From Candidatus Woesearchaeota archaeon (GTDB taxonomy: Archaea; Nanobdellota; Nanobdellia; SCGC-AAA011-G17; JACPNG01): a DNA stretch of 64,000 nt. The notes beneath the pieces are model-generated. The model was not told where the DNA came from. It did no database searches and was given only the letters and a program-made list of their open reading frames with translations. How positions within the stretch are numbered: the stretch's first letter is position 1; every line of letters begins with the position of its first letter. The stretch covers positions 15,330 to 79,329 of the forward strand of contig JAGVYI010000016.1 in the NCBI GenBank assembly GCA_018303365.1, written 5' to 3'. Position numbers and translations under genes: made by a program. Of this stretch, positions 1-64,000 are shown piece after piece.

Positions 1-435
1 GGTCGCTTTTTTGAACAGACTCTTCCTTTGATTGAAGAGCGTTATATTAAGACCGGAAAGGTTCGTTTTGTCTACAAGGATTTCCCTTTAGAGAGCATTC
101 ATCCACAGGCACTTCCAGCTGCTAGCGCTGCCCGGTGTGCAGGTGAACAGGGCAAGTTTTGGGATTATCATGACCTTATCTTCAATAATCAAGCTTTATT
201 GAGTGATACAAATTATAAGCAATGGGCTGAACAACTTGGTCTTGACATGGATGACTTTAGTTCCTGCTATGACTCTGGCAAGTATGTAAATGATATACGG
301 GCTGATCTTCAAGAGGGTTCGCGTGCTGGTGTTCAGGGCACTCCTGGCTTTCTGATTAACGGCCAACTTGTAAGTGGTGCACAGCCTTTCGCAAACTTTG
401 AGCAGGTCATCGAGGCGGAGCTTTCTGCAGCTTAA
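1..435 (+). CDS. DsbA-family thiol:disulfide oxidoreductase, partial. The 5' end, including the CxxC site, lies upstream of the window.
   Basis: The open frame runs from base 1 with no stop. The C-terminal half matches the DsbA/COG1651 thioredoxin fold (FVYKDFPL...GTPGFLINGQLVSG). Confidence 0.55.
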   Translation, partial: GRFFEQTLPLIEERYIKTGKVRFVYKDFPLESIHPQALPAASAARCAGEQGKFWDYHDLIFNNQALLSDTNYKQWAEQLGLDMDDFSSCYDSGKYVNDIRADLQEGSRAGVQGTPGFLINGQLVSGAQPFANFEQVIEAELSAA

Positions 436-440
436 TCTTT

Positions 441-971
441 ATGAGGGGGCGCTTTTTTCAGATTAAGGAGGTGCTCTCCCACCGCCTTTACTTTTTTTTG
501 TTTATTTTTTTTTCTCTATTTTATATTGGTATTTATTATGGAATTATCCGGTTTTTTTTCTATGGCTTACAAACATTTTTCGTGACTTACAGGCCTTCTT
601 ATGTTTATCCTGCTATTTTTTTGAATTTTATGATTGCACTTCTTGTTGGAACTAACATTTCTCTTCTGGTTTTTTGGATAAAAGAAATTCGCTCTCTTGG
701 TTCTGGAGGCTCTGTTGCCGGGTTTTTTGGCATCTTCGCCGCAGCTCTTGCCAATGGCTGTCCTGGATGCATTGCTGGTCTTTTTCCTTTGTTCCTTTCC
801 CTTTTTGGAATTACTGCTTCACTTAGCATTTTGCCTTTTAATGGGCTTGAGCTTCAAGCGGCAAGTGTTCTTCTTTTGGGAACTTCTATTTTCTTTCTTT
901 CCGGGCAGCGCCGACTTGTTTGTCCAGCCAATATTACAGTTTCCAAGAACGTTAATTTTAAAAGGAGGTAG
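441..971 (+). CDS. Polytopic membrane protein with a CPGC motif in a hydrophobic segment; candidate membrane redox partner for the flanking DsbA-like and Trx-like proteins.
   Basis: Very hydrophobic 176-aa ORF. ANGCPGCIAGLFP contains the only CxxC pair. It lies 5 nt after the DsbA-like gene and 14 nt before the CPHC Trx-like gene. Confidence 0.4.
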   Translation: MRGRFFQIKEVLSHRLYFFLFIFFSLFYIGIYYGIIRFFFYGLQTFFVTYRPSYVYPAIFLNFMIALLVGTNISLLVFWIKEIRSLGSGGSVAGFFGIFAAALANGCPGCIAGLFPLFLSLFGITASLSILPFNGLELQAASVLLLGTSIFFLSGQRRLVCPANITVSKNVNFKRR

Positions 972-985
972 GCGGTTAGTCTAAT

Positions 986-1363
986 ATGTGTTCTGTTACC
1001 TTTACTTTCCTTATTGCTAGCCTTTTTGTCCTTGCTGGCTGTACAGGCAATGTTGTCAAGGTTTTACCCGGGGAATATGATGGGTTTGTTTCATGTCTTC
1101 TTGACAAGAACGTAAAGATGTACGGTGCTTATTGGTGTCCTCATTGTGCTAACCAAAAAGAACTGTTTGGAGATTCTTTCACCCTTTTTGAGGCAAGTGG
1201 TGGATATGTTGAGTGCGACCCGAAGGGTAGAAATGCCCAGCCACTTGAATGTACAAAGAAAGGCATTACTGGATTTCCTACTTGGATTTTCTCAGAGGGT
1301 CAGCGCGTTAGCGGTACCCAACCGCTTACTTCATTAAGTGAACTTTCTGACTGTCCATTATGA
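986..1363 (+). CDS. Thioredoxin-like lipoprotein with a CPHC active site, of the VKOR/DsbB-associated Trx-like domain type.
   Basis: The N-terminus has a lipobox-like LAGC. YGAYWCPHCANQKELFG closely resembles the Trx-like domain fused to bacterial VKOR homologues. Confidence 0.5.
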   Translation: MCSVTFTFLIASLFVLAGCTGNVVKVLPGEYDGFVSCLLDKNVKMYGAYWCPHCANQKELFGDSFTLFEASGGYVECDPKGRNAQPLECTKKGITGFPTWIFSEGQRVSGTQPLTSLSELSDCPL

Positions 1364-1986
1364 AGTATGACCTATTTATAGTTTTTTTTCTTGCTTTGCT
1401 TTCCCCCCTTTTTATTTCTCTTTTTACTATACATCTTTTCGTTTATGATGCTGGATTTTATCATGATGCTTTTTTGAAGTATGGGGTTTATGAGCGTGTG
1501 CCTTTTGATGCAGATTCAGCTCTTTTAGATATTATTTCTTTTCTTCGAGGAGGAGAACTTACTTCTTCTGTTTTTTCTGAAACAGAATTTCTTCATCTAT
1601 TAGACGTCAGGAACTTATTTTTTTACGGAGAAATAATCTTTTATGCCATTAGCATCTTATTCTTATTCTGGATTGGATTTCTTTTCTTTCGTCGCCACTA
1701 TGCCCTAATTTTCTATCTCTTTTTCTATGGAGGCCTGTTTTCTATATTACTTTTTTCACTTTTTACTTTGCTACCTTTCTCTTCTATATTCCTAAACTTT
1801 CATCTGGCCTTTTTTTCTAATGATTACTGGATACTGCCTTCTGATTCTTCGCTTGTCCTTCTATTCCCTCAGGAGTTTTTCTTTGATTTTTATCGTATTA
1901 TACTACTTTATAGTTTTATCTGGTCATTTTTGTTTCTTGTTATAGCTTTTCTTATTTATAGGCTCAGGTTACGTACCCTTTTATGA
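1360..1986 (+). CDS. Integral membrane protein, function unknown.
   Basis: Multiple hydrophobic helices. Its start overlaps the stop of the preceding gene (ATGA). Confidence 0.3.
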   Translation: MKYDLFIVFFLALLSPLFISLFTIHLFVYDAGFYHDAFLKYGVYERVPFDADSALLDIISFLRGGELTSSVFSETEFLHLLDVRNLFFYGEIIFYAISILFLFWIGFLFFRRHYALIFYLFFYGGLFSILLFSLFTLLPFSSIFLNFHLAFFSNDYWILPSDSSLVLLFPQEFFFDFYRIILLYSFIWSFLFLVIAFLIYRLRLRTLL

Positions 1987-2608
1987 GAAGTTTTCCTAGT
2001 GTGCTTATCTTTATATCCAGCTTCCCCCTTTTTTGTTGCACGTCAACAAGGCCTAGTTGTTTGAGCCCTTCAGATTTTATTGTTCCATTTACATGATAGG
2101 AGACAAGTGGAAGACTCATCTTCGCTTTTCTACTTAGTTCTTCAAGAGATGCACAGCACCCGTCTTCATACAGCAGTTTTAGAATATTCAACTTTCTCTC
2201 AGTGAGGATCTTATAATACGAGAATTTCAGCACAGGCAATAGCATCACTTGGTTCTCAGCCACACTAAATGCTTTTAGTCCATTTACGAATGCCGCCGAA
2301 GTTGCTGCACACTGGGTTTCCCTGTCTCCTGTTGCTACATTTACAATGATATTCTTGTCTCCTTCCTCGCTTCTTATTTTTGAGACCGCCCTGAACATTT
2401 CTTCCCATACTTCACCCTTGATTTCTTTTATCTGCACCTGTATCTTGAATTTTTCAATCTCTTTTTTCAACTTATTTGCGTCATCTATTCTTTTTGGCGG
2501 AGAGATAAGGATAATCCTATCTGTGGGGAATTCCTTTAACCCCACAAAAATGGCATCTAGGTTATCCCCTACAGGAGCAACGACAATGTTTTTCATGTTT
2601 TGTAACAT
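1964..2608 (-). CDS. Rossmann-like (CARF/Csa3-like) N-terminal domain fused to a C-terminal winged helix-turn-helix; putative ligand-responsive transcription regulator.
   Basis: The N-terminus NIVVAPVGDNLDAIFVGL...RIILISP looks like a CARF/Rossmann domain. The C-terminus LNILKLLYEDGCCASLEELSRKAKMSLPLVSYHV is a wHTH. Confidence 0.3.
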   Translation of the reverse strand: MLQNMKNIVVAPVGDNLDAIFVGLKEFPTDRIILISPPKRIDDANKLKKEIEKFKIQVQIKEIKGEVWEEMFRAVSKIRSEEGDKNIIVNVATGDRETQCAATSAAFVNGLKAFSVAENQVMLLPVLKFSYYKILTERKLNILKLLYEDGCCASLEELSRKAKMSLPLVSYHVNGTIKSEGLKQLGLVDVQQKRGKLDIKISTLGKLLIKGYVT

Positions 2609-2723
2609 AAAAAGGTAGTATTTAAGATTTTTCTTTGTTTTTTTCTTCTTAAAACCCTTTTTTTATCTTAAAGCGAATTAAATTATACTCTCTTTCAGTT
2701 GCTTTATGTCGGAGGTGGTATTT

Positions 2724-2846
2724 ATGCGCCAAGTTGTTGTTTGCCGTGGAGGCAAATGCTATGATCTGACAAGGGACCTTTTTGAAGATGATGACGACCT
2801 TATTTCCCAGATAGAGTCTGACTTGTGGAAGGGGGTGGTCTCTTAA
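2724..2846 (+). CDS. Possible 40-aa micro-protein, MRQVVVCRGGKCYDL...
   Basis: GGAGGTGG lies 6 nt upstream of the ATG. It is absent from the ORF track because it is short. No homology support. Confidence 0.2.
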   Translation: MRQVVVCRGGKCYDLTRDLFEDDDDLISQIESDLWKGVVS

Positions 2847-2883
2847 AGGAAATATTTATATAAGTTGTCTGTGTGTATTCTCC

Positions 2884-3138
2884 ATGGCAAAGGTAAAAGT
2901 TTATTCAACGAGTACCTGTCCTTGGTGCCATAAGACCAAGGAATTTCTTAAGGAACACCGTATTCCTTTTGATGATATTAATGTTGAGGAAGATCAAAAG
3001 GCTGCTCAAGATATGGTTAAAAGGTCTGGTCAGATGGGTGTTCCTGTTATTGATATTGCTGGCGAGATTGTTGTTGGCTTTGACAAATCTCGCATTGAAA
3101 AAGCCCTTAAGAAGAACGGTCTACTTAAAGCAGCATAA
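2884..3138 (+). CDS. Glutaredoxin / NrdH-like redoxin.
   Basis: 84 aa with a CPWC active site, TCPWCHKTKEFL...GVPVI..GFD. Confidence 0.75.
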   Translation: MAKVKVYSTSTCPWCHKTKEFLKEHRIPFDDINVEEDQKAAQDMVKRSGQMGVPVIDIAGEIVVGFDKSRIEKALKKNGLLKAA

Positions 3139-3173
3139 TCAACATTTATATAGTTGTTTTCTTTTTTTCTTTT

Positions 3174-3869
3174 GTGCTTAGGGTTGCTGTTTTGGGCAAG
3201 GATAAGAAACGCGTTTCTTTTTATACCGCTATCCTTAGACGTACAGGCAATTTTCAGATAGTTACCCGACAGCCGGATGTTGTTTTTTCTATTGGTGGCG
3301 ATGGCTCTTTTTTTTATGCGGAGAGGGCATATCCCGGGATTCTAAAGGTTTTAGTTAAAGACAGCAAGGTGTGCCGACTTTGCAGCAGCCCTAAGTCTTT
3401 CTCTACTATTTTATCTTCCCTTCTTAATAAAAAATACAAGGTGGGTTTCTTAAAGAAATTGGGGGCATTTATTCACGGGAAACAATTTTTTCGGTGCATC
3501 AATGATTTTGTAATTAGAAATACCCGTCAGTATGAAGCTATCCGTTTTTCTGTTTTTGTTGGTTCAAAAAGGGTTGCTTCTTCTGTTATTGGAGATGGAA
3601 TTATAATTTCTACTTCCCGAGGCTCTGGTGGATATTTTTCTTCTGTTACAGAGAAATCTTTCTCAAATGGTTTTGGTATTGCTTTTAATAATCCTACCCT
3701 ACCTATTAAACCGATTTTTTTTAAGGATGGTCAAGGTGTTTCTTTTGTTCTTGAGCGAGGGGAGGCTATTTTGAGTTCTGACAATAATCCGAAAGTTGTT
3801 CCTCTTAAGAAAGGCAATCGCGTTTCTTTTAGGAGCATTAAAGAACGAGGAGTTTTGTTTGAGTTTTAG
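3174..3869 (+). CDS. nadK: NAD+ kinase.
   Basis: GTG start. GGDG motif (SIGGDGSFF) and the DGIIISTSRGSGGY motif of NAD kinases are present. Confidence 0.75.
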   Translation: MLRVAVLGKDKKRVSFYTAILRRTGNFQIVTRQPDVVFSIGGDGSFFYAERAYPGILKVLVKDSKVCRLCSSPKSFSTILSSLLNKKYKVGFLKKLGAFIHGKQFFRCINDFVIRNTRQYEAIRFSVFVGSKRVASSVIGDGIIISTSRGSGGYFSSVTEKSFSNGFGIAFNNPTLPIKPIFFKDGQGVSFVLERGEAILSSDNNPKVVPLKKGNRVSFRSIKERGVLFEF

Positions 3870-3909
3870 ATTTAGGTGCAATAATTATGAGAGATGATTT
3901 TCTTTTACT

Positions 3910-4413
3910 TTGAAGGTAAGTCGAGAAACTGATGTTAATAGGATCTTGGACGAATTTTCAGGCAAGTTACCACAGTTTCCAGATGGCAGGATTGACTATT
4001 CCGAATCTTTGAGGGCACCAGTTATAACTTGTTTTGTAAGATTTAAAGATAAAGTTCTTCTTTTGAAAAGAAGCGATAATGTTGGGGCATATCGGGGAAA
4101 GTGGAATGCTGTTGCTGGCTATATTGATGAAGCAAAACCTCTCTCTATGAAGGTGATGGATGAACTCAAAGAGGAGCTTGGAATTCTACATGATGATATT
4201 CTTAGGATTGAATTTGGTGCGCCTTATGAATTTTATGACCTTGGTATAGAAAGGACATGGATTATCTATCCATGTGTTGCTGATTTAAGAAATAACCGAA
4301 AAATAAGGCTTGATTGGGAGCATACTGCGTTTAAGTGGATCTATCCTGATGAAATATTTGATTATGATATTGTTCCACGCTTAGATGAAAGCTTAAACCG
4401 TGTATTGGGGTAG
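3910..4413 (+). CDS. NUDIX hydrolase.
   Basis: Nudix box GYIDEAKPLSMKVMDELKEELGI. The start codon (TTG at 3910) is uncertain. Confidence 0.65.
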   Translation: MKVSRETDVNRILDEFSGKLPQFPDGRIDYSESLRAPVITCFVRFKDKVLLLKRSDNVGAYRGKWNAVAGYIDEAKPLSMKVMDELKEELGILHDDILRIEFGAPYEFYDLGIERTWIIYPCVADLRNNRKIRLDWEHTAFKWIYPDEIFDYDIVPRLDESLNRVLG

Positions 4414-4929
4414 ATAACTTGCTGCCTTTTTTATAATACGGCTCATTTGACTCATAAGCGGAAATGTATCCCTACTTTTACTCGCAAGATTTTTCTCCAG
4501 ACCTTCTTTTTTTGACCTCATTGTCTGGAGAAGCGTTTCATAGTCTTGAAAATACGTTCCATTCTCTTCAAACCATTCTTCTGCATATCTTATTGACTGA
4601 TACCTTCTGTCAGAGATTAACTGTCTTGCCGTGATTATATTAATCCCTCTTAAGACTGCCCCTTCTGCTGTCTCTTTTACGCAGAAAGCTGCATTAATTC
4701 CAGTTATAAGCAAGAATTTGACATCCCATTTTCTTAACAGATTTTCTAGTGTTCCACTAGTGAACCCATCATCACTATCTTTTTCAATGAATATGTGCCT
4801 TTTAACCTCTTGAATAATTTCCCTTAATCTTTTGGTTGTCCTTCCCTTTCCCTGATACTCTAACGCTATAAGCGGGTAGTCTTGCACACAGTTTATATAA
4901 ATCGATAGACGGTGCCTCAACTTTACCAT
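4393..4929 (-). CDS. Isochorismatase-family cysteine hydrolase (nicotinamidase-like).
   Basis: Catalytic region LITGINAAFCV and D...K spacing typical of PncA/isochorismatase hydrolases. Confidence 0.6.
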   Translation of the reverse strand: MVKLRHRLSIYINCVQDYPLIALEYQGKGRTTKRLREIIQEVKRHIFIEKDSDDGFTSGTLENLLRKWDVKFLLITGINAAFCVKETAEGAVLRGINIITARQLISDRRYQSIRYAEEWFEENGTYFQDYETLLQTMRSKKEGLEKNLASKSRDTFPLMSQMSRIIKKAASYLPQYTV

Positions 4930-5000
4930 TTTTTGTGTGCATGGCTGCTCTTTTTACAGTCTTCTTAGAATCGTATGTTTTAACCGTCTTTCTATAATTA

Positions 5001-5543
5001 TTGCGGCTTTTAAGCCTAGCGAAATTTATATATAGGCTATTTTTGGTATTTTTCTCTATGACCCAGAAACACCAGTCAGTAGCTTCTGTTTATAAGGGAT
5101 TTTCAGACAAATACAGTCTTCCCTCATTTAAGAAACTTAATAATATTTTTGAGATAAGTGCTTCTTTAGCTGATGGCAAAGACCCTAAATTCTTTCTTCG
5201 TGACCTGAGGCGCTGTATGGTCGAGAAGGTATCTGAATGTGCTAACTTTGTTGAAGACATTCTTTCTCCTTCATCTAACTCGGCTGCTCTATTTTACGAA
5301 GGGCGCTCTATTAATGGCAAGGTTCACGAAGATGCAGTACTTGTTTTGAAAACATTGATGCCTTTTGTCAGGCGCTCATTTCTTTTAGATATTCTCTCTG
5401 ACGATTCTGGAGAGTCTAAATTCATTACCGAGATTTTCTGCATATGGGGAGATATTCAACAAGCAATCAAGCGTATTTCCACTTCTCTTGAACTTTCCTG
5501 GAAGGAAAAAAGCAAAGCTAATTTCGAGAAGTATATTGGTTAA
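5001..5543 (+). CDS. Hypothetical protein.
   Basis: ORF only. It ends 1 nt before the adk start. The true start may be the internal Met at MTQKHQ. Confidence 0.3.
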   Translation: MRLLSLAKFIYRLFLVFFSMTQKHQSVASVYKGFSDKYSLPSFKKLNNIFEISASLADGKDPKFFLRDLRRCMVEKVSECANFVEDILSPSSNSAALFYEGRSINGKVHEDAVLVLKTLMPFVRRSFLLDILSDDSGESKFITEIFCIWGDIQQAIKRISTSLELSWKEKSKANFEKYIG

Positions 5544-5544
5544 G

Positions 5545-6165
5545 ATGCGCATTTCTCTTCTTGGCGCACCTGGGTCTGGCAAAGGAAGTCAAGCTAAACT
5601 TTTGTGCGAGAGATACTCTCTTGAATGGATTTCTACAGGTGCTCTTTTCAGAGAGGCTATTTCAAATGGAACCGCTCTTGGACGTCAGGTTGCACCTTAC
5701 CTTGAGAAGGGGGTTCTTGTTCCCTATAGCCTTACAATGGATCTTCTTCGCGGGCGGCTTTCTGCTCGGCATGATGATTTTCTTCTTGACGGATTTCCAC
5801 GCACTACTGAGCAGGCAAAATCTTTTACAGACATCAATTCTTTTGATCATGTAATTTTTCTTCGCGTTCATGATGAAGTTATTGTATCCCGTCTTTCCAG
5901 CCGATATGTATGTTCTTGCAGCATTGCCTATAATCTTCTGACAAAAAAACCAAAACAAGATCTTACTTGCGATGTATGCAAAAGGCCTCTTTATCGGCGT
6001 GATGATGATAAGCCAGAAGTTATCCGTTTGCGCCTTGCTATTTATCATCAGGAGACAGAACCTCTTATTAAATATTATAAAGATAGGGGTATTCTGCTTG
6101 ATGTTGACGGTTCTCTTTCAATCAATAAAGTATTCTCCCAGATTACCTCTTTTCTAGACGGCTAA
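5545..6165 (+). CDS. adk: Adenylate kinase, bacterial/long type with a zinc-binding LID.
   Basis: P-loop LLGAPGSGKGSQ, the LID cysteines CSCS...CDVC, and conserved RxDD. Confidence 0.85.
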   Translation: MRISLLGAPGSGKGSQAKLLCERYSLEWISTGALFREAISNGTALGRQVAPYLEKGVLVPYSLTMDLLRGRLSARHDDFLLDGFPRTTEQAKSFTDINSFDHVIFLRVHDEVIVSRLSSRYVCSCSIAYNLLTKKPKQDLTCDVCKRPLYRRDDDKPEVIRLRLAIYHQETEPLIKYYKDRGILLDVDGSLSINKVFSQITSFLDG

Positions 6166-6208
6166 TTTTCCACGAAGTTTTTAAATACCCGCTTTCTTTA
6201 TTTTCTTC

Positions 6209-6964
6209 ATGCAAAAAAGAGGACAACTTTACATTATTGCTGCACTTATTTTTAGTGCAGTTCTTTATACCCTTGCTACGCAAGCAAATACCTACAGGCA
6301 AGAAGACTTTGCCGAGGGTTTTGATGACCTTTCGACCAACTATGCTACTGAGAGCGAACGTCTTGTCAATTCACTTTTATATTCTAATCAAGATGTTCTT
6401 TCCGGGTTTACTAATTTTACACTTCTTTTTACCGGCTATACTAAATCGAAGAATCCTTCCTTTGGCTTGATATACATCTTTGAATTTAATGAGACTATTC
6501 AGGTTGGCAATTTTCTTGACCGGCCTATTATTATTGATACCGGTGATGCACAAAGTTATGATTTTCATAATTTGGAGGGGTGTTTTGACCGCGTTTCTGC
6601 TGTTGTGAAGTTTGCTGGTCTTTCTTTTTCCAGCGACGTTGCTGCAGGTGATATCCAGGAGTGCATTCTTACTTTTCCTACCAAGGATCAGATATGGATT
6701 GGAGTTGATGATGCCTGGTATCCTTTCTCTGTTGTTCGCGGCAAACCAACACTTATGATTGTTACCCGCCAAGAAGCCCAAGAACAAAGAAAGGTTTTTA
6801 TAGGCGGTGAAGGATTTGTTCGTAACAACCGTGACCGTCCTGGACTTCGCTCTCATTGCGAACAGTTGTCTTTGACTTCATGTGAGCTTGCAGGCAATAG
6901 GCGTCTTTGCTGTGTCAGGGATGGTGATTGCGTTCCGCAATATAACTGCATGGAAGAGGGGTGA
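6209..6964 (+). CDS. Class-III signal peptide (archaeal type IV pilin-like) protein.
   Basis: N-terminus MQKRGQ followed by about 20 hydrophobic residues (LYIIAALIFSAVLYTLA). It is first in a run of three overlapping pilin-like genes. Confidence 0.5.
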   Translation: MQKRGQLYIIAALIFSAVLYTLATQANTYRQEDFAEGFDDLSTNYATESERLVNSLLYSNQDVLSGFTNFTLLFTGYTKSKNPSFGLIYIFEFNETIQVGNFLDRPIIIDTGDAQSYDFHNLEGCFDRVSAVVKFAGLSFSSDVAAGDIQECILTFPTKDQIWIGVDDAWYPFSVVRGKPTLMIVTRQEAQEQRKVFIGGEGFVRNNRDRPGLRSHCEQLSLTSCELAGNRRLCCVRDGDCVPQYNCMEEG

Positions 6965-7401
6965 TGTTTATCTTGAAAAAAGGTGTCGGTGCTCTTATAG
7001 GATGGGTTCTTCTTCTGGGTTTTGTTATTAGTATTGGCACTATGGTTTTTTTGAGTTTGCGGACTCATACTACTGAGCTTAGCGATCGTACTGTGAATTA
7101 TATATCTGGGCGCCTTGAATGTTCGGAAATCAACATTAACGTTGTTACTGCTCCTTCTTGCTCTTCGTTCTCCGTGACTAACAGGGGTGTTCTTAATATC
7201 GACCAAGTTGCTGTACGAATTTATAACGGCGAGACCCCAGTTGGTCAAACCCAGATATTTGAGAGTGTTATTGCGCCACATGCAACTGTAGATTATACGC
7301 CAGATTCTTCTGGTGAGCGCATAGAGGTTATTCCTATTGTTCTTATTGATAACAAACCATCAGGCTGTCTTGAGCGGAGGATTATCAAGCCATGTGGTTG
7401 A
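6961..7401 (+). CDS. Class-III signal peptide pilin-like protein.
   Basis: MMFILKKGVGALIGWVLLLGFVISIGTMVFL. ATGA overlap with the upstream gene. Confidence 0.5.
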   Translation: MMFILKKGVGALIGWVLLLGFVISIGTMVFLSLRTHTTELSDRTVNYISGRLECSEININVVTAPSCSSFSVTNRGVLNIDQVAVRIYNGETPVGQTQIFESVIAPHATVDYTPDSSGERIEVIPIVLIDNKPSGCLERRIIKPCG

Positions 7402-7862
7402 CTTCCAGGCAGGGTATTTCACCCTTTATTGCGACTGTTCTTCTGATTGGGCTTACAGTTACTGTTGCGCTTACAGTTATTCTTTGGGGTAGGAGTTACA
7501 TCCAAGAGCGCGCTGCTAAAGAAGGGGCTCTTTCTGAGAAGCAACTTACCTGCAAGATGATTTCATTTACTGCTACCCAGTCTTATCAGCAGTCTGGAGA
7601 GGTACACCTTGTGCTTAAAAATAAGGAAGACATTTCTATTGATAAATTTACTTTCCGCATTGAAGGGTCTGCTGCTGAACCAAAAGAGCGATATGATACG
7701 CTTCCTTCCCTTGCTACCAAAGAATATATTCTTTCATTTACTGAGGATGAACTGCAAAATATCGACCAGGTTTTTATTGTTCCTTGGCTTCGCGTTGCTT
7801 CAGGAGTTTATGTTCCCTGTTCTGACCAACATTTAACGGTCAATATTCTTTCGACTTCTTGA
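7392..7862 (+). CDS. Archaeal pilin/flagellin-like protein (DUF361-type N-terminus).
   Basis: RQGISPFIATVLLIGLTVTVA is the canonical archaeal class-III, DUF361-like N-terminus. Confidence 0.6.
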   Translation: MWLTSRQGISPFIATVLLIGLTVTVALTVILWGRSYIQERAAKEGALSEKQLTCKMISFTATQSYQQSGEVHLVLKNKEDISIDKFTFRIEGSAAEPKERYDTLPSLATKEYILSFTEDELQNIDQVFIVPWLRVASGVYVPCSDQHLTVNILSTS

Positions 7863-10217
7863 TTTTTCTTTGTATATTCCAAGTGCATAAAGAATACTTA
7901 TCAAGATGCTTGTTATCAGCAAGTTTGCTGTTGTAAATACCGGGAAGGCTCTTTCCCTTATGCATTCTGCCTGCTCTGCTGGTGTAAATTCAAACCTACA
8001 CAATTCATTTGTCCCCCTATAAACACATTTTGAGATGTCCCTTGTTCTGATGTTTGTTTCCGGGTCACATTCTGACCATTCTGTTGCAGTACAGTCCCAC
8101 TCTGCAAGGCACCTTGTCTGTCCTTTTGAGCACCCTTCGTTGTTGACACCTGTGCACAAGGGCGTTGATGTGCAAAGGTCCTGAAGGTTTGTTACACCGT
8201 CGCAGTCAAAGTCGTCTGTCCCACATGGCCTTACTTCCAGCTTGTTCGCTGATTTTACTTTTCTTTCCCCTACCTTGACATTGAAGTAATATTCAGGGTC
8301 TCCCTGCAAGAATCCATCATCTGTCCAATTAGCAGCCCAGATAGTCCTTGCTGACCTGTTGTCTATTCTTGTTGGTGTTGGAGGTGGAGGGGTTAGGGTA
8401 TCTCCAACAAGATCATCTTCAATCACTTCAAACTGCAGTTCTTTTCCATTGCAGTCTGGTCTTGTTTGTACTGTGATATTTACTTCTTTTCTATCTGCCG
8501 AGCAAGTTGGTTGCCATGATGCTGCTGTGATTGAGCAGCAATCCGGGTCTACACTATTACAGCGAGCATCTGCTGTGCATATTCCATCCGGGAGTGGATT
8601 ACAGCCGCATGCATATGAAGTACATGCGTTTCCTTGAAGACAGCTATCCTGCTGCTGATTACAGTCAGGGCATAAGCAATTTTCCCCTGGCTCACAGCTG
8701 TTTATACCATTACACTGGTAGCAGGTTCCTCCACGCGCCGTGGCGTCTTGCAGACAGGTGTAGCAATTCTCTCCTTGTTGAAGTTGATTGTCTCCGCATG
8801 TTCCACAGGTTTGACCTGTTGCTATAAGATCTTGCGGGCATGTTTGGCATATTTCTCCTTCATCTATTATTCCGTTTCCGCAACTTTGACATACTCCCGG
8901 GGGCATATCTTGGGGGCAAGTACCACAGTTTTCTCCATTAAGATAGTCTGGTTGGTTATTTCCACAGCTTAGGCATGTTTGTCCGGGCATGTCTTGCGGG
9001 CAGTTCCTGCAGTCTTCTCCTGTATCTGGGACACTGTTTCCACAGAAGCTATTTCCAGAGCAGTCTGGGTCAGGGGGTGTACATCCAGCTAAACATCCGT
9101 CTCCTCCCTGGCATGTGAGTGCATCACAGTCTGGGTCTGGTGTTAAGCAGCTTTGTGGTCCACATCCATCTCCCGGAGCACAAGTTGCTGCGCCACCACA
9201 ATCTGGGTCTATTGGATTGCACCCAATTACACAAAAACCATCTTCTCCATTGTCACATACTCTTCCTACACAATCTGGATCTGATGGCAGACAACCTGCC
9301 AGGCACCCATTTCCTACTTGGCAAGTTGTTTGTCCGCAATCTGGGTCTTGCGGGTTACATATGCCGCCTCCACATCCGTCGCCTGGAAGACACGTTCCTC
9401 CGCCGCAATCCGGATCTATTGGGTTGCAACCTACAGCACACGCATCACCTGGTGAACACGTTGCAACAGGAAAGGATGTGCAAACCCATGAGCCTTGGTT
9501 TTGCAGGCAGACCTCTCCATTTCCACACCCCGCATCGTCCGGACAGTTGTTACAATCTTCTCCTGTGTTTATTCTTCCATTCCCACACTCAGTTGTTGGT
9601 CCTTCTTCTGTTACTTCCAACAAGGGTGATTTTCTTAAAATCACTTCTGTTCCATTATCAAGGATGTGTGCGTTGAAATAATATTCTGGGTTGTCTGTTA
9701 TGAATGGGAAGATGCTTTCGTCCTGCCAATCTGCAATCCAAGATGAGCGGGCTTGACCTTCGCTATTAAATGGTGCTGGGAGTGGGTCTGGAGTGTAATC
9801 GTCATCAGGCGTTATTGGGGTGTCTTTTTCAAGGATATCCCACTGTACAATTTTCCCTCTGCAAGCCTGCGAACCCTCTACAGAGAGGAATACACGTTGT
9901 CTGTTTCCCGCTCTTGTTATTTCAATCAGGCTTGTATCTTTCCAGTTTATTGTATTGATACTACAACAGGCGGGATCTCCTTCATCTACTCCGGTAGAAG
10001 GGTCAAGATCAAATCCTCCTTGCGCATTATTGCAGTTATTGTCTATTCTATCTGTACAGTCTTCAACTTGGCCGTAGAAAATTAACGGATCGTTTGGGTT
10101 GCAATCCAAGGGATTGTCTGTTATTGGCTGCTGAAATCCTTGTGGTGATGCTGTTTGCACGACTAATAGAAGAAAACCAAGTATTAGTACTGCAAACACT
10201 CCTTTTTTGATTGGCAT
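7833..10217 (-). CDS. Giant secreted cysteine-rich surface protein with tandem C-x-P-x-DPDC repeats and a C-terminal transmembrane anchor.
   Basis: Signal peptide MPIKKGVFAVLILGFLLLVV. At least 6 tandem ~23-aa repeats (CNPIDPDCGGGTC..GDGC..). About 12% Cys. C-terminal TM helix plus KEKSRSRK tail. Confidence 0.7.
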   Translation of the reverse strand: MPIKKGVFAVLILGFLLLVVQTASPQGFQQPITDNPLDCNPNDPLIFYGQVEDCTDRIDNNCNNAQGGFDLDPSTGVDEGDPACCSINTINWKDTSLIEITRAGNRQRVFLSVEGSQACRGKIVQWDILEKDTPITPDDDYTPDPLPAPFNSEGQARSSWIADWQDESIFPFITDNPEYYFNAHILDNGTEVILRKSPLLEVTEEGPTTECGNGRINTGEDCNNCPDDAGCGNGEVCLQNQGSWVCTSFPVATCSPGDACAVGCNPIDPDCGGGTCLPGDGCGGGICNPQDPDCGQTTCQVGNGCLAGCLPSDPDCVGRVCDNGEDGFCVIGCNPIDPDCGGAATCAPGDGCGPQSCLTPDPDCDALTCQGGDGCLAGCTPPDPDCSGNSFCGNSVPDTGEDCRNCPQDMPGQTCLSCGNNQPDYLNGENCGTCPQDMPPGVCQSCGNGIIDEGEICQTCPQDLIATGQTCGTCGDNQLQQGENCYTCLQDATARGGTCYQCNGINSCEPGENCLCPDCNQQQDSCLQGNACTSYACGCNPLPDGICTADARCNSVDPDCCSITAASWQPTCSADRKEVNITVQTRPDCNGKELQFEVIEDDLVGDTLTPPPPTPTRIDNRSARTIWAANWTDDGFLQGDPEYYFNVKVGERKVKSANKLEVRPCGTDDFDCDGVTNLQDLCTSTPLCTGVNNEGCSKGQTRCLAEWDCTATEWSECDPETNIRTRDISKCVYRGTNELCRFEFTPAEQAECIRERAFPVFTTANLLITSILISILYALGIYKEKSRSRKNIDR

Positions 10218-10266
10218 TCACCTCTTTTTTGTTTTAGGTGTGCCTTATTTTAAATATCTTTGTTTT

Positions 10267-12564
10267 TTAGAATAAGCGACCTACCCAGCTTCCTATGTTA
10301 TCTATCATTCTTTCAATAACATTTCTTCTTTCTATCCCTTCTTCGGTTAACTCCTCTAATGCTTCCCGCCACTTTCCTGTCCTGATGAGCTTTACAACAT
10401 TCTCTTCTTCAAGCCCCTTTCTTTGCTTTACCAACTGTTCACGTTGCGCTAATTCCTCTGGTGGCAGTTCTGTTCCAAGAGCTGGTGCTGGCAAGTCTTC
10501 GCATAGGGGGGCGTCAAAATCAATAAGCCCGTCCCCATCACGGTCACAAATACTTTTTGTTGAGTCACTTGCTTCATTTATAAGACCGTCACAGTCTTCA
10601 TCCCTTCCTATTAGGTCACAGCACTCTGTTCCTACATTTCCTTTTTGTTCATAGTATTCGCACCTATTTGCGCATATTCCGTCTCCATCAAAATCAAACC
10701 ATCCACCACGGCACCCACTGCATTGTCCTTGTTCACATGTGAGGGCATTATTTGCAGCACAACTGTTGCCACATTCTCCACAATTGTTGGGGTCATTTCT
10801 TGCATCAAGTTCACACCCATCAGATAAGTCTCCGTTGCAATTTCTGAATCCTTGGTTACAACTTTCAATTAGACATACCCCAGATTCACACCTTCCCCTT
10901 GCATTTTGAAGATTACAACTGTTCCCTATTGCACCACAGTTACTTACGTCATTGTTTAGGTCTGCACAGGTGCTTGTTTGTGAATTCCACGAACAACTTT
11001 CTCCTGTTGCAACGTTGCATGGGTTTTGCAAGCAAGTTGTTTCATCTTTATAGTCTTGGCAGCTATTTGCATTTTCTTGGCATGCTGTACATAGGTCTGG
11101 TAGAAGAGTTCTTTGTGTGTAAAAGCAATTGCCCCCACATGTATCACAGACTTGTCTTGAGCATGTGCTTAGAAGGCCGCTTCCACATTCTTGACAGGAT
11201 GCGCAGGCACATTCTCCCCTGTTAATACATGCTGGGTTTGATGAACAGGCATCCTGTGTTGCACACCCATCTGAGCCTATTTGGCAACCTGCGGGGGTGT
11301 TCCTACATATATCTTGGCAATCATTTATCCCGTCTTCGTCTGAATCTCCTGCGGGTACAAGACGATATCCTTGGCAGATTCTGTTATCCTGAGTGCATTC
11401 TCCGTGAGTATTACATTCTTTTTCTCCACCACAGGTTCGTCCTTCAAATGTTCTGCTTAGGATACAGCCTGATGGGCACGTACAAATGCTTGGATTTCCT
11501 TTGATGCTTGGGTTTGTACATGTTTCGCCACATGCTGCAACATCTGTTGTCACCACCTGTTGTTGACCTACGCAATCCGGGTCTGGTGTGCTGCACCTTA
11601 ATGCACACCCGTTTCCCGCGGCACATGTTGATATTGACGTACAATCTTGGTCATAGTATGCACAATTTACTCCTAATTCTACCGGGCAAAACCCATCAGT
11701 TGCTCCGCATGCATAACATGTGTTGCAGATTTCTACTGCTTGTCTTGAATTGAGAGTGAAACCAAGTAGTCCGCAGGCGGTTGTTGTTCTTTCTCCTTCA
11801 ACAATTGTCCTTGTAGGCTGGGTTGTTTGCTGCTCTGTTCCTGTTTGCGTGCTTGCAGGAGCACTTGCCCTTATTGTTAGGCTTGTCTGCCCTGTTGCTC
11901 CAGCACTGTCTGTTACTGTAAGCCTGACAGTGTATTGACCTGCACTTTGATAGGTGTGGCTTGGGTTTTGTATCCTAGCTGTTTGTTCGTCTCCAAAATC
12001 CCAATTGTATGTAAGTATTCCTCCGTCTGGGTCTGATGAACCTAAACTATTGAATCGTACTGTTAGAGGAACTGTTCCTGAAAGAGGGTCTGCGTTTGCC
12101 CTTGCAGTTGGAGGATTGTTTAGCGGCTCTTGGGTTGTTCCTGTTTGTTGTGGTGCTGTTACGGTTATTGTGACAGTTTGACTTGCGCTTTCTCCTTTGT
12201 CATCTCTTAATGTAAATGTTGCTGTGTAGATTCCAGGTTGATTATAAGTTTTGGTTGGATTCTGGCTGTTAACTGGCTGAGACCCATCACCATAATCCCA
12301 TGTGGCAACTGTTGGGTCTCCATCTGGATCTGTTCCAGAACCAAAGAACCTTATAGTATGAGGGGCATTTCCTGATGGAGGGTTAGCTTCTATACTTATT
12401 ATTGTAGGTGCTCTGTTTTCTGGTTGTGCTTGCTCCTCTCCTGTCTCTTCAGGTGGTGGTGGGGGGATACCTCCTGGACCGCCGAGCTGAGCATTAGATA
12501 CTCCTATAGGGAGTAAAATAAGAATGATTAGTATTGCAATTAGTCTCTCTGACCTCTTTTTCAT
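10267..12564 (-). CDS. Large secreted protein with two PKD-like domains, Asp-rich Ca-binding (thrombospondin type-3-like) repeats and a Cys-rich region.
   Basis: Signal peptide, then PPPPPEE. PKD signatures WDYGDGS and WDFGDE. DSDEDGINDCQD and DRDGDGLIDFD repeats. It shares a CSTPDPDC motif with the neighbouring protein. Confidence 0.7.
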   Translation of the reverse strand: MKKRSERLIAILIILILLPIGVSNAQLGGPGGIPPPPPEETGEEQAQPENRAPTIISIEANPPSGNAPHTIRFFGSGTDPDGDPTVATWDYGDGSQPVNSQNPTKTYNQPGIYTATFTLRDDKGESASQTVTITVTAPQQTGTTQEPLNNPPTARANADPLSGTVPLTVRFNSLGSSDPDGGILTYNWDFGDEQTARIQNPSHTYQSAGQYTVRLTVTDSAGATGQTSLTIRASAPASTQTGTEQQTTQPTRTIVEGERTTTACGLLGFTLNSRQAVEICNTCYACGATDGFCPVELGVNCAYYDQDCTSISTCAAGNGCALRCSTPDPDCVGQQQVVTTDVAACGETCTNPSIKGNPSICTCPSGCILSRTFEGRTCGGEKECNTHGECTQDNRICQGYRLVPAGDSDEDGINDCQDICRNTPAGCQIGSDGCATQDACSSNPACINRGECACASCQECGSGLLSTCSRQVCDTCGGNCFYTQRTLLPDLCTACQENANSCQDYKDETTCLQNPCNVATGESCSWNSQTSTCADLNNDVSNCGAIGNSCNLQNARGRCESGVCLIESCNQGFRNCNGDLSDGCELDARNDPNNCGECGNSCAANNALTCEQGQCSGCRGGWFDFDGDGICANRCEYYEQKGNVGTECCDLIGRDEDCDGLINEASDSTKSICDRDGDGLIDFDAPLCEDLPAPALGTELPPEELAQREQLVKQRKGLEEENVVKLIRTGKWREALEELTEEGIERRNVIERMIDNIGSWVGRLF

Positions 12565-12647
12565 GCTTGATTCTCTTTTTATTTGTATTTTTGAAAATAT
12601 GTTTTTCTTTTAAAACCTTTTGATTCTATTTTCAATAGTTTTTTAAG

Positions 12648-13670
12648 GTGCGTTCTTTTCTTTTTTTGGTCATGGTTAATCAAGAATTAATTAATTATCT
12701 TAAAAATGGGCTTTCACAGGGAAAATCTGTTGACTATCTTCGCTCTGAGCTTACTAAAGCGGGGTGGCCTTCTTCCTTGATTTTTGATGCTGTTCAAGCA
12801 GTTTCAGTACAGAAAACTTCTTTACCAAAACAACCTGCTTTAGAGAAAGGGCCTGAACAACCTTCTGTTCAGAAGCCTTTCGAGAAGACACCTGTTTCTT
12901 CCCCTATTAAAGCTGGATCTTCTTCAGAGGAGTATTTTGGTTATAGTGCTCCTGCTCCAAGTAAATTAAAGCTTTCTTCCAAACACTATATTGCCTTTGG
13001 AGCTGCAGGTATTTCTCTTGTTGTACTTGGAATTGTTTTGTTCTTTGTTTTTGGGCCTGGTGGTGGAGAGCGTGTCCTTACTGTTTCTGAACAATCTGGT
13101 GGTGGTTCAGCTTCAGTTGCTTCTTCTGGAAGTAGTACTACCCCTCTTAGCAATACTTCTTCTCAGAGTATTCCTTCTTCAGGTGACTTTGGCATACCAT
13201 CTAGTCAGGTTAATGCCCTTGGCAGTCAGGGTAGCGCGGTTTGTGAAAATGGGGTTTTAGAGGCTGGAGAGACCTGTGATGGGAATTGTCCGACTAACTG
13301 CACTTCCTCATCTTCCTGCGTTAGTGCTGTCCTTTATGGAAGCGCTCCTTCTTGCACCTCACAATGTGTTCTTGCCAACATAACCTCTTGTGTTTCTGGA
13401 GATGGCTGCTGCCCCTTTGTTTGCAATGGTTTTACTGATTCTGACTGTTCTGGCGGACAGCAAATTAATCAAACGTCAAATCAGAGTTCTGGACAAGGAG
13501 CGTTGCAAAGCTGTTCTTCTCAGGGAGGTAGTGTTTGTCCTTCCGGCCAAAGCTGTTCTGGCAGCATTGTTTCTGCTTCAGATACTTCTTTATGCTGTAT
13601 CGGTACTTGTGAGAGTTCATCTGAAGAAGACTCTGGAGTTGCTCCTCCACCTCCACCCCCTTCAATGTGA
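12648..13670 (+). CDS. Single-pass membrane protein with a Ser-rich linker and a Cys-rich extracellular C-terminal domain.
   Basis: N-terminal soluble domain, TM at YIAFGAAGISLVVLGIVLFFVF, Ser-rich segment, at least 20 Cys in the last 150 aa, and a PPPPPPPS tail. Confidence 0.5.
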   Translation: MRSFLFLVMVNQELINYLKNGLSQGKSVDYLRSELTKAGWPSSLIFDAVQAVSVQKTSLPKQPALEKGPEQPSVQKPFEKTPVSSPIKAGSSSEEYFGYSAPAPSKLKLSSKHYIAFGAAGISLVVLGIVLFFVFGPGGGERVLTVSEQSGGGSASVASSGSSTTPLSNTSSQSIPSSGDFGIPSSQVNALGSQGSAVCENGVLEAGETCDGNCPTNCTSSSSCVSAVLYGSAPSCTSQCVLANITSCVSGDGCCPFVCNGFTDSDCSGGQQINQTSNQSSGQGALQSCSSQGGSVCPSGQSCSGSIVSASDTSLCCIGTCESSSEEDSGVAPPPPPPSM

Positions 13671-13745
13671 TGGGTGGTGTTCTAGTTGATTTGTTGATGG
13701 GTTGTTACGAAAATCTTTATATACCGCTTATAGTCTTTTTATTTA

Positions 13746-14327
13746 TTGAAAATGAAGCAACACTCTATGAATCGTAAAGTTATCTTACCCTTTGTTGGTT
13801 TACTTTCTTTGTCTCTTCTTGCTGTTTTTGCTTTTTCCCAACAGTCTGTTGTCGAGGATATACTCCGTGTTTCTTATAGCCAACTTAGAAATCAAGTTGG
13901 TTTTCGAGTTGGCACTACTGGCGTTACCTTCCCAAATTTTTATGTCTGGTCCAACTATTCCTATAATTATGTTGGTCTTGATAATCAAAGTAATTACCAA
14001 TATCTGCGCTTTCCTATGTACTTTGCTGAAACTCAACAACTCGCAGAGGGCTGGGTAAGTGGTTCAAAGCTAATTTTTTCTGCTCCAAATAATACAAATC
14101 CAGATGGTGTTGAGACTGTTAATACACAGTTTTACGTTCTCTACAAAGAAGGAGTTCCTTCAAATGCGGGTCATCGCTATACTTATCTTTGTTGCTATGA
14201 CGATTCTGCTGGGGCCTACCCAAACTCAACAGTTCTCTGCCAAAATGCAGACACAACTAAAATCACGAGCAAAGTTACAGACAACAGACCCAATGGTTAT
14301 TACTGCGGTTGGAATATAGCCAGGTGA
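13746..14327 (+). CDS. Secreted protein, unknown function.
   Basis: Signal peptide MKMKQHSMNRKVILPFVGLLSLSLLAVFAFS. Confidence 0.4.
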   Translation: MKMKQHSMNRKVILPFVGLLSLSLLAVFAFSQQSVVEDILRVSYSQLRNQVGFRVGTTGVTFPNFYVWSNYSYNYVGLDNQSNYQYLRFPMYFAETQQLAEGWVSGSKLIFSAPNNTNPDGVETVNTQFYVLYKEGVPSNAGHRYTYLCCYDDSAGAYPNSTVLCQNADTTKITSKVTDNRPNGYYCGWNIAR

Positions 14328-14331
14328 TTAG

Positions 14332-14577
14332 ATGATTAAGAAATCTATATTTGCTTTGATTTTTGTTTTTGGTTTATTCTTGTTTGGTTGCAGTTCTGGG
14401 CTAAGGGAAGCGAGCGGAAGTCTTCCTGTATCTCCCGGAACACCTGAGCAGGCGTCTGAGAATGCCGGTGTTGAGTCTGGTACTCCAAGCAGTCCTCCTC
14501 CATTTACCGGAGCTGTTATTGCTGAAGTTCCTCCTTTACCTGAACCTCCAGTGCAAGAAAGGTCTTCTCCTTACTAA
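14332..14577 (+). CDS. Small Pro-rich lipoprotein-like protein.
   Basis: LFLFGCSS lipobox-like motif after a signal sequence. Confidence 0.3.
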   Translation: MIKKSIFALIFVFGLFLFGCSSGLREASGSLPVSPGTPEQASENAGVESGTPSSPPPFTGAVIAEVPPLPEPPVQERSSPY

Positions 14578-14602
14578 CTTTTGCTTTCTATAAATTTTTC
14601 AG

Positions 14603-15141
14603 AAACATTTATTAATAACTCATTAAACATTAATTTCAATGAAAAAGAGGTCAAAGAAGAAGCCTTCTTCCAAGTTTTACCATCACCAGCTTTACATTCC
14701 AATCATTCTTGTTCTTTCTTTTGCTTCCCTTGCTTTGCTTTGGATATTTAGCACAGGTGCAACCGGTTATGCCACCTACAGCTTCGGCAACACTGTTCCG
14801 CAGGGGTTTGGAGTTCCGTGGAATGTATTTTCTTCACAGCATGAGAATATAATAAGCTCATCAAACGGAATGATTACTGCCCAGGCAGACTATGTCTATA
14901 AGTATGGCTATGTGTGGGATGGCAGCCAATGGACGCGCTTTGAGTTTCCACAGCAAAAGGTGTCTAATAATTGGGTTGCAAGAGAAGCTTCTTTTGATGT
15001 TAACAGTCTTGGTCTTACTGCTGGAGAATATTCTGTTGTTGCATATACATGCCAGTATGTGAATAAGGAATGGAAGTGCGGCTGTCGAACCTCACAGTGT
15101 CGAAACGGTGTTGATGGTGGTATGTGGCAGTTGCAGAAGGT
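14603..15141 (+). repeat. Direct repeat copy A, about 540 bp: promoter plus 5' coding region shared with 21063..21607.
   Basis: Manual alignment gives about 85-90% nt identity, including the TATA box, the ATG, the signal anchor and the CQYVN.EWKCGCRTSQCR domain. Confidence 0.8.
14608..14618 (+). promoter_or_regulatory. Archaeal TATA box (TTTATTAATAA) centred about 26 nt upstream of the ATG of paralog A; implies a leaderless transcript.
   Basis: An identical element at identical spacing precedes paralog B (21068..21078). Confidence 0.45.
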
Positions 15142-15991
15142 AAGAGTTACTGGTTCTTCTCTTGGTCCAAATGCTGAAATTCCAAGGAATATTGAGCTAG
15201 ATGTTCCCCATAGCCAAACCATATATAGAGGCGATTTATACTATTTAACTATAAATGTCTGGGGTGTTTCTAGCTTAGAGGGAATACATTACAAAGTGTT
15301 GTATTGTGATGCCACTGTTAATCCTAGTTGTGAACCAAACGTTGAGGGAAATAACATGATTCTAAATTCTAGTAATTGGAGATTTTTTAGAGGAACGACG
15401 AGAGGATGGAATAACTTCAACGCGACAGTTGCAAGATGGAGTGGGGATCGTACAGGGGGATTCAATTCCCTTTTTGGGCGCACAACCCCTCCAGAGGGTG
15501 AATATCGAGTTAGGTTTGTGTTGAATGGTATTGAATCTCAAGTCTATAATTTTAAGGTTGAGGATAGCAGGCCGGACAGGTCTCCTAGTTCGGCTGATTT
15601 TACTATATATCCGGCCCAAATGATCGAAGGCCAATCAGTTACCCTCCAGATTATAGCTACAGGAATTGCTTCAAGAAATGGTCTTGAAGATGCTGCAATT
15701 GAAATCAATACCTGTTATGCGGGGTCTTTTTCAAGTGATTATGAGGAACGAGATTGTTTTCCTGTTGGAGGTCAGAACACGCAGCGTCTTCCTCCTGCAG
15801 GGGATGATCCCTGGATACTTAGCAGTGACTCTTTATTTTCTCGAGCAACACTGTTAACTAGACCTTCAACTATTGTTCGTCCTAGGGAGGGTGGTAGTTA
15901 TCGGCCAGAGGAAGGTTACTACAATGTGTGGATTAAGATATATGGTACTGAATCTCATGTAAGCAGAATTGGAGTTAGAAGTTCTCCATAG
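14639..15991 (+). CDS. Surface protein paralog A: conserved N-terminal signal-anchor plus Cys-containing domain, with a unique C-terminal domain.
   Basis: MKKRSKKKPSSKFYHHQLYIPIILVLSFASLALLWIF... The first ~170 aa are nearly identical to those of the 21099 gene. Confidence 0.65.
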   Translation: MKKRSKKKPSSKFYHHQLYIPIILVLSFASLALLWIFSTGATGYATYSFGNTVPQGFGVPWNVFSSQHENIISSSNGMITAQADYVYKYGYVWDGSQWTRFEFPQQKVSNNWVAREASFDVNSLGLTAGEYSVVAYTCQYVNKEWKCGCRTSQCRNGVDGGMWQLQKVRVTGSSLGPNAEIPRNIELDVPHSQTIYRGDLYYLTINVWGVSSLEGIHYKVLYCDATVNPSCEPNVEGNNMILNSSNWRFFRGTTRGWNNFNATVARWSGDRTGGFNSLFGRTTPPEGEYRVRFVLNGIESQVYNFKVEDSRPDRSPSSADFTIYPAQMIEGQSVTLQIIATGIASRNGLEDAAIEINTCYAGSFSSDYEERDCFPVGGQNTQRLPPAGDDPWILSSDSLFSRATLLTRPSTIVRPREGGSYRPEEGYYNVWIKIYGTESHVSRIGVRSSP

Positions 15992-16031
15992 TTTTCGAAA
16001 TATTTATATATTCCCATATAATCTTTCATTT

Positions 16032-16529
16032 ATGTTTTACCAAAAGAGGGGTATTTCACCACTTATTGCTACTGTCTTGATTCTTGGTTTTACCGTGGCA
16101 CTTGGTGTTCTTATTATTAATTTTAGCACTTCGTTTACAAGAAATATTCAGGAACAGACAACGGAATCTTCAAACACCCAGATTATCTGTGCTCAAGAAG
16201 TACTATTTAGCATTTCTAATGCCTGCGATGCAGGAAATAATATTGTTCGCGTGACTGTCAAAAATGATGGTTCCAGAGATATTGATCGGTTTATCTCTAG
16301 ATTTTATAGGAGTGAGAGTGATGTTGCTCAAGAGACCCTTACATTTATTAATAATGGCAATGGCATTTCTTCTTTTAACATAGAGTCTGATGAGGTTACT
16401 ATTCCTAATGGTCCTGTTCGCCAAGTTGAACTTATCCCTGTTGTTACTATCTCTGGCAAATCTGTTACGTGTTCAACCAATGTTGACTCTTTCGGAGCTG
16501 TTCTTGGAGATGGTCTTCTTGGTTGCTGA
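16032..16529 (+). CDS. Archaeal pilin-like protein (DUF361-type).
   Basis: MFYQKRGISPLIATVLILGFTVALGVLI. The internal Met was chosen as the start; the ORF-track start at 15969 is upstream. Confidence 0.55.
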   Translation: MFYQKRGISPLIATVLILGFTVALGVLIINFSTSFTRNIQEQTTESSNTQIICAQEVLFSISNACDAGNNIVRVTVKNDGSRDIDRFISRFYRSESDVAQETLTFINNGNGISSFNIESDEVTIPNGPVRQVELIPVVTISGKSVTCSTNVDSFGAVLGDGLLGC

Positions 16530-16538
16530 AGGGTCATT

Positions 16539-17060
16539 ATGAAGCTGGGTGAGGTTTGGGTTTCTGCAGTTCTTTACTTGGCTTTGGGTCTTATACTTAT
16601 CACAATTGTTCTTGCTGCCGGCATCCCTCTTATTAACAAAATACGAGACCGCAATACTGTTGCGCAAACAAAGGACATTCTTTTTGTCCTTGATAAAAAC
16701 ATCCGAACTGTTGCTTCTGAAGGCACAGGCTCAAAGCGCTATGTAAGTCCGGTTAACATTGATGCGGGAGAGCTTGTTTTTGATTCTGACCAAGACAGAC
16801 TTTCCTGGAGCATGACAACAAGCAACAAACTTGCAGAGCCCAGTCTTACACTTCAGGAAGGAGTACTGTTTCTTCGCCTTGATGAGACTCCTATTTCTGA
16901 TGAGTATAAGGTTAATCTGTGGCTTGATTACCTGAATCTCTATGACCTTTTCATGGTTTCAGACTTTTCCAATCCTTTTTCTGGAACTTATAGTCTTTCT
17001 ATTGAAAATAATGGAACCTATGCCAATGGTCGACCCACGATTGTTTTAAGGGTTGCTTAG
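16539..17060 (+). CDS. Pilin-like / pilus-assembly accessory protein (FlaF/FlaG-like N-terminal anchor).
   Basis: N-terminal hydrophobic anchor VSAVLYLALGLILITIVLAAGIPLINKIR, then a beta-rich domain. Confidence 0.4.
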   Translation: MKLGEVWVSAVLYLALGLILITIVLAAGIPLINKIRDRNTVAQTKDILFVLDKNIRTVASEGTGSKRYVSPVNIDAGELVFDSDQDRLSWSMTTSNKLAEPSLTLQEGVLFLRLDETPISDEYKVNLWLDYLNLYDLFMVSDFSNPFSGTYSLSIENNGTYANGRPTIVLRVA

Positions 17061-17609
17061 GAAAAAACCTCTGATATACCTTTCTGGTTAAATTTTATTA
17101 ACTCTTTCACCAGAAATCCCAGTACTTTAGTACGGGGAGGATGTCACTGACGATTATTTCATAGATTGTCGTAAACTTCCAGAAGGGAATCCTTATAGAC
17201 CTCTGTATAATAGATTGGGAAGTTCTCATTATCGCCCTGTTGGTTGGCATAACATGGTGCATGAATTGCTACATAGGTTTGGAGCAACGGATATTTATCA
17301 AGGAACTCTTGATGTTGGAGACCCTCAAAGTAGAGAATTGGAAATATCAATGGACCAAAGATATGGGAGAGTATTATGGGAGATGAGATAAAGAATTGTG
17401 TAGAGTGGGTGGGTTTAGAAAGGGACGGAAATATTTGTTCACAAGAAGAATTGGAAAGCATATACTTAGATAGATACAATAGACAATTAATTGGATTAGA
17501 ATAGATTAAAATTCTTATTAAAAATATCTGTGTCTTATCTAACTTAGATTTAACAGAAAATTATATAAGCCCTTATTTTTTATAATCTTAGTCAAAAGAG
17601 GGTGATGCT

Positions 17610-19232
17610 GTGGAACTTGGTCTTTTTAGTAAAAAGAAAGAGAATCAACCGCAACAACCCCCTTCTTCAGTGCAATCTTCTTCTCAACAAAAACCTGTTT
17701 TTTCTCTTGAAGGTGATAAACCTCCAGCACAGCTTCCAGACTTTACAGATGTCTCAAAGGTTGATGTCCGCTACCCATTGCTTGCACCCTATGCTTTAGT
17801 TCACATTTACTGGGATGCTCCATCTCACGAGCTTGTCTATGAGGTTGAAGAGCCTCAACTCTCTTCTGAAGAAAAAGAAATGCTTTCAACCCTTGAGGAT
17901 GGTATTCGCGAGCTTATCAACATTAGCTTTGTAAACATCAAAGACGAGACGATCATTATTTCTTACCTTGAGAAAAATTTGCAGGTTTTACTCTCTGAGT
18001 TTCACCTACGTATAAAAAAAGAAACTTTCTTGAAGTTTATGTACTATATGTACCGCGACTTTGTCGGCCTTAATGAGATTGAGCCACTTATGCATGATTA
18101 TTATATTGAGGATATTGAATGCAACGGCTCCCAAACGCCCCTTTATATTATTCACCGCAAGTATCAGAATTTGCGAACAAATATTGTTTTTCCTTCAAAC
18201 CAGCCTCTTGCAAGTTTTGTTGAAAAGCTTGCACAGAAAACAGGGAAGTATGTATCATATGCAACGCCCCTTCTTGACGGCAGGCTTCCTGATGGTTCCC
18301 GTGTAAATGCAGTCTATTCCTCTGATGTTTCAAGCAGAGGACCGACTTTTACTATTAGGAAGTTTTCGCGTGAGCCATGGACTCCAATAAAACTTGTTGA
18401 TTTTCGTACTGTTTCTCCCGAGATTCTAGCATATCTTTGGATTCTTATTGAAAACGGTACCAATATCATGGTTGTTGGCGGGACCGGCTCTGGAAAGACT
18501 TCATTTTTGAATGCTATTGCTTTTTTTATTCCGCCTGCTGCCCGTATTGTCTCTATTGAAGATACAAAAGAACTGCAACTTGAGCATGAAAACTGGCTTC
18601 CAAGCATTGCCAGAGAAGGGATTGGTCTTGCTTCGTCCACTGGTCAGAAAAGGGGAGAGGTTACTTTATTCGACCTTCTTCGTGAGAGTTTTCGCCAGCG
18701 TCCTGATTATGTTATTGTTGGAGAGATTCGTGGCAAAGAGGCCTTTGTCCTTATCCAAGGGGCAAGTTCTGGCCATCCTTCTTTTGCAACAATGCATGCG
18801 GAGTCTGTTGAGTCCATGGTCAGGCGTCTAATGACTGAGCCTATTAATTTATCTCCCGCACTTGTTGAATCTATTGATGCTGTCTGCGTTTTAGTTCATG
18901 CAAAGGTTGGCGGCAAAGATGTTCGCCGGATTCGCGATATTTCTGAAATTATCAAGGTTTATCCAGACGGACAGGTGAAAACTAACGTACCCTTTGTCAG
19001 GGATCCACGCAGCGACAAATTTTATTTCCGTACTGGAAGCTATGTCTTTCAAAAGGTTGTTACCCAGCAAGGCATCAACCTGCAGGAGCTGAATCTTGAG
19101 TTTTCACGCAGGGCAAAGCTTCTTTTCAAACTATATGAGCAGAAAATTTTTGGATTTTCCGAAGTTCAGCAAGTTATTCACCAGTACTATAAATCTTCTA
19201 AGGAGGTTCTTTCCAGGTTCGGGATTTCTTAA
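17610..19232 (+). CDS. Type II/IV secretion-family ATPase (FlaI/TadA/PilB-like) of the archaeal pilus system.
   Basis: Walker A VVGGTGSGKTSF, the Asp/His boxes and GEIRG. GTG start, with AGAGGGTGA 5 nt upstream. Confidence 0.8.
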   Translation: MELGLFSKKKENQPQQPPSSVQSSSQQKPVFSLEGDKPPAQLPDFTDVSKVDVRYPLLAPYALVHIYWDAPSHELVYEVEEPQLSSEEKEMLSTLEDGIRELINISFVNIKDETIIISYLEKNLQVLLSEFHLRIKKETFLKFMYYMYRDFVGLNEIEPLMHDYYIEDIECNGSQTPLYIIHRKYQNLRTNIVFPSNQPLASFVEKLAQKTGKYVSYATPLLDGRLPDGSRVNAVYSSDVSSRGPTFTIRKFSREPWTPIKLVDFRTVSPEILAYLWILIENGTNIMVVGGTGSGKTSFLNAIAFFIPPAARIVSIEDTKELQLEHENWLPSIAREGIGLASSTGQKRGEVTLFDLLRESFRQRPDYVIVGEIRGKEAFVLIQGASSGHPSFATMHAESVESMVRRLMTEPINLSPALVESIDAVCVLVHAKVGGKDVRRIRDISEIIKVYPDGQVKTNVPFVRDPRSDKFYFRTGSYVFQKVVTQQGINLQELNLEFSRRAKLLFKLYEQKIFGFSEVQQVIHQYYKSSKEVLSRFGIS

Positions 19233-19234
19233 TT

Positions 19235-20209
19235 ATGGCAGACACATCTTCGTTTGTTGACAAAGAGACTCTTTCGCGCTATGTTGCTTTTCGCAAGAAG
19301 CACAAAGGGGATTTGAAAGATGAGTATGTTCTTTATTCTTCAAGCCCATTTGGACAGTTTGCTAATTCTATTTTTGAATCTGTTTCGCTAAATCTTATAA
19401 AAAAATATCCGCAATATTTCAAGAGTTTGTTTAAGGTCCTACGCGCTTCTGATTTTCCAATTCTTTCAAAGACATATGTCAGCATTATTCTACTTGTTGG
19501 GTTAGCTTCTTATCCTGTTTTTTTTATTCTTCTGCTTCTTTTATTTGGATTCTCAATTACCGGCTTTCTTAACACTTTTCTTCTAAGCCTTTTTGGTGCT
19601 GGACTTGCTCTTTTTCTTGCTTACCAATACCCTTCTTTTTTGGTTTCTTCGCGTCAGAGAAAGTTAAAAAATGACCTTCCATTTGCAGTTATCCATATGG
19701 CTGCTGTTGGAGGCAGCGGAGCCCATCCTTCTTCTATGTTCAACCTTATTGCAACCTCAGATGAGTATAAAGGGGTTCATCCAGAATTTAAGCGGGTTCT
19801 AAACGCTGTGAACCTTTTTGGATATGACCTAAGCACTGCTCTTCGCTCTGTTGCTGACAGTACTGGCTCGAGGGATATTCGCGACTTTTTCGGGGGTATG
19901 GCAACAACAATTGAAAGTGGCGGCAGCATGAAGGAGTTTCTTGATTCAAAGTCTGAGGACCTGATGGTAACATATCGTCTTGAGCGCAAGAAGTTTATCG
20001 AGAGCCTATCAACCTATTCTGATATTTACATTAGCCTATCAATTGGCGGGCCCCTTTTCTTTTTTATTGTCCTTGCTATCTTAAATCTACTTGGCGGTTC
20101 TGTCGGCGGGGTTGCGATCGGCACTCTTGCCACTATCGGTACTTTTGTTATCCTTCCTCTTATCAACCTCGGATTTTTAGCATTTTTAAAATTTAGCAGT
20201 TTAGAATGA
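19235..20209 (+). CDS. FlaJ/TadB-like membrane platform protein, first half.
   Basis: TM segments flank a GspF-like cytoplasmic helical domain. It starts 3 nt after the ATPase stop. Confidence 0.6.
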   Translation: MADTSSFVDKETLSRYVAFRKKHKGDLKDEYVLYSSSPFGQFANSIFESVSLNLIKKYPQYFKSLFKVLRASDFPILSKTYVSIILLVGLASYPVFFILLLLLFGFSITGFLNTFLLSLFGAGLALFLAYQYPSFLVSSRQRKLKNDLPFAVIHMAAVGGSGAHPSSMFNLIATSDEYKGVHPEFKRVLNAVNLFGYDLSTALRSVADSTGSRDIRDFFGGMATTIESGGSMKEFLDSKSEDLMVTYRLERKKFIESLSTYSDIYISLSIGGPLFFFIVLAILNLLGGSVGGVAIGTLATIGTFVILPLINLGFLAFLKFSSLE

Positions 20210-21060
20210 TTAATTTCAAGAAAGAATATTTTGTCGGCATCAGTCTTGCTTTGGTTTTACTAGTTCTAGATGTCTTGTTTCTTCGCTCTACCCGCTGGTT
20301 TATTGCTATTATTATTGTTTCTATCAATATTGGCTGGCTTCAGTTCTGGATTGACTTTTTTCGTGAACAGAACCGTCAGAAGGAAATTGATACAAAATTT
20401 CTTGAGTTTGTTCGCAATCTTGTCAGCACTGCCAAATCCGGTCTTTCAATTCCCAGGGCTATTATTCAAGCTTCTGGTGAGGACTATGGCGCTCTTACAC
20501 CATATGTTCGAAAGCTTTCTCACCAGGTTGAGTGGGGTGTTCCTGTTGAAAAGGCTCTTTTGACCTTTGCAAAGGATACTCGAAATGCTGTGATCAGCAG
20601 GTCTGTTTCTATTGTTATTGAAGCGAGCAAGGCTGGCGGTGATATAGAAAATGTTCTTGATTCTGTTACTGATTCTGTGATGTACGTAAAGAAAATCAAG
20701 CAGGAGAGGAAAAGCGGAACGTACTCGCAAATAGTCCAGGGTTATATTGTTTTTTTTATTTTCATTGCAATAATGCTTGTTTTGCAGCTCTGGCTTTTTC
20801 CACAGTTTTCTAATTTGAAAGGTCTTGGCCAAGGCGGCTCAGAGCTTGCTGGTTCTCTTGGTACAGGTGCTATTTTCGGTGAAGGAAAGCGTGCTGACAT
20901 AGATAGCATTTTTTTTAGTCTTATTCTTGTACAAGGTTTTTTTTCGGGAGTTATGATTGGTGCGTTCTCTGAAGGAAGCGTGAAGCGCGGTCTTTTGCAT
21001 TCTCTTGTTTTGATGACTCTTGCAACGCTTATTATTACAACTGCGAAGGGCGGGATTTAG
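20206..21060 (+). CDS. FlaJ/TadC-like membrane platform protein, second half.
   Basis: A second GspF-like domain between TM segments. ATGA overlap with the first half. Confidence 0.6.
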   Translation: MINFKKEYFVGISLALVLLVLDVLFLRSTRWFIAIIIVSINIGWLQFWIDFFREQNRQKEIDTKFLEFVRNLVSTAKSGLSIPRAIIQASGEDYGALTPYVRKLSHQVEWGVPVEKALLTFAKDTRNAVISRSVSIVIEASKAGGDIENVLDSVTDSVMYVKKIKQERKSGTYSQIVQGYIVFFIFIAIMLVLQLWLFPQFSNLKGLGQGGSELAGSLGTGAIFGEGKRADIDSIFFSLILVQGFFSGVMIGAFSEGSVKRGLLHSLVLMTLATLIITTAKGGI

Positions 21061-21062
21061 CA

Positions 21063-21607
21063 AAACATTTATTAATAACCCATTAAACATTAATTTTAAT
21101 GAAAAAGAGATCAAAGAAGAAGCCTTCTTTTAAGTTTTACCATCACCAGCTTTACATTCCAATCCTTCTTGTTCTTTCTTTTGCCTCCCTTGCTTTGCTG
21201 TGGATATTTAGCACCGGTGCGACTGGTTATGCCACCTACAGCTTTGGCAACACTGTTCCGCAGGGGTTCGGTGTTCCTTGGAATTTGTTTTCCAGTCAGC
21301 ATGAGAACTTGCTTGATTCTTCTGATAATACAATAAATGTTAAGGCAACTTTTGTCTATAAGTGGGGTTATATATGGGATCATAATGTCAGGCAGTGGAA
21401 GGGGTTTGAGTTTCCACAGCAGAAGGTATTTAATAATTGGGTTGCAAGAGAGGCTTCTTTTGATCTTAATAGCTTAAACCTTGTCCCTGGAGAGTATTCT
21501 GTTGTTGCCTATACCTGCCAGTATGTGAATAATGAATGGAAGTGCGGCTGTCGAACCTCACAGTGTCGAAGCGGTGTTGATGGAGGCATGTGGCAGATAC
21601 AGAAGGT
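21063..21607 (+). repeat. Direct repeat copy B (partner of 14603..15141).
   Basis: See copy A. Confidence 0.8.
21068..21078 (+). promoter_or_regulatory. Archaeal TATA box (TTTATTAATAA) for paralog B; leaderless spacing.
   Basis: Same element and spacing as at 14608. Confidence 0.45.
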
Positions 21608-22832
21608 TGATATTATTTCTGGCATAACCAAAGTAGGGACTGTGACTTATCGTGATGGCGATGCTTTTATTGGAGAAAATAAAAATAATCCAAAATGGGT
21701 TTGGAATTTAGAAGGTTTAACTACAAGTAATCCTACTCTTGGTGTTGAAAATGATTGGAAATATAGGGGTGTGTCCGATAGGGATACTGGTGTTTCTAGT
21801 GCTATTGGGGTTAGACAGTGTACAAACCTTCCAAATAATTATATTACCATTTGTTTTGCTGATATTGTTGGTTTAAACGAGAACATAGATAATTATACTA
21901 TATCCTTTGAGGAGAATATTGATTTGAGTGGTGCTGGAGGAAGATTTTCAACTTATATAGCCCGAAATGTTATTACCATTAGTAGTAATACCCAAAGTAT
22001 TGACTTGCATTCTTCTGCATCCCACGTTGTTACAAATTATGTTGCTTTAGTTATAGATGATTTAGATTCTAATAAGATAAACTTGTTCTATAAGGGGAGT
22101 AGGGGTTTTGTATTCTTTAGTGATTTAGCGAATTCAAAAGTGGCACTCTCCAATGATTGGTCCAATGATTTGCGACTTGATTTGATGAGTGGGTCTGGTG
22201 ACTTATACTCTTTGCACATTAATTCTCCTGTTGATGTTATTTCAGCTTTGTTCCGTGCTAGTGGTGGACGCGGTTTTTCTTCTCTTGGTAGCACACGTGG
22301 TTATGAAGAGTCTGGAGAATTGGTGTGGCAGTCTGACGACCCTAATACCGGAGTTGCTCTTTACTCTTTGAATATAGGGGCAATAGATGCAGACCTTCGA
22401 ACGTTGTATGGTGTTGTCATAAAAAATCCACGCGGCAATGGGGCTTCTGATGAAATATCCTTAGAAGTTCCAAGCAAACAACTTAGGGGGATTATTGAGA
22501 TAACTTCTCCTTCACTTAGACAACGAAAGGAAATTGCACTGGGGGGGTCCATAGGCAATAATCCATTATTTTCGGATAGCAATTATGGACTACTTACTTT
22601 TTCAAGAGACAGTCCAAGCCTAGAAACCAGTCTGTCTAGTTCAGAGAATGATTATGGAAGGAGGATATTTATGGAAGTAGATGTTGATTCTATAGCATAC
22701 ACTTCCCGTTCTCTTGACCTTTCAAGGCTAAGAACAGCATCCCCCCAAAATCCAGTTACGATAAATCATTTATTAGGAAGAGATATTACAATAACCGGAG
22801 TAACAGATAATTCAATAACAGTACTACAATAA
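21099..22832 (+). CDS. Surface protein paralog B: the same conserved N-terminal module, with a different C-terminal domain.
   Basis: The N-terminal ~170 aa are nearly identical to the 14639 gene; the remaining ~400 aa are unrelated. Confidence 0.65.
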   Translation: MKKRSKKKPSFKFYHHQLYIPILLVLSFASLALLWIFSTGATGYATYSFGNTVPQGFGVPWNLFSSQHENLLDSSDNTINVKATFVYKWGYIWDHNVRQWKGFEFPQQKVFNNWVAREASFDLNSLNLVPGEYSVVAYTCQYVNNEWKCGCRTSQCRSGVDGGMWQIQKVDIISGITKVGTVTYRDGDAFIGENKNNPKWVWNLEGLTTSNPTLGVENDWKYRGVSDRDTGVSSAIGVRQCTNLPNNYITICFADIVGLNENIDNYTISFEENIDLSGAGGRFSTYIARNVITISSNTQSIDLHSSASHVVTNYVALVIDDLDSNKINLFYKGSRGFVFFSDLANSKVALSNDWSNDLRLDLMSGSGDLYSLHINSPVDVISALFRASGGRGFSSLGSTRGYEESGELVWQSDDPNTGVALYSLNIGAIDADLRTLYGVVIKNPRGNGASDEISLEVPSKQLRGIIEITSPSLRQRKEIALGGSIGNNPLFSDSNYGLLTFSRDSPSLETSLSSSENDYGRRIFMEVDVDSIAYTSRSLDLSRLRTASPQNPVTINHLLGRDITITGVTDNSITVLQ

Positions 22833-22888
22833 ATTCTATCGGTTTAATATTCACAAAAAGCTTATAAGCCTCTTTTCTTTTTGTATTT

Positions 22889-25834
22889 TTGATGTTTAAA
22901 AGAGGTGTAAGCCATATTGACTGGGCTATTAGTATTGGCATCTTTCTTGTCCTTGTCCTCAGCATTGTTGTTTTTTTAAGACCTGGAGTTGAGACTTTTA
23001 CAAGCCATCAGGCGCTTGTGCAAACTGTCGAGTCAAACCTTAGAAGTGAATTTTCCAACGAACTTGAAAAGACTCCAATTTTTATTAATTCCACTGAGCA
23101 GCGTGCTGGAGATTACCAGATTACTTTCACTTTTGATGGTGGGGGCTTTCCATTTGAGGGAGAGAATGAAGAGTTTGTTGTTGTTGACTCTTTGAGCGCT
23201 GTTGTCCCGACTCAAATTTCAGGGGATGGCAGGGACCGTACACTTCGCTTTGACGGGTTTTTAGACCCACGCAAGACAAATGTGTTTTATATTCTCCATG
23301 CAAACGACACAACTTATTTGTCTTCTAATTTGGAGAACACATTTGTTCTTTTTGCTGGCTTAAACTTTTCTTATGACTTTGGAGTTACCAGAATAGAGCG
23401 CGGTTTTGACCTTTCAAGACTTCGTACAATTGAGCAGGATTATGATGCACTTAAAGAAACTTGGGGAATTCCTTCGGACAGAGAGTTTCTTATTCAAATT
23501 GCGCAGACTGACACATTTCGCTATACTTTTGATGACATTATTTTTCGCTATGCCAGACAAGACCCTACTTTTCAATCAGATGTTTTTGTTAAGGAGTTTA
23601 GAGATATTCTTCTTGACCCAAATGGTACGCGCACACCAATTCTTGTGAATATTCAAGCTGGGTTTTTTGGTGAGCCTACAAAGATTATATGCGCTGTTGA
23701 TGAAGATTGTGGGGTTTGCAACAGTTGTGTTAACGGCCAATGTGAAGCAGTCTCTTTTGGCAGTGATCCTCTTAACCAATGCAAAGATGTTGACTGCAGT
23801 GATTATTACTTTGGGTTTGTCGGCGGTGTTTGCTATGGGCGCGCTTCTATCCAGTCTGTTTGCAATGGTGCTGGGGCATGTACACAGGTTTCCGAGGATG
23901 ATTGTCCTGTTTCTGGTCGCGGAGAGTCATCAGGTGTGAGCTGTAGTGAATGCCAGCAAGAGAGCGGGTGCTCTGGGACCACTATGGGTTCTTGCTCTGT
24001 TGCTCTAGATGGTACAGATTGCATGGGGCTGTGCTCGCAGTGTGTTTCAGGTGCGTGCCGCCAGGCACCTTCTGATGATGCCTCGTGCGGCACTATTGAC
24101 TGCGATAACCTTGATGGATATAGCGTTGTTGGAGACAACTCTGCAAGCGGCAGTGCGAGCTGTGTTTTACGGGATTACTCCGACTTAACTTCCAATCGCT
24201 GTGAGGGGCTTCTTGACTGCCGAGATCCAAATACCGCCCCTGATTGTTCTGTTTTTACAGATAGGACTTTAGCTAATTGCGGTGTTTGCCAGCGTGTGCA
24301 AAGCTGTTCTCCTAATGGTGCGACCTGTACCACCTATCCTGCTAATACTCCCTGCGGCCCAGACAGGGTTTGCACTGAGACGGGTCAGTGCGTACGCTCT
24401 CCTCTTGAGATTCGTGGGGTCAAGCGCTTTACTTCCGGCAATTATGAATATGGTTTTGTTCGTATTTATCCTGGCGGGAAAATTATTCTTGATGGAGACA
24501 ATGTTGCTATTACTGTTGATGCATTTTTTGAAAATAACGGTGCTGTTGAGAGCAATACTTTTTCTCCACATCTTACTATTCGCGGCAGAGAGATTACTGG
24601 TTCTGGCCCTTATGCCCTTCAAGGAGGAAGGGGTCGCTATGAATGCGGGTGGAATGATGCTTGCTGGTGGGGAAGCGGAGGAGATTCCTCTCTTGTTTTA
24701 GATGCCAGTGCTGTATCTACAGGGGCTGTTAATGTTCGTTCTGGTTCTGGAGGTCCTGGAGGCAGGGCTTCTGTGATATTCAGGAATGCCCAAAATGGAA
24801 ACGTTGCGTCTTTGAGTGTTATTGGGGCTTCAGGAGCCAATAGCGGCATTAGTTCTTTTGGATGTAGCGGTTATAATGGTGGCAGTGCTGATGTTTCCTT
24901 TGAGTCTAGCTCTTTAAATATTGGGTCTGTTGTTGTTCAAGGAGGAGATGCTTCTTCTCCTGCATGTGTCGGTGAACCTGGGACCGGCGGGAGTGCTACT
25001 TTTCGTGGCAGCGGCAGTGGAGCTTCTATTACCTTTACTTCTTCTTTTAATTTAGAGGGTGGGGATGGCACCAGCGGTTATAGTTCTTATTATAGAACTT
25101 CTGTTTTTGGGCGCGGTGGATCTGCAGAGGTTTCTTTGAGCAATGGCGGAGATGTTTCTTTTCTTGGGCCAGTAAACCTTCAAGGCGGTATCGGCGGTTA
25201 CTCCTCAGGTGCGGGTGTTATGAGCATATCTGCAAACAGACTATCCCAAAAAAGGGAACTTGTTATTGCTGCTGGCCAAGCGCGAAGCGGTGTTTGCCGT
25301 GCTTATACCTGTTGGGATTCTGGGGCAGTGCTTAATTCACAGGGTGGAGAAGCGCGTTTGAGCTTTTCAGGGAATTCTTATACTTCTGAGGGGCCTGTTA
25401 CACTTACTGCTGGGTCTGGGTTTTCTGTCTCTTCTGGAGGCAGCGCCCTTGTTTCCATTCAAGCAACAAACAGCTTTTCTTATACTTCTCCTTTTACTCT
25501 GCGCGCCGGGAACTCTTTTGATGGGTGCCTTAATGGCTATTATGGAGGAAATGCAATTGTTGATATCAATAGTCAGACTATTTCAGGCAGCTCCTCTTTT
25601 ACTACTTATGGTGGTAATGGAGGCCGCGCCTCTGAACCTTACTGGTGTAATGATGCGTGCTATGAACGTGTGGGGGGTAATGGGGGAGATTCTCTTTTGC
25701 GCCTTCGTACCAGTTCAACAGACCCACCCCATAATGGGCAGGGAGGGAGTGTGGGAGGCAATGCCGGAAGTTTTTGTCGTTATAAGCAGTCTTCGCGACC
25801 AACAAATGGGAGGTTTGCAACAGAAAGATATTGA
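22889..25834 (+). CDS. Giant (981 aa) pilin-anchored surface protein: class-III-like N-terminus, a Cys-rich region, and a long Gly/Ser-rich repetitive region that may be beta-helix-like.
   Basis: MMFKRGVSHIDWAISIGIFLVLVLSIVVF. Dense Cys clusters across aa 260-480. Recurrent GG.G/SGS segments in the C-terminal half. Confidence 0.65.
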   Translation: MMFKRGVSHIDWAISIGIFLVLVLSIVVFLRPGVETFTSHQALVQTVESNLRSEFSNELEKTPIFINSTEQRAGDYQITFTFDGGGFPFEGENEEFVVVDSLSAVVPTQISGDGRDRTLRFDGFLDPRKTNVFYILHANDTTYLSSNLENTFVLFAGLNFSYDFGVTRIERGFDLSRLRTIEQDYDALKETWGIPSDREFLIQIAQTDTFRYTFDDIIFRYARQDPTFQSDVFVKEFRDILLDPNGTRTPILVNIQAGFFGEPTKIICAVDEDCGVCNSCVNGQCEAVSFGSDPLNQCKDVDCSDYYFGFVGGVCYGRASIQSVCNGAGACTQVSEDDCPVSGRGESSGVSCSECQQESGCSGTTMGSCSVALDGTDCMGLCSQCVSGACRQAPSDDASCGTIDCDNLDGYSVVGDNSASGSASCVLRDYSDLTSNRCEGLLDCRDPNTAPDCSVFTDRTLANCGVCQRVQSCSPNGATCTTYPANTPCGPDRVCTETGQCVRSPLEIRGVKRFTSGNYEYGFVRIYPGGKIILDGDNVAITVDAFFENNGAVESNTFSPHLTIRGREITGSGPYALQGGRGRYECGWNDACWWGSGGDSSLVLDASAVSTGAVNVRSGSGGPGGRASVIFRNAQNGNVASLSVIGASGANSGISSFGCSGYNGGSADVSFESSSLNIGSVVVQGGDASSPACVGEPGTGGSATFRGSGSGASITFTSSFNLEGGDGTSGYSSYYRTSVFGRGGSAEVSLSNGGDVSFLGPVNLQGGIGGYSSGAGVMSISANRLSQKRELVIAAGQARSGVCRAYTCWDSGAVLNSQGGEARLSFSGNSYTSEGPVTLTAGSGFSVSSGGSALVSIQATNSFSYTSPFTLRAGNSFDGCLNGYYGGNAIVDINSQTISGSSSFTTYGGNGGRASEPYWCNDACYERVGGNGGDSLLRLRTSSTDPPHNGQGGSVGGNAGSFCRYKQSSRPTNGRFATERY

Positions 25835-26550
25835 AAATGACTTTTTTGTTTTGGGATAGAGATGGTGTTTTTTCAAAAAAAGGGTCTACTCTCTTTTTTT
25901 TAATCGTTCTTATACTCTTAGGAATAGGCGCTTATTTTGGATATCGTTATTTTTTTCCTGATGACCAGAAAACCTTTAATCAGTCTATCTTAGAAGAAGA
26001 TGTTGGGGGTTGCTCTAGCATTGATGATCCTTTTTTGCGCCGCTCTTGCATTCATTTTATTTTGGGTAATCCCAACATTACTGAAGAACATTTTCTTTTT
26101 ACTGACCCTTTAGCACGCACTTTTGAGAGCATCCATAGCGCCACTGTTTATCCTAATGGAACACAAATTCCTTGCGAACGCATTGACGATGCTGGTCTTA
26201 GCGAGGCCTGCCTTTCCTTGAAAGGGCAGGATACCACGTGCTCTGATTCGTGCAAGGCTTGGGTTTCTTATCTTAGTGCAATAAAAAAAGATGATCCTTC
26301 TTTATGCGATTCCCTGACAGAGGTTCTTGTTTCATCTAAGGGGGTTTCACTTCGAGGGGCTTGCTTTTCTTTTTTTGAGGGTTATGATACTCCACCACTT
26401 GAATCTCTTGAACACAATGAGAAGTATTACCGCGATGCTCTTTTTTCTTTGAAATTAGAAGAATGCGAAAAAATTACTCTGGACTCTTTTCGTGAGAAGT
26501 GCAGAGAAGATGTTTCTCTACGCCTTTCTGTTCTGGAGGATCAACAATGA
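25831..26550 (+). CDS. Class-III signal-like membrane-anchored Cys-containing protein.
   Basis: SKKGSTLFFLIVLILLGIGAYFGY. ATGA overlap with the upstream gene. Confidence 0.45.
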   Translation: MKMTFLFWDRDGVFSKKGSTLFFLIVLILLGIGAYFGYRYFFPDDQKTFNQSILEEDVGGCSSIDDPFLRRSCIHFILGNPNITEEHFLFTDPLARTFESIHSATVYPNGTQIPCERIDDAGLSEACLSLKGQDTTCSDSCKAWVSYLSAIKKDDPSLCDSLTEVLVSSKGVSLRGACFSFFEGYDTPPLESLEHNEKYYRDALFSLKLEECEKITLDSFREKCREDVSLRLSVLEDQQ

Positions 26551-26963
26551 TTTTCTCCAATCGCTCAGGGTATCTTAGAACACTTGAGGCAATTATTGCT
26601 GCTGTCCTTGTCCTTATATTCATTTTTACACTTCTTCCAAGGCGTGAGATTTCTTCCCCTGAGACCCCTTATGTTGTTCAAAGCTCACAGGAATTTATAT
26701 TGAACCAGATTCTTGTTAATGACACTCTTCGCGGGTGTGTTGTTTCTGATCCGCTGTGCGAGAATTCTGATGCTATGCGTCAGCTTATTCTAGACAATCT
26801 TCCTCCGGGGTACACTTATGGATTTAAGATTTGTGACACTACTAATTGCCTTATTTCTACATCTCCGGATAAGTCGGTCTTTGTTGATGACGTGCTTCTC
26901 TCTGCTGATTTGGCAAGCCAGAATCCAAAAGTATTTCGCCTTTGGCTCTGGGAAGGAGAGTAA
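26547..26963 (+). CDS. Pilin-like small protein.
   Basis: MIFSNRSGYLRTLEAIIAAVLVLIFIFTLLP. ATGA overlap; internal start chosen. Confidence 0.4.
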   Translation: MIFSNRSGYLRTLEAIIAAVLVLIFIFTLLPRREISSPETPYVVQSSQEFILNQILVNDTLRGCVVSDPLCENSDAMRQLILDNLPPGYTYGFKICDTTNCLISTSPDKSVFVDDVLLSADLASQNPKVFRLWLWEGE

Positions 26964-26994
26964 TCTTTAAAAATATCCTAGTTTTCTGTTTCCT

Positions 26995-27441
26995 ATGCTT
27001 CGAAAGGTTCTGGCTATCTTTATTTTTCTTATTCCTTTTGCTCTTGCCCAGTTTAGCCCTCCGGTTTACATTACCAATCCTGATACTGGCGAGTGCCGCT
27101 ATTACTTTGCAGGGGATGCTGCTCATTTTAATCCCAGACCCGAGAATTTCACAGTTACTATAGGTCCTGTTAATGCTTTTTCAGATGTTCTTGAAGCCTG
27201 TACGGTCTACCATTGTATTTCTAGTGGAGGGGGCTTTGGTGTTTCTAAGGAGTGTATTTGTCCAAATAGGGGCATATTTGTTAATAATACCGGCTGCGTT
27301 GGAGGTAAAGAGGCGAATCCTATTGTTTCAGATAGCCCCTCTTTTGATTTTGGACGTATTGTTTTAGCTATTAGCTTAATTGTTAATGGATTTTTATTGT
27401 ACTTTCTTTTAAAGAGGAGGAAGACTTATCATCAACATTAA
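26995..27441 (+). CDS. Secreted Cys-containing protein with a C-terminal TM anchor and basic tail.
   Basis: Signal peptide MLRKVLAIFIFLIPFALAQ. C-terminus IVLAISLIVNGFLLYFLLKRRK. Confidence 0.5.
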   Translation: MLRKVLAIFIFLIPFALAQFSPPVYITNPDTGECRYYFAGDAAHFNPRPENFTVTIGPVNAFSDVLEACTVYHCISSGGGFGVSKECICPNRGIFVNNTGCVGGKEANPIVSDSPSFDFGRIVLAISLIVNGFLLYFLLKRRKTYHQH

Positions 27442-27542
27442 AAGAAAAGTATTCTAATTATCAAAATGACTATCTCTAGGGTTAAAGTCCTAATGATAAA
27501 GAAGCGAAATCTTTAATAATACTCTTCTTTTTTCTTAACTAT

Positions 27543-28172
27543 ATGATGACGATGCTGACTGGCTTTTTGCGTCGCCTTAGTTTTCTTTTTCGCCGTAGGC
27601 GTCATGTGAAGCTTGGTCTTTATGGACCACCAAACTCAGGGAAGACCACTCTTGCAAACCGCATATGTAAAGACTGGATTGGTGAGGAGATGGGCATTGC
27701 TTCACGTATTCCTCATGAAACAAGGGAAGTTGTTATTAAAGAGAAGATTGAAATGAAGTCGCGCGGGCGTTTTCTTAGTTTCAACTTGGTTGACACTCCC
27801 GGAATTGCAACCAAAATTGATTATGAAGATTTTCTCAAGTATAATATGAGTGCAAAGGATGCAAAACAACGGGCGAAAGAAGCAACAAAAGGTGTTATTG
27901 AGGCTATTAAGTGGCTTGATGACATGGATAGTGTAATTGTTGTACTTGACTCTACGAAGGATCCATATAGTCAAGTTAATTTAACAATTATTGGAAACCT
28001 TGCTGCCCGTGATATTCCTGTTCTTGTTGTTGGTAACAAGGTTGATGTGAGGAGTTCAAATCTGCGACGTATTCAGAATGCATTTCCACAATACAATATT
28101 ATTGGTATTAGTGCTTTAAGAGGCAAGAACATTGAGGCTTTTTATGAGGCTCTTTTTAAGCTTGTGCGATAG
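27543..28172 (+). CDS. Small Ras/Era-like GTPase (archaeal GTPase of the DUF2073/DUF2072 triad).
   Basis: G1 GPPNSGKT, G3 DTPG, G4 NKVD. Confidence 0.7.
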   Translation: MMTMLTGFLRRLSFLFRRRRHVKLGLYGPPNSGKTTLANRICKDWIGEEMGIASRIPHETREVVIKEKIEMKSRGRFLSFNLVDTPGIATKIDYEDFLKYNMSAKDAKQRAKEATKGVIEAIKWLDDMDSVIVVLDSTKDPYSQVNLTIIGNLAARDIPVLVVGNKVDVRSSNLRRIQNAFPQYNIIGISALRGKNIEAFYEALFKLVR

Positions 28173-28186
28173 GAGGTTGATGTACT

Positions 28187-28588
28187 GTGCTTACTTTACA
28201 ATTCATTCCACGTGCTGAGGTAGAACACCTTCCATCTTCTTCCAGAATTCGCAGACTCCTTGCTCTTGTGAAGGAAGATAAAATTGTCCTTCTTGAAGGG
28301 CGGCTAAGCCCTACTGAAGAGACAGAGCTTATTCAACGCACTATGGAAGATGTTTCAAAGGATTTTAAAGGTATTGAGCTTTGTACAATTTATCCTGGAA
28401 GCAGTCATAATGATAACCTTATCAGCAAACTGAGGCATAGCCTCATTGGTTTTCTTCTTGGTGACCGCCAGGGTCTTACAGTTATTGGGCCTGCTACAAT
28501 TATTAAAGAGATTCGTCGTGATCCTAATAAAGTTCAGGTTATTACAGAGAGTATTCGTCGCCGTAAGCGCCGAAACTCACGAAGGTAG
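28187..28588 (+). CDS. Conserved archaeal protein co-occurring with the GTPase (DUF2073-like).
   Basis: Position and size; a conserved partner in the archaeal GTPase/Zn-ribbon triad. The assignment is from memory of family organisation. Confidence 0.4.
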   Translation: MLTLQFIPRAEVEHLPSSSRIRRLLALVKEDKIVLLEGRLSPTEETELIQRTMEDVSKDFKGIELCTIYPGSSHNDNLISKLRHSLIGFLLGDRQGLTVIGPATIIKEIRRDPNKVQVITESIRRRKRRNSRR

Positions 28589-28590
28589 GT

Positions 28591-28968
28591 ATGCCTCACC
28601 AATGTGTTCGTTGTGGAAACCTGTATCCCGATGGTTCTTCCCAATTGCTTGAGGGTTGCAAATGCGGTGGGAAATTTTTCTTCTTTGTTAAAAAGCATGA
28701 GGTTGAAGAGGCAAAAGAGCTTGTTGCTACCCTTACGAAGAAAGACAAGGACACGATGGAGCAGGATGTTTATGATATTCTTGGGATTGAAGACCAGACC
28801 AAGCCTGTTATTTTGGATCTTGAATCAATCCGGGTTTTAAGCCCTGGCAAATACCAGCTTGATGTTGTTGAACTTTTCAAGGGAAAACCACTTGTTTACA
28901 GGCTTGAAGACGGGAAGTACATTATTGATCTTGCTTCAAGTTTCCGGCGTCAGCAGGCAGACCGCTGA
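28591..28968 (+). CDS. Zn-ribbon protein (DUF2072-like).
   Basis: CVRCGN...CKCGG is a C4 zinc ribbon. It is the third member of the triad. Confidence 0.45.
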   Translation: MPHQCVRCGNLYPDGSSQLLEGCKCGGKFFFFVKKHEVEEAKELVATLTKKDKDTMEQDVYDILGIEDQTKPVILDLESIRVLSPGKYQLDVVELFKGKPLVYRLEDGKYIIDLASSFRRQQADR

Positions 28969-30823
28969 TTTCACTAAAGAATCTTTTTATCCTTACTTCA
29001 GGGTATTTTGAAATTGTTATGTTCCATTCTTTTGGAAGATATTTTAAGTAATTTTGCCATGCGTACCTCTCATCAATAAACACAACAACCCCCTTGTCTT
29101 TTTTGCTTCTTATGCACCTTCCTGCTGCCTGGATAGTCTTTGTTATTGCCGGGACAGTGTAACCATATTCCCATCCTTTTTTGAACCTTTTATCATAGTA
29201 TTTTATGAGCTGTTCTGTTTCTAAGTCTGGCTTTCCTAACGGCAGGCCGACAATAAGCACTCCCTTTAGAAGATCTCCTGGAAGGTCAATCCCTTCTGCA
29301 TAGGACCCTGCATTTGACCCAAGGAGCACAGCCCCGATTTTCCTGTACCCTTTGAACTTTTCAATAAGCTCTTCTTTCTCTTCTTTTGTCATTCCCTGCT
29401 GTTCAAGAAGCATTGTCCTGTGGCAATGTTTTGTTAGCTCCTGATATACATCATCTCTTATCTGATAACTTGGGAAAAATACTGCACAGTTTCCATGTAT
29501 TTCTTTTATTATCTGTGATGTAAGCTGCCCTATCTCTTGATACATTTTTGTATTTCTCATGGAGTATTTTGTTGTTGTTTTTGGCACAACAATACTTAGC
29601 CTGTTCTTTTTTGGGAACGGGTCTTTGTATTCTTTTATTACCGCATTTATCCCAAGCAGGTCTGCGTACATCTTTGCTGGCTTTAGCGTTCCGCTTATTC
29701 CTATAATCATTGCCTGCGATGCTATTTTCTTTAGTAGCGGTGCTGGGTCAAGGCATCGGTAGGTGAGAGTGTACTGAGGCCTTTCTTTTCTATAGGTCCT
29801 CTGGAGAATGCGTGCAAATCCTTCATCTTCACCTCCCCATGTATTGAGAAACTCTGCCAGGGTCTTTGTAAAGCTTTTTTGTTTCAATTCAAGGGTCTGC
29901 TCTCCAACAAAGTCGAGGTCTCCTACTAGCTGGTCTTTGTTGCCTATCTTCTCTATTTTGTCTCCCCACTCACCTTTTTTTATGAGAACTTCATTTTTAT
30001 CAAGACCCAGCTTTTTACTCAGGTCTTCAAGCGCTAGCCCAATTTCTTTTACTGTCTCTGCTATCTCTTTGTAGCCTAAGGATTCACATTCTTTTCTTGC
30101 TGCTTCCAGGCTGAATGACGAGATGCTTATTGTAAGAAGGTCTCTTATCCTTGCAGGTAGGTTGTGCGCTTCATCTATTATAATTATTGCTTTTGTAAGG
30201 TCTTTACCTATCTTTCCAAGAAGGTTATTTCTTACGTTCTCGTTGAATATGTGGAAGTAATCTGCAATGATTATGTCCGAACTCTGTGCATGCATTGCTG
30301 TTATCTCGTAGGGGCATACTTTTTTTACCTTACACACTTCTTTTACTTTTTCAACGTCATTAGTATCTGTTTCTAATATTTTTAATACGCTTTTTGCGCT
30401 TGAAGACACCTTTCCTTTTTCCTTTAGGTTGCTGTAGAATTCACAGTCTTTTCTTTCTACAAGCGATGTGCAGTATTCACTAAACTCTGCAGCAGACAAA
30501 TCTGCCACTCCTGATTGCAGACACATCCATTTTTTTCCTATGAAATCTGCAACCTTTAATCTTGTACTGTGCCTTTGTTTTATTTTCTCTACTGTTTCCA
30601 GAACTATCTTATGCTGTGTGTGCCTGTTTGTAAGAAAGAAGACTGTCTTATTTTCCTTTTTTGCAACGGCAAGTGCTGGTGCCAGCGCTGCTGCTGTCTT
30701 TCCTATTCCTGTTGGCGCGTGAATCAGTATATGTTCTCTTTTCTCGAGCGCTTCTTTTATGTCCTGAATGAGCTGGAGCTGTGTTTCTCTTACTTTGCTA
30801 TGCGGAAAGAGAATATCATGCAT
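28922..30823 (-). CDS. xpd: XPD/Rad3-family 5'-3' DNA helicase with an FeS cluster.
   Basis: Walker A APTGIGKTAAAL, DEAH box IIIDEAHNL, and four FeS Cys (CLQ...C..C....CPYE). Confidence 0.8.
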   Translation of the reverse strand: MHDILFPHSKVRETQLQLIQDIKEALEKREHILIHAPTGIGKTAAALAPALAVAKKENKTVFFLTNRHTQHKIVLETVEKIKQRHSTRLKVADFIGKKWMCLQSGVADLSAAEFSEYCTSLVERKDCEFYSNLKEKGKVSSSAKSVLKILETDTNDVEKVKEVCKVKKVCPYEITAMHAQSSDIIIADYFHIFNENVRNNLLGKIGKDLTKAIIIIDEAHNLPARIRDLLTISISSFSLEAARKECESLGYKEIAETVKEIGLALEDLSKKLGLDKNEVLIKKGEWGDKIEKIGNKDQLVGDLDFVGEQTLELKQKSFTKTLAEFLNTWGGEDEGFARILQRTYRKERPQYTLTYRCLDPAPLLKKIASQAMIIGISGTLKPAKMYADLLGINAVIKEYKDPFPKKNRLSIVVPKTTTKYSMRNTKMYQEIGQLTSQIIKEIHGNCAVFFPSYQIRDDVYQELTKHCHRTMLLEQQGMTKEEKEELIEKFKGYRKIGAVLLGSNAGSYAEGIDLPGDLLKGVLIVGLPLGKPDLETEQLIKYYDKRFKKGWEYGYTVPAITKTIQAAGRCIRSKKDKGVVVFIDERYAWQNYLKYLPKEWNITISKYPEVRIKRFFSEISGLPADAGNLKQDQ

Positions 30824-30938
30824 TTTGTACTTTTTATTTTATTAGCTTATAAGCTTTTCATTTACCGGTCTTATATTAGTTATGGGGCTGTTCCAGACTT
30901 TATAAAGAAAGAATTCTTAGAAGAACACTGCCCAGTTT

Positions 30939-31592
30939 CTAAATAATCTCTACTTTTATACTTTCTTTTTCTACCAAACTCTTGAACTTTTCTGCATCTT
31001 CTTTTGACCCTATAATACTTCCATAGTGCATTGGTATTGCTATCTTTGGCTTTATTTTCTTTGTCGCCTCTGCTGCTTCTGCTGCGGTCATAACATATGT
31101 CCCGCTTACAGGGATAAGGAGGATGTCAATGTCAAGATTATTCATTTCTTCAATAAAATCACTATCACCACAGTGATAGATTCTCTTGCCATCTATTGTT
31201 ATAAGGTACCCGACCTTTTCATCTTCTTTTGGATGAAATGGTATCCCCTTGGACCTGAATTTGTTTGTATTGTATGCAGGATATGCCTCCACTTTTAGGC
31301 CTTCTATTCGGAGTTTACTTTTTGGTCTTACAATCTTCTTTTTGTTATTTTCATACCTCATTAGTTTACTCACACAATCCTGCGTTGCGACGATTACTGT
31401 ATTTTCCTTTACGATTTTATTGATGTCTTCAATACTGCAGTGGTCATAGTGCTCGTGGGTGATTAGAATTACATCTGCCTTTTCTTCTTTTTCTATTTTA
31501 AAAGGATCAATGTAGATTATTTTTCCTTCTTTACTTCTTATTTTAAAGCAGTCATGATTTATCCTTTCTATTTCTATTCCTAGGATGTTCAT
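30939..31592 (-). CDS. Metallo-beta-lactamase-fold hydrolase.
   Basis: HEHYDHC motif. Confidence 0.6.
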   Translation of the reverse strand: MNILGIEIERINHDCFKIRSKEGKIIYIDPFKIEKEEKADVILITHEHYDHCSIEDINKIVKENTVIVATQDCVSKLMRYENNKKKIVRPKSKLRIEGLKVEAYPAYNTNKFRSKGIPFHPKEDEKVGYLITIDGKRIYHCGDSDFIEEMNNLDIDILLIPVSGTYVMTAAEAAEATKKIKPKIAIPMHYGSIIGSKEDAEKFKSLVEKESIKVEII

Positions 31593-31630
31593 GCGATTTT
31601 TCTTTTTCTTCTATTTTAAAAGTTTCTTAT

Positions 31631-32182
31631 TCAGTAATCCCTTACTTCCCAGATAACTGCGTTTCTTCCCGGTATGTTTCCCAGACAGATTTCATAAGCA
31701 CTAAACTCAATAATGCAATCAGGAAACAGCTCTATTAGGGCCATCATGTCTTGGTAACTTGACGGTGTCAGAAACAGCTCTAACATCATTCTTGCTTTTA
31801 GCCCTTCCGCTCTTTTTCTAAAATTTCCTAGCGCTTCTCTCATTCCTACCTTATCTGTTGAATACTCTAGGAGATAATGGCGAATACTTGTCTCAAGCTC
31901 ACCTTGGAGTGTCAGTCTTCTATCTGGTGCACTTTCGTTAAATGTTATTAAATCTTTTTCAGCCCCCCTTTTTATTATTTCTTCTTGCCTTTGCCAAATT
32001 TTATCAAATGGGACTTCATATAACGCTTCTCCTCCACCCCCTTTTCCTTTGTACCTTATTGAGACACTTCCCGTATAGCCGCTTTTTACAATCTCTTTAA
32101 AAGAATCCCACATTCGAAGGTGATTGCCAAACATGCCCCCTTGCAGTAAACGATAGTTCTCTTCTTTTGTCTTTACTATCAT
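31631..32182 (-). CDS. Conserved hypothetical protein.
   Basis: ORF with no recognisable motif. Confidence 0.3.
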   Translation of the reverse strand: MIVKTKEENYRLLQGGMFGNHLRMWDSFKEIVKSGYTGSVSIRYKGKGGGGEALYEVPFDKIWQRQEEIIKRGAEKDLITFNESAPDRRLTLQGELETSIRHYLLEYSTDKVGMREALGNFRKRAEGLKARMMLELFLTPSSYQDMMALIELFPDCIIEFSAYEICLGNIPGRNAVIWEVRDY

Positions 32183-32295
32183 CTATTCCTGCCTTATTTT
32201 TTACTTTATATCTTTAAGGCTGTTTTATTGTATATTTAGGCTCCCTATTAAGGAATCACAGAAATTCTTTTATATATGTTAAATGGTCTCTTTTT

Positions 32296-32982
32296 ATGCC
32301 TACCTTGCTTCCAGATATGAGCCTTCAGCAATTTCAATTGTTTATCAAAGAAGTTTACGAGCTACCAAATAACCGTCAATTTGAATTGGCTGAAATGATC
32401 AACAATATCCAAAGATTTGCCATGCGCAGTTTAAAGGGCATACGTAAAGGCGACATTGACCGCACTAAAAAAAATCTACTTATCTCTTTCGGTTGGTTTA
32501 TGTCTACCCTTATTAGGTTGAAGATAGACCTTGAAGATGAAGTCTGGAAGCGTTTTCCTTATGTCTGTTCTTATTGTAACTCTTGCCCATGCTCCTGTAA
32601 AGAAATCAAACCTGAGCATCGCCGAGAAGTATCTTTTGATGCTTCAAAAAGACCAAAGAACCTTTCTGGTTTTCAAAGGATGTTTAATGAAATTTACCCT
32701 TCTTCTTTGCGCTCTCTTGACCATGCGGGGGTTCATCTTGCGGAAGAACTTGGTGAGTTCTCTGAGGCCTTATGGGCGTATCGCAGCAATCGTGCTCCTG
32801 AGACTTTTCAAGAAATTATGATGGAGGCTGCAGACTATTTTTCATGTTTGGTTGGAATCTTTAATTCCCTTCGTGTTAACCTTGCCTTTGAGCTTTCCAA
32901 CTTATTTCGAAATAACTGCCATGAGTGTCACAAAGCTCCATGCACCTGTAGTTTTGCAACCATACGGGCATACCGCTCATAG
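32296..32982 (+). CDS. MazG-like nucleotide pyrophosphohydrolase domain protein with a Cys cluster.
   Basis: AEELGEFSEAL...EAADYFSCL is an EExxE/D MazG-type motif. CSYCNSCPCSC is a Cys cluster. Confidence 0.35.
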   Translation: MPTLLPDMSLQQFQLFIKEVYELPNNRQFELAEMINNIQRFAMRSLKGIRKGDIDRTKKNLLISFGWFMSTLIRLKIDLEDEVWKRFPYVCSYCNSCPCSCKEIKPEHRREVSFDASKRPKNLSGFQRMFNEIYPSSLRSLDHAGVHLAEELGEFSEALWAYRSNRAPETFQEIMMEAADYFSCLVGIFNSLRVNLAFELSNLFRNNCHECHKAPCTCSFATIRAYRS

Positions 32983-33942
32983 CTTCTGGTTTACCCTCCA
33001 ACGCGGATTAATATCGATTTCTTCTGGATTTTTTGCATTCTCTTTTTCCTGCATAGCCTGCCAAGCAATCATTGCTGCTTGGTCTCCAGCATAGTACATT
33101 GGAACTGCCCTGCATGCAGCTTTTCTTTCTTTACACATTATATCCAGCATTGCGGTGAGCCTTTTATTTGCTGCTACCCCTCCAATTAACAAGAGTTCTT
33201 TTTTCCCTGTAAAAGCCATTGCCCGTTCTGTTATTTCTGTTAGCATTGCGAAGATGGTTTCTTGCATTGAATAGCAAAGGTCTTCTTTTTTTGCTCCTTT
33301 TTTATATAGGTTTGTTGCCTGCGTTACAATGCCAGAAAATGCTACATCCATACCCTTTACACTATATGTAAGCGGAATATACCTGCCTTTCTTTGCATAT
33401 TCTTCTATTTTTGGCCCATAAAGCGGTCCTTCGCCAAGGTCAATATTTCTTGCGAATTTGTCCAGGGCATTTCCAAGGCCCGTGTCCAGGGTCTCTCCGA
33501 GTATGTAATAGGTATCTTTTTCTTTGGTAATAAGCTGCGTGTTTGCTCCTGATACAAAGAGAAACAATGGGTCTTTTGCTTTTGTCAGAAGTGTACCGAT
33601 AGAGAGGTGCGCTCTTATGTGGTTTACTGGGATTATTTTTTTGTTGTACTTTTTTGCAATTTCTTTTGCAAGACTGACTCCTTGCAGCAAGCAGGGTGGC
33701 AGGCCTGGTCCAGCAGTTACTCCGATTATGTCTATTTCTTCTAGGGACATCTTTGCTTTTTCCAGTGTTTTTTTAAGAAGAGAATGTTTTTCAGTTTCGA
33801 AGACCTTTGCTGCTTCTTGAGGCACGATTCCGCCGGATTTTGTATGATAGATTATCCTTTCATCTGCTAGAAACCTGCCTTTTTCATTTACGATTGCAAT
33901 ACCAAAGGTATGTGCAGAGGATTCGATTGCCAAGACTTTCAT
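32977..33942 (-). CDS. kae1: tRNA N6-threonylcarbamoyladenosine synthase Kae1 (KEOPS catalytic subunit).
   Basis: MKVLAIESSAHTFGIAIV..., HxxH metal site (NHIRAHL), ASKH fold. Confidence 0.85.
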   Translation of the reverse strand: MKVLAIESSAHTFGIAIVNEKGRFLADERIIYHTKSGGIVPQEAAKVFETEKHSLLKKTLEKAKMSLEEIDIIGVTAGPGLPPCLLQGVSLAKEIAKKYNKKIIPVNHIRAHLSIGTLLTKAKDPLFLFVSGANTQLITKEKDTYYILGETLDTGLGNALDKFARNIDLGEGPLYGPKIEEYAKKGRYIPLTYSVKGMDVAFSGIVTQATNLYKKGAKKEDLCYSMQETIFAMLTEITERAMAFTGKKELLLIGGVAANKRLTAMLDIMCKERKAACRAVPMYYAGDQAAMIAWQAMQEKENAKNPEEIDINPRWRVNQKL

Positions 33943-35129
33943 TTTCTTGCTGCTATTTCAATAATATCTTTATGTTTTAATTTGTGCTCTTTTCCTATCA
34001 CCCTTTTTGTCCTTACATCAAACGCTTTTATGAAATTCTTTCCAAAATCTGTGTGAAGATGGTATGCAAAGTCAAGGGCTGTGCTTTCTTTTGGCAGAAG
34101 AAAACAATCCGGGAGTACATTTCCCTTGCTGTCTTCTAATTTGTTCATTCCCCCTGGGAAGACTGCGATGTATTCAAGAAGATTGAATACCGCTGTATTT
34201 AGCACTTCCTGTACACCTGTGCTTTTATACCTTGCTAATACTTCTTTTTTTATGAACTCAAGGGCTTCTTTCTGTTTTTCTGTTGGCTCTTTTCTTATGC
34301 TAAATTCTTCTTCTCCAGGTATATATTCTATTATTTCTTTTTTTGCTGCTTCTTTGAGAGCAAGCTCTGCTTCTGCGCTGCAAGGAACTATTTTATATTC
34401 CTTATTTTCCTGTTTTAGTTTTTGAATGTTTTTTTCTGAAGATTTTCTATCAATTTTATTTGCTGCAATAAGGATTGGTTTTGTTTTTTTTCTTAGGTTT
34501 ATTGCCAGAGCAACAAGGTCTTTTTCTTCCCAGGATAGTATATTCTTGTAGAGATTGAGCTCTCTTTGCGCTTCTTTTATATGCTCTTCAGTCACTTTTA
34601 ATCCTGAAAGCTGTTTTGCAAGGGCTTCTGCGAGTTCAAGTTGCTCCTGCTGGATTTTTCTTGCAAAGCGCTCCCACCCTTTTTTGAGAATCTCCAGATA
34701 CCACATATCGAGTTCGGTTTCTAGGAATAATATGTCCTTTATTGGTTCATATTCTCCATCCCCTATTGGCTCTCCCTGAGCATTGAGGCTTCCAGAGGCA
34801 TCTACTATATGGATAAGGACATCTGCTTGGCGAAGGTCATCAAGAAACTGGTTTCCTCTTCCCTTTCCTTTGTGAGCATCTGGCACAAGGCCTGCAACAT
34901 CAATGAGTTTTACCGGCACAAATCTATAGCTTCCAAGAACATACCCTTCTTTTGGGTTTGATGTCTTACTGAATTCTCTAGCAACATCTTCTACTTTTAC
35001 ATAAGCTACGCCCTCGTTTTTTTCTATTGTCGTAAATGGGTAATTTGCTATTTCAACTTCTGCGAGTGTTGCTGCTTTGAAAAATGTAGATTTTCCTGCT
35101 GATGGTTTTCCTACAAGACCTACTATCAT
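33939..35129 (-). CDS. Obg-family GTPase (YchF/DRG-like) with a C-terminal TGS domain.
   Basis: GLVGKPSAGKSTFF P-loop, DVAGLV. Its stop overlaps the Kae1 start (ATGA). Confidence 0.7.
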   Translation of the reverse strand: MIVGLVGKPSAGKSTFFKAATLAEVEIANYPFTTIEKNEGVAYVKVEDVAREFSKTSNPKEGYVLGSYRFVPVKLIDVAGLVPDAHKGKGRGNQFLDDLRQADVLIHIVDASGSLNAQGEPIGDGEYEPIKDILFLETELDMWYLEILKKGWERFARKIQQEQLELAEALAKQLSGLKVTEEHIKEAQRELNLYKNILSWEEKDLVALAINLRKKTKPILIAANKIDRKSSEKNIQKLKQENKEYKIVPCSAEAELALKEAAKKEIIEYIPGEEEFSIRKEPTEKQKEALEFIKKEVLARYKSTGVQEVLNTAVFNLLEYIAVFPGGMNKLEDSKGNVLPDCFLLPKESTALDFAYHLHTDFGKNFIKAFDVRTKRVIGKEHKLKHKDIIEIAARK

Positions 35130-35234
35130 GTGGTTGTTACTGCTTTAAGCGTTTTAAAAGGATTTTGCTTGGCTTTTGTGACTTCTTTTGCGTGTTGACG
35201 CATTTTTATAAAGACCAGCCCTTTTCTTGTTTTC

Positions 35235-35480
35235 ATGAAACGCACAACAAAGAAGAAAAACAGTGTTCCTCGTGCTGTTGCACCTGGTGCTGCTTCTAAA
35301 CCAAAAAGTTCTTGTTTTGCTTGTTGTGGCGGCAAAGGTGGCTACGTAATTATGGGCATCATCCTCCTTCTTTTAGCTTATGCGCTTTGGGTTGGGGTCT
35401 GGAATCTTACCCAAGTAGTTGCTCTTTTGCTTTTCCTCATGGCAATCAAGAAGTTTATTATGGTGGCTACCTGCCGCTAA
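35235..35480 (+). CDS. Possible small membrane protein.
   Basis: ORF with a basic N-terminus, a CFACCGG motif, and one TM helix. Confidence 0.2.
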   Translation: MKRTTKKKNSVPRAVAPGAASKPKSSCFACCGGKGGYVIMGIILLLLAYALWVGVWNLTQVVALLLFLMAIKKFIMVATCR

Positions 35481-35668
35481 TTTTTTATTTTTTCTATGTT
35501 ATTTTATTATTGAAAGGTTTAAAAATTTGGGTAATTCTATATTATTATTGTGAGAGATAAAATACTGCCCCAAATAATAGAAAAAGCAGGGTTTGATTTT
35601 CAGTGGAGCGCTGAAAGGGTTTGGGCTCTAAAATACCCTGTTGAAGATATGCATATCAAAGAATTAGA

Positions 35669-35962
35669 ATGGCATTTGAAATTCCTTTTTGGAATAGAAA
35701 AGATGGATTTTATGATTTAACACCAAACGAGGTTATTAATAACCCAGATAATTTTAAAGAGGAATATAGTAGAACCATGAAAGCAGATATGACTTATCCG
35801 ATAGATATCATGAAAAACAATGGAAGGTGGCTAATTTTAGATGGGTTGCATAGATTAGTTAAATCTAAGATTCTTGGTTATAGTAAAGTAAAGGTCAGGA
35901 AAATCCCGCGCTCAGAAGTTCCAAATATTGAAAAGCAGGGGCGATTTAAGAAACCTATTTAA
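35669..35962 (+). CDS. ParB/sulfiredoxin-like nuclease domain protein.
   Basis: WLILDGLHRLVKSKILGYSKVKV matches the ParB-box pattern h.L.DG.HR...A...G...V.V. An upstream frame (35531-35719) may encode a frameshifted N-terminus. Confidence 0.35.
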   Translation: MAFEIPFWNRKDGFYDLTPNEVINNPDNFKEEYSRTMKADMTYPIDIMKNNGRWLILDGLHRLVKSKILGYSKVKVRKIPRSEVPNIEKQGRFKKPI

Positions 35963-35987
35963 ATGTGGATTTTTGTTTCTTTTCTAA

Positions 35988-36108
35988 GGGCCCATAGCTT
36001 AGCCTGGAGATTTTCGGGCAATTGGAGCACCGGTCTTATACGACCACTTCCGGTATAAATTACCTCTAAGAAAGCCGGGGGTCCCCGGTTCAAATCCGGG
36101 TGGGCCCA
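35988..36108 (+). tRNA. tRNA-Ile (anticodon UAU) with a canonical 32-nt intron between positions 37 and 38, and about 14-15 extra nt in the D-loop (possible second intron).
   Basis: Acceptor GGGCCCA/TGGGCCC, T-arm CCCGG-TTCAAAT-CCGGG, anticodon stem CCGGT/GCCGG, loop CUUAUA|intron|A. A 4-bp BHB helix CUUA:UAAG is flanked by 3-nt bulges. Confidence 0.6.
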
Positions 36109-36113
36109 TTTTT

Positions 36114-36632
36114 ATGAAATCTCGCGTTTTTGTTAATAAGGTAGAGATAGAGCATCTTAATTGGCTGAGTGTTTGCACAGGTGTTCCTATTTCGTATAAG
36201 GGTGGTGTAGATTTAGCAAACGAGGCAATAGGTATTGAACTTAAGTCACGCCTTCTAAAACCTCGTTCTATAGAGCCTTATCCTAACTTCGCTGTTCATG
36301 AATATCAGTTCAAGTTGTTTCCTGAAGAGAAGCCTGACAGGGAACTTTTTTGGGCGTTTATGCTTTATAACCTTGACATCCCTATTTCTTCTATTAGGGG
36401 CGATAGTGATTTAAAAAAGTATATTGTTGATAGGAGAGTTTGGTTTTTTGATTGGGGTTATGTCAGTCAATTTCCAGTATCAAACGTAAAGACAGGGCCT
36501 TATATTTATGTGCATGGCCGGTCTTTTGCCTCTGAGAAATTCAACTCTTTTGAAGTAGAAGGCGGCTTATTGTATTTTCCTGTTGGTTCTTCATTAGAGG
36601 AGAAGCTTTCTTTTTTGACGAAAAACAATTGA
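36114..36632 (+). CDS. Hypothetical protein with a possible PD-(D/E)xK nuclease-like motif.
   Basis: GGVDLANEAIGIELK gives D...E.K spacing. Weak. Confidence 0.25.
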   Translation: MKSRVFVNKVEIEHLNWLSVCTGVPISYKGGVDLANEAIGIELKSRLLKPRSIEPYPNFAVHEYQFKLFPEEKPDRELFWAFMLYNLDIPISSIRGDSDLKKYIVDRRVWFFDWGYVSQFPVSNVKTGPYIYVHGRSFASEKFNSFEVEGGLLYFPVGSSLEEKLSFLTKNN

Positions 36633-36721
36633 AGAAATTCAAGGAGACTTAGAGAAAACTATAGCTAATTCTAGAGGGTATTTTTATATCTATTTTTGTA
36701 AAGGGTTAATTTTCATGTTTT

Positions 36722-37126
36722 TTACTTAGAAATTACCATTTTTAATGACCACCTGCCACTTCCCAGAAGAGCAAGAGAACTTGTTGCTCCTAGAAGAAGA
36801 AAGACAAGCTCTATTCCTCCGTCTTGAATGAAAAATCCGTTTTTGAGATGTACTGTAAAAAGTGCGACTGCCATATCCATTGCAAGAAGCGTGCTTGCTA
36901 GCTTTGTAAGTATTCCTAGCAGTATCGCAATACCCCCAAAAAATTCTAGTATTGCTAGAGCCCATGCTGCTAGCGCCGGAAATGGCACACCAATATTTGT
37001 GAGAAGTCCTGTGAATCCAGGTATGCCTCCAAACAGCTTTACGTATCCGTGTGCAATAAATATTACTCCTACAACAACGCGTAGTATAAGTAAAGCTATT
37101 CCTTTTTTATTCTGCATGTGATTCAA
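36722..37126 (-). CDS. DoxX-family membrane protein.
   Basis: Four TM helices and a DoxX-like N-terminus, ILRVVVGVIFIAHGYVKLFGG. Confidence 0.6.
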   Translation of the reverse strand: MNHMQNKKGIALLILRVVVGVIFIAHGYVKLFGGIPGFTGLLTNIGVPFPALAAWALAILEFFGGIAILLGILTKLASTLLAMDMAVALFTVHLKNGFFIQDGGIELVFLLLGATSSLALLGSGRWSLKMVISK

Positions 37127-37582
37127 GAGTATCTTTAATTCAAATATCTTTCAGGTTTTTTTATTCTTGAACTTTATTCGGTGTCATGGAGATGTGCAAG
37201 CAATTTCTCTAGATCGGGAATCGGGATTTCTACATGACCCCAAACCTTCGCCTCAATACTATCATCAACATCATTGCGACCTGCTTTTCTAACACAATTT
37301 ATATGGACTGCTTCTCTGGACTGGGTAATTGTATAATAATCATAAATGACGTCAGGCTTACCATTTCTATGCCTCGGAATTAAATTTTCCATAACCCTTC
37401 CATCATGGCCTTCGTAGATTGTCTCACCGTTCCGCTTCAAAATATAATAATCCATACCGATAAAGGCATCAACTACCTTATAGAAATATGTGTTGGTAAA
37501 TATGAGTTTTTCAAAAATATTCTTTAATAGCATGAACTTTTGTAATGAGGTTACCCTTTGCTCTTTTCTGTGGCCAATCATT

Positions 37583-37628
37583 TCGCCCTTTCGAGGCGAA
37601 GACCCGGGTTCAAATCCCGGCCGGAGCA
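37583..37628 (+). tRNA. tRNA-Glu (anticodon UUC) 3' portion, positions ~27-73. No canonical 5' acceptor or D-stem is found upstream.
   Basis: Anticodon arm UCGCC-CUUUCGA-GGCGA, T-arm CCGGG-UUCAAAU-CCCGG, acceptor 3' CCGGAGC-A. Upstream GCUC....GUGGCCAAUCAU resembles a degraded tRNA-Glu 5' part. Confidence 0.5.
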
Positions 37629-37648
37629 CTTTGTTTCTGATATAGAGA

Positions 37649-38350
37649 ATGTTCTTTGTTTCTTTATCTTATATCATCCTTAACGTCAATATTTATAAAC
37701 CGCGTCTATTTTTGGTGCCACTCATGATAGTCTTGACAATGGCCTTTAGGTTTGCAGTTGTATTCATATTCGCACTTGTTTTTGGACTAGAGAGACAGAG
37801 GGCACATAAGCCTATTGGGTTTGGTACATTCGTCTTTGTATCTATCGGGGCTTGTGCTTTAGCATTAATTTCAGTAATTACGAACCAAGGAGGGTCGTTA
37901 CCTTTACTTGCGGCTATCGTTACCGGAATTGGATTTTTAGGAGCTGGTGCCTTAATTAAGACTACAGATAAAATATTTGGATTTACAACAGCGGCTAGTA
38001 TATGGTTATTTTCAATAATTGGACTTACAATTGGGATTGGGGAATATATTGTGGGATCTATTCTTTACTTTCTTTGTTGGATGGTTGTCTTTATTGATAG
38101 ACAACTTGAGAATAGGGGTATTGGGTCTTATCAAAAGAAGATAACCATACGAACTACAAAAGATATAACATCTGAAGAACTTCATTCTGTACTTCAAGCA
38201 AAAAGATATAAACTTGTAAGTGTTGAGATTAATACTAAATCTCATGAGTATTTTATAACCTTGCTGTTGGAGGGTGCTAAGGCGGATATAAATGACCTTC
38301 CAAAAAGGCTTTTTAAGGTGTCCTGGGTGGCATCTTTTAAAATAGAATAA
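37649..38350 (+). CDS. mgtC: MgtC/SapB-family membrane protein.
   Basis: ALVFGLERQRAHKPIGFGTF...GIGFLGAGALIK signature. The start may be the internal Met at 37703. Confidence 0.65.
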   Translation: MFFVSLSYIILNVNIYKPRLFLVPLMIVLTMAFRFAVVFIFALVFGLERQRAHKPIGFGTFVFVSIGACALALISVITNQGGSLPLLAAIVTGIGFLGAGALIKTTDKIFGFTTAASIWLFSIIGLTIGIGEYIVGSILYFLCWMVVFIDRQLENRGIGSYQKKITIRTTKDITSEELHSVLQAKRYKLVSVEINTKSHEYFITLLLEGAKADINDLPKRLFKVSWVASFKIE

Positions 38351-38428
38351 TTTTACCTCAGTTATATCCCTTTTGACTTAGACTTTTGAGAAAGCTTTAT
38401 AAATCGCCTTTTGAGAAATGACTTTCAG

Positions 38429-38530
38429 ATGAAGCGAAGTTCACGACGTTGGAAGAAAAAGGGTCAAATGCGCTGGAAATGGCAGCGTAAGCGAATGAAA
38501 AAGGAAAGACGCAAGCGTCGTGCCAAGTAG
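38429..38530 (+). CDS. rpl41e: Ribosomal protein L41e (33 aa). Not in the ORF track.
   Basis: Translates to MKRSSRRWKKKGQMRWKWQRKRMKKERRKRRAK, which matches the archaeal L41e pattern (KRSSRRWKKKGRMRWKW). Confidence 0.65.
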   Translation: MKRSSRRWKKKGQMRWKWQRKRMKKERRKRRAK

Positions 38531-38538
38531 TTCTGGCT

Positions 38539-38829
38539 ATGAATACTATTACTCAAAAAAGGCTTAAGAAATACTTTCAACTAACAAGCGAAGCTTTGAC
38601 CGAGGCTAAGGCTTCTTTGGAGAATCCTTCTTTTGATGGTGCTCGTGCTGATTTTTTAGATATGATTGAGCGTTACCTTTCTGATGCAGACTACTTTGCT
38701 AAGAAAGGGGATGTTGTGACAGCATTTGCAGCTCTCAATTATGCCCATGGCTGGCTTGATGCTGGTGCCAGCGTTGGTCTTTTCAAGGTTCATAATAACA
38801 GGCTTTTCACTGTTGATGATGTTGACTAA
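38539..38829 (+). CDS. Conserved hypothetical protein.
   Basis: ORF immediately downstream of L41e. Confidence 0.35.
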   Translation: MNTITQKRLKKYFQLTSEALTEAKASLENPSFDGARADFLDMIERYLSDADYFAKKGDVVTAFAALNYAHGWLDAGASVGLFKVHNNRLFTVDDVD

Positions 38830-39443
38830 AGATTCTTTATTACTATGTTTGGTAAAAATTTATTCCTGAATTCAAATAGAACTGTTACTTCTGTTTCAAT
38901 ATCTATATTTTTAAACATTTTATGTAATTTATCTAGAAATCCTTTAATCTTATTATTATCATTAAATAAGAACGTCCCAATTAAATCATACTCTCCTTCA
39001 AGTTTTGCTGCAAGGTAGCACAAACTTTCATTTTTTATAAAGTCATATACTTTATTGACGAATTCTTTTCTCTTAATCTTAAATATTATATTATAAGGAC
39101 TGTAACCCATTCTTAGAGAATTAAATATTGTGTGATATGCTTTAATTATCCCCTCCTTCTTTAATTTTTTCATCCTGTTAATAATTGTTTTGCTATCAAC
39201 ATTTAACTTATTTGCAATCTTGCTTGCAGGGATTCTTGCCTCTTCTTCTAAACATTCAAGTATTTGAATATCAATCTTATCCACCTTGGTCTTCTGTTTA
39301 TCTTCTTTTTCTTTCCTTTGATTTATCTTTATGCCGAATAGGTTATATGGGGGTGTTTCATATCTTGAGATTGTGGAAACTTTTATGTCTGCGTACTTGG
39401 TTATTAGATATAATTTAGATAATTGTTCTTGGAATTCATTCAT
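38826..39443 (-). CDS. Lrp/AsnC-family transcription regulator (HTH plus RAM domain).
   Basis: HTH DIQILECLEEEARIPASKIANKLNVDSKTIINRMKKLKKEGII, followed by an AsnC-type ligand-binding domain. Confidence 0.65.
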   Translation of the reverse strand: MNEFQEQLSKLYLITKYADIKVSTISRYETPPYNLFGIKINQRKEKEDKQKTKVDKIDIQILECLEEEARIPASKIANKLNVDSKTIINRMKKLKKEGIIKAYHTIFNSLRMGYSPYNIIFKIKRKEFVNKVYDFIKNESLCYLAAKLEGEYDLIGTFLFNDNNKIKGFLDKLHKMFKNIDIETEVTVLFEFRNKFLPNIVIKNL

Positions 39444-39598
39444 GTCTTTTGCTATAACTGTTATTGTTACATTATAAAAACTTGAAGTTGTAGATATTCC
39501 AATATAAAAATCAAGATTTTCTAATTCTTTGAGGATGTTTTCTGTTAAGTTGACCTTGAGGAATATAATCTTTGTGAAGTATCCAAGATTTTTAAAAT

Positions 39599-39889
39599 CT
39601 ATAACTTATTAAGTGTTGATGACTTACTTAACTTTATTTTTTTTGATATGTTTGTTATTGGTTCCCTTGCATTGCTGATTAGATTTTCAATAATAACTTT
39701 GTATTTTCTATCCACTCTTTCTTTATAGTTTATCATTTTATCTGTTATTATAGAACTATTAGGAGTATTATATATAATACTTTCCTTTGTGTTCCATATA
39801 TCTGTGGTAACATCTATAAACTTTGAAGTACGCTGCAATGTATGGCTTGGATATCTCCTGTAATTGGTGGGACAATAATCAAACCACAT
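39599..39889 (-). pseudogene. Lrp-like HTH fragment; possibly the disrupted N-terminal part of a tandem-Lrp gene.
   Basis: A second HTH, NLISNAREPITNISKKIKLSKSSTLNKL, lies 155 nt upstream of the Lrp gene on the same strand with no continuous frame. Confidence 0.25.
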
Positions 39890-40876
39890 AATGATTTATC
39901 TTCCCAGTCAAATAGTAAGCTTAAATCCCCATTAATTGCTAGTGTAGAAATAAACCAGAATTGTATGCTCAGCTGTTCTTATTGTTATTTGAATAGGAGG
40001 GAGAAAAGCAACCATGTTTTAACAGAGGGGGCTTTAAAATATACCATTGATGAAATGACGAGGGTTGGTGTTTCTATCATAACTCTTGCTGGAAAGGAGA
40101 TCTTCTTTGATGATAAGGGTATAAACATTCTTAAATTTCTCGACTCTTTAAAGATAAAAAAGGGTAATTTAAGATATGGATTTATAACTAACGGTTATCT
40201 TCTTCCTAAGTATTTGCCTAAACTTAAAAAAATTGATTTTGATTGGATGGATATTTCTATTGATAGTTTTACAAATGGTAGTAAATCTTACAAAAATGTG
40301 GCAAGAGTTATTTGGGAGCTAGCTAACGATGAGGTTTTATCAAATAAACTGACTATTAGCAGTATCCTTTCTGAAGACAATAGTCTGGATTTGCTTGATT
40401 TAAGTTTACATTTGGATAAAATAGGGATTAAGCACCAGACAATAACCCCCAACTTCGATCAAAATCAAGATAGTTTAGTCCCATTACAAAAATATGTGGG
40501 AGTTTTTGAGAATTATGTTAATAATGGTAACTTTAAAAACTTAAAAGTATATTTTGTTGTTTCTGGAGACAAAGATAAAGAGTGGTTTAAAACCCATTAT
40601 AACCTTAAGAAAAAATTTATTGATTCCCTTGACCAAGACACTTATTATCTGGATTCAAGTGAACATATATTTGTTCTATTTCATAATCCTTTGCGTTATT
40701 TTAGATTAACAGCAGATGGCTATATTCTTCAAGGGAGGGATATCTTCCAACCAAACTACCGTGACTTTGCGGTTGGAAATGTAGAATTAGACCCTTTAGG
40801 CGACATTCTTGTTAAATTACTTAGGAAAAGCGAGGTCTTTGATTATTATATTCCACAACTTAAACTTGCAATTTAG
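39842..40876 (+). CDS. Radical SAM domain protein.
   Basis: CMLSCSYC is a CxxxCxxC motif near the N-terminus; TIM-barrel-like length. The true start may be internal. Confidence 0.55.
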   Translation: MAWISPVIGGTIIKPHNDLSSQSNSKLKSPLIASVEINQNCMLSCSYCYLNRREKSNHVLTEGALKYTIDEMTRVGVSIITLAGKEIFFDDKGINILKFLDSLKIKKGNLRYGFITNGYLLPKYLPKLKKIDFDWMDISIDSFTNGSKSYKNVARVIWELANDEVLSNKLTISSILSEDNSLDLLDLSLHLDKIGIKHQTITPNFDQNQDSLVPLQKYVGVFENYVNNGNFKNLKVYFVVSGDKDKEWFKTHYNLKKKFIDSLDQDTYYLDSSEHIFVLFHNPLRYFRLTADGYILQGRDIFQPNYRDFAVGNVELDPLGDILVKLLRKSEVFDYYIPQLKLAI

Positions 40877-40944
40877 TTTACTTTTGATTTAATAAACTGC
40901 TTCTAACCGGCTAAGTTAAATATCACTTTATCTCTATTTTTCTT

Positions 40945-41382
40945 ATGAAAGTTATTGTTGTCTCTGGAACACCCGGGACTGGTAAGACAAGATATGCGAA
41001 GAGACTAGCAAAAGAGAAGAATTATCTTTATATTGATATTAATGAGTTTGTCCTAAAACAAAAGATTCCATATGTGTATGACCGAAGACGCAAGGCAAAA
41101 GCAGTAGATATTTTTGAATTAAAACGTAAGCTTATTTCTCACTTAAAAAAACTATCTGAAAGAGGAGCTGTTATTGATTCTCATCTTGCGCATTATTTAC
41201 CAAAAAGATATGTAAGCCTTTGCATAATTATGAAATGTTCTATTCCAAAACTTAAGAGGCGCCTTAAGAGCAGGGGTTATTCGGAGGCCAAGATTTCTGA
41301 GAATGTTGATGCAGAGCTTTTTGATGTTTGCTTTAATGAGGCTTTAGAAGCTGGACATAAAGTCAAGGTGATTTTTAGTTGA
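40945..41382 (+). CDS. Fap7/adenylate kinase isoenzyme-6-like P-loop NTPase.
   Basis: VSGTPGTGKT P-loop. The size and architecture match archaeal Fap7 (KAD6). Confidence 0.6.
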   Translation: MKVIVVSGTPGTGKTRYAKRLAKEKNYLYIDINEFVLKQKIPYVYDRRRKAKAVDIFELKRKLISHLKKLSERGAVIDSHLAHYLPKRYVSLCIIMKCSIPKLKRRLKSRGYSEAKISENVDAELFDVCFNEALEAGHKVKVIFS

Positions 41383-41533
41383 GCTTTAAAGTCTTACTTA
41401 GGGTTAGCAGGCCTCTTGGTCCTTTAGTTTTTCTTTTTGGCAGCTTTCTTTGGAGGGTAGGCCACTTAATATTTTTTCCAGCTTATTTTTCTATCTTTTC
41501 CTTATCGTCTTTTTTATGCAGGGTTAATGATTT

Positions 41534-42001
41534 TTACAATGTTGTTTCTGATTCTAAGTTTTCTTTTATTTTCGAGACTATTTCTTTTTTTTCTTCTTTT
41601 GATAATTCTAAAATTGATTTTTTTGATAGAACGTCAAGGAAGTTGCTATACACGTCCTTATACATAGGAATAATATGGAAATGAAGATGCGTTACCAAAC
41701 CTCCTGTTTGTAACAGGACCACCCTTTTTGGGTTAAATGCTTTTTTAATGGCTTTTGAAATTCTAAATAATACTCTTTGCATGTCGAAATATTCTTCCTC
41801 TGACAGTTCTGTGATGTCTTCCTTGTGCTTTCTTAGTGCAAGGAGTGTATACCCTTTTGTTGGTGGGTTTATATCCAAAAATGCAATGACCTTCTTATCT
41901 TGATATATTATTCCTTTAGTTTCAATTTGATTCTTGCATATAAAACAGTCTTCTTTGGTAACCCTTTTTAATTTACTTATATCAAACTGTTTTTCTTTCA
42001 T
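41534..42001 (-). CDS. HIT-family (histidine triad) nucleotide hydrolase.
   Basis: HLHFHIIP histidine triad. Confidence 0.7.
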   Translation of the reverse strand: MKEKQFDISKLKRVTKEDCFICKNQIETKGIIYQDKKVIAFLDINPPTKGYTLLALRKHKEDITELSEEEYFDMQRVLFRISKAIKKAFNPKRVVLLQTGGLVTHLHFHIIPMYKDVYSNFLDVLSKKSILELSKEEKKEIVSKIKENLESETTL

Positions 42002-42010
42002 TATAGAAAT

Positions 42011-42199
42011 TTATTTCTTATCTTGGAAGATAGTATACCCACAGGCTCCACAAGTCTGCCTGTTACTGTGCTGTGCTAAAAAAGTTCCTGGTCCACATCT
42101 TTGGCATGAAGCTCCTTTATCTAGCTTATCGCCTTGAACTTTATATTTTTTCCATCGCTGACTTACTTTTTTATTTTTTGGTTTTGCTTTTTTTGCCAT
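42011..42199 (-). CDS. rps27ae: Ribosomal protein S27ae (eS31).
   Basis: Lys-rich N-terminus plus C4 zinc ribbon, CQRCG...CGACG. Conserved position after S24e. Confidence 0.75.
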   Translation of the reverse strand: MAKKAKPKNKKVSQRWKKYKVQGDKLDKGASCQRCGPGTFLAQHSNRQTCGACGYTIFQDKK

Positions 42200-42200
42200 T

Positions 42201-42479
42201 TTACTTCTTTTTTTCTTTCTTTCTCTTTTTTATTTCTTCTGTCTCTTTTAATGCTTCTGGTGTCTCGTATTGGTGCAAGTTTGCAGTTATTTTATTTTCT
42301 CCAAATTTACTATTGATGCGTTTTATAATGATCGTATCTTCTGTGCATCCAAGAAGGCTTGCGATCTCTTTTTTGAGTTCCTCTTTTTTTGGTATTGCCC
42401 CTTTTACTTGTGCTTCTATCAAGATTTCCTTTCTTTTGAACAAGGGATTTTCAGTTTTTTCATTTATTTTAAGGCTCAT
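42201..42479 (-). CDS. rps24e: Ribosomal protein S24e.
   Basis: NPLFKRKEILIEAQVKGAIPKKEELKKEIASLLG matches S24e. Confidence 0.8.
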   Translation of the reverse strand: MSLKINEKTENPLFKRKEILIEAQVKGAIPKKEELKKEIASLLGCTEDTIIIKRINSKFGENKITANLHQYETPEALKETEEIKKRKKEKKK

Positions 42480-42658
42480 CTTGCTTTTATTACATATTCT
42501 CCCTTTGCATTAATACCGATTTTCTTTGCAACCTCTGAGCTGTTTGCATCTAATATTGTGATTCTTCCCTGCCAATTTTCTGAGAATTCCTTTCCCTTAC
42601 ACAATGAGCATTCTTCTCCTTTTACAAAGATTTTACACTTTCTACACACTTTTCTCAC
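42476..42658 (-). CDS. spt4: Transcription elongation factor Spt4 / RNAP subunit E''.
   Basis: CRKC...CSLC zinc ribbon plus SENWQGRITILD. Confidence 0.8.
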   Translation of the reverse strand: MRKVCRKCKIFVKGEECSLCKGKEFSENWQGRITILDANSSEVAKKIGINAKGEYVIKAR

Positions 42659-43218
42659 TTTGCTTTTCCTGTTTTAGTTTTTTTCTTTAATTCTTCTTCT
42701 ATCCACTTAAGGGATCCCAGACCGACTTGCCTCATTGTTAATCCTACTTTTGGATTTGTCGGATCTTTATAGGATGTTGCGATAATTCTTGCACGGCACC
42801 TGTCCCCTACTTTCAGGTTTTTTTTGCTCTCTTTTCCTGCAAGAACTTTGCTTTTTGAGAAGCTGACAAAGTCGTCCATTGCCTGAGAGACGTGAATAAG
42901 GCCATCGATAGGGCCGATTTCTATAAATACGCCAAATTCTGCTATGTCTGTTATTCTTCCAAGGACGACTTCCTGCAAATCTGGCTTGAAAGTGTAGATT
43001 TTACACACTGTTTCGTAATAAGGGGCACCATCTCCAGGAATAATTACTCCTTCCCCAATTTCTTCCACCGTGGCTACTCCAAGAACAAAACCTAAATCTT
43101 TTGAAATATAGCCTTCAAAACGCTTATTGAGTCCGTGTAGGACCGCTTTTTTTGTATCTTCCTGGAATAGGTCTGGCGGCACCCTCACGTGGGTCTTTAT
43201 TGTTGTCTCGTAAAACAT
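42655..43218 (-). CDS. rpoE: DNA-directed RNA polymerase subunit E' (Rpb7 homologue).
   Basis: N-terminal Rpb7 fold plus S1 domain (GRITDIAEFGVFIEIGPIDGLIHVSQ). Conserved operon with Spt4-S24e-S27ae. Confidence 0.85.
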   Translation of the reverse strand: MFYETTIKTHVRVPPDLFQEDTKKAVLHGLNKRFEGYISKDLGFVLGVATVEEIGEGVIIPGDGAPYYETVCKIYTFKPDLQEVVLGRITDIAEFGVFIEIGPIDGLIHVSQAMDDFVSFSKSKVLAGKESKKNLKVGDRCRARIIATSYKDPTNPKVGLTMRQVGLGSLKWIEEELKKKTKTGKAK

Positions 43219-43230
43219 TTGTTTTTGCTC

Positions 43231-43590
43231 CTATTCCTGTGCAATTGTAAGGTATTTTTTTTGTCTGATTGTTATGATAGTTCTTCCCTGCTTTTTAAGC
43301 TTTCTTTTTAATTCTTTGTCTTGGGTTGCCACCCACCATTCTTTTTTTGTTTTGAGTATGCTATCATCCACATCCTTATTTATAGATTCTATCCTTTTTG
43401 GTTGCAGGAGTTCTAGCATAGACATCACCATTTTTTCCTTTGGTTTTCCTTTGATTTCCTGCTCTGTTTTGTCTACAATGGCTAGGGTGTGTGGATAATC
43501 ACAAATCCTTTGTATTTCCCTTTTTATATCAATTTTTTCCGCCGCACACCGAAGCAGAAAATCTGTATCCATCACTATTATTTTTTGCAT
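43231..43590 (-). CDS. PIN-domain protein; the conserved archaeal gene upstream of rpoE'.
   Basis: IIVMDTDFLL, an acidic residue in the first beta-strand, then downstream Asp residues. Confidence 0.5.
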   Translation of the reverse strand: MQKIIVMDTDFLLRCAAEKIDIKREIQRICDYPHTLAIVDKTEQEIKGKPKEKMVMSMLELLQPKRIESINKDVDDSILKTKKEWWVATQDKELKRKLKKQGRTIITIRQKKYLTIAQE

Positions 43591-43784
43591 TCTTTGCTTT
43601 CTCTTTATAAACCTTTCTTCTTTTTTAGTTCTCTTATTCTGTTTTATAAATATTTTCTGTATTTTCTGCTATTCTGCTTCTTTATGGTCTAAAATGCCTG
43701 TTTTTTGGTGTTTTTAAGCTCGAAAGGTTTTTAAACTATGGCTTGATTTTTAGTTATATCTTGCTGTTTTTTGCCTATTTGTGA

Positions 43785-45683
<1,899 letters not shown>

Positions 45684-45691
45684 GTGAGCTT

Positions 45692-48121
45692 ATGCCTGAG
45701 GAGATTCAACCACGTCTTATTGAAGAGGAGCTTAAAAATTCCTATCTTAATTATTCTATGAGTGTCATTGTTGGTCGCGCTCTTCCAGATGTTAGAGATG
45801 GTCTTAAGCCTGTTCATCGTCGTATTCTTTATGCTATGCATGAGCTTGGTATGCATTATAATCGTCCATATAAAAAATGCGCGCGTATTGTTGGGGAAGT
45901 TTTGGGAAAGTATCATCCTCATGGAGACAGTGCTGTTTATGATGCACTTGTCCGTATGGCTCAGCCTTTCTCTCTCCGCCACCCTCTTATTGATGGGCAG
46001 GGTAATTTTGGCAGCATTGACGGCGATAATGCGGCCGCAATGAGGTATACAGAAGCACGTCTTTCCCAAATTGCAGGTGAAATTTTATTCGACATAGAGA
46101 AAGAGACTGTTGATTTTACCCCTAATTTTGATAATTCTTTAAAAGAGCCGGTTGTGCTTCCATCACGCATTCCAAACCTTCTTGTTAACGGTAGCTCTGG
46201 GATTGCTGTTGGCATGGCAACAAATATTCCTCCGCATAACCTTCGTGAGGTTTGCCGGGCACTAACACATTTTATTGACAATCCTGAATGCAGTGTTTCT
46301 GATATAATACCTTTTATTCAAGGTCCAGACTTTCCTACTGGTGGAAACATATGCGGGCGTCAAGGCATTCGAGAGGCTTACGAGACTGGCCATGGACGCA
46401 TTATTGTTCGCGGAAAGGCTGAAGTGAAGGGAAAGAAAATTGTAATTACCGAGATTCCATACCAAGTTAACAAGACAACCCTTATCGAGGCCATAGCAGC
46501 TCTTGTCCGTGAAAAACGAATAGAAGGCATTTCTGATATTCGAGACGAATCCGACCGGAGGGGCATGAGTATTGTTATTGAACTTAAAACCAATGCCAGT
46601 GCAGATGTTGTCCTGAACCAGCTCTATAAACACACAAACCTTCAAACTACTTTCGGCGTTCAACTATTGGCCCTTGTTGATAGTCAGCCAAAGGTTCTTT
46701 CCATTTTGGATATCTTCTCCCACTACATTTCTTTTAGAAAGGGAGTTATCCTTCGCAGTATAACTTTTGACTTGGTAAAAGCAGAGCGACGACTTCATAT
46801 TCTTGCAGGTCTTCGTGTCGCATTGCAGGATGTTGATGGTGTTGTCAGTCTTATCCGCTCTTCAAAAGATGTCGAAACTGCAAGGATTGGTCTTGTCTCC
46901 CGATATAAACTCTCTGAACTTCAAGCGAACTCTATTCTGGATATGCGTCTTCAACGTTTTACGTCTCTTGAGCAGGAGAAAATTTACAAAGAGATTGAAG
47001 AGCTTCGGGTGACTATTTCTGAGCTTCAATTAATCCTTTCTAATGAGTCAAAAGTTTTTGCTATTATTAAAAATGAGCTTTCCAACCTTGCTGAGCAGTA
47101 TGGGGATGAGCGCCGAACAACCATTATTTCTGCAACTGAAGATTTTGAGACTGAGGACCTTCTTGAGAAGCAGGATGTTGTTATTACTGTTACCCATTCA
47201 GGGTATATTAAACAAACTCCTCTTGAGCTTTATCGTCAACAACGTCGCGGTGGAAGGGGAACCAGGGCTACTTTAACTAAAGAAGAAGATCTTGTTGAGC
47301 ATCTTTTCGTCACTAGTAACCTTAACCATCTTCTTTTCTTTTCTAATCTTGGTCGTGTGTATTGGTTGCACGCATATCAAGTTCCAGAGGGATCCCGTTA
47401 TGCTAAAGGCAAGGCGCTTGTCAATCTTCTTTCGTTGCAGGAAAGAGAGTACGTAGCTGCAGTCCTTCCAATTCAAACGTTTGATGACCAACACTACCTT
47501 CTTTTCGCGACAAAACAAGGCCTTTTGAAAAAAACAAATCTGTATCTTTATTCCAGGCCACGGAAAACAGGAATTGTTGCAATTGGTCTTAGAGATGGTG
47601 ACGAAGTCGTACAAGTGCGCCTCACCCCAGGAACATTGCGAATGGTTCTTGCAACAAAATATGGGTTTGCGCTTCGTTTTGATGAATCCGCTATTTCCCC
47701 TGTTGGTCGCGGTGCTGCAGGTGTTCGCGGTGTTCGTTTGCGATCTGGAGACTGTGTCATTGGTATGGAAGTTGATGTTCCTGGAGCTTCTCTTTTGAGC
47801 GTTACCAAGAATGGATTTGGTAAGCGCAGCAACCTTGAAGACTATAGGCTTATATCGCGCGGAGGGAGGGGTGTTGTGAACATTAAGACAAAATACCTTT
47901 ATCCTGATAACAGAAATGATGCGGTTACAAGCATCAAAACTGTGCGTGATGGTGACGAGGTGCTTCTTATTAGTCATAAGGGAGTCATTATTCGCCTTCC
48001 GGTTGGTGGGATTCCTTTGGTTGGGAGGGGTGCCCAAGGAGTTCGCCTTATGCGCCTTGATGAAGATGATGCGCTTGTTAGTATGGCCCGTATTATTGTT
48101 GTGCACGACAATGGTAATTAA
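45692..48121 (+). CDS. gyrA: DNA gyrase subunit A.
   Basis: [10 protein letters not shown] active-site Tyr region; C-terminal beta-pinwheel repeats. Confidence 0.9.
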
Positions 48122-48189
48122 TCTTCTATTTCCCATTTACTTCTTTGTTTTTCATGAATATTTTTAAATAGAATATTCTCTTCTTTTGC

Positions 48190-48813
48190 ATGTTCTTTTC
48201 TTCTCTCCCCAGACTTGAGGCTTTAGTCTATGCAACCCTTATTCTTTTTGTTACAAAAGGAACATCTATTGCTCAAAATTCTCATCACGAACCTAAACCT
48301 GTGATTCCTATCTATTCGGATGAGGCGGTCTGGGGCAATACTGTTGACGCGTTCAGACAGGGCACTGGGTTAGGCGGTTTCCGGGCTATCCCTAATTTTT
48401 CCTATGTTCTTGGAAAACCAGAAAATCCAGATTATAACACTTCTGTTAGTCTTGGTAGAGGCGGTTCGCTTACACTTTCCCATAGGCGGGATGGCCAGAT
48501 TGTTTGTTTTGTTAACAATCCCCAGGATTATGACTTAGAGGTTATTACCCCTCCAAGAAACTATGATGTTAATGTGGCAGAAGATATTTCAATTTCTATA
48601 AGTCTTGATCCTGCAGGTTTATCTTGGAAGGAATTAGGCACATTTTCTTCTGATATGTTTCCGGATGGCGTTCTTCGTATTGATTTAGGAGATGTTCTTT
48701 CTGGTTACCATGTTCGCATTACTGACCCGCCTAACGGCAGGAAACACAAAAGTGCTCCTGGTGAAGAAATCGAGGGTGTTCGTTTGCGTTGGCCCTGCCT
48801 TGATGTTTCTTAA
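48190..48813 (+). CDS. Secreted hypothetical protein.
   Basis: N-terminal hydrophobic signal. Confidence 0.35.
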   Translation: MFFSSLPRLEALVYATLILFVTKGTSIAQNSHHEPKPVIPIYSDEAVWGNTVDAFRQGTGLGGFRAIPNFSYVLGKPENPDYNTSVSLGRGGSLTLSHRRDGQIVCFVNNPQDYDLEVITPPRNYDVNVAEDISISISLDPAGLSWKELGTFSSDMFPDGVLRIDLGDVLSGYHVRITDPPNGRKHKSAPGEEIEGVRLRWPCLDVS

Positions 48814-50052
48814 TTACTTTTCTTTTATTGTTCCCCATCCTATGAGGCGGAAACGTGCACCAAGAAGTCTTGATAGTGTTATTCTATCTGTTTTATCTGC
48901 ACAGACGGGTATTTTTAGTTTAATATGGAACTTTCCTTTTGTTATTTCGTTTACTGTCCCTACCGTTGCTGCGGCATTAACGTTGAGCATGAGTGTCTCT
49001 CCTTTTTTTATTGGTTCAACAATAAGTTCATCTTTTGCTCCAACAACCCTGTCTAGCAGGTGCGGCTCTAATGTTAGGTCCCACCATGTTGGTGGTAATT
49101 TTCCCTTAAGCCCTACGACACTTCCTGTGAGCGCGTCTGACTTTACTGTGCTTGGATCGAGTTTTGTTGCAATCGCTATCGACCCTCCAGGGATAGCATC
49201 GTTTATCTTCTGATCTGCAGTTCTTATTTCAGTTATTTCTGTTATGATTGGCTCATAGATTACTTTTCCTTCTTTTTCTTTTTTTCTACCTGGTCTGATT
49301 TCTATGTTGTCTTTCTCTTTAAGGGCCCCTTGCTTGAGTGACCCACCAAGCACACCTCCGACCAGCTTTTCTATAGGGGTTCCAGGTCTATTTGTATCAA
49401 AACTTCTTGCAACAAACATCCTTGGTTCTTTTTTTCTGTCCCTTTTTGGTGTTGGAAATAGTTCTTCTATTGCCTGGATAAGCACGTCAATATTGATTCC
49501 ATGTTGCGCTGATATTGGGATAACTTTAGCATCCTTTGCAATTGTATTTTTAATAAACTCCATGATTTCTTTGTAGTTTTCTTTTGCTTTATCCTTTGAC
49601 ACTAAGTCTATTTTGTTTTGTACAATAAGAATATTTTTTATTCCCGTGATTTCAAGGGCCATGAGGTGCTCCTTTGTTTGTGGTTGTGGACATTTTTCGT
49701 TTGCTGCAATAAGGAGCAGTGCTGCATCCATGATTGCTGCTCCTGAGAGCATTGTTGCCATAAGGGTTTCATGCCCTGGTGCGTCAACAAGACTGATAAT
49801 CCTCTTGTCTTCTATTTCTCCATGTTCTTTGCACTTTGGTTCTATTTTGAAACGTTCCGCTTCTTTACACTTTTTACAAGCGTAAAAGGTTGCATTTGCG
49901 TAGCCTAGCCTTATTGTGATTCCTCTTTTGAGTTCTTCTGAATGCGTGTCGGTCCATTTTCCAGAAAGTTGCTCTGTAAGGGTTGTTTTTCCATGGTCAA
50001 CATGGCCGACCATTCCTATATTTATCTCTGGCTGGGATGTTTCTGTGCTCAT
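48814..50052 (-). CDS. eif2g: Translation initiation factor aIF2 gamma subunit.
   Basis: GHVDHGKTTL, DAPGH, NKIDL, and the zinc knuckle CKKC...PKC. Confidence 0.9.
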   Translation of the reverse strand: MSTETSQPEINIGMVGHVDHGKTTLTEQLSGKWTDTHSEELKRGITIRLGYANATFYACKKCKEAERFKIEPKCKEHGEIEDKRIISLVDAPGHETLMATMLSGAAIMDAALLLIAANEKCPQPQTKEHLMALEITGIKNILIVQNKIDLVSKDKAKENYKEIMEFIKNTIAKDAKVIPISAQHGINIDVLIQAIEELFPTPKRDRKKEPRMFVARSFDTNRPGTPIEKLVGGVLGGSLKQGALKEKDNIEIRPGRKKEKEGKVIYEPIITEITEIRTADQKINDAIPGGSIAIATKLDPSTVKSDALTGSVVGLKGKLPPTWWDLTLEPHLLDRVVGAKDELIVEPIKKGETLMLNVNAAATVGTVNEITKGKFHIKLKIPVCADKTDRITLSRLLGARFRLIGWGTIKEK

Positions 50053-50091
50053 GGAAGAATTCTACTGTTTTAGCCTTTTAAACGTTTTGCC

Positions 50092-50430
50092 TTATTTTTT
50101 CTGCATACCTGAAACATGCAATATATCTTTTATTTCTTTGAACTTTACCCTTCTAAGGTTGTTGATAATAAGGTCATGGCTTGGAAGAAGACATTCTACC
50201 TCTAACCTTCTTATTTGTACTTTACCGATGTTTCCAAATTCTAGAATCTTTTTTGGACACTCCCCAGTCAAATGAGGATTATTTATATCAAAGAGACTGA
50301 TAAAGTAAGGGTGTGTTGGTCTTGTTTCACTAGAACTTTTTTTCCCAATGATGACACTCTTTACTTTGTACTCACTTTGCTGTCTCTTCTGTAGGGTTTG
50401 TCTTGGTTTCCTGCTTGGCTTCTTGGGCAT
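50092..50430 (-). CDS. Hypothetical protein between S6e and aIF2-gamma.
   Basis: ORF whose first 59 nt overlap the S6e 3' end in another frame. The start is uncertain and there is no internal ATG. Confidence 0.25.
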   Translation of the reverse strand: MPKKPSRKPRQTLQKRQQSEYKVKSVIIGKKSSSETRPTHPYFISLFDINNPHLTGECPKKILEFGNIGKVQIRRLEVECLLPSHDLIINNLRRVKFKEIKDILHVSGMQKK

Positions 50431-50818
50431 TATCTTCTTCCTCTTTTTTTATACCAAGGGCCTTTTCTATTGTTTCTTGGCCTTCTTTTGTTATCTTTAG
50501 ATTGACTTGTGCTGTTTGTGGGGTGATTGTATTTCCCCTTATTGTTTTTCTTTTTTTCAGACCCTTCTTTCTTTTTCGTAAGCCAGGCCCTTTTGACAAG
50601 AGTGCGCGTTTTTTCTGATCAGACCCTACGTCCGCTCTCATTGGAAACCCCGCATTGTCACTCCCCCCTGTTATCTGTAATTCAAACCCATTCAACTCAA
50701 TGGCTTCTCCTGTGACAACTTCGTGAATTTTCTTTCCTAATAGCGGGTCTGCCTGCACAACTTTATGATAGCTTTTGCCTGATTTTGGATGAGCTATTGT
50801 TATCTTTATTTCAGTCAT
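50372..50818 (-). CDS. rps6e: Ribosomal protein S6e.
   Basis: ITGGSDNAGFPMR signature. Confidence 0.85.
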   Translation of the reverse strand: MTEIKITIAHPKSGKSYHKVVQADPLLGKKIHEVVTGEAIELNGFELQITGGSDNAGFPMRADVGSDQKKRALLSKGPGLRKRKKGLKKRKTIRGNTITPQTAQVNLKITKEGQETIEKALGIKKEEEDNAQEAKQETKTNPTEETAK

Positions 50819-50881
50819 TTTTCCCTCTTTGCGCTTTATTAAACTTTATTATATAGTGACTATACAATATATATACCGAGC

Positions 50882-52603
50882 CTATATCCCCCAAATTGCA
50901 TTTGCTTCTCTTTTCTTTCTTGCTATCTCTTTGAGCAATTCAACTTCGTCCTCTTTTAAATATTTCGCTAACTTTTTTAGCTTTTTGAATTCTTCTTCTG
51001 TCAAATCGCTATAGAGTATATCTCCTTCTGCTATCTGTCTTCCGATAATGATCCCTGGAAGCGATATTGCTGCTTGTTTTCCTTTGTCGATCTCGTGGGC
51101 ATTTTCGCGCTCGTACTGTATGCTCTTGACTACAGCAATTTGCTTTTCTTTTTTGAACAGCGGTGTTCCTGCTTTAAGTCTTCCTACAATAACTTCAGCC
51201 CCCACTATTGCAGGGTTTGACTGGCGGAACACATATCCGTGGAGAATAATGAGTTTACAGGGGTGTGGGATATTCTGCAGGTCTTTTGCTTCCTTTTTCT
51301 TTTTTTCTTCTTCCTGCCAAGCTTTGAGGTCGTCAATTAACCTATAAATAACATTTCCTGTAATGACCTTTACTCCATCTATCTTTTCTTGCCCTACATT
51401 AAATCCAAGAATTACCCTGTCTGTTTCTTCTTTCTGGCTTGTTGTTTCTGCAATATCTTTTTTTGTTATTTTTCCTATGCCTGCTTTTTTTATTCTTATC
51501 CCCTGTTCATGTAGTAGGTTTGTCAGGGCCTCAAGTGAACCCAATGATTCTGCTTTGATTGTAATCCCTTCTTTATCTGTTTCAAATATAACTTCCTGTA
51601 CCTCTTTTTTGATTTCTTCTTTTGTCTTTTCTATTTCTTTTCCTGCCACCCTTATCGGCATTCCCGCTATTGCTTCTTTACTCTCTGGGGCATAGATTAT
51701 CACACCTGCTGTAGCAGTTACTTCTTTGGTCCTCTTGGGCCTTCCTTTCTCCTGAAGGAAAAGGGCTCTTGCTTTTGTTATGATTGGTTTTTCAAGCCCC
51801 CCGATAACAAGTGTGTCCCCAACAGTTAATCTTCCTTCATAGATTATTGCATCCAAAATTGTTCCTAGGCCTTTTTCTTCTCTTACCTCTAGGATTGTTC
51901 CTTTGGCATGACCACTTACTTCTGTTTTCAGTTTTTCTTGCAGATAGCGCTGTGCCAGGCCGGTAAGCACCATCAGCATTTCCGGGATTCCTTCTTTTGT
52001 TTTTGCTGAAACAGGTATTAGGGCGACTTGTTTTGTATAATCCTCGACCCTGTCGAATCTTTCTGCTCCAAATCCGATTTCATACAGTTTTCCGACAATC
52101 TCGTATAGTTTTGCATCTATATTGTTTTTTGTTGTTTCGTCTTGACTGTTAATTGCTGCAATCATGGTTCCGCCTTTTTTTTGCCATCCTGGAACAAGGT
52201 CAATTTTATTTAACGCCACAATGAACGGTGTTTTGTATCCTTTAAGAATTTCTACTGCTTCAATTGTTTGCGGTTTTACTCCCTCATTTATATCAATTAC
52301 AAGTATTGCTATGTCAGCAAGATTACCCCCTCTTTTTCTTAGGTTAGTGAATGCTGCATGACCTGGAGTATCAATAAACAGAATTCCTGGTAAAGTTATT
52401 TTAAGGTCTAGTTTTTCAAGCAGTTTGCCGCATGTTTTTTTTATATAGTTGAGCGGCACATCAATAGAAGATAGTTTTTGTGTAATTCCGCCTGCTTCTT
52501 TTTGTGTGATAGAAATCTCTCTAATTGATTCTAGTATTGTTGATTTTCCATGATCGACGTGACCTATGACTGTCACGACCGGTTGTCTTATATTTTTTGT
52601 CAT
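50882..52603 (-). CDS. infB: Translation initiation factor aIF5B (IF2-like GTPase).
   Basis: VVTVIGHVDHGKSTILESIR, DTPGH, NKID. Start placed at the internal MTKNIRQP Met; the ORF-track start at 52693 lies inside a hairpin. Confidence 0.85.
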   Translation of the reverse strand: MTKNIRQPVVTVIGHVDHGKSTILESIREISITQKEAGGITQKLSSIDVPLNYIKKTCGKLLEKLDLKITLPGILFIDTPGHAAFTNLRKRGGNLADIAILVIDINEGVKPQTIEAVEILKGYKTPFIVALNKIDLVPGWQKKGGTMIAAINSQDETTKNNIDAKLYEIVGKLYEIGFGAERFDRVEDYTKQVALIPVSAKTKEGIPEMLMVLTGLAQRYLQEKLKTEVSGHAKGTILEVREEKGLGTILDAIIYEGRLTVGDTLVIGGLEKPIITKARALFLQEKGRPKRTKEVTATAGVIIYAPESKEAIAGMPIRVAGKEIEKTKEEIKKEVQEVIFETDKEGITIKAESLGSLEALTNLLHEQGIRIKKAGIGKITKKDIAETTSQKEETDRVILGFNVGQEKIDGVKVITGNVIYRLIDDLKAWQEEEKKKKEAKDLQNIPHPCKLIILHGYVFRQSNPAIVGAEVIVGRLKAGTPLFKKEKQIAVVKSIQYERENAHEIDKGKQAAISLPGIIIGRQIAEGDILYSDLTEEEFKKLKKLAKYLKEDEVELLKEIARKKREANAIWGI

Positions 52604-52684
52604 TTTCCATGCTCTCTTCGGTTTCCATTGAAATTTGTCTGTTTTTAAAAGCTTTTGTGCATTTTTTATTAAGAAATAGAAAGA

Positions 52685-52703
52685 GGGAGGCATTACGCCT
52701 CCC
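52685..52703 (-). terminator. Perfect 7-bp hairpin (GGGAGGC-5 nt loop-GCCUCCC) followed by a T-rich run on the minus strand. Candidate terminator for the upstream micro-ORF, or a regulatory structure in the aIF5B leader.
   Basis: gggaggcattacgcctccc is followed by tttttcttgttttt on the plus strand; the minus-strand reading gives the hairpin plus UCUUUCUAUUUCUU. Confidence 0.35.
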
Positions 52704-52720
52704 TTTTTCTTGTTTTTATC

Positions 52721-52804
52721 TCTTCTTTTTCTTGGCTGTTTTCTTTGAAGCTGTAGTTTTCTTACTTTTTGCTACAGCTTTCTTTGCTGTTTTATTTGCC
52801 ATTT
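52721..52804 (-). CDS. Possible 27-aa Lys-rich micro-protein, MANKTAKKAVAKSKKTTASKKTAKKKKR.
   Basis: ATG preceded by GGAGGTGG at -8 on the minus strand. The composition is histone-H1-tail-like. Confidence 0.25.
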
Positions 52805-53022
52805 GTTTTTTCCACCTCCGCGGTGTTATCGTAATGTATTCTTATGTCTCCTTCTTTTGGCTTTTTTAGTAAAGAAAGAGAAATTCGGTTACTTTTAATC
52901 TCTTTAACCTCTATTTTATAGTATATAAATGTTTCTATTTTGTTATTACCTATAGATAGTCCTCTTATTTTTTGAAGTGATTATTTCATAATTTTTTTAA
53001 GTGATACCTTCATCTTTTTTGG

Positions 53023-53448
53023 ATGTCTATTGCTTCTTTTTTGAAGAGTCTCTTTTCTTTTCCTTCAAATTCTTTTGAAAGTGTTGTTTTATTGAAGGGC
53101 GTGGCTTCCCAGATTTGTGAGCTTGCTAGGGCGCATTATCCTCGCGAGGTTGTTTATTTTCTTTCAGGAAAGATTCTAAACCACACTCTTTTTATTGACG
53201 GGCTTCTTTACCAGCATTACTCTTCTGATAGTAGACATGGAATAGTATATCAAAATCTTCCTATTCTTTCTTCAATGGTCGGGTCTTTTCACAGTCATCC
53301 TGGTTTTTCATGTAACCCTTCAAAAGCAGACCTTTCTTTTTTTAGGAAGTACGGCTTTGTCCATTTTATTATTAGAAGACCATATGATTCTTCTTCTTTT
53401 TGTGCTTATGACAGTTATGGGCACCCAATACCATTTCAATTCTCATGA
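53023..53448 (+). CDS. JAB1/MPN/Mov34 (JAMM) metalloprotease-family protein.
   Basis: HSHPGFSCNPSKAD has the H-x-H-x7-S-x2-D JAMM motif. Confidence 0.65.
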   Translation: MSIASFLKSLFSFPSNSFESVVLLKGVASQICELARAHYPREVVYFLSGKILNHTLFIDGLLYQHYSSDSRHGIVYQNLPILSSMVGSFHSHPGFSCNPSKADLSFFRKYGFVHFIIRRPYDSSSFCAYDSYGHPIPFQFS

Positions 53449-54158
53449 TCTTCTTGTTTCATTTTTTTTGTACAATAAGCTGCAATATTCTCAAGATTAA
53501 TCACATCTTCTTCATTGTATTTCAATAACAACTCAAAATACTCTCCATCGTTTGAAGCGTGCATAGCTTTCCATAATTCAACAGGATTTCCATAGAGGTG
53601 CTCTGGTCTTTTGAGATTGAGCTTTTTTTCTATCTCTTTTAGTCCTCCTTTCAGTCTTATTCTCTGGCATGCTCCTTTAAGGTCATAGTGAGGTCCATCG
53701 AAAACAACCCCTTCACTTCTCAGTTTTGGAAGGTCAAAGGCGCTACCATTGAAGGTAACAAGCACTTTGGCTTTTGATAGCTCCTTTGCTATTTTGGACA
53801 TGTCCCAGTTTATCCCCTTCACCCAAGTCTTTGTCTTTTCTCCGTCGTAGATTCCGACCATAATTGGTTTTCCTGCCTGATCAACTTCAATGTCAAGATA
53901 TTTTGCTTCTTCCTTAAAATAATCATATATCCTGAACATCTCCCTTTTAGGCCAGTTTGCAAAGGCTCTACTCTCTTCTTTTTGCAGGTGCTCTTTTGCT
54001 TTTTCTATTAGGGAGTCATACTTTTTCTTGTTCTCTTTTTCTATGCCTTTGATTTTTTCTGCATTGAGAAATCCATTCCAGTCTTTTACCTGTCTTTTTA
54101 TTTTATTATTCTTTTTAATCCCTATTTTCGGAAGGAAAATAAAAGAGTGTCTTACCAT
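53436..54158 (-). CDS. RNase H-like (DnaQ/YprB-type) 3'-5' exonuclease domain protein.
   Basis: LDIEVD...NGSAFDLPKL...YNEEDV acidic motifs with DEDD-like spacing. Confidence 0.45.
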   Translation of the reverse strand: MVRHSFIFLPKIGIKKNNKIKRQVKDWNGFLNAEKIKGIEKENKKKYDSLIEKAKEHLQKEESRAFANWPKREMFRIYDYFKEEAKYLDIEVDQAGKPIMVGIYDGEKTKTWVKGINWDMSKIAKELSKAKVLVTFNGSAFDLPKLRSEGVVFDGPHYDLKGACQRIRLKGGLKEIEKKLNLKRPEHLYGNPVELWKAMHASNDGEYFELLLKYNEEDVINLENIAAYCTKKMKQEDHEN

Positions 54159-54782
54159 TTATTTCTTACTTCGTGTTAGTGTGAAAATAATGAGGATAAC
54201 TACGAGTATTGACCCTATAATGCTCATTATTATTATTATTGGTTTTTTAGCTTGTTCTTGTGACGTTAGGTTAACTACAATATTATTTTGATCTTCAGCC
54301 GGTGTTTCTACCTCGTTTTCTGGTTCTTGGACACCCGCTTCTATTTTTTGATATCGACAGAAATTACTTACACAGGTTCCTTGAATGGCCTGGTCGTCTT
54401 TTTTGCAGTCGCTGTCCTTAAGACAATTAAAACAAAGGTTATTTTTGCATTCGTCTGCGCACGCCTTACTCTCCCTTACATTGAACTCAAATTTTGCTGA
54501 CTCAAAAATGATCCTGTCCACTTCAATTTCTACACCATCTATCCGCTTTGGACTTCCTTTTGAGAGTATTTGTCTTTTATTGTTTAGACATACAATAACC
54601 TTGTTATTTCCTTCGTCAATTTTTAAAAGGGTCATATTATAGCCTTCGAAAAATGTATTTTCTCCTATTTCTATTTCAGACCTTATAATTCGAGCTTCTG
54701 CAATCTGCCCAATTAGCCCTAATACTATAATAAGAAAGAGGATGCCTTTGATTGTCTTTTTTTTCATAGTCATTGTTCTCAT
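54159..54782 (-). CDS. Secreted Cys-rich protein with a C-terminal TM anchor and basic tail.
   Basis: Signal peptide, CADECKNNLCFNCLKDSDC cluster, and a C-terminal IIIIMSIIGSILVVILIIFTLTRSKK. Confidence 0.5.
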   Translation of the reverse strand: MRTMTMKKKTIKGILFLIIVLGLIGQIAEARIIRSEIEIGENTFFEGYNMTLLKIDEGNNKVIVCLNNKRQILSKGSPKRIDGVEIEVDRIIFESAKFEFNVRESKACADECKNNLCFNCLKDSDCKKDDQAIQGTCVSNFCRYQKIEAGVQEPENEVETPAEDQNNIVVNLTSQEQAKKPIIIIMSIIGSILVVILIIFTLTRSKK

Positions 54783-54909
54783 ATTGGATTTTCTTATTTA
54801 AGTGTTTTTCTTGTTGCCTTTTTTATATACCCTTTTGATTGCCCAAATCTTTATATATTTTAGCATTTCCTAGAGATTACATAATAATACCTAATCTGAG
54901 TGATAAAAG

Positions 54910-56043
54910 GTGGCAGAATTTTCTTTTATGGCATTTCAAGGCTTTCTTGCTTCCTTGCTCTTTATTATTGCTTTTTTTTCATGGCTTTCTGTCCGCCGAA
55001 GGGTTGGCCCTGCTTTTGAGACTGCCGCTGCCTTTCACGCCCTTCTTATCGCTTCACTTGCTTTTGTCATAAGACCTTTTACTTTTTTCTTTGATAATAT
55101 GATACTCTCTTTTGCATTTTACAGTATTCAGGTTATTCTCCTTGGGGTTGCCTTTATAATTGTTTATCGTATTTATGACCGGCGGAAGGTTGGGACTCTT
55201 CCTTCTGGGGCTTCTCCTGTCTCCTTTTTAAAATCAACTTCTAAGGATGTGCGTCGCACCGAGATTTTTGAGCTTGAAAAAGCACTTGAGCGGCACCATG
55301 CTACCATTCGCAGGGAGAAAGCAAGGCTTGATTCCCAACAGCAAAAATTAAAAGAGCGTGAACGTACCTTTAATGAGCGCCTATCTTCTTTTAAAACAGA
55401 CCTTTCTGCTCTTAGGCGTTTGCGGGCAGAGCAGGAGGATTTGTCTGAAGATAAGGCGCAGCTTGAACATGACCATAAGCTTCTTACAGAAAAACAGCAA
55501 ACTCTTGCTACACAGTCTCAGGAGCTAAAAGAGCGTGAACGTAAACTTTCTAGGGATGAAAAAACTATTGTGGATGTAAAGGAAGACCTTGAAGAATCCC
55601 GCAAAGACATTGAACGCAGACAATCTCACCTTGATAAAAGGCTTACAGAGACAAAACAACTTCAAGAACATATTCAAAATGAGAAGCATTTTCTTAGCCG
55701 TGAGCGCAAGGAACTTGAGAAGTTTCACTCAAAGCTTCGTGAACAAGAAGCTGATTTTCTGGAAGAGCGCTCAGATTTTCTTAGAGAAAAAGAAAAGTTT
55801 GACAAGAAGCGTCTTGAGCTAAAATCTCGTGAAGAACAACTTGATGACCTCTCTGACAGGCTTTCACGTGAGACGGGGATAGTTCAGCAGCAGCGTCGTG
55901 AACTGAGCAGGGAGCGTGAACGTCTTTACAAAGAGGTTGCAAATCGCGAGGCAAAGTTTGTAAAAGATATTGAAAGGCGTGAGGCGAAACTTCAAAAAGA
56001 ACAGGAACATCCTTCTACCAAGAAAGGAGGAAAATCACCATGA
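54910..56043 (+). CDS. Membrane-anchored long coiled-coil protein.
   Basis: 3-4 N-terminal TM helices, then about 250 aa of Glu/Arg/Lys-rich heptad-like sequence. Confidence 0.5.
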   Translation: MAEFSFMAFQGFLASLLFIIAFFSWLSVRRRVGPAFETAAAFHALLIASLAFVIRPFTFFFDNMILSFAFYSIQVILLGVAFIIVYRIYDRRKVGTLPSGASPVSFLKSTSKDVRRTEIFELEKALERHHATIRREKARLDSQQQKLKERERTFNERLSSFKTDLSALRRLRAEQEDLSEDKAQLEHDHKLLTEKQQTLATQSQELKERERKLSRDEKTIVDVKEDLEESRKDIERRQSHLDKRLTETKQLQEHIQNEKHFLSRERKELEKFHSKLREQEADFLEERSDFLREKEKFDKKRLELKSREEQLDDLSDRLSRETGIVQQQRRELSRERERLYKEVANREAKFVKDIERREAKLQKEQEHPSTKKGGKSP

Positions 56044-56375
56044 GTGCAACTGACATCCTTTTCGGACTTAGTATTTTCTCATTTCTTTTTGCTATTTTCC
56101 TTATCTTCTTTGGTTTTCGTGTTCTTCGCTACGAAACTGAAGAATTTCGCCAACGCTTTGCCATTGTTCTTGTTGGATTCATTTTTTATGGTATAACACT
56201 TATTTTTGATTTGATTTTGTTCTCTTCTGTTTTTGGAGAACTCCCTTCTTTTCTTGTTTCTTTACAACCTATTCTTGTAAAGGTACAACTTTTGGCGCTC
56301 CTTCCACTTAGCGCCCTTTTTATCTTGGTTGCTGTCTTGTCCATTCCACACAACAGGCCAAAAGAGGATAATTAA
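56040..56375 (+). CDS. Small membrane protein.
   Basis: Three predicted TM helices. ATGA overlap with the upstream gene. Confidence 0.35.
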   Translation: MSATDILFGLSIFSFLFAIFLIFFGFRVLRYETEEFRQRFAIVLVGFIFYGITLIFDLILFSSVFGELPSFLVSLQPILVKVQLLALLPLSALFILVAVLSIPHNRPKEDN

Positions 56376-56411
56376 CCAAATACTTTATAAAGTTCTTTCA
56401 CTTATTTTCTT

Positions 56412-57344
56412 TTGATGATTAAATCATTCAGCGTTTCTCAAAAAGGGGCTTCATCAGAGCCTCTTTCTTCACTACAGGCTTCCCGCAAAACTTTCTTTAT
56501 TGATTGTCTTGAACCAAAAGAGGCAGAGCTTAAGGAATTGGTGAGCAAGGTTGGCGTTACTCTTTCTGATTTGAAAAATTGCCTTGACCCTCACGAACAT
56601 GCCCGTATCGAAAACAGGAAAAATTATTCTCTTATTATTCTTCGCGCAGTTAGTCTTAAGGGACGTAACCCGACCGTTCCTATAGGCATTTTTTTATTTA
56701 GAAACGCGATTGTTCTTGTTCATGGAGCCGAGTTAAAAGGCGTATCAGACCTTCTTGAAGATTATAAAACCCTTCTTATTTCTGATAGTCTTTCTGACTT
56801 GATCTATACTGTTTTACACCACCTTCTTCTAGATTTCTCGTTATCTCTTGATACAATTGAGGAGGCTTTTGCTCCCCTTGAGGACAAGGCGCTTTTTACT
56901 TATGATAAGAACTATCCAACCAAGATTTTTTCTTCTAGGAAAACCCTTCTTTATCTTCGTAAGAGCCTTTCTATGAACAGGGAAGTTATCGACCTTATTG
57001 GAAAGGGTTATGTTCCGTGGATTAGGGATCTTGAGCCTTTTTCTCGCCTTTATACCGAATTTATCCAACTGATTGATGTTGAAGAACTTTTCCGTGAGCG
57101 TCTGACCAGCACAATCGATATTCATCTTTCTGCTACCTCTAACAGGCTCAATGAAGTTATGCGTTCTTTTACGGTTATTGCTTCCCTTCTTCTTGTTCCT
57201 ACTGTTATTTCAAGCATTTATGGAATGAACTTTCTCTTCCTTCCGTTTGCAAAGCACCCTCTTGGTTTTTACTTTACAATTGGATTTATGGCAATCTCTG
57301 TTAGCATGATGCTCCTTTTTTTCAGGAAAAAACAATGGTTGTAG
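56412..57344 (+). CDS. corA: CorA-family Mg2+/Co2+ transporter.
   Basis: Two C-terminal TM helices and the YGMNF signature. Confidence 0.75.
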   Translation: MMIKSFSVSQKGASSEPLSSLQASRKTFFIDCLEPKEAELKELVSKVGVTLSDLKNCLDPHEHARIENRKNYSLIILRAVSLKGRNPTVPIGIFLFRNAIVLVHGAELKGVSDLLEDYKTLLISDSLSDLIYTVLHHLLLDFSLSLDTIEEAFAPLEDKALFTYDKNYPTKIFSSRKTLLYLRKSLSMNREVIDLIGKGYVPWIRDLEPFSRLYTEFIQLIDVEELFRERLTSTIDIHLSATSNRLNEVMRSFTVIASLLLVPTVISSIYGMNFLFLPFAKHPLGFYFTIGFMAISVSMMLLFFRKKQWL

Positions 57345-57347
57345 CTT

Positions 57348-59837
57348 ATGCGTCGTCGCACTTCTCAAAGAAAACGCCATCAACTTGAGGTTTTCTTAGT
57401 TGTTGTCTCCCTTTTTGCCATTTTAGGACTTCTTAACCTATTTGAGGTTTATTTCACAGGTTTTGTTGTCTTTACCCCCCAAGAGGATTTGTGGAACTTT
57501 TCTGATTCATCTTTGTATTCATACAATTTGAGCGTTGTTTCTTTTAACAATAGTGTGGTCAGCCTTGTTCATTTTTCCAAATCGGTTTCAGTTTCTTTTT
57601 CTTTTCCTTCTTCTTTTTATTTTAATTCCAGTGAGGTGTCTTTTGCTGATGGTCGCGCTTCTCTTATTGAGCATACCCTCTTTGCTTCTTACATTCTTAG
57701 AGATGGAGATGCTGGCTACAGCAGTACAGAAGATAGCTGGATTAAAAGTGATGAAGAAGACGAGACCTTTGGTCTTTATGATTCCCATAAGGTAAGAGAT
57801 GAAGACGATGATGATCATGAGCGTTACCTTATTCGTTTTCGTGATGTATTTTCCACACTTCCTTCTGATGCAAACATTACCCAGGCGACACTTTATCTTC
57901 GTGTTGAAGGTGATGACGATGATGGTACTTTGAGTCTTTATGAACTTAGACGTGACTGGATTGAAGGCAATGTTAATGGCAAGTTAGATGAATCTGGTGA
58001 GCAAGGCGTTACCTGGACTGACGCACAGGCTTATGGAGATGGCACTGCCTCTGTTTCTTGGGAGGCTGGTGGAGCAAGCGGCAGTAGTGACAGGGGCCAA
58101 TCTGTTGTTTCAAGCGTTGATGTTCCTTCTGATGAGGAGACTGTGTCTTTTGATGTCACTTCATCGATTCTTAGCTGGAAGAATGGAGAACCAAACTATG
58201 GCTGGATTATTGTCGGAGATGATGAGGGTGCAAAAAAGGTCTTTAGCAGTAAGCATTCAAACAGCGGAAAAAGGCCGCTTCTTACAATTAATTATACCCG
58301 TCCTTTCTTTTCTTCTTCAGCGCAGCTTATTACCCTTTTTTCTCCGCTCTTATTTTCAGACGGGTTTAATTTTACAGGGTTCTCTGCTGATGGGTCTGGT
58401 GTTTCTTTTCAGCTAAGCCCTGATAACCAGACATGGTATGCTTATGTTGATGGGGCCTGGCAGCCTTCTTACGAGACCACTTTGATTTCTTCTCTTAGCG
58501 AGGGCATTTCTTCTTTCCCTTTTTCTCCAACCCTTTATGTGCGCACTTACCTTGATGGAAACAACACGTCTTGGGTTGAAGGCTTTTCTCTTTCTTACGC
58601 TTCTTATCCTTTCTTTGGTCTTATTAGGACTTCGGCTCTTTCTCTTCCGGTGGTTAATTCTACAGGTATTTTTCTTGCAGACTATGATGGCAATGTTTCT
58701 TTTAATTATTCTTTTAATGATGGTGATTCATGGACTCTTGTTGATGCAAATAGCACAATCTCCCTTTTGAATGAAAGCAACCTTACTTTCAATGCAGAGC
58801 TTGCTTTTTCTGGTGGTCTTTCGCCTGTCTTACGTTCTTTTTCCCTTTCCTATGCTTCCTGCATTGAATCCTGGGAATGTTCTTTGTGGTCTTCTTGCTT
58901 TCCCAACAGTACCCGCAGCCGCTCTTGTAGTGACAGTTCCTCTTGTGGAACAACTCTTTTGATACCTTCTTTAGTTTCATCGTGTGTTTATTACCCTCCA
59001 AATTACACCCTTCCATCTGATACTACACATCTTATTGGTCTTGTGCACAACCGGACCACCACGATTGATGTAAATAGCACAATGATATCTCTTACTTCTA
59101 GTGAGGACTTTTCTAACATCTCTGTTATTGTAGCAACAAATATATCACTTCCTTCTTCTCCTTCTTCGGTTAGCCTTGTTGGTCTTGCCCGTAATATTAC
59201 TTTTACTAATCAGAGTCTTAATTCGGCCCTCATAAACGCTTCCCTTACTTTCTTTTATGACCCTTCAGATTTAGCTTCTCTTGGTGTTTCTGAAAATTCC
59301 CTTCGCATTTATTATTACAATGATAGCTCCTCTTCTTGGGAGATTCTTGATAGCTTTGTGAATACTACAGACTACAGCGTTTACGCTTTAGTTAATCATT
59401 TTAGTTTGTATGCCCTATTTGGAGAATCTGGTTCTTCATCCAGCTCTTCGTCTGGGGGTGGTTCCAGAAGACGAGACAAGACTTTGACAGGTGTCTTTAC
59501 AGAGCCTTCTTTGTTGCAGGAATCTGGGGAGTCTTCTTCTAGCAAGGAACCGACTTCCCTTACAACCTGTTTTGACAGTGTTCTTAATCAGGGAGAAGAA
59601 GATATTGATTGCGGTGGGCCTTGTGCTGCCTGTACCTCTCAAGACCTTTTACCTTCCAAGCCAGAAGAATCTTCTTCTGATAGGGGGTTCATTACCGGTC
59701 TTTTCAATTTTGAGAAAGATATTCTTTCACATCTTAGCATTTCAAATGTTGTAGCTCTTTTTGTTACAATTGCCTTTGCCTCTTATTACTTATTCTTTCA
59801 TTCTTTCAGACGCTTTAGAAAAGAGGAAAATAGGTAG
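57348..59837 (+). CDS. Large Ser-rich surface protein with an N-terminal signal anchor and a C-terminal TM anchor.
   Basis: N-terminal TM; about 20% Ser; many N-x-S/T sequons; C-terminus VVALFVTIAFASYYLFFHSFRRFRK. Confidence 0.5.
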   Translation: MRRRTSQRKRHQLEVFLVVVSLFAILGLLNLFEVYFTGFVVFTPQEDLWNFSDSSLYSYNLSVVSFNNSVVSLVHFSKSVSVSFSFPSSFYFNSSEVSFADGRASLIEHTLFASYILRDGDAGYSSTEDSWIKSDEEDETFGLYDSHKVRDEDDDDHERYLIRFRDVFSTLPSDANITQATLYLRVEGDDDDGTLSLYELRRDWIEGNVNGKLDESGEQGVTWTDAQAYGDGTASVSWEAGGASGSSDRGQSVVSSVDVPSDEETVSFDVTSSILSWKNGEPNYGWIIVGDDEGAKKVFSSKHSNSGKRPLLTINYTRPFFSSSAQLITLFSPLLFSDGFNFTGFSADGSGVSFQLSPDNQTWYAYVDGAWQPSYETTLISSLSEGISSFPFSPTLYVRTYLDGNNTSWVEGFSLSYASYPFFGLIRTSALSLPVVNSTGIFLADYDGNVSFNYSFNDGDSWTLVDANSTISLLNESNLTFNAELAFSGGLSPVLRSFSLSYASCIESWECSLWSSCFPNSTRSRSCSDSSSCGTTLLIPSLVSSCVYYPPNYTLPSDTTHLIGLVHNRTTTIDVNSTMISLTSSEDFSNISVIVATNISLPSSPSSVSLVGLARNITFTNQSLNSALINASLTFFYDPSDLASLGVSENSLRIYYYNDSSSSWEILDSFVNTTDYSVYALVNHFSLYALFGESGSSSSSSSGGGSRRRDKTLTGVFTEPSLLQESGESSSSKEPTSLTTCFDSVLNQGEEDIDCGGPCAACTSQDLLPSKPEESSSDRGFITGLFNFEKDILSHLSISNVVALFVTIAFASYYLFFHSFRRFRKEENR

Positions 59838-59844
59838 GGTTTTT

Positions 59845-60189
59845 TTAGAATGAAAGCGTATCTTCCTCTTTAAGACTTTCTGCTTTTCCCTTTCTTAGTT
59901 CTATCATATACTTTGCTTTCTTTTTCGGGACAATCCATGGGGTAAAAGGGAGCACACCTTTTTTTATATCTACAATCTTTTTTTTGCTGTCCAGCCAGAT
60001 GATATCAAGAGGAGCGAATACAAAAAGCATATCTACGGTCATATTCAATTTTGTTTCTTTTTTTCCAAGAAATATCGTTGCCTCACCTTCTCTTAGATTT
60101 TTTTTGCAGCGTTGCCCTAAGAATCTTTGCCATGGTGTCGTGCACCAGCGGACTTTTCTTGCAACGACTTTATCCCCATTTTTAATCAT
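59845..60189 (-). CDS. DUF192-like small protein.
   Basis: Size and the MTVDMLFVFAPLDIIWLD core. Weak. Confidence 0.3.
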   Translation of the reverse strand: MIKNGDKVVARKVRWCTTPWQRFLGQRCKKNLREGEATIFLGKKETKLNMTVDMLFVFAPLDIIWLDSKKKIVDIKKGVLPFTPWIVPKKKAKYMIELRKGKAESLKEEDTLSF

Positions 60190-60236
60190 TTTTAAGGCAA
60201 ACCTATATAAAGTTATTATTAAGACTTTCTTTTGTC

Positions 60237-61571
60237 ATGGAATTTTGTGCAGTTGGCGGTTATAGTGAAGTTGGCCAGAATATGAGTGCCCTTCGTGTCG
60301 GTGATGAGGTTGTAACCCTTGATATGGGTTTTTATCTTCCTAAACTTATGGATTTTGAAGAGGAGGGGGGGGATAGGCGAAATCTTACAACTGATGGGCT
60401 TATACGTCTTGGTGCTATTCCTAATGATGCTCCTCTAGCAAAATGGCGGCCACTTACAAAAGCGGTTGTTCTTAGTCATTGCCACTTAGACCATCTCGGT
60501 GCAACACCCTACCTTGCTCCGCGCTATGGAAATGCCCCTGTTCTTGGCACACCGTACACTACACGTGTTCTTCGTGACATGATCCGCGATGAGCGTCTTT
60601 CTTTCAAGCAACCTATTAAGACAGTCAATCCTAACTCATTTATTCGCGTTTCAAAAAATATTGAAATTGAATTTATTGGCGTTACTCACAGTACAATCCA
60701 AACCGCAATAGTCGCGGTCCACACACCAGAAGGGATTGTGCTTTATGCAAATGATTTTAAATTTGACCAGCATCCTATTGTAGGACAGAAACCAAATCTA
60801 AAACGTCTTCGACAGTTCAGCAAGGAAAATGTTGTCGCACTTGTTATTGATGCTCTTTATGCCCATGCGCCTGGAAAGACCCCCTCTGAGCGTGTTGCCA
60901 GGCATATGCTTGAAGATGTTCTTTTGAATTCCGATAATGCTGGAAATGCTATTTTTACGACCACTTTTGCTTCCCATATCCCTCGCTTGAAGAGCCTGAT
61001 TGAATTTGGCTCAAAGCTTAACCGCAAGGTTGTCTTTTTAGGCCGTAGCCTTTTGAAATATGCCCGTGCTGCTGAAGCGATTCAGGCAGTTAATTTCTCT
61101 TCACAGGCAGAGATTGTAGGTTCTGCAAACAGAATTGCTGCCAAGCTTCAGGAAATTGAGAAAAAAGGAAAGGATAATTACCTTGTTGTTTGCACTGGAG
61201 GGCAGGGAGAGCAGACCTCTGTTCTTAATAAGATAATGACCAAGCAACTTCCTTTCGATTTTGCTGCAGATGATCATATGGTGTTTTCCAACAGGACCAT
61301 CCCTGTTCCTATTAATATCGCCAATCGTGCCAGGCTTGAAGAGAAGCTCCGTCGCCGTGGTGTCCGCATTTTTAAGGATGTTCATGTCTCAGGGCATGTT
61401 TTTAGGGAAGACATTCGTGACTTATTTAAAATGGTCAAGCCACAGCATGTTATTCCCTGCCAGGGGAACAGCACGGTTCTTAGTCCATGCGTCGAACTTG
61501 CCAAAGAATGTGGCTATCAAGAAGGAAAGTCTGTTCATTTATTTCATGATGGTCAGAAGATTTCTTTGTGA
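60237..61571 (+). CDS. rnj: Archaeal RNase J (beta-CASP metallo-beta-lactamase ribonuclease).
   Basis: HCHLDHLGA motif and beta-CASP motifs; about 445 aa, typical of aRNase J. Confidence 0.75.
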   Translation: MEFCAVGGYSEVGQNMSALRVGDEVVTLDMGFYLPKLMDFEEEGGDRRNLTTDGLIRLGAIPNDAPLAKWRPLTKAVVLSHCHLDHLGATPYLAPRYGNAPVLGTPYTTRVLRDMIRDERLSFKQPIKTVNPNSFIRVSKNIEIEFIGVTHSTIQTAIVAVHTPEGIVLYANDFKFDQHPIVGQKPNLKRLRQFSKENVVALVIDALYAHAPGKTPSERVARHMLEDVLLNSDNAGNAIFTTTFASHIPRLKSLIEFGSKLNRKVVFLGRSLLKYARAAEAIQAVNFSSQAEIVGSANRIAAKLQEIEKKGKDNYLVVCTGGQGEQTSVLNKIMTKQLPFDFAADDHMVFSNRTIPVPINIANRARLEEKLRRRGVRIFKDVHVSGHVFREDIRDLFKMVKPQHVIPCQGNSTVLSPCVELAKECGYQEGKSVHLFHDGQKISL

Positions 61572-61653
61572 GGACTTAATATATCGCTAATAAATGAAAG
61601 GCAACATTTTTCGTTCGAAATGTTTAAATAAATGAAGTATTTATTTAAATGAC

Positions 61654-61911
61654 ATGGTGAAAACAAGACCAAAAGATTCAGGCGAACATCATGGGCGGCG
61701 AAAGAGAAAAGCAGATGAAGTCTCTTGCTATTCCTGTGGTGGTGTACTAAAGAAATCGCTTAGTATTTGCCCTAAATGTAAGAGCAAACTAAAAAAAGAA
61801 ACCGAAGCAGATAGCAACAAATCAAAGGGAAGCGTAGGTTGGTTAATTTTTTGGATACTATTTTTTTGGCCTGCCGCGGTTATATATTTTTTTATGAGAA
61901 GATGGGAGTAG
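61654..61911 (+). CDS. Zn-ribbon small membrane protein.
   Basis: CYSCGG...CPKC ribbon plus a C-terminal TM. Confidence 0.35.
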   Translation: MVKTRPKDSGEHHGRRKRKADEVSCYSCGGVLKKSLSICPKCKSKLKKETEADSNKSKGSVGWLIFWILFFWPAAVIYFFMRRWE

Positions 61912-61999
61912 TTTAATTTACCCTTTTAAATATGAAGAACTGCTCCCCGTTCTTGATGTGTTACATTCACTTTTTAATAGAACCTTGTTAATCATGTTA

Positions 62000-62073
62000 T
62001 GGACTCGGCGGGATTCGAACCCGCGGCCCCCGCCTTGCGAAGGCGATGCTCTACCAGACTGAGCTACGAGCCC
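62000..62073 (-). tRNA. tRNA-Ala (anticodon CGC).
   Basis: GGGCUCG acceptor with a G3:U70 wobble, anticodon loop UUCGCAA, T-loop UUCGAAU. Confidence 0.85.
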
Positions 62074-62482
62074 TTATGAAGTTATCTGCTTTTTCAATCA
62101 ATCCATTTAGGTTTTTAAACTTTAAGAGTTTTTGTGCTTCTTCTTTTTCAGCCCACATGAAAGCTTCATGCTCATCTGACAGGATGACTTTATCTTCTTT
62201 TGTTTCTCCAAGAAAGTATGTGACTTCTTTTTTTACTTTATTTCCTTGAAAATAATATATCCAGTATGTTTTTTCTTTGAAGTTGTCTTCCAACTTAATA
62301 TCATCTAATCCAGTCTCTTCTTTTGTCTCTCTTCTTGCTGTTTTTTCATCTGACTCTCCTTTTTCTTTGGTTCCTTTCGGAAAATTGAAGTTAGTGTGCC
62401 CCTTTCCTTTTAATAGGAGATACTCCACTCTACCATTTTTCTCTTTATATACAATAATTCCTGCTGATATTTCGCTTTTCAT
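62051..62482 (-). CDS. NUDIX hydrolase.
   Basis: Nudix box GKGHTNFNFPKGTKEKGESDEKTARRETKEETGL. Start placed at MKSEISAG. The last 7 codons run into the 5' end of tRNA-Ala. Confidence 0.65.
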   Translation of the reverse strand: MKSEISAGIIVYKEKNGRVEYLLLKGKGHTNFNFPKGTKEKGESDEKTARRETKEETGLDDIKLEDNFKEKTYWIYYFQGNKVKKEVTYFLGETKEDKVILSDEHEAFMWAEKEEAQKLLKFKNLNGLIEKADNFIRARSSVW

Positions 62483-62486
62483 TTTA

Positions 62487-62561
62487 TGGGGTTGCCCGGA
62501 TTTGGACCGGGGTCTGGGCATCCCGAATGCCCGATGCTCGTCCAAGCTACACCACAACCCC
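62487..62561 (-). tRNA. tRNA-Pro (anticodon CGG).
   Basis: Acceptor GGGGUUG/CAACCCC, anticodon arm GGGCA-UUCGGGA-UGCCC, T-arm CCCGG-UCCAAAU-CCGGG. An extra G lies at -1. Confidence 0.75.
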
Positions 62562-62616
62562 CTTGTATATGTGACATTACAGCTATCTTTATAAAAATCG
62601 CTGCTGTCTTTACTTT

Positions 62617-63819
62617 ATGAAGTTTGCCCATCTTGCTGACTGCCATATTGGTGGCTGGCGAGAAGAATCCTTGAAGGCTCTTGGCATAAAATCCTTTGAA
62701 AGAATAATGGATATTTGTATTAAAGAGCATGTTGGATTTATCCTTATTGCTGGTGACCTCTTTAACACGGCTATCCCATCTATAGACCTTCTACGCGAGA
62801 CTGCAGCCCTACTTCGCCGCGTTCGTGACCATGATATTAATGTTTATATTATTCCTGGAAGCCATGATTTTTCTTATAGTGGTAAGACTATGCTTGATGT
62901 TCTTGAAGAGGCTGGTTTAGTTCATAATGTTATGCGCTTTGATGATGATGGAAAACTTGTCTTTACAACAGACAAAACAGGGGTTAAGTTAACGGGTCTT
63001 CTTGGTAAAAAGGGGGGTCTTGAGCGTCTTGATTATGAGCGCCTTTCACGAGAGCATCTTGAGAAAGAAGCAGGGTTTAAGATTTTTTTATTTCATACCC
63101 TTATCAATGAATTCAGGCCTCCCGAGCTTGAGATGGTTGATAGTACCTCCGTTGCCACCTTACCAAAAAATTTCCATTATTATGCGGGTGGGCACCCTCA
63201 TTTTGTTTTTAAAACCTCTTTTTCAGATGGCATTCTTTCCTACCCAGGACCTTCTTTTCCGAATAACTTTAAGGAGCTTGAAGAGCTTGGTTGCGGAGGA
63301 TTTTACATTGTTGATGATAAGCTTAACATTCGCCATATCCCAATTCGCCTGAAAGAAGTTGTTTCTTATGTGTTTGATGCCGCTGACAAGACTCCTGATG
63401 CTATTGAAAGAGACGTAATTTCAACTGTCAAAGATGTTACAGACAGGATTGTTACTTTGCGTTTTGAAGGGGTGCTTTCTTCTGGCAAACCTTCTGATAT
63501 TAATTTTCGCAACATTTTCTCAAACCTTTCTTCTGCTTACTGTGTGCTCAAGAATACGCATAAACTAACAAGCAAGGAGTTTATTGAAGAGGAGACTATT
63601 GCTTCAGAGCAAATCTTAGAGATTGAGTCTTCAGTTGTTCGGGATAATAAGAGCCCTGTCGATATTTCTTCTTTTGGTATTTCCAATATAGAGTCTTTTG
63701 TTTCCTCTCTTATGGTCTGTCTTAATACAGAGAAACAAGACGGGGAGAAGAATGCTGATTTTGAGAAGCGTGTTGTCCGCAATGTTTCTTCGTTGTTCTC
63801 CCTGCAGGAGAATTTATAA
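62617..63819 (+). CDS. mre11: Mre11 DNA double-strand-break repair nuclease.
   Basis: Phosphoesterase motif I MKFAHLADCHIG, motif II GDLF, motif III GSHD. Confidence 0.8.
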   Translation: MKFAHLADCHIGGWREESLKALGIKSFERIMDICIKEHVGFILIAGDLFNTAIPSIDLLRETAALLRRVRDHDINVYIIPGSHDFSYSGKTMLDVLEEAGLVHNVMRFDDDGKLVFTTDKTGVKLTGLLGKKGGLERLDYERLSREHLEKEAGFKIFLFHTLINEFRPPELEMVDSTSVATLPKNFHYYAGGHPHFVFKTSFSDGILSYPGPSFPNNFKELEELGCGGFYIVDDKLNIRHIPIRLKEVVSYVFDAADKTPDAIERDVISTVKDVTDRIVTLRFEGVLSSGKPSDINFRNIFSNLSSAYCVLKNTHKLTSKEFIEEETIASEQILEIESSVVRDNKSPVDISSFGISNIESFVSSLMVCLNTEKQDGEKNADFEKRVVRNVSSLFSLQENL

Positions 63820-64000
63820 TGCTTTTTTTGAGACTTGTGCTTCACAATATAAGAAGTTATGTTGATGCCACTATTAACTTTCCAAAGGGAAGCGTTCTTC
63901 TTTCCGGAGATGTTGGCAGCGGGAAATCCACGATTCTACTTGCTGTTGAGTTTGCTCTTTTTGGTATTAACAGGGGGTTTATTTCTGGCAGTACTATTTT
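63819..64000 (+). CDS. rad50: Rad50 ATPase, N-terminal part (runs off the window).
   Basis: The ATG overlaps the mre11 stop (TAATG). Walker A SGDVGSGKSTIL. Confidence 0.7.
   Translation, partial: MLFLRLVLHNIRSYVDATINFPKGSVLLSGDVGSGKSTILLAVEFALFGINRGFISGSTI

What the first reader, a model, noticed from the sequence alone, without database searches (positions are those of the whole stretch)
1..1363. Extracytoplasmic disulfide-bond module (DsbA-like + CPGC membrane protein + CPHC Trx-like lipoprotein) next to a cysteine-rich surface island
Three consecutive same-strand genes are a DsbA-fold protein, a polytopic membrane protein whose only CxxC (CPGC) lies in a hydrophobic segment, and a lipoprotein with a YGAYWCPHCANQKELFG site typical of VKOR-associated Trx domains. 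The membrane protein has only 3 Cys, so it is not a canonical VKOR or DsbB with two Cys pairs. It may be an undescribed re-oxidising partner. The system would be needed to fold the dozens of Cys-rich secreted proteins in this window.
Basis: partly seen in the sequence, partly recalled or inferred. Interest (0 to 1): 0.6.

Follow-up and report, generated by a model that had tools for sequence, protein, structure and literature searches.

The report
Uncharacterised three-cysteine membrane partner of DsbA
A small archaeal operon pairs a DsbA-type disulfide enzyme with a membrane protein from a large, unnamed family with three invariant cysteines, probably a new membrane component of the machinery that manages disulfide bonds in secreted proteins of ultra-small archaea and bacteria.

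Summary
Window 1-1986 is a four-gene operon. It encodes a membrane-anchored DsbA-like protein whose CPFC active site lies just upstream of the window, a 176-aa membrane protein (MP), a lipoprotein homologous to the thioredoxin domain of cyanobacterial VKOR, and a cysteine-free Lit-like membrane protein.

MP has no Pfam or NCBIfam model and no solved-structure relative. Profile comparison gives 0.4% probability against DsbB and against VKOR. It belongs to a family of at least 1350 clusters in DPANN archaea and CPR bacteria. Across 83 diverse members, only the three cysteines are invariant.

MP is tightly linked to DsbA. A DsbA gene lies within 300 nt upstream in 27 of 34 evaluable distinct loci. 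Natural MP-DsbA and MP-VKOR fusions exist.

MP is not simply a DsbB/VKOR substitute. It shares operons with DsbB in 9 loci. Charge bias and the fusions put both termini, and therefore the third cysteine, in the cytoplasm. The CPGC sits at a helix break in the middle of the membrane.

My best reading (about 0.4) is a transmembrane thiol-disulfide relay that works like CcdA/DsbD. A new DsbA re-oxidase (about 0.28) is not excluded. This is a new family doing a known kind of job, and it needs experiment.

The parts
1..435 (+). 3' part (144 codons plus stop) of a membrane-anchored DsbA-like thiol:disulfide oxidoreductase. The full gene is 249 aa with a CPFC active site just upstream of window base 1.
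   Evidence: Pfam Thioredoxin_4 4.9e-25 and DSBA 7.5e-18. The nearest solved relatives are actinobacterial DsbA/MdbA-type proteins (4pwp 9e-17); ScsC 4gxz scores 4e-6. The full-length sequence comes from identical contigs L058-L060.
441..971 (+). MP: a 176-aa, four-pass membrane protein of an unnamed family. The invariant residues are C107-P-G-C110, at a helix break in the third transmembrane segment, and juxtamembrane C161. A conserved LPFNGLELQ motif lies on the outer face.
   Evidence: No Pfam or NCBIfam hit. 65 close homologues and 1350 cluster representatives. C107, C110 and C161 are the only invariant columns in 83 diverse members. AF2 model pLDDT 83.5. Charge-bias topology. DsbA adjacency 27/34.
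986..1363 (+). Thioredoxin-like lipoprotein (lipobox LAGC, active site WCPHC, 8 Cys). It is a free-standing homologue of the thioredoxin domain normally fused to VKOR.
   Evidence: PDB 3kp8 7.7e-20 and 3kp9 1.6e-19, aligned over residues 30-125. Homologues lie downstream of MP in 10 of 23 evaluable loci, and 8 of those 10 also carry DsbB downstream.
1360..1986 (+). Lit-like (TIGR01906/PF07314) integral membrane protein with no cysteines. It is the last gene of the operon, and its start overlaps the previous stop (ATGA). It occupies the position that DsbB holds in related loci.
   Evidence: Pfam Lit 1.4e-15, 58.2 bits against a cut-off of 24. NCBIfam TIGR01906 3.1e-11, below its cut-off. Cys count 0. 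The DsbB HMM finds nothing in the window.

Best explanation
Genes 1-4 form one operon for handling thiols and disulfides outside the cytoplasmic membrane of a DPANN archaeon. MP is the dedicated membrane partner of the DsbA-like protein.

Proposed mechanism: MP is a four-pass protein with N and C termini in the cytoplasm. Its third transmembrane segment is a discontinuous helix (residues 92-105 and 108-122). The CPGC pair sits at the break, roughly mid-membrane, at the N-terminus of the second half-helix. The third invariant cysteine (C161) sits on the positively charged cytoplasmic tail just after the last helix.

I propose that the three cysteines form a thiol-disulfide relay across the membrane. 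A cytoplasmic thioredoxin or glutaredoxin reduces C161 and the CPGC. The CPGC then passes electrons to the CPFC of the DsbA-like protein, and possibly to the CPHC lipoprotein, on the outer face near the conserved LPFNGLELQ loop. This would keep the partner able to reduce or reshuffle wrong disulfides in the very Cys-rich surface proteins. MP would therefore work like CcdA/DsbD without being related to them. In related genomes the thioredoxin-lipoprotein plus DsbB pair supplies the oxidising branch.

Shown:
- the gene content;
- the family and its invariant cysteines;
- the DsbA linkage;
- the lack of detectable homology to DsbB or VKOR, with no Pfam match to the CcdA/DsbD or MauE models;
- co-occurrence with DsbB and VKOR.

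Inferred:
- the topology;
- the mid-membrane position of the CPGC;
- the direction of electron flow;
- the cytoplasmic donor.

The broader claim, that MP is a catalytic thiol-redox partner of DsbA in either direction, I put at about 0.7.
For: 1. Linkage to DsbA. Among 40 distinct MP genes, 34 have enough upstream sequence to evaluate. Of these, 27 have a same-strand DsbA-like gene within 300 nt, 2 more have one within 1.2 kb, and 1 is a natural MP-TM-DsbA fusion (P0176).
2. Catalytic cysteines. In 83 members with 22-57% identity to the window protein, the only invariant columns are C107, C110 and C161. The CxxC varies in its middle residues (CPGC, CPAC, CPVC, CAAC and others), as expected of a redox or ligand pair.
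3. Topology.
   - K+R per segment: N-terminus 4.2, loop 2 2.8, C-terminal tail 3.6, against loop 1 1.2 and loop 3 0.02.
   - The tail after C161 is net positive in 75 of 83 members.
   - Long basic N-termini carry no signal peptide (P0096, P0161, P0212).
   - In P0100 the MP C-terminus runs straight into VKOR TM1, whose N-terminus is cytoplasmic in VKORs.
   - In P0176 it runs into the cytoplasmic tail plus membrane anchor of a DsbA.
   - Hence C161 is cytoplasmic and the number of passes is even.
4. AF2 (pLDDT 83.5, pTM 0.74) gives helices 92-105 and 108-122 flanking the CPGC, then a non-helical conserved loop 123-135, then helix 136-153. This describes a broken transmembrane helix with the Cys pair at the break.
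5. Not redundant with known oxidases. A bona fide DsbB (PF02600 4e-09, CxxCWxQR motif) lies downstream of MP in 9 of 23 evaluable loci, in 8 of them together with the thioredoxin-lipoprotein homologue. Example: L010 has DsbA-MP-Trx-DsbB, with the last three genes overlapping or abutting. Two independent MP-VKOR fusions exist.
6. MP also pairs with other extracytoplasmic Cys proteins that must be kept reduced. These are a CuA-type cupredoxin lipoprotein (L001), a DUF411/cupredoxin/HMA cluster (L047), and unknown Cys-rich ectodomains fused after an extra transmembrane segment.
7. Tandem two-domain DsbA partners occur in L003 and L008. I take two active sites per chain to suit disulfide isomerases, by analogy with dimeric DsbC; this is my own inference.
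Against: - No biochemical evidence exists, and I could not inspect the coordinates of the model. The depth of the CPGC and its distance from C161 are therefore inferred from helix lengths only.
- The nearest solved relatives of the DsbA are oxidases that pair with VKOR. In other organisms, adjacency of DsbA to a membrane partner is typical of oxidase pairs such as bdbDC and Mtb DsbA-VKOR (own knowledge).
- Most evaluable loci (13 of 23) and the window itself show no DsbB or VKOR nearby, so MP could be the only oxidase there.
- A fusion of a reductant conduit to VKOR, an oxidase, is not obviously sensible.
- Three cysteines are an odd number for two-electron relays, which may imply a dimer or a different chemistry.
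- Loci were retrieved using motifs of the window's sub-family, so the adjacency figures describe mainly DPANN members.
Confidence: 0.4

Rival explanations
1. MP is a new, non-homologous DsbA re-oxidase, a functional analogue of DsbB, VKOR or MauE. Its membrane CPGC takes electrons from reduced DsbA, and from the CPHC lipoprotein, and passes them to a membrane quinone or another acceptor.
For: - DsbA-MP is a near-obligate gene pair.
- No DsbB, VKOR or CXC-type MauE was found in the 64-kb window plus 10 kb upstream. The DoxX/MauE-like protein at 36725-37126 has no Cys.
- In the window the VKOR-type thioredoxin lipoprotein has lost its usual DsbB neighbour but keeps MP.
- The DsbA resembles VKOR-dependent actinobacterial oxidases.
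- A CxxC at a helix N-terminus inside the membrane, plus a conserved acidic residue (E137), echoes VKOR and MauE active sites.
- The field expects further oxidase classes: 20% of bacterial species lack DsbB, VKOR and MauE (bioRxiv 10.64898/2026.03.05.709764).
Against: - The invariant C161 is cytoplasmic by charge bias and fusion logic. It has no role in any known oxidase.
- There is no second extracytoplasmic Cys pair.
- MP co-occurs in one operon with DsbB and is fused with VKOR, which would make it redundant.
- The hosts are DPANN/CPR organisms, generally thought to lack quinone synthesis and respiratory chains (own knowledge).
Confidence: 0.28
2. MP is a thiophilic-metal (Cu(I), Hg(II) or similar) conduit that works like MerT/MerC/MerF. 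Metal is handed from an outer Cys protein to the membrane Cys pair and then to the cytoplasmic Cys.
For: - The layout of a membrane Cys pair plus a cytoplasmic Cys (or CxxC in 6 of 83 members) matches Mer transporters (own knowledge of MerT/MerC).
- Some members sit in copper contexts. L047 has DUF411 (2.9e-24), a cupredoxin and an HMA-like protein. L001 has a CuA-type cupredoxin.
- CPR members are fused to CxCCG-type Cys-rich ectodomains.
Against: - There is no sequence match to the MerT, MerC or other metal-transport models in Pfam or NCBIfam.
- The dominant partner is DsbA, not a metallochaperone.
- The fusions to VKOR and DsbA are redox proteins.
- The copper contexts are equally explained by a need to keep copper-site cysteines reduced.
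Confidence: 0.1
3. MP is a non-catalytic accessory of DsbA, for example a docking, anchoring or assembly factor. Its cysteines would be structural or lipid-modified.
For: It is always next to DsbA. No cofactor or catalytic motif other than the Cys can be recognised.
Against: - The three Cys are the only invariant residues across very divergent members.
- The CxxC spacing is strictly kept while its inner residues vary, which is the signature of a reactive pair.
- A structural disulfide between a mid-membrane residue and a cytoplasmic residue is implausible.
Confidence: 0.07

Closest known systems
CcdA / DsbD (transmembrane thiol-disulfide electron conduits)
   Same: - Cysteines lie inside the membrane at proline-containing helix breaks.
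- It partners with extracytoplasmic thioredoxin-fold proteins.
- Fusions to the partner through an extra transmembrane segment occur (MP-TM-DsbA resembles CcdA-Trx proteins such as DipZ).
- It is associated with copper-protein and Cys-rich-protein contexts.
   Different: - No sequence or fold similarity was detected.
- MP has 4 passes instead of 6-8.
- It has one CxxC plus a cytoplasmic Cys instead of two single Cys on repeated half-domains.
- Its partner is a DsbA-type (Thioredoxin_4) protein.
VKOR and DsbB (quinone-dependent DsbA oxidases)
   Same: - It is a small four-helix membrane protein with a CxxC at the N-terminus of a membrane helix.
- It is encoded next to, or fused with, DsbA.
- The neighbouring lipoprotein is homologous to the VKOR thioredoxin domain.
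   Different: - hhalign probability is 0.44% against VKOR and 0.39% against DsbB.
- There is no extracytoplasmic loop Cys pair.
- The third Cys is cytoplasmic.
- MP co-occurs with DsbB in one operon and is fused to VKOR, so it is not a replacement for either.
MauE (CXC membrane oxidase, bioRxiv 10.64898/2026.03.05.709764)
   Same: It is a recently recognised small membrane protein that can replace DsbB, which shows that more membrane Dsb partners exist.
   Different: - MP has no PF07291 match and has CxxC rather than CXC.
- The window's only DoxX/MauE-like protein (36725-37126) lacks cysteines.
ScsB-ScsC (copper-stress disulfide reductase system)
   Same: A DsbA-fold protein is paired with a membrane protein and linked to copper contexts. 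ScsC (4gxz) matches the window DsbA at 4e-6.
   Different: ScsB is a DsbD-family protein, and MP is unrelated to it. The scs genes are proteobacterial.
MerT / MerC / MerF mercury transporters
   Same: The layout is the same: a Cys pair inside a transmembrane helix plus cytoplasmic Cys.
   Different: There is no sequence match, no mer operon, and the partners are redox enzymes.

Membership tests
VKOR (PF07884) | Sequence or profile match to the VKOR family | tested here: not met
   No Pfam hit at E<=1 for MP or for any stand-alone member among 83. hhalign of A2 against a VKOR alignment gives probability 0.44%. The apparent hit of A3 is an artefact of the fused VKOR domain of P0100.
VKOR (PF07884) | Extracytoplasmic loop Cys pair plus a CxxC at the outer end of TM4 | tested here: not met
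   MP has only 3 Cys. There is none in loop 1 or loop 3, and the third Cys lies after the last helix on the positively charged side.
DsbB (PF02600) | Sequence or profile match, with the CxxC(W)xQR motif and a second periplasmic Cys pair | tested here: not met
   No Pfam hit. hhalign against the DsbB genes of the related loci gives probability 0.39%. Genuine DsbB genes with that motif sit elsewhere in the same operons.
CcdA / DsbD transmembrane domain | Sequence match; 6-8 passes with one Cys in each of two repeated halves | tested here: not met
CcdA / DsbD transmembrane domain | Receives electrons from cytoplasmic thioredoxin and reduces an outer thioredoxin-fold partner | not testable with these tools
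   Only indirect evidence: the cytoplasmic C161, the mid-membrane CPGC and the DsbA partner.
MauE (PF07291) | Family match and a CXC active site | tested here: not met
   No hit. The motif is CxxC.
Mer-type metal transporters (MerT/MerC/MerF) | Family match and mer or metal operon context | tested here: not met
   No hit. The context is DsbA in 30 of 34 loci. Copper-related neighbours occur only in L001 and L047.
DsbA-like thioredoxin family (gene 1) | Thioredoxin_4/DSBA domain, CxxC active site, cis-Pro loop, export or membrane anchor | tested here: met
   PF13462 4.9e-25. The full-length copy has CPFC, a G-T-P loop, an N-terminal membrane anchor and a second Cys pair in the helical domain.
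VKOR-associated thioredoxin-like domain (gene 3) | Homology to the Synechococcus VKOR thioredoxin domain, with WCPHC | tested here: met
   3kp8 7.7e-20, aligned over the whole domain including the CPHC.
VKOR-associated thioredoxin-like domain (gene 3) | Covalently fused to, or encoded beside, VKOR | tested here: not met
   It is a free-standing lipoprotein. No VKOR was found in the window or in any locus. In related loci its neighbour is DsbB.
Lit / TIGR01906 (gene 4) | Family match above the curated cut-off | tested here: inconclusive
   Pfam Lit scores 58.2 bits against a cut-off of 24 (met). The NCBIfam Lit equivalog scores 27.7 against 400, and TIGR01906 scores 43.5 against 74.8 (not met).

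The most novel reading that the evidence does not exclude
MP founds a new class of membrane thiol-redox enzyme, unrelated to DsbB, VKOR, MauE and CcdA/DsbD. It would be the principal membrane partner of DsbA in DPANN archaea and is also used by CPR bacteria. It would move redox equivalents across the membrane through a three-cysteine relay (cytoplasmic Cys, then mid-membrane CxxC, then DsbA) without needing a quinone. That would explain how organisms without respiratory chains manage the disulfides of their Cys-rich surface proteins.
Probability: 0.45. Interest if true: 0.8.

Novelty: new variant of a known kind. Interest (0 to 1): 0.68.

Why it matters
Only a few membrane protein classes are known to drive or correct disulfide formation outside the cytoplasm: DsbB, VKOR, CcdA/DsbD and, very recently, MauE. 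A recent survey still finds about 20% of bacterial species with none of the known oxidases.

DPANN archaea and CPR bacteria live attached to other cells and depend on large, Cys-rich surface proteins and pili, yet they mostly lack quinone synthesis and respiratory chains (own knowledge). A large unnamed family shared by both groups, genetically welded to DsbA and defined by three invariant cysteines, is a concrete, testable candidate for the missing membrane component.

Whichever direction it works in, characterising it would add a new fold and probably a new mechanism to oxidative protein folding. It would also improve the annotation of more than a thousand 'hypothetical protein' clusters.

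Tried and rejected
- Fold search against the AlphaFold database: the library was unavailable.
- A profile search of PDB sequences gave one chance hit, a heliorhodopsin at E=6.9.
It added little beyond 'hypothetical protein' names.
- hhalign of A3 against VKOR gave 99.7%. I rejected this as an artefact of the fused VKOR domain in P0100; the clean alignment A2 gives 0.44%.
- I tried to use the CPFC dipeptide of the DsbA to infer an oxidase or reductase character, and dropped it. The literature search gave no decisive rule.
- Literature searches for a description of this family (DPANN, Woesearchaeota or CPR with DsbA, VKOR or disulfide) found none. Meheust et al. 2019 (PMC6744442) note MdbA-like proteins enriched in CPR, with VKOR only the third most frequent neighbour. 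They do not name the first two in the passage I read.
- Several wider-family look-ups landed on contigs too short to show context (P0161, P0182, P0208).
- I considered that the MP-VKOR fusion might be a gene-calling artefact across a stop codon. I rejected this. The contig uses UGA as a sense codon throughout both halves (code 25, Gracilibacteria), and a second independent fusion exists.
- I considered that the gene after the lipoprotein might be a degenerate DsbB. I rejected this. It has a clear Lit/TIGR01906 match and no Cys.
- A five-pass topology with the C-terminus outside was rejected on charge bias and on the fusion junctions.
Full report
**1. What is in the window**

Bases 1-1986 carry four tightly packed genes on the + strand.

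Gene 1 (1-435) is the 3' part of a DsbA-like gene (Pfam Thioredoxin_4 4.9e-25, DSBA 7.5e-18). The window begins immediately after its active site. Contigs from public metagenomes encode the identical membrane protein (L058-L060). They give the full 249-aa DsbA, which has:
- a basic N-terminus and one membrane anchor;
- a Pro/Ser-rich linker;
- FSDFQ-CPFC-GRFFEQ;
- a G-T-P cis-Pro loop;
- a second Cys pair in the helical domain.

Its nearest solved relatives are actinobacterial DsbA/MdbA-type proteins (4pwp 9e-17). ScsC also matches (4gxz 4e-6).

Gene 2 (441-971) is the 176-aa membrane protein, called MP here.

Gene 3 (986-1363) has a lipobox (LAG-C) and WCPHC. It is a clear homologue of the thioredoxin-like domain of Synechococcus VKOR (3kp8 7.7e-20).

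Gene 4 (1360-1986) overlaps the stop of gene 3. It matches Lit/TIGR01906 (PF07314 1.4e-15) and has no cysteine.

Upstream, on the opposite strand, are a BlaR/BlaI-like pair and an Lgt homologue. The operon is therefore DsbA-MP-Trx lipoprotein-Lit.

The organism is a DPANN archaeon. The closest MP homologues are annotated as Nanoarchaeota, Woesearchaeota or Pacearchaeota. The contig also encodes archaeal-type proteins, for example ribosomal S17e and Rpb6 in the related locus L001.

**2. MP belongs to a large, unnamed family**

MP has no hit in Pfam or NCBIfam at E<=1. The same is true for 83 diverse relatives scanned one by one, where the only real hits are to fused VKOR or DsbA domains.

A word-indexed search found 65 close homologues, all 'hypothetical protein'. 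A full profile search of 1.84 billion cluster representatives found 1350 at E<=1e-3 and 339 at E<=1e-10.

Members occur in two groups:
- DPANN archaea;
- CPR bacteria. P0100 is on a Candidatus Gracilibacteria contig that uses UGA as a sense codon. P0154 lies beside mraZ, rsmH and the L10/L12 genes.

In the alignment of 83 members (22-57% identity to the window protein), the only invariant columns are C107, C110 and C161. G123, P132, G135 and E137 are at least 90% conserved. The CxxC keeps its spacing while its inner residues vary: CPGC 35, CPAC 12, CPVC 5, CPTC 5, CAAC 4 and others. The C-terminal Cys is single in 76 members and part of a CxxC in 6.

**3. MP is not a diverged DsbB, VKOR or MauE, and nothing links it to CcdA**

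| Test | Result |
|---|---|
| hhalign vs DsbB genes from related loci | probability 0.39% |
| hhalign vs VKOR alignment | probability 0.44% |
| PDB sequence profile search | one chance hit, E=6.9 |
| AF2 model 1 | pLDDT 71.5 |
| AF2 model 2 | pLDDT 83.5, pTM 0.74 |
| Foldseek | E>=3.4 |

The structure matches are generic helical bundles. No DsbB, VKOR or CcdA structure appears among them. MauE uses a CXC site, whereas MP has CxxC and no PF07291 match.

**4. Genetic linkage**

I fetched 62 loci. I called ORFs in the 58 that use the standard code and searched them with profiles or sequences of DsbA, MP, the lipoprotein and DsbB. After removing near-duplicates, 40 distinct MP genes remain.

Upstream, 34 loci have at least 300 nt to evaluate:
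- 27 have a same-strand DsbA-like gene within 300 nt, usually less than 70 nt and sometimes overlapping;
- 2 have one within 1.2 kb with one gene in between;
- 1 is a natural fusion, MP-linker-TM-DsbA (P0176, seen on three contigs).

All these DsbA partners carry CPFC or CPYC. Some are tandem two-domain DsbAs.

Downstream, 23 loci are evaluable:
- 10 have a homologue of the gene-3 thioredoxin protein;
- 9 have a genuine DsbB (PF02600 4e-09, invariant C-x-L-C-W-x-Q-R);
- 8 have both. In L010 the order is DsbA-MP-Trx-DsbB, with the last three genes overlapping or abutting.

Two modules therefore recur: DsbA+MP, which is almost obligatory, and Trx+DsbB, which come together. The window is unusual because it keeps the Trx lipoprotein but has the Lit-like gene where DsbB normally sits. 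HMM searches find no DsbB or VKOR in the 64-kb window or in 10 kb upstream. The window's DoxX/MauE-like protein (36725-37126) has no cysteine.

In Gracilibacteria, MP is fused in frame to a complete VKOR. There are two independent fusion clusters, P0100 and P0234. Close relatives have a stand-alone VKOR in the same genomic position.

Exceptions to the DsbA rule are informative:
- The closest clade to the window protein (57% identity; L001, L017/18) has Lgt upstream. Downstream it has either a CuA-type cupredoxin lipoprotein (CSVPCGAGHRSM) or a Cys-rich protein.
- L047 sits among DUF411, cupredoxin and HMA-type genes.
- CPR members are fused, after an extra transmembrane segment, to unknown Cys-rich ectodomains.

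**5. Topology**

Across 46 close relatives, the mean K+R counts are:

| Segment | Mean K+R |
|---|---|
| N-terminus | 4.2 |
| Loop 1 | 1.2 |
| Loop 2 | 2.8 |
| Hydrophobic stretch 92-130 (including CPGC) | 0 |
| Loop 3 (131-136) | 0.02 |
| C-terminal tail | 3.6 |

The 12 residues after C161 are net positive in 75 of 83 diverse members. Several members have long, basic N-terminal extensions without signal peptides, or two extra N-terminal helices, which keeps the parity.

Two fusion junctions support the same topology:
- The MP C-terminus runs into VKOR TM1, whose N-terminus is cytoplasmic in VKORs (established from the Synechococcus structure; own knowledge).
- It runs into the cytoplasmic tail plus anchor of a DsbA whose catalytic domain must be outside.

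Both termini, and C161, are therefore cytoplasmic, and there are four passes.

The better AF2 model gives helices 15-40, 52-86, 92-105, 108-122 and 136-153, with a non-helical conserved stretch at 123-135. The simplest reading is that 92-122 is one discontinuous transmembrane helix. The G-C-P-G-C would sit at its break, about mid-membrane, at the N-terminus of the second half-helix. The LPFNGLELQ motif would be on the outer face. I could not inspect coordinates, so the depth and the Cys-Cys distances are inferred.

**6. Interpretation**

The general claim is well supported, and I put it at about 0.7. MP is a catalytic thiol-active membrane partner of the DsbA-like protein.

The direction of electron flow is open. 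I favour a transmembrane thiol-disulfide relay that works like CcdA/DsbD, at about 0.4. My reasons:
- An invariant cytoplasmic Cys has no role in any known oxidase but is natural for a relay fed by cytoplasmic thioredoxin or glutaredoxin.
- The Cys pair sits at a proline-containing break in a membrane helix, as in CcdA/DsbD (own knowledge).
- MP coexists with DsbB and VKOR rather than replacing them. An operon such as DsbA-MP-Trx-DsbB then reads as one reducing or isomerising pair plus one oxidising pair, like DsbC/DsbD plus DsbA/DsbB in E. coli.
- The other partners of MP (a CuA cupredoxin, DUF411, Cys-rich ectodomains) are proteins whose thiols need to be kept reduced.

Most loci, including this window, show no other oxidase nearby. 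The DsbA also resembles VKOR-dependent oxidases.

A Mer-like metal conduit (about 0.1) and a non-catalytic accessory (about 0.07) are less likely.

**7. The 'Cys-rich island'**

The island is real but smaller than stated:
- 7836-10217 (-) has 78 Cys in 794 aa and no Pfam match.
- 10270-12564 (-) has 61 Cys and PKD/Ig domains.
- 12648-13667 has 18 Cys.
- 22889-25831 has 42 Cys.
- A handful of 150-250-aa secreted or pilin-like proteins have 4-5% Cys.

These are plausible clients of the module. That link is inference.

**8. Novelty and verdict**

I found no paper describing this family. It is absent from Pfam-A (2025 copy) and from NCBIfam release 20. The kind of system, DsbA plus a membrane redox partner, is known. 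The partner is a new, apparently unrelated family with a distinctive three-cysteine layout, shared by DPANN archaea and CPR bacteria.

I rate it a new variant of a known kind, with interest 0.68. The finding is worth experimental follow-up.

Noticed in passing
window 1360-1986 (+); L058 6770-7543 (-); L001 5122-5901; L017 3-506: Bacterial-type lipoprotein maturation genes occur in a DPANN archaeon. A Lit-like (PF07314/TIGR01906) gene ends the operon. An Lgt homologue (PF01790) lies 2.5 kb upstream in the source contigs and directly upstream of MP in the closest relatives. Several neighbouring proteins have lipoboxes (gene 3; the L001 cupredoxin).
   Followed up: partly
window 36725-37126 (-): A DoxX-family protein (4.8e-21) also touches the MauE model (3.7e-06) but contains no cysteine. 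It therefore cannot be a CXC-type MauE disulfide oxidase.
   Followed up: partly
window 7836-10217 (-), 10270-12564 (-), 12648-13667 (+), 22889-25831 (+): These are very Cys-rich secreted proteins. They have 78 Cys in 794 aa with no Pfam match, 61 Cys in 765 aa with PKD/Ig domains, 18 Cys in 340 aa, and 42 Cys in 981 aa. They are likely surface proteins and clients of the Dsb module.
   Followed up: partly
window 2884-3138 (+) and 1964-2608 (-): A YruB-family glutaredoxin-like protein (TIGR02196 6.6e-30, CPWC) lies 1.5 kb downstream of the operon and is a candidate cytoplasmic electron donor. Between them, on the opposite strand, is a Csa3/HFX_2341-like CARF-HTH regulator, with no CRISPR array seen nearby.
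   Followed up: no
L009 3611-4093, L029 1218-1766, L036 5583-6065: In other DPANN loci the homologue of gene 3 is not a lipoprotein. It carries an N-terminal cytoplasmic C2H2 zinc finger (PF13912 6.3e-07) followed by a membrane anchor, and a DsbB gene lies downstream in all three loci.
   Followed up: partly
P0154, P0159, L062 900-2354; P0180, P0192, P0196; L017 1136-1744; L047 1316-1540: Unknown Cys-rich extracytoplasmic domains are fused to or adjacent to MP in CPR and DPANN. Their motifs are YRPCCxNSTxFxDCNHG or CxWCCG...CGCAH, and they often end in GGCGV or GMVGGC. They have no Pfam or PDB match. They may be metal-binding or redox domains.
   Followed up: partly
L001 6509-6886: In the clade closest to the window protein, the gene after MP encodes a small lipoprotein cupredoxin with a CuA-type site (H...CSVPCGAGHRSM; COX2 2e-12). 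This is unexpected in a DPANN genome presumed to lack respiration.
   Followed up: partly
window 62487-62561 (-): ARAGORN calls a tRNA-Pro(CGG) here, but Rfam at gathering threshold reports only the neighbouring tRNA-Ala (62000-62073). It may be an atypical or intron-containing archaeal tRNA.
   Followed up: no
window 6961-7862, 15969-17060 (+): Several small proteins have archaeal class III (type IV pilin-like) signal sequences, for example QGISPFIATVLLIG and RGISPLIATVLILG. They lie next to the Cys-rich giants, which suggests a pilus or surface-structure locus.
   Followed up: no

Follow-up and report, generated by a model that had tools for sequence, protein, structure and literature searches.

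A Woesearchaeota type IV pilus-like gene cluster with inserted surface-protein genes and an expanded minor pilin

The euryarchaeal clade 2 (system 2) of type IV pilus-like (TFF) systems includes the Haloferax PilB/PilC type and, probably, A. fulgidus GspE2 (Makarova et al. 2016), the protein to which the ATPase of the locus described here is closest. The plan is the same in both: an ATPase, a tadC platform that often consists of two genes, and PilA-like pilins with the N-terminus KKG/ISPLIATVL. The euryarchaeal clade is marked by a minor pilin beside tadC that is FlaFind-positive and varies in length (250-550 aa; PMC4858521), and this has a probable counterpart here; large adhesin-like proteins are likewise found in clade 2 loci. 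The haloarchaeal families DUF7287 and DUF7289 give weak matches in the Woesearchaeota families. Unlike in clade 2, the families termed pA, pE and pF below, and the N-terminal part of the protein termed BIG (BIG-N), match no described family significantly, and the arrangement of five upstream and two downstream pilin-like genes is fixed and Woesearchaeota-specific.

The Epd system of Methanococcus maripaludis (system 1, which has been reported in DPANN) and the bacterial Tad system resemble the locus in having two platform genes (EpdJ/K; TadB/C) and many minor pilin-like genes in a single operon. Two-gene platforms are known for archaeal system/clade 1 (Epd), many clade 2 systems and DPANN 4A, and large adhesin-like and β-helical proteins occur in several archaeal TFF subsystems (PMC4858521; bioRxiv 10.64898/2026.04.22.720090). 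The split platform is thus ordinary for archaeal loci, and the view of the initial annotation of this DNA, that the locus does not match the characterised Aap/Ups/Epd pilus loci, falls on both its split platform and its large adhesin-like proteins. In Tad, CpaF is recognisably related to the ATPase. The Epd major pilin, however, has ~70 aa and no globular domain, whereas pD, the probable major pilin here, has 165 aa and a globular part resembling the Sulfolobales type; unlike Epd, the locus has no EppA-type (9-TM) peptidase. The Aap adhesive pili of Sulfolobales and the solved archaeal type IV pili, to which a pD-family profile aligns, are non-archaellar adhesive filaments. Aap loci, with one platform gene, AapX and two pilins, are without the pA/pE/BIG/pF set.

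Modular pilins, which carry grafts on a small pilin module, are established adhesins in bacteria (PMC8179133). Those of S. sanguinis (PilB-vWA, PilC-lectin) and ETEC (CofB), as well as GspK, are like BIG in this construction and in being encoded among the minor pilins of their operon; they are predicted to be displayed at the tip and to act in adhesion (PMC8179133). BIG differs in having an archaeal class-III N-terminus and no N_methyl motif.

To our knowledge, no Woesearchaeote has been cultivated. Every cultivated DPANN archaeon depends on direct host-cell contact (PMC11291902), and a groundwater study reported type IV pilus components to be missing from DPANN genomes (bioRxiv 10.1101/2020.05.14.094862). 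The stretch of 64,000 nucleotides analysed here (the window) comes, as the initial annotation had supposed, from a small-genome archaeon, a member of the Woesearchaeota (DPANN). It contains a type IV pilus-like (TFF) gene cluster conserved throughout the Woesearchaeota, a group of small DPANN archaea. This is a known kind of machine, with strain-specific surface-protein genes inserted and one minor pilin expanded. Hundreds of Woesearchaeota/Nanoarchaeia species genomes carry the fixed-order pilus operon (311 relatives of its ATPase, of which the best 80 were examined), and its seven conserved class-III families are now defined. It also offers a concrete adhesin candidate, a 980-aa modular pilin with a Cys-rich module that bacterial pilins carry too; the neighbouring giant Cys-rich proteins should not be read as machine parts. 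Taken as a whole, the explanation favoured here, a Woesearchaeota type IV filament operon in which BIG is a modular pilin and the other insertions are not part of the machine, is considered probable.

A conserved core and its insertions

The region from 6.2 to 27.4 kb encodes a FlaI/TadA-type ATPase, a two-gene platform, two giant Cys-rich proteins and a paralogous pair of surface proteins, all recognised in the initial annotation. Its count of at least eight class-III (prepilin-like) N-termini also stands, with seven conserved genes and one unconserved ORF. The features are as follows.

6209..6964, + strand: pA, pilin-like, 251 aa; MQKRG/QLYIIAALIF; passes the FlaFind-style rule
6961..7401, + strand: pB, pilin-like, 146 aa; KKG/VGALIGWVLLLGF; passes the FlaFind-style rule
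7392..7862, + strand: pC, pilin-like, 156 aa; SRQG/ISPFIATVLLIGL
7833..10217, - strand: 794-aa Cys-rich surface protein; 78 Cys, 7 DPDC and 5 CxxC(P/L)QD-type motifs, C-terminal TM anchor
10267..12564, - strand: 765-aa secreted protein; Sec-type signal, 2 PKD domains, Cys-rich C-terminal half, 61 Cys
12648..15991, + strand: four inserted ORFs of 340/350 aa (mid-protein TM, Ser/Cys-rich ectodomain), 193 aa (signal peptide), 81 aa (lipobox-like LFGC) and 450 aa (paralogue A)
16032..16529, + strand: pD, probable major pilin, 165 aa; QKRG/ISPLIATVLILGFT
16539..17060, + strand: pE, pilin-like, 173 aa; KLG/EVWVSAVLYLALG
17610..19232, + strand: assembly ATPase, 540 aa, FlaI/TadA/VirB11 superfamily; Pfam T2SSE (PF00437), E = 2e-34
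19235..21060, + strand: split platform, two genes with one T2SSF domain (PF00482) each and a 4-bp overlap
19235-20209, + strand: F1, 324 aa
20206-21060, + strand: F2, 284 aa
21099..22832, + strand: 577-aa paralogue B of the 450-aa protein
22892..25834, + strand: BIG, putative modular minor pilin, 980/981 aa; N-terminus MFKRG/VSHIDWAIS; residues 1-262 conserved and pilin-like, ~267-505 two Cys-rich 'CGTIDCD' modules, ~510-940 Gly/Ser-rich, all-β and solenoid-like
25837..26550, + strand: unconserved 237-aa ORF; SKKG/STLFFLIVLILLG; 10 Cys; passes the FlaFind-style rule
26547..26963, + strand: pF, pilin-like, 138 aa; NRSG/YLRTLEAIIAAV; invariant Glu
26995..27441, + strand: unconserved 148-aa membrane-anchored protein; signal peptide, 6 Cys, C-terminal TM

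The comparison set comprised the loci of the best 80 of 311 ATPase relatives in GTDB species genomes; these ATPases are 54-66% identical to that of the window, and their labels are nearly all Woesearchaeota or Nanoarchaeia. The core of ~8 kb that emerges from this comparison begins with adk, continues as pA-pB-pC-pD-pE-ATPase-F1-F2-BIG-pF (F1 and F2 being TadC-N and TadC-C), and is closed after pF by GTPase-OapB-OapC; synteny is strict in Woesearchaeota. Of 34 loci, 28 have 6.3-7.4 kb between the end of pA and the start of pF, versus 19.5 kb in the window, and the gap between F2 and BIG is 0-328 bp in 61 of 62 relatives, with L036 as the sole exception. No homologue of either Cys-rich giant, of the four genes at 12.6-16.0 kb, of the 577-aa paralogue, or of the 237-aa and 148-aa ORFs was found in the 80 related loci (best 80 of 311), nor anything homologous to BIG beyond residue ~262. 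From the operons of most relatives, inserts are absent altogether. The dedicated 21-kb attachment apparatus of the initial annotation is thereby reduced to a conserved unit of ~8 kb, in which the giants, the pair and five smaller ORFs are insertions. By this comparison, the insertions can be regarded as strain-specific genes, encoding surface proteins, that came to lie within the operon.

The 794-aa giant has 18 database homologues, mostly 'cysteine-rich repeat proteins' of Woesearchaeota/DPANN, some with PF13948. The 765-aa giant matches PKD_4 (E = 1e-41) and a MXAN_6577-like Cys-rich family (E = 5e-4). The TSP3-like content noted earlier is visible by eye in stretches of both giants, but neither matches a TSP3 Pfam family; PF02412 or PF18884 is carried only by some of their distant homologues. 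The four ORFs at 12648..15991 belong to no Pfam or NCBIfam family, and no family was found for the 237-aa ORF. Paralogues A and B are 81% identical over their first 172 aa and have 36 bp of upstream DNA in common; their C-termini are unrelated. As for a mobile genomic island, no ORF among those scanned encodes an integrase, the repeat search gave no flanking repeats and only the internal duplication of the paralogues, and no tRNA target lies near the region, the only tRNAs of the window being at 62 kb. The GC3 of the inserted genes (0.26-0.35) is within or just below the native range and not foreign; this candidate was therefore rejected, and the cargo is made up of resident genes rather than a recent foreign island.

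All 21 kb might instead form a single adhesion apparatus, with the giants and the paralogous pair as cargo that the pilus machinery delivers or anchors. The genes are interleaved, and nearly all encode exported proteins. The same arrangement is found on contigs of several samples, and is therefore stable in the population. Similar inserts, namely signal-peptide and Cys-rich proteins, lie within the operon of L036, and L011, L014 and L018 carry a 650-aa membrane protein with 14-15 Cys between pE and the ATPase. The ambiguous N-terminus of the 794-aa protein, IKKG/VFAVLILGF, is also readable as class III. However, in none of the 80 genomes (best 80 of 311) does a cargo gene accompany the operon, and most relatives are without any insert. 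The genes for 794-aa homologues (P0002 and P0004) are outside pilus operons, at least 15 kb off or on other contigs, and both giants are encoded on the opposite strand, the 765-aa one with a Sec-type signal and the 794-aa one with a C-terminal TM anchor. A single apparatus is accordingly improbable. Neither the giants nor the pair nor the small ORFs appear to be parts of the pilus machine, and nothing links the giants to it mechanistically; the co-location of so many surface-protein genes could reflect a functional coupling that is invisible to synteny analysis. Under the favoured explanation, giants and pair would be exported independently, the 765-aa protein by its Sec-type signal and the pair by signal-anchor N-termini; the 794-aa protein would combine its ambiguous N-terminus with the TM anchor.

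Pilin-like families

Five ORFs have class-III-like N-terminal strings, each followed by a hydrophobic helix: KRGQ (6209), KKGVGA (6961), RQGISP (7392), KRGISP (15969/16032) and SKKGST (25831/25837). A FlaFind-style rule ([KRDE][GA] followed by 19 hydrophobic residues), an approximation and not FlaFind itself, is passed by 5 of the 76 ORFs in the window, and all five lie inside the region (hypergeometric p ~8e-4, with ~20 of 76 ORFs in the region). Looser class-III motifs are present in three more ORFs (7392, 16539 and 26499/26547). The motif is also kept by evolution: [KR]-G and a family-specific helix recur in nearly all orthologues inspected (at most 12 per family), with motif counts of 42/43 for pA, 40/40 for pB, 50/51 for pC, 50/51 for pD, 51/60 for BIG and 58/58 for pF. 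The pC and pE of the window have non-canonical -2 residues, Q and L.

The best candidate for the filament subunit is pD, which combines a predicted class-III signal with a hydrophobic N-terminal helix. It is present in 60 of the 80 loci, with tandem copies in several, and scores 27.6 bits against TIGR02537 (archaellin/type IV pilin N-terminal domain; cut-off 20); Pfam Pilin_N does not match it. A profile of 32 pD orthologues matches solved archaeal type IV pilins, namely 8FK7 (E = 3e-7, residues 3-120), 8REY (2.6e-6), 9MYG, 8FJ5 and 8GI2, and the match reaches beyond the signal peptide. Orthologues of pC (51 of 80 loci) begin KKG/ISPLIATVLL; pC itself remains just below the TIGR02537 cut-off of 20 bits (E = 7e-4, 19 bits). 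pB has orthologues in 40 of the 80 loci and a weak UpsA-like match; it cross-matches pC and pD and is therefore a paralogous pilin.

Of the remaining families, pA, for which no Pfam family was found, has orthologues in 43 of the 80 loci, each immediately after adk and with K-[KR]-G/Q-x-Y-I-L kept. Those of pE (65/80 loci, median identity 39%) begin KKG/QIWISAVLY, and pE has a weak DUF7289 match. Those of pF (61/80) begin KKG/YI(K/R)TLEA, and their Glu and two Cys are (nearly) invariant. Searches of Pfam and the PDB with pA, pE, BIG-N and pF gave no significant match, and only weak N-terminal ones to DUF7287/DUF7289; it is the N-terminus alone that suggests a pilin fold for these four.

By homology with archaeal and bacterial type IV pili, the ATPase and the two-gene FlaJ/TadC platform would take class-III-processed pilins out of the membrane and assemble them into polymers, with pD, and its paralogues pB and pC, as the putative filament subunit. 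pA, pE, BIG and pF are mutually unrelated and each conserved; most likely they form a priming or tip complex, since minor pilins do so in bacterial type IV pili and T2SS.

The predicted modular minor pilin BIG

BIG was already annotated as a 981-aa protein with a pilin-like start, which its class-III N-terminus, MFKRG/VSHIDWAISIGIF, confirms. It is encoded directly after the platform genes. Only residues 1-262 align to relatives, and orthologues measure 197-504 aa (median ~258), so that family lengths spread from 197 to 980 aa, a behaviour like that of the variable-length, arCOG02911-type minor pilin of clade 2. Residues 1-262 have stand-alone orthologues of ~258 aa, and residues 267-505 recur in other architectures; BIG can therefore be described as a predicted modular pilin, with unrelated modules joined to a class-III pilin module.

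The Cys-rich module (115 aa) has 90 relatives, and 124 copies are spread across 74 of them. BIG contains two, and no copy occurs elsewhere in the window or in the 80 loci. The same module is found on bacterial N_methyl pilins, whose genes stand right after PilD in PilMOBTC operons, and, among archaea, behind further pilin-like N-termini; in one of the bacterial pilins (P0026, next to PilD) it is 46% identical to that of BIG. An AlphaFold single-sequence model of residues 500-980 (pTM 0.66) shows repeated strand pairs; the structure models, all single-sequence, are of low confidence (pLDDT 46 and 56), and none has a significant fold match. Foldseek with the BIG model returned no significant match, the top of the list being β-helix adhesins and tailspikes. 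Residues ~510-940 are probably a β-solenoid; neither this Gly/Ser-rich solenoid nor the Cys-rich module falls in a described family.

BIG would have gained a C-terminal graft of 720 residues, two Cys-rich modules and the β-solenoid-like region, and is likely to be an adhesin, which it would display on the pilus, probably at the tip. The earlier proposal that adhesin modules are carried by pilin-type signals thus survives for BIG, but not for the giants. More tentatively, and with the odds against it, BIG might be a plug-in site for host- or surface-recognition modules in ultra-small groundwater symbionts, its module ('CGTIDCD...RCEG...DCKD') having been exchanged or recruited in parallel between DPANN and bacterial (probably CPR) pilins. 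Were this true, it would speak for a ligand or an attachment strategy common to both domains.

The same genes could also build a short pseudopilus or a bindosome-like membrane-anchored scaffold, or serve DNA uptake, with BIG as a class-III-anchored membrane surface protein. Since DPANN archaea are without many biosynthetic pathways, uptake of DNA or nutrients is plausible. Of the seven class-III families, four fall outside the classical pilins, the ATPase matches the bindosome BasE model (209 bits), and class-III signals are widespread on archaeal surface proteins that form no filament (bioRxiv 10.64898/2026.04.22.720090). The BasE score, however, is far under the cut-off of 1000, and BasF is weakly matched; no substrate-binding proteins or DNA-translocation genes are found at the locus, and pD resembles the subunits of solved long adhesive pili. 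Such a scaffold or uptake role is unlikely, and a filament built from pD with BIG as a modular pilin remains the preferred explanation.

ATPase, platform and processing

With a T2SSE-family ATPase and a T2SSF-family platform, both as initially annotated, the locus has the predicted core of a TFF system. Among solved relatives, the ATPase matches A. fulgidus GspE2 (2OAP) best, with 362 bits, followed by FlaI of S. acidocaldarius (4II7; 264) and CpaF (163). The platform genes match PF00482 with E = 1e-13 and 3e-17, and the two halves span positions 7-242 and 303-544 of the 555 in the ArlJ model. The two-gene arrangement recurs in 72 of 72 relatives.

An archaellum, and hence a role in motility, is suggested by FlaI and ArlJ/FlaJ being the best NCBIfam matches of the ATPase and of both platform halves, but this highly improbable reading is effectively refuted here: the FlaI model gives 394 bits where its cut-off is 550, the ArlJ scores of 101 and 57 fall far short of theirs (400-570), the ATPase is nearer to the non-archaellar GspE2 than to FlaI, no Pfam archaellin match occurs in the locus even at E <= 10 and no significant one to FlaF, FlaG, FlaH, FlaCDE or FlaX, the sole accessory match being a sub-threshold one of ArlF to pD (E = 0.019, 15 bits versus a cut-off of 110), while seven components, including archaellin, FlaF, FlaG and FlaH, are present in all archaella (PMC4858521).

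Class-III processing in the source genome is a prediction from the N-termini. A prepilin peptidase (Peptidase_A24) was not found in the 64-kb window by Pfam on membrane ORFs, motif or tblastn; one relative encodes a protein with PF01478 and Arc_PepC_II 6 kb from its operon (L079:10800-11633). The inserted surface proteins are probably disulfide-stabilised. At the start of the window lie a DsbA-like thioredoxin and a CPHC thioredoxin-like ORF, which fit extracytoplasmic disulfide formation.

The pilus-type operon and its conserved core

Translation covered 3.9–31 kb, and 20 of the ORFs lie within 6209–27441. ORF translation and family searches recovered in this interval all of the features listed by the initial annotation. 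The class-III pilin-like N-termini KRGQ, KKGVGA, RQGISP, KRGISP and SKKGST are present, each followed by a hydrophobic helix. A home-made FlaFind-style rule is passed by five of the 76 ORFs in the window, and all five are inside the locus, where three further ORFs carry looser versions of the motif. The protein announced as 981 aa with a pilin-like start (BIG) has 980 aa and begins MFKRG/VSHIDWAIS. The platform consists of two neighbouring genes that jointly span one FlaJ/ArlJ model, and the paralogous pair of surface proteins (450 and 577 aa) is 81% identical over the first 172 residues. The two giant Cys-rich proteins are both encoded on the minus strand.

Machine genes and giant Cys-rich proteins of the locus
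17610–19232, plus strand: FlaI/TadA-type ATPase (T2SSE, PF00437, E = 2e-34)
19235–20209, plus strand: platform half F1 (T2SSF)
20206–21060, plus strand: platform half F2 (T2SSF)
Minus strand: 794-aa protein with 78 Cys and seven DPDC motifs
Minus strand: 765-aa protein with 61 Cys and two PKD domains

Of the Pfam families proposed as a check, T2SSE, T2SSF and PKD match, but DUF361/Class_IIIsignal does not; neither this family nor Pilin_N matches any ORF of the locus, even at E <= 10. Across all 20 ORFs, Pfam and NCBIfam together give usable matches only for the ATPase, the platform halves, the PKD domains and the pilin-like proteins pC and pD.

Relatives of the ATPase were sought in one genome per GTDB species. 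Among 311 found, the best 80 (54–66% identical), nearly all labelled Woesearchaeota or Nanoarchaeia, were taken, and every window protein was compared by tblastn with these 80 loci (1.28 Mb). The gene order is fixed: (u1)-adk-pA-pB-pC-pD-pE-ATPase-F1-F2-BIG-pF, often followed by GTPase-OapB-OapC. Seven class-III pilin-like families, pA to pE, BIG and pF, are conserved alongside the machine, and the platform is split in all 72 relatives (72/72). Because many of the loci are cut by contig ends, the counts below are lower bounds.

Core proteins: loci with a tblastn match, and signature kept after K-[KR]-G
pA: 43/80; QIYIL
pB: 40/80
pC: 51/80
pD: 60/80
pE: 65/80; QIWISAVLY
ATPase: 80/80
F1: 77/80
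F2: 72/80
BIG: 62/80; ASHxDWAIS
pF: 61/80; YIKTLEA, Glu invariant

The locus is a pilus-type system. An archaellum-only FlaI had been named as the alternative identity of the ATPase, yet its closest solved relative is the non-archaellar GspE2 of A. fulgidus (2OAP; 362 bits), ahead of S. acidocaldarius FlaI (264) and CpaF (163), and its score on the NCBIfam FlaI model (394 bits) falls below the cut-off of 550. This nearest solved relative tentatively suggests that the system may belong to clade 2. Archaellin, FlaF, FlaG, FlaH and FlaCDE/FlaX components are present in all archaella (PMC4858521); among the locus proteins, no significant signature of archaellin, FlaF, FlaG, FlaH, FlaCDE or FlaX was found at permissive thresholds. 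The sole archaellum-type match, of ArlF to pD, is sub-threshold (E = 0.019, 15 bits).

The probable major pilin is pD. It passes TIGR02537 (27.6 bits, cut-off 20), and a profile built on 32 orthologues aligns with archaeal type IV pilins of solved structure, namely 8FK7 (E = 3e-7, residues 3–120) as well as 8REY, 9MYG, 8FJ5 and 8GI2; the similarity extends well past the signal peptide. Its paralogues are pB and pC. Several relatives have pD in tandem, an arrangement frequent for major pilins. The remaining four, pA, pE, BIG-N (residues 1–262 of BIG) and pF, are unrelated to one another beyond the N-terminal helix, each keeps its own signature, and none has a significant Pfam or PDB match. When orthologues were searched one by one against Pfam, 2/32 for pE matched DUF7289 and 5/33 for BIG-N matched DUF7287, both haloarchaeal families, weakly and over the N-terminal helix only.

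The gap upstream of the ATPase (17061–17609) measures 550 bp, whereas most relatives have ~100 bp there; a TATA-like ATTATATAAG stands in it ~45 bp ahead of the GTG start, and it also contains a 106-aa minus-strand ORF that looks spurious. Directly downstream of the operon, at 27543–28968, lies the GTPase-OapB-OapC trio (PF01926, PF09846, PF09845); this neighbourhood recurs in 17–22 of the 80 loci, adjoining the operon or beyond an archease/RtcB block. The idea of a hot spot for adhesin genes between pF and the GTPase was rejected, as relatives have archease, RtcB and other housekeeping genes there. RtcB occurs in two sizes, ~460–490 aa and 780–1011 aa (L008:15754–18126, L017:16790–19132, L028:16042–19077, L045:14444–17398); the long forms probably contain inteins.

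Surface-protein genes inserted into the operon

The 794-, 765-, 340-, 193-, 81-, 450-, 577-, 237- and 148-aa ORFs have no tblastn match in the 80 loci. In 28 of the 34 complete loci, pA ends 6.3–7.4 kb before pF starts, against 19.5 kb in the window. BIG matches the 80 loci over residues 1–262 only, its orthologues having 197–504 aa (median ~258). Three changes relative to the core therefore emerge: pC and pD are separated by an 8.1-kb insertion; F2 and BIG are separated by one of 1.7 kb, a gap that measures 0–328 bp in 61/62 relatives; and BIG is extended by 720 residues.

The inserted genes are resident surface-protein genes; they do not form a mobile island, and their association with the pilus operon is unconserved. 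Of the dedicated attachment apparatus that had been proposed, the archaeal type IV filament locus stands; an integral place of the surface proteins in it is not supported. A recently acquired foreign island was rejected, since GC3 of the inserted genes is native and neither flanking repeats nor a nearby tRNA were found around them; the raised GC at 8–12 and 24–26 kb probably reflects amino-acid content, with many Cys, Gly and Pro codons. The 450- and 577-aa paralogues also have 36 bp of upstream DNA in common, and their C-termini are unrelated. Database searches gave 18 homologues of the 794-aa protein, most of them DPANN 'cysteine-rich repeat proteins', and the two whose context was examined both lie away from pilus genes. 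Most simply, the giants are independent, disulfide-stabilised surface proteins.

Comparable inserts occur in only one of the 80 loci, L036, and likewise encode signal-peptide and Cys-rich proteins. Between F2 and BIG (L036:13895–20358) there are signal-peptide proteins of 1040, 545, 133 and 107 aa, unrelated to the window's set, and between pD and pE (L036:4691–5992) a 433-aa protein with 22 Cys. As this second Woesearchaeote has its own, unrelated inserts, surface-protein genes have entered the operon more than once. In three loci (L011, L014, L018) pE is separated from the ATPase by a single membrane protein of 650 aa; the identification of database homologue P0004 with that protein in L011 was ruled out by coordinates. 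Outside the locus, the window encodes another large surface protein, of 829 aa (57348–59837), which has a TM segment at the N-terminus and also carries a CBM96 carbohydrate-binding module.

BIG and the CGTIDCD module

BIG is a putative minor pilin that has gained the architecture of a modular pilin: a pilin-like N-terminus bears grafted modules, one of which, Cys-rich and undescribed, also occurs on bacterial pilins. In word-indexed homologue searches BIG-N has no match and the C-terminal part matches itself only. Exhaustive HMMER searching with residues 257–980 yielded 90 relatives, all through a Cys-rich stretch at ~272–507. The alignment defines a module of ~115 aa, p.DD..CGTIDCDG..Y..G...yC..Y.DiTsnRCEG.GDCKD.N..D.C...CG.C.y..gC...C.nY..GT.CG...C.g.G.C., here called the CGTIDCD module. 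It belongs to no Pfam family and is found in 124 copies in 74 proteins; BIG has two, and the remainder of the window and the 80 loci (1.28 Mb) contain none.

Pilins other than BIG bear the module too, in both domains. Among the carriers are two bona fide bacterial N_methyl pilins, P0026 and P0108; P0026 directly follows PilD in a PilM-PilO-PilB-PilT-PilC-pilin-PilD operon and precedes two more pilins, and P0108 likewise stands in the order pilin-PilD-[modular pilin], on a short contig. In P0046, P0053 and P0057 the module follows archaeal-type class-III N-termini. The named cluster mates of two further HMMER hits, P0021 and P0024, come from Nanoarchaeota and Ca. Gracilibacteria. In bacteria, modular pilins are established tip-displayed adhesins, such as PilB and PilC of S. 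sanguinis (PMC8179133).

Residues 510–980 are Gly/Ser-rich and without relatives. A weak single-sequence AlphaFold model of residues 500–980 (mean pLDDT 56, pTM 0.66) has regularly repeating strand pairs. Foldseek returned nothing significant for it (best E = 0.12), and both Foldseek searches with such weak models lacked a significant match; the top of the BIG list consists almost entirely of beta-helix adhesins, autotransporter passengers and tailspikes, a hint that this region may form a beta-solenoid. Bacterial N_methyl pilins that bear one or two CGTIDCD copies and are encoded right after PilD were noted at L091:8001–9488, in a complete PilMOBTC-type operon, and at L094:2396–3616, where a short contig shows no more than the pilin and PilD genes.

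Relation to described systems and possible mode of action

The Woesearchaeal operon fits the general plan of described archaeal type IV loci. Two-gene platforms are known from system/clade 1 (Epd; also in DPANN), many clade 2 euryarchaeal loci and DPANN 4A loci; large adhesin-like or beta-helical proteins occur in several subsystems, and a FlaFind-positive minor pilin of variable length (250–550 aa) is a signature of clade 2 (Makarova et al. 2016, PMC4858521; Sivabalasarma & Albers 2026, bioRxiv 10.64898/2026.04.22.720090). The earlier view that no known loci share this split platform and adhesin content is therefore incorrect. Rather than a novel type of machine, the locus is a well-conserved Woesearchaeal version of the archaeal type IV filament system that has taken up strain-specific surface-protein genes. 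A literature search found nothing specific on pili of Woesearchaeota. The locus corrects the impression of DPANN archaea without pilus systems and offers a concrete, testable candidate for DPANN attachment.

In operation, a PibD-type peptidase would cleave the prepilins after Gly, the ATPase and split platform would polymerise pD together with pB and pC, pA, pE, BIG and pF may prime or cap the filament, and the graft on BIG could mediate attachment. Pfam, motif and tblastn searches found no A24 peptidase in the 64-kb window. Among relatives, the motif search retrieved presenilin-type SPP proteins in three (PF06550; L071:9092–10039, L075:15699–16541 and L077:12208–13107, all minus strand), a few kb from the operon, and one true archaeal A24 prepilin peptidase (PF01478 and Arc_PepC_II; L079:10800–11633, minus strand), 6 kb from it.

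Positions 28–1363, at the beginning of the window, encode what resembles a set for extracytoplasmic disulfide formation, which would fit the many Cys-rich exoproteins.

Candidate disulfide-forming genes
28–435: DsbA-like thioredoxin, partial (PF13462/PF01323)
986–1363: 125-aa thioredoxin-like ORF with a CPHC motif
Within 28–1363: 176-aa four-TM protein of no family, possibly VKOR/DsbB-like

Archaeal genes for translation and transcription, and DNA gyrase, also lie in the window; the exact ATPase sequence recurs on groundwater metagenome contigs, and the NCBI entry for BIG is a hypothetical protein from a Ca. Woesearchaeota archaeon. Rifle-type groundwater samples with this contig are ERZ27254752, ERZ4903072 and SRR2090153. 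A tRNA-Pro(CGG) at 62487–62561 is called by ARAGORN and absent from the Rfam tRNA model at gathering threshold; the tRNA-Ala beside it is reported by both. A 208-aa membrane protein at 1360–1986 matches the bacterial lipoprotein intramolecular transacylase Lit (PF07314, E = 1e-15), a family unexpected in an archaeon.

What the first reader, a model, noticed from the sequence alone, without database searches (positions are those of the whole stretch)
9020..9480. Novel tandem C-x-P-x-DPDC-x3-4-C-x2-G-D/N-G-C repeats in a 794-aa secreted protein
The middle of the 7833..10217 protein consists of at least 6 head-to-tail ~23-residue units: CNPIDPDCGGGTC / CNPQDPDCGQTTC / CLPSDPDCVGRVC / CNPIDPDCGGAATC / CLTPDPDCDALTC / CTPPDPDCSGNSFC. 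Each is followed by a short GDGC / GNGC segment. The same CSTPDPDC unit recurs in the neighbouring PKD protein at aa ~325. I do not recognise this as EGF, TSP3, dockerin or any named Cys-repeat. It looks like a small disulfide-knotted module, possibly Ca-binding through DPD.
Basis: seen in the sequence. Interest (0 to 1): 0.7.

Follow-up and report, generated by a model that had tools for sequence, protein, structure and literature searches.

The report
Uncatalogued four-cysteine DPDC repeat module
The middle of a membrane-anchored surface protein of a tiny groundwater archaeon holds six copies of an 18-residue, four-cysteine "DPDC" module that no tested domain library describes, and the same module also occurs in surface proteins and secreted enzymes of myxobacteria and other ultra-small microbes, probably as a stiff spacer.

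Summary
The ORF at 7833..10217 (-) encodes a 794-aa protein that is 9.8% Cys. Six head-to-tail units lie at 9060..9458. The consensus is C-x2-G-[DN]-G-C-x3-C-x-P-x-D-P-D-C, followed by a 3-4 residue linker. A seventh, solitary unit lies at aa 539-560. Single units occur in two neighbouring genes.

Chance expects 0.06 DPDC motifs; 7 are seen. The units use different codons, so conservation is at protein level.

Nothing known matched the units:
- No Pfam-A or NCBIfam model covers them, in this protein or in more than 20 others.
- Profile searches of PDB sequences found nothing significant.

It occurs in DPANN archaea, CPR bacteria, Planctomycetota and above all Myxococcota. Its hosts are S1 proteases, M64 peptidases, a PhoD phosphatase (44 units), pilins and giant adhesin-like proteins. 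Tandem arrays are rare: 34 clusters among 1.84 billion representatives.

Best reading: a disulfide-stapled mini-module used as a semi-rigid extracellular spacer of variable copy number. Calcium binding through the invariant Asp residues is plausible but untested.

I rate it a new variant of a known kind (small Cys-rich tandem repeats), of moderate interest.

The parts
7833..10217 (-). Gene for the 794-aa Cys-rich, type-I membrane-anchored surface protein that hosts the repeat
   Evidence: ORF and translation. The exact protein is called on 14 metagenome contigs. Homologues occur in Woesearchaeota and Nanoarchaeia.
10146..10217 (-). N-terminal signal peptide (aa 1-24, MPIKKGVFAVLILGFLLLVVQTAS)
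   Evidence: Read from the sequence. AlphaFold helix at aa 5-22.
9603..9968 (-). Ig-like beta-sandwich 'A domain', copy 1 (aa 84-205)
9060..9458 (-). Array of six DPDC modules (aa 254-386). Units lie at 9405-9458, 9336-9392, 9270-9323, 9198-9257, 9126-9182 and 9060-9113.
   Evidence: AlphaFold model with pLDDT 53-80, almost no secondary structure and a single helical turn at P-D-C in about half of the units.
8718..9044 (-). Four CGN(G/N/S)-x4-7-GE(D)-x-C-x2-C-P-x-D repeats of about 28 aa (aa 392-500). A fifth copy lies at aa 211-237 (window 9507-9587).
   Evidence: Regex on the translation. Related 'cysteine-rich repeat' proteins with PF13948 are among the homologues. No Pfam hit in this protein itself.
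8538..8603 (-). Seventh, solitary DPDC-type module (CNPLPDGICTADARCNSVDPDC, aa 539-560) immediately before A domain copy 2
   Evidence: The equivalent ...DPDCC junction is conserved in P0001, P0003 and P0004.
8223..8540 (-). Ig-like beta-sandwich 'A domain', copy 2 (aa 560-665)
7872..7946 (-). C-terminal transmembrane helix (aa 758-782), followed by a short basic tail (KEKSRSRKNIDR)
   Evidence: Read from the sequence. AlphaFold helix at aa 763-793. The same feature is conserved in P0001-P0004.
11572..11625 (-). Single DPDC module (CAAGNGCALRCSTPDPDC) in the neighbouring 765-aa PKD-domain protein (10267..12564)
13389..13448 (+). Variant module (CVSGDGCCPFVCNGFTDSDC) in the neighbouring 340-aa Cys/Ser-rich protein (12648..13670)

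Best explanation
The six repeats are copies of a small, autonomous extracellular module. The core is about 18 residues, C1-x2-[G]D/N-G-C2-x3-C3-x-P-x-D-P-D-C4, followed by a 2-7 residue linker.

The module has no room for a hydrophobic core. It is most likely held together by two intramolecular disulfides and by turn-forming Gly, Pro and Asp residues. I infer the pairing C1-C3 and C2-C4.

Strung head to tail, the modules would form a protease-resistant, semi-rigid spacer. In this protein the spacer separates two Ig-like domains of a membrane-anchored, adhesin-like surface protein of a DPANN archaeon. In other organisms the same module spaces catalytic or adhesive domains from a membrane or cell-surface anchor.

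A C2-C4 disulfide would bring the three near-invariant acidic positions together: the D/N of GDG and the two Asp of DPDC. These could bind Ca2+ and stiffen the unit, as calcium does in cbEGF arrays. Alternatively they could simply cap the one-turn helix at P-D-C.

Shown: the existence of the module, its conservation, its distribution, its extracytoplasmic context and the absence of library matches. Inferred: the disulfides, their pairing, the stalk role and Ca binding.
For: Reality and conservation:
- The statistics (see the observation check).
- The same unit is found in P0006, P0007, P0009 and P0010 at E 1e-16 to 1e-26.
- 332 of 334 distinct HMM-detected units keep all four Cys.
- In the 25 aligned double units both Asp of D-x-D-C are invariant. 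In 319 canonical units, where those Asp were fixed by the selecting pattern, G10 is 54%, P13 55% and P16 79%.
- A DNA pattern that specified only C-x5-C-x3-C-x-P-x-DPDC retrieved peptides of which 98 of 114 (genomes) and 64 of 79 (metagenomes) also carry the unspecified DG/GD.

Autonomy: solitary units with all four Cys occur in the PKD neighbour, in pilin-like proteins (P0049, L016) and after S1 protease domains.

Extracytoplasmic context, which favours disulfides:
- Signal peptide and C-terminal TM helix in this protein.
- Myxobacterial hosts are Trypsin-domain proteins, some with sub-threshold MYXO-CTERM matches.
- Other hosts are M64 peptidases, a PhoD phosphatase, a T4SS pilin and TSP3/PKD/Ig-bearing giant proteins.
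- In the window, the neighbours are pilin-like genes and a T2SSE ATPase.

Spacer role:
- Copy number runs from 1 to 44.
- The array sits between globular domains or between a domain and an anchor.
- The closest full-length relatives P0001-P0004 keep the Ig-like domains and the C-terminus but have no array. P0002 has a different Cys-rich filler at the same place.
- AlphaFold gives no regular secondary structure and a low pTM of 0.29 with a local pLDDT of 60-80. That fits a string of beads.
- The TraA literature proposes the same 'rigid stalk' role for another myxobacterial Cys-rich tandem repeat (PMC3325183).

Pairing hint: a degenerate unit in P0032 (TCGAGDGIVWGCEELIGRSMDPDIQG) lacks C2 and C4 together.
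Against: - No coordinates were available, so neither the disulfides nor their pairing could be read from the model.
- The model is only moderately confident (mean pLDDT 68).
- The co-loss evidence for C1-C3/C2-C4 is a single case. Two units lack only C3.
- DPANN hosts live in anoxic groundwater, and I did not establish any machinery for oxidising extracellular Cys.
- Invariance of the Asp residues equal to that of the Cys is more than a passive spacer needs. It hints at a specific ligand (metal or other).
- In the M64 peptidases the units are inserted inside the catalytic domain region, which is not a classic stalk position.
Confidence: 0.55

Rival explanations
1. The module is a ligand-binding or adhesive unit rather than a spacer. 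The invariant acidic cluster with Gly/Pro would bind a cation-bridged partner, such as a host-cell surface glycan, a mineral surface or another protein, and tandem copies would give avidity. For an episymbiotic DPANN cell this would serve attachment to its host.
For: The Asp residues are as invariant as the Cys. The hosts are adhesin-like (Ig-like, PKD, TSP3 and pilin contexts). Units occur at the exposed C-terminal part of pilin-like proteins (P0048, P0049, L016).
Against: The same module sits behind unrelated enzymes (S1 protease, PhoD, M64) and in widely different copy numbers. The variable positions show no conserved surface patch. Close homologues of this protein do without the array.
Confidence: 0.2
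2. The four Cys of each unit stay reduced and coordinate a metal (Zn2+, Fe or another thiophilic ion), as in zinc knuckles or metallothionein-like repeats. The array would then be a metal-binding or redox-active element in anoxic habitats.
For: There are four invariant Cys in 18 residues with Asp nearby. The DPANN and CPR hosts come from anoxic groundwater metagenomes.
Against: Most occurrences are in secreted or surface proteins of Myxococcota, which from general knowledge are mostly aerobic. Exported Cys-rich repeats there are expected to be oxidised, as argued for TraA in PMC3325183. The spacing C-x5-C-x3-C-x6-C matches none of the zinc-finger or ferredoxin models in Pfam.
Confidence: 0.07
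3. The repeat is only a divergent form of an already named family, so nothing is new. Candidates are the Myxococcus/DUF4215 cysteine-rich repeat (TIGR02232/PF13948), the TraA repeat (TIGR04201), Dicty_CTDC, or an entry in an InterPro member database that I could not search.
For: The half-motif GDGC-x3-C is shared with DUF4215-type repeats present in homologues of this same protein. Both repeat types co-occur in the same lineages and proteins.
Against: No hit to PF13948, TIGR02232, TIGR04201 or PF00526 on any DPDC unit, in more than 20 proteins scanned with cut-offs between E 0.01 and 10. The profile-profile comparison aligns only 10 columns at 27% probability. The defining second half (C-x-P-x-DPDC) has no counterpart in those repeats.
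Confidence: 0.15

Closest known systems
Calcium-binding EGF-like domains (cbEGF, PF07645) in tandem arrays such as fibrillin (from general knowledge)
   Same: A small disulfide-only module without a hydrophobic core. It occurs in head-to-tail arrays in extracellular proteins and has a conserved acidic motif next to a Cys (D-x-D/N-E-C versus D-P-D-C). In cbEGF that motif binds Ca2+ and stiffens the array. The proposed rod or spacer role is the same.
   Different: cbEGF has about 40 residues and six Cys in a 1-3, 2-4, 5-6 pattern, with a beta-hairpin core. The DPDC unit has 18 residues and four Cys, its acidic motif is at the C-terminal end, and there is no Pfam match. Ca binding is not shown here.
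Myxococcus cysteine-rich repeat / DUF4215 (TIGR02232, PF13948): CGNG-x4-GE-x-CDDGN-x3-GDGC-x3-C
   Same: Found in the same lineages and even the same proteins. Shares the GDGC-x3-C half-motif. Has four Cys per roughly 30-aa unit, is extracellular and tandem.
   Different: The first half (CGNG...GE.CDDGN) is absent from the DPDC unit, and the C-x-P-x-DPDC second half is absent from DUF4215. hhalign aligns only 10 columns at 27% probability. There are no PF13948 or TIGR02232 hits on DPDC arrays.
TraA-type Myxococcales Cys-rich repeat (TIGR04201), proposed rigid stalk of the TraA receptor (PMC3325183)
   Same: A Cys-rich tandem repeat between an N-terminal functional domain and a MYXO-CTERM anchor in myxobacterial surface proteins. 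The proposed role as a rigid stalk is the same.
   Different: It is described with three invariant and two semi-conserved Cys, against four invariant Cys here. NCBIfam scans gave no TIGR04201 hit on any DPDC-bearing protein.
Thrombospondin type 3 / bacterial TSP3 repeats (PF02412, PF18884)
   Same: Asp-rich and extracellular. They co-occur in the same giant DPANN proteins.
   Different: TSP3 is a D-x-D-x-D-G-x-x-D calcium loop with few or no Cys. In P0006, P0019, P0021 and P0042 the TSP3 hits lie C-terminal to the DPDC arrays, not on them.

Membership tests
cbEGF / EGF-like (PF07645, PF00008) | Profile match; six Cys per roughly 40-aa unit | tested here: not met
   No Pfam hit at E<=1 on the whole protein or at E<=10 on the repeat region and four other array proteins. 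The units have four Cys in 18 aa.
cbEGF / EGF-like (PF07645, PF00008) | Ca2+ bound by the D-x-D/N-E-C motif | not testable with these tools
   There was no metal-aware structure prediction and no experiment. Only the invariance of D-P-D-C is shown.
Thrombospondin type 3 repeat (PF02412 / PF18884) | Profile match to the D-x-D-x-D-G-x-x-D loop | tested here: not met
   No hit on the window protein. In P0006, P0019, P0021 and P0042 the TSP3_bac hits lie outside the arrays.
Dockerin (PF00404) | Profile match; paired EF-hand-like loops without Cys | tested here: not met
   No hit on the units. The only dockerin hit is at aa 45-96 of P0010, far from its DPDC units.
LDL-receptor class A (PF00057) | Profile match; six Cys and a C-terminal D-C-x-D-G-S-D-E calcium cage | tested here: not met
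   No hit in any Pfam scan.
Myxococcus cysteine-rich repeat / DUF4215 (TIGR02232, PF13948) | Profile match over the whole unit (CGNG...GE.CDDGN...GDGC...C) | tested here: not met
   No PF13948 or TIGR02232 hit on DPDC arrays. hhalign of the DPDC profile against 20 DUF4215-like units gives 10 aligned columns at 27% probability.
TraA-type Myxococcales Cys-rich repeat (TIGR04201) | Profile match in NCBIfam | tested here: not met
   No TIGR04201 hit at E<=10 in the window protein, P0006, P0007, P0019, P0022, P0027, P0034, P0039, P0045, P0047, P0050 or the L003 protease. HMMER's filters may hide very weak matches.
Dictyostelium CTDC repeat (PF00526) | Profile match to the 24-aa C-x-D-x-x-x-C-T-x-D-x-C repeat | tested here: not met
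   The only hit is at P0037 aa 963-984, outside its DPDC units.
Any solved fold (PDB) | Sequence-profile or structural similarity to a deposited chain | tested here: not met
   [not shown]
Other InterPro member databases (SMART, PROSITE, CDD, PANTHER) and AlphaFold DB clusters | Any entry covering the unit | not testable with these tools
The afdb50 library was unavailable.

The most novel reading that the evidence does not exclude
The DPDC unit is a previously undescribed mini-fold: two disulfides plus a three-carboxylate Ca2+ site formed when the C2-C4 bond brings GDG next to DPD. It would act as a prokaryotic counterpart of cbEGF, building calcium-stiffened rods. It would have been exchanged horizontally between Myxococcota, CPR bacteria and DPANN archaea as a portable 'stalk cassette' for surface proteins, pilins and secreted enzymes.
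Probability: 0.2. Interest if true: 0.6.

Novelty: new variant of a known kind. Interest (0 to 1): 0.38.

Why it matters
DPANN archaea and CPR bacteria depend on contact with host cells. Their large Cys-rich surface proteins are mostly unannotated. A defined, searchable module with a clear consensus would annotate part of that 'dark' surface proteome. The same module sits behind myxobacterial S1 proteases.

The cross-domain distribution gives a marker for horizontal exchange of surface-protein building blocks. If the unit proves to be a very small, rigid, possibly calcium-stabilised rod element, it could also be useful as an engineered spacer.

It does not open a new biological principle. Short disulfide-rich tandem repeats acting as stalks are a familiar theme.

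Tried and rejected
- **The search for homologous proteins with repeat-only queries.** The 145-aa region and alignment A4 both returned nothing. Local HMMER with the same database size gives E 1e-26 to 1e-79 for proteins known to be in that database. These are false negatives of the word prefilter, not evidence of absence.
- **The search for related loci with the unit alignment.** It failed for lack of a conserved 7-10 column stretch. I replaced it with a back-translated DNA pattern.
- **First MSA for AlphaFold (A2).** It was useless because overlapping windows aligned to each other.
- **Disulfide pairing from co-loss of Cys.** Nearly every unit keeps all four Cys, so this failed.
- **Literature.** Searches for 'DPDC' with cysteine-rich, repeat, disulfide or archaea found nothing relevant.
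- **Readings rejected.**
  - A DNA-level tandem duplication or assembly artefact: no TRF hit and different codons.
  - The + strand ORFs 8989..9681 and 9119..9676 as genes: they are antisense shadows of the repeat, while the minus-strand protein is conserved and is called on 14 contigs.
  - EGF, TSP3, dockerin, LDLa, DUF4215, TIGR04201 and Dicty_CTDC membership (see the membership table).
  - A viral origin: the one viral-contig match, CYHCPECYYGCKPCDPDC, lacks the DG and looks like chance.
Full report
**1. What is in the window**

The minus-strand ORF 7833..10217 encodes a 794-aa protein with 78 Cys, 9.8% of residues. DPDC occurs at aa 268, 291, 313, 337, 361 and 383, and once more at aa 557.

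The natural unit is set by the solitary copies found elsewhere. It runs from the Cys before G-D/N-G to the Cys of DPDC:
- CSPGDACAVGCNPIDPDC
- CLPGDGCGGGICNPQDPDC
- CQVGNGCLAGCLPSDPDC
- CDNGEDGFCVIGCNPIDPDC
- CAPGDGCGPQSCLTPDPDC
- CQGGDGCLAGCTPPDPDC

These lie at window 9405-9458 down to 9060-9113 and are joined by 3-4 residue linkers.

From the protein's composition 0.056 DPDC are expected and 7 are seen. None of 100,000 shuffles of aa 246-400 gave 6 or more; the maximum was 2. Tandem Repeats Finder sees no DNA repeat, and the invariant DPDC is written with different codons in each unit. The repeat is therefore old and is maintained at protein level.

The + strand ORFs overlapping the region (8989..9681 and 9119..9676) are antisense shadows. 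The minus-strand protein is the one conserved in other organisms, and this exact sequence is called on 14 metagenome contigs.

**2. The host protein**

- a signal peptide (aa 1-24);
- a Cys-rich N-terminal stretch;
- an all-beta domain at about aa 84-205;
- one CGNG...GEDC..CP.D repeat;
- the six DPDC units (aa 254-386);
- four more CGN-type repeats (aa 392-500);
- a Cys-rich stretch ending in a seventh DPDC-type unit (aa 539-560);
- a second copy of the beta domain at aa 560-665 (pLDDT above 90; BLASTP E 2e-13 against the first copy);
- a short D-x-D-C-D-G / Cys-rich region;
- a TM helix (aa 758-782) and a basic tail.

Its neighbours fit a cell-surface locus:
- a PKD-domain Cys-rich protein with one DPDC unit (10267..12564);
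- a Cys/Ser-rich protein with a variant unit (12648..13670);
- three small pilin-like ORFs (6209..7862);
- further on, a T2SSE/PilB-type ATPase (17610..19232).

**3. Is the repeat a known family?**

Neither Pfam-A nor NCBIfam reports any family for the 794-aa protein at E<=1, nor Pfam for the isolated repeat region at E<=10.

I then scanned more than 20 other proteins that carry the unit. They include a 385-aa stretch made of nothing else and myxobacterial proteases with up to ten units. In none does a model cover the units. The hits are to Trypsin, Peptidase_M64, PKD, Big_13, TSP3_bac, T4SS_pilin, PhoD and MYXO-CTERM, all elsewhere in the proteins.

The named families I considered are EGF/cbEGF, TSP3, dockerin, LDLa, DUF4215/TIGR02232, the TraA repeat TIGR04201 and Dicty_CTDC. 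All fail the profile test. A profile-profile comparison with 20 DUF4215-like units taken from homologues of this very protein aligns only the half-motif GDGC-x3-C, 10 columns at 27% probability.

PDB sequences give nothing significant with the protein or with two profiles.

SMART, PROSITE, CDD, PANTHER and the AlphaFold DB could not be searched.

**4. The module elsewhere**

The whole-protein search found the same units in four DPANN proteins. These are P0006 (12 units) and the M64 peptidases P0007, P0009 and P0010. Local phmmer with the repeat alone gives E 1e-16 to 1e-26.

I searched a 43-position profile of 25 double units against 1.84 billion cluster representatives. It found only 34 proteins at E<=1e-3, 16 at E<=1e-10 and 6 at E<=1e-30. 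Tandem arrays are rare.

Their hosts are:
- giant DPANN-type surface proteins with a C-terminal TM helix and a Lys-rich tail (P0019-21, 23, 26, 28, 31, 40, 46);
- M64 peptidases (P0024, 25, 41);
- Myxococcota S1 peptidases, some with sub-threshold MYXO-CTERM matches (P0027, 34, 39, 45, 47, 50);
- a PhoD-type phosphatase with 44 units (P0022);
- a CPR T4SS pilin (P0048);
- an archaeal pilin-like protein (P0049).

A back-translated DNA pattern that fixes only C-x5-C-x3-C-x-P-x-DPDC found three sets of matches:
- 89 stretches in one genome per species of GTDB;
- 79 stretches in the metagenome collection;
- 1 stretch, apparently chance, in viral contigs.

These lists may be capped. By my count of the 80 listed genome records:
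- about 50 are Myxococcota or 'Deltaproteobacteria';
- 12 are DPANN;
- 5 are MAGs labelled Methanosarcinales that carry DPANN-like giant proteins;
- 4 are Planctomycetota;
- 2 are CPR;
- a few look like chance, with stop codons nearby or no DG.

The unspecified positions are strongly conserved. DG or GD lies between C1 and C2 in 98 of 114 and 64 of 79 distinct peptides, and Gly precedes C3 in 53-59%. The matches are therefore mostly true relatives.

From 319 canonical units the logo is C1-x-x-[D/G]-[G/D]-x-C2-x-x-G-C3-x-P-x-D-P-D-C4, with linkers of 2-7 residues. DPANN units favour x-G-D-G-C and myxobacterial units favour x-D-G-x-C. Of 334 distinct HMM-detected units, 332 keep all four Cys.

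**5. How it most likely works**

Every context is extracytoplasmic. The unit is too small for a hydrophobic core, and its four Cys are practically invariant. Solitary units carry all four Cys, so the disulfides should be internal to the unit.

One degenerate unit in P0032 has lost C2 and C4 together while keeping C1 and C3. This hints at C1-C3 and C2-C4 pairing, but it is a single case.

Several observations argue for a modular, semi-rigid spacer:
- Copy number runs from 1 to 44.
- The arrays sit between globular domains, or between a domain and an anchor.
- The closest full-length relatives P0001-P0004 keep both Ig-like domains, the ...DPDCC junction and the C-terminus, but have no array. P0002 fills the same gap with an unrelated Cys-rich segment.

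The same role was proposed for the Cys-rich tandem repeats of the myxobacterial receptor TraA (PMC3325183).

The two Asp of DPDC, and the D/N of GDG, are almost as conserved as the Cys. A C2-C4 bond would place them side by side. They may bind Ca2+, as in cbEGF arrays, or they may merely cap the single helical turn (Asp N-cap followed by Pro). I could not test this.

Rivals are an adhesive or ligand-binding role, metal coordination by reduced thiols, and divergent membership of a named family absent from my libraries. They are listed with their evidence in the rival explanations.

**6. Novelty and verdict**

The repeat is a small Cys module unknown to the libraries tested. The knot topology and calcium binding remain conjecture. 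The module is not DPANN-specific: it is shared with Myxococcota, CPR bacteria and Planctomycetota.

I class it as a new variant of a known kind, the short disulfide-rich tandem repeat of surface proteins. It is worth a family definition and a structure, but it is not a new principle.

Interest 0.38. Confidence in the spacer explanation 0.55.

Noticed in passing
window 6209..7862 (+) and 17610..19232 (+): Three small ORFs (251, 146 and 156 aa) have a short basic leader followed by a hydrophobic helix (for example MWLTSRQGISPFIATVLLIGLTV). They look like archaeal type IV pilins but have no Pfam hit. A T2SSE/PilB-type ATPase (PF00437, E 2e-34) lies 7 kb further on. The Cys-rich proteins therefore sit in a pilus or surface-structure neighbourhood.
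   Followed up: partly
[not shown]
   Followed up: partly
window 8718..9044 and 9507..9587 (-): Five repeats of about 28 aa, CGN(G/N/S)-x4-7-GE(D)-x-C-x2-C-P-x-D, flank the DPDC array. They resemble DUF4215-type repeats but get no Pfam hit here, and AlphaFold confidence is below 35.
   Followed up: no
P0019, P0020, P0026, P0028, P0031 (for example P0019 aa 775-800): Giant DPANN surface proteins alternate DPDC arrays with another unannotated Cys module: C-x-[DN]-G-x-[KR]-[ND]-[GQ]-[DE]-E-[TS]-[DG]-[VI]-D-C-G-G-x-C-x2-C, followed by a roughly 30-aa Cys-rich segment.
   Followed up: no
P0007, P0009, P0010, P0024, P0025, P0041: In archaeal Peptidase_M64 (IgA-peptidase-like) proteins, 3-7 DPDC units lie between the HExxH region and the C-terminal conserved part of the catalytic domain. 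This is an insertion rather than a terminal stalk.
   Followed up: no
L063 / P0022 (Deltaproteobacteria MAG M1802), aa about 900-1859: A GDSL/PhoD-type phosphatase carries 44 units in two alternating sub-types (C-x-PDGFC-x3-CG-x2-DPDC and C-x-PGDG-x-C-x-PGCE-x-xDPDC). This is the largest array seen. L059, labelled Enterobacteriaceae, holds a homologous protein and is probably mis-binned.
   Followed up: no
L024, L029, L055, L057, L062: MAGs labelled 'uncultured Methanosarcinales archaeon' encode giant DPANN-style Cys-rich surface proteins with DPDC arrays. The taxonomic label may be a binning error, or it may point to transfer between a DPANN symbiont and its host.
   Followed up: no
window 22889..25834 (+): A 981-aa ORF with 4.3% Cys and a locally raised G+C content (0.47 against about 0.40) has no Pfam hit. 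It may be another surface protein.
   Followed up: no
window 8989..9681 and 9119..9676 (+): Long antisense ORFs (230 and 185 aa, rich in Pro/Ser/Gly/His) run opposite the repeat region. They are a by-product of its codon composition and could be miscalled as genes.
   Followed up: yes
tool behaviour, versus 14 and 67: The word-indexed protein search returns nothing for Cys-rich repeat queries. Local HMMER with the same database size scores its own database members at E 1e-26 to 1e-79. Negative results from that tool for low-complexity or repeat queries should not be trusted.
   Followed up: yes
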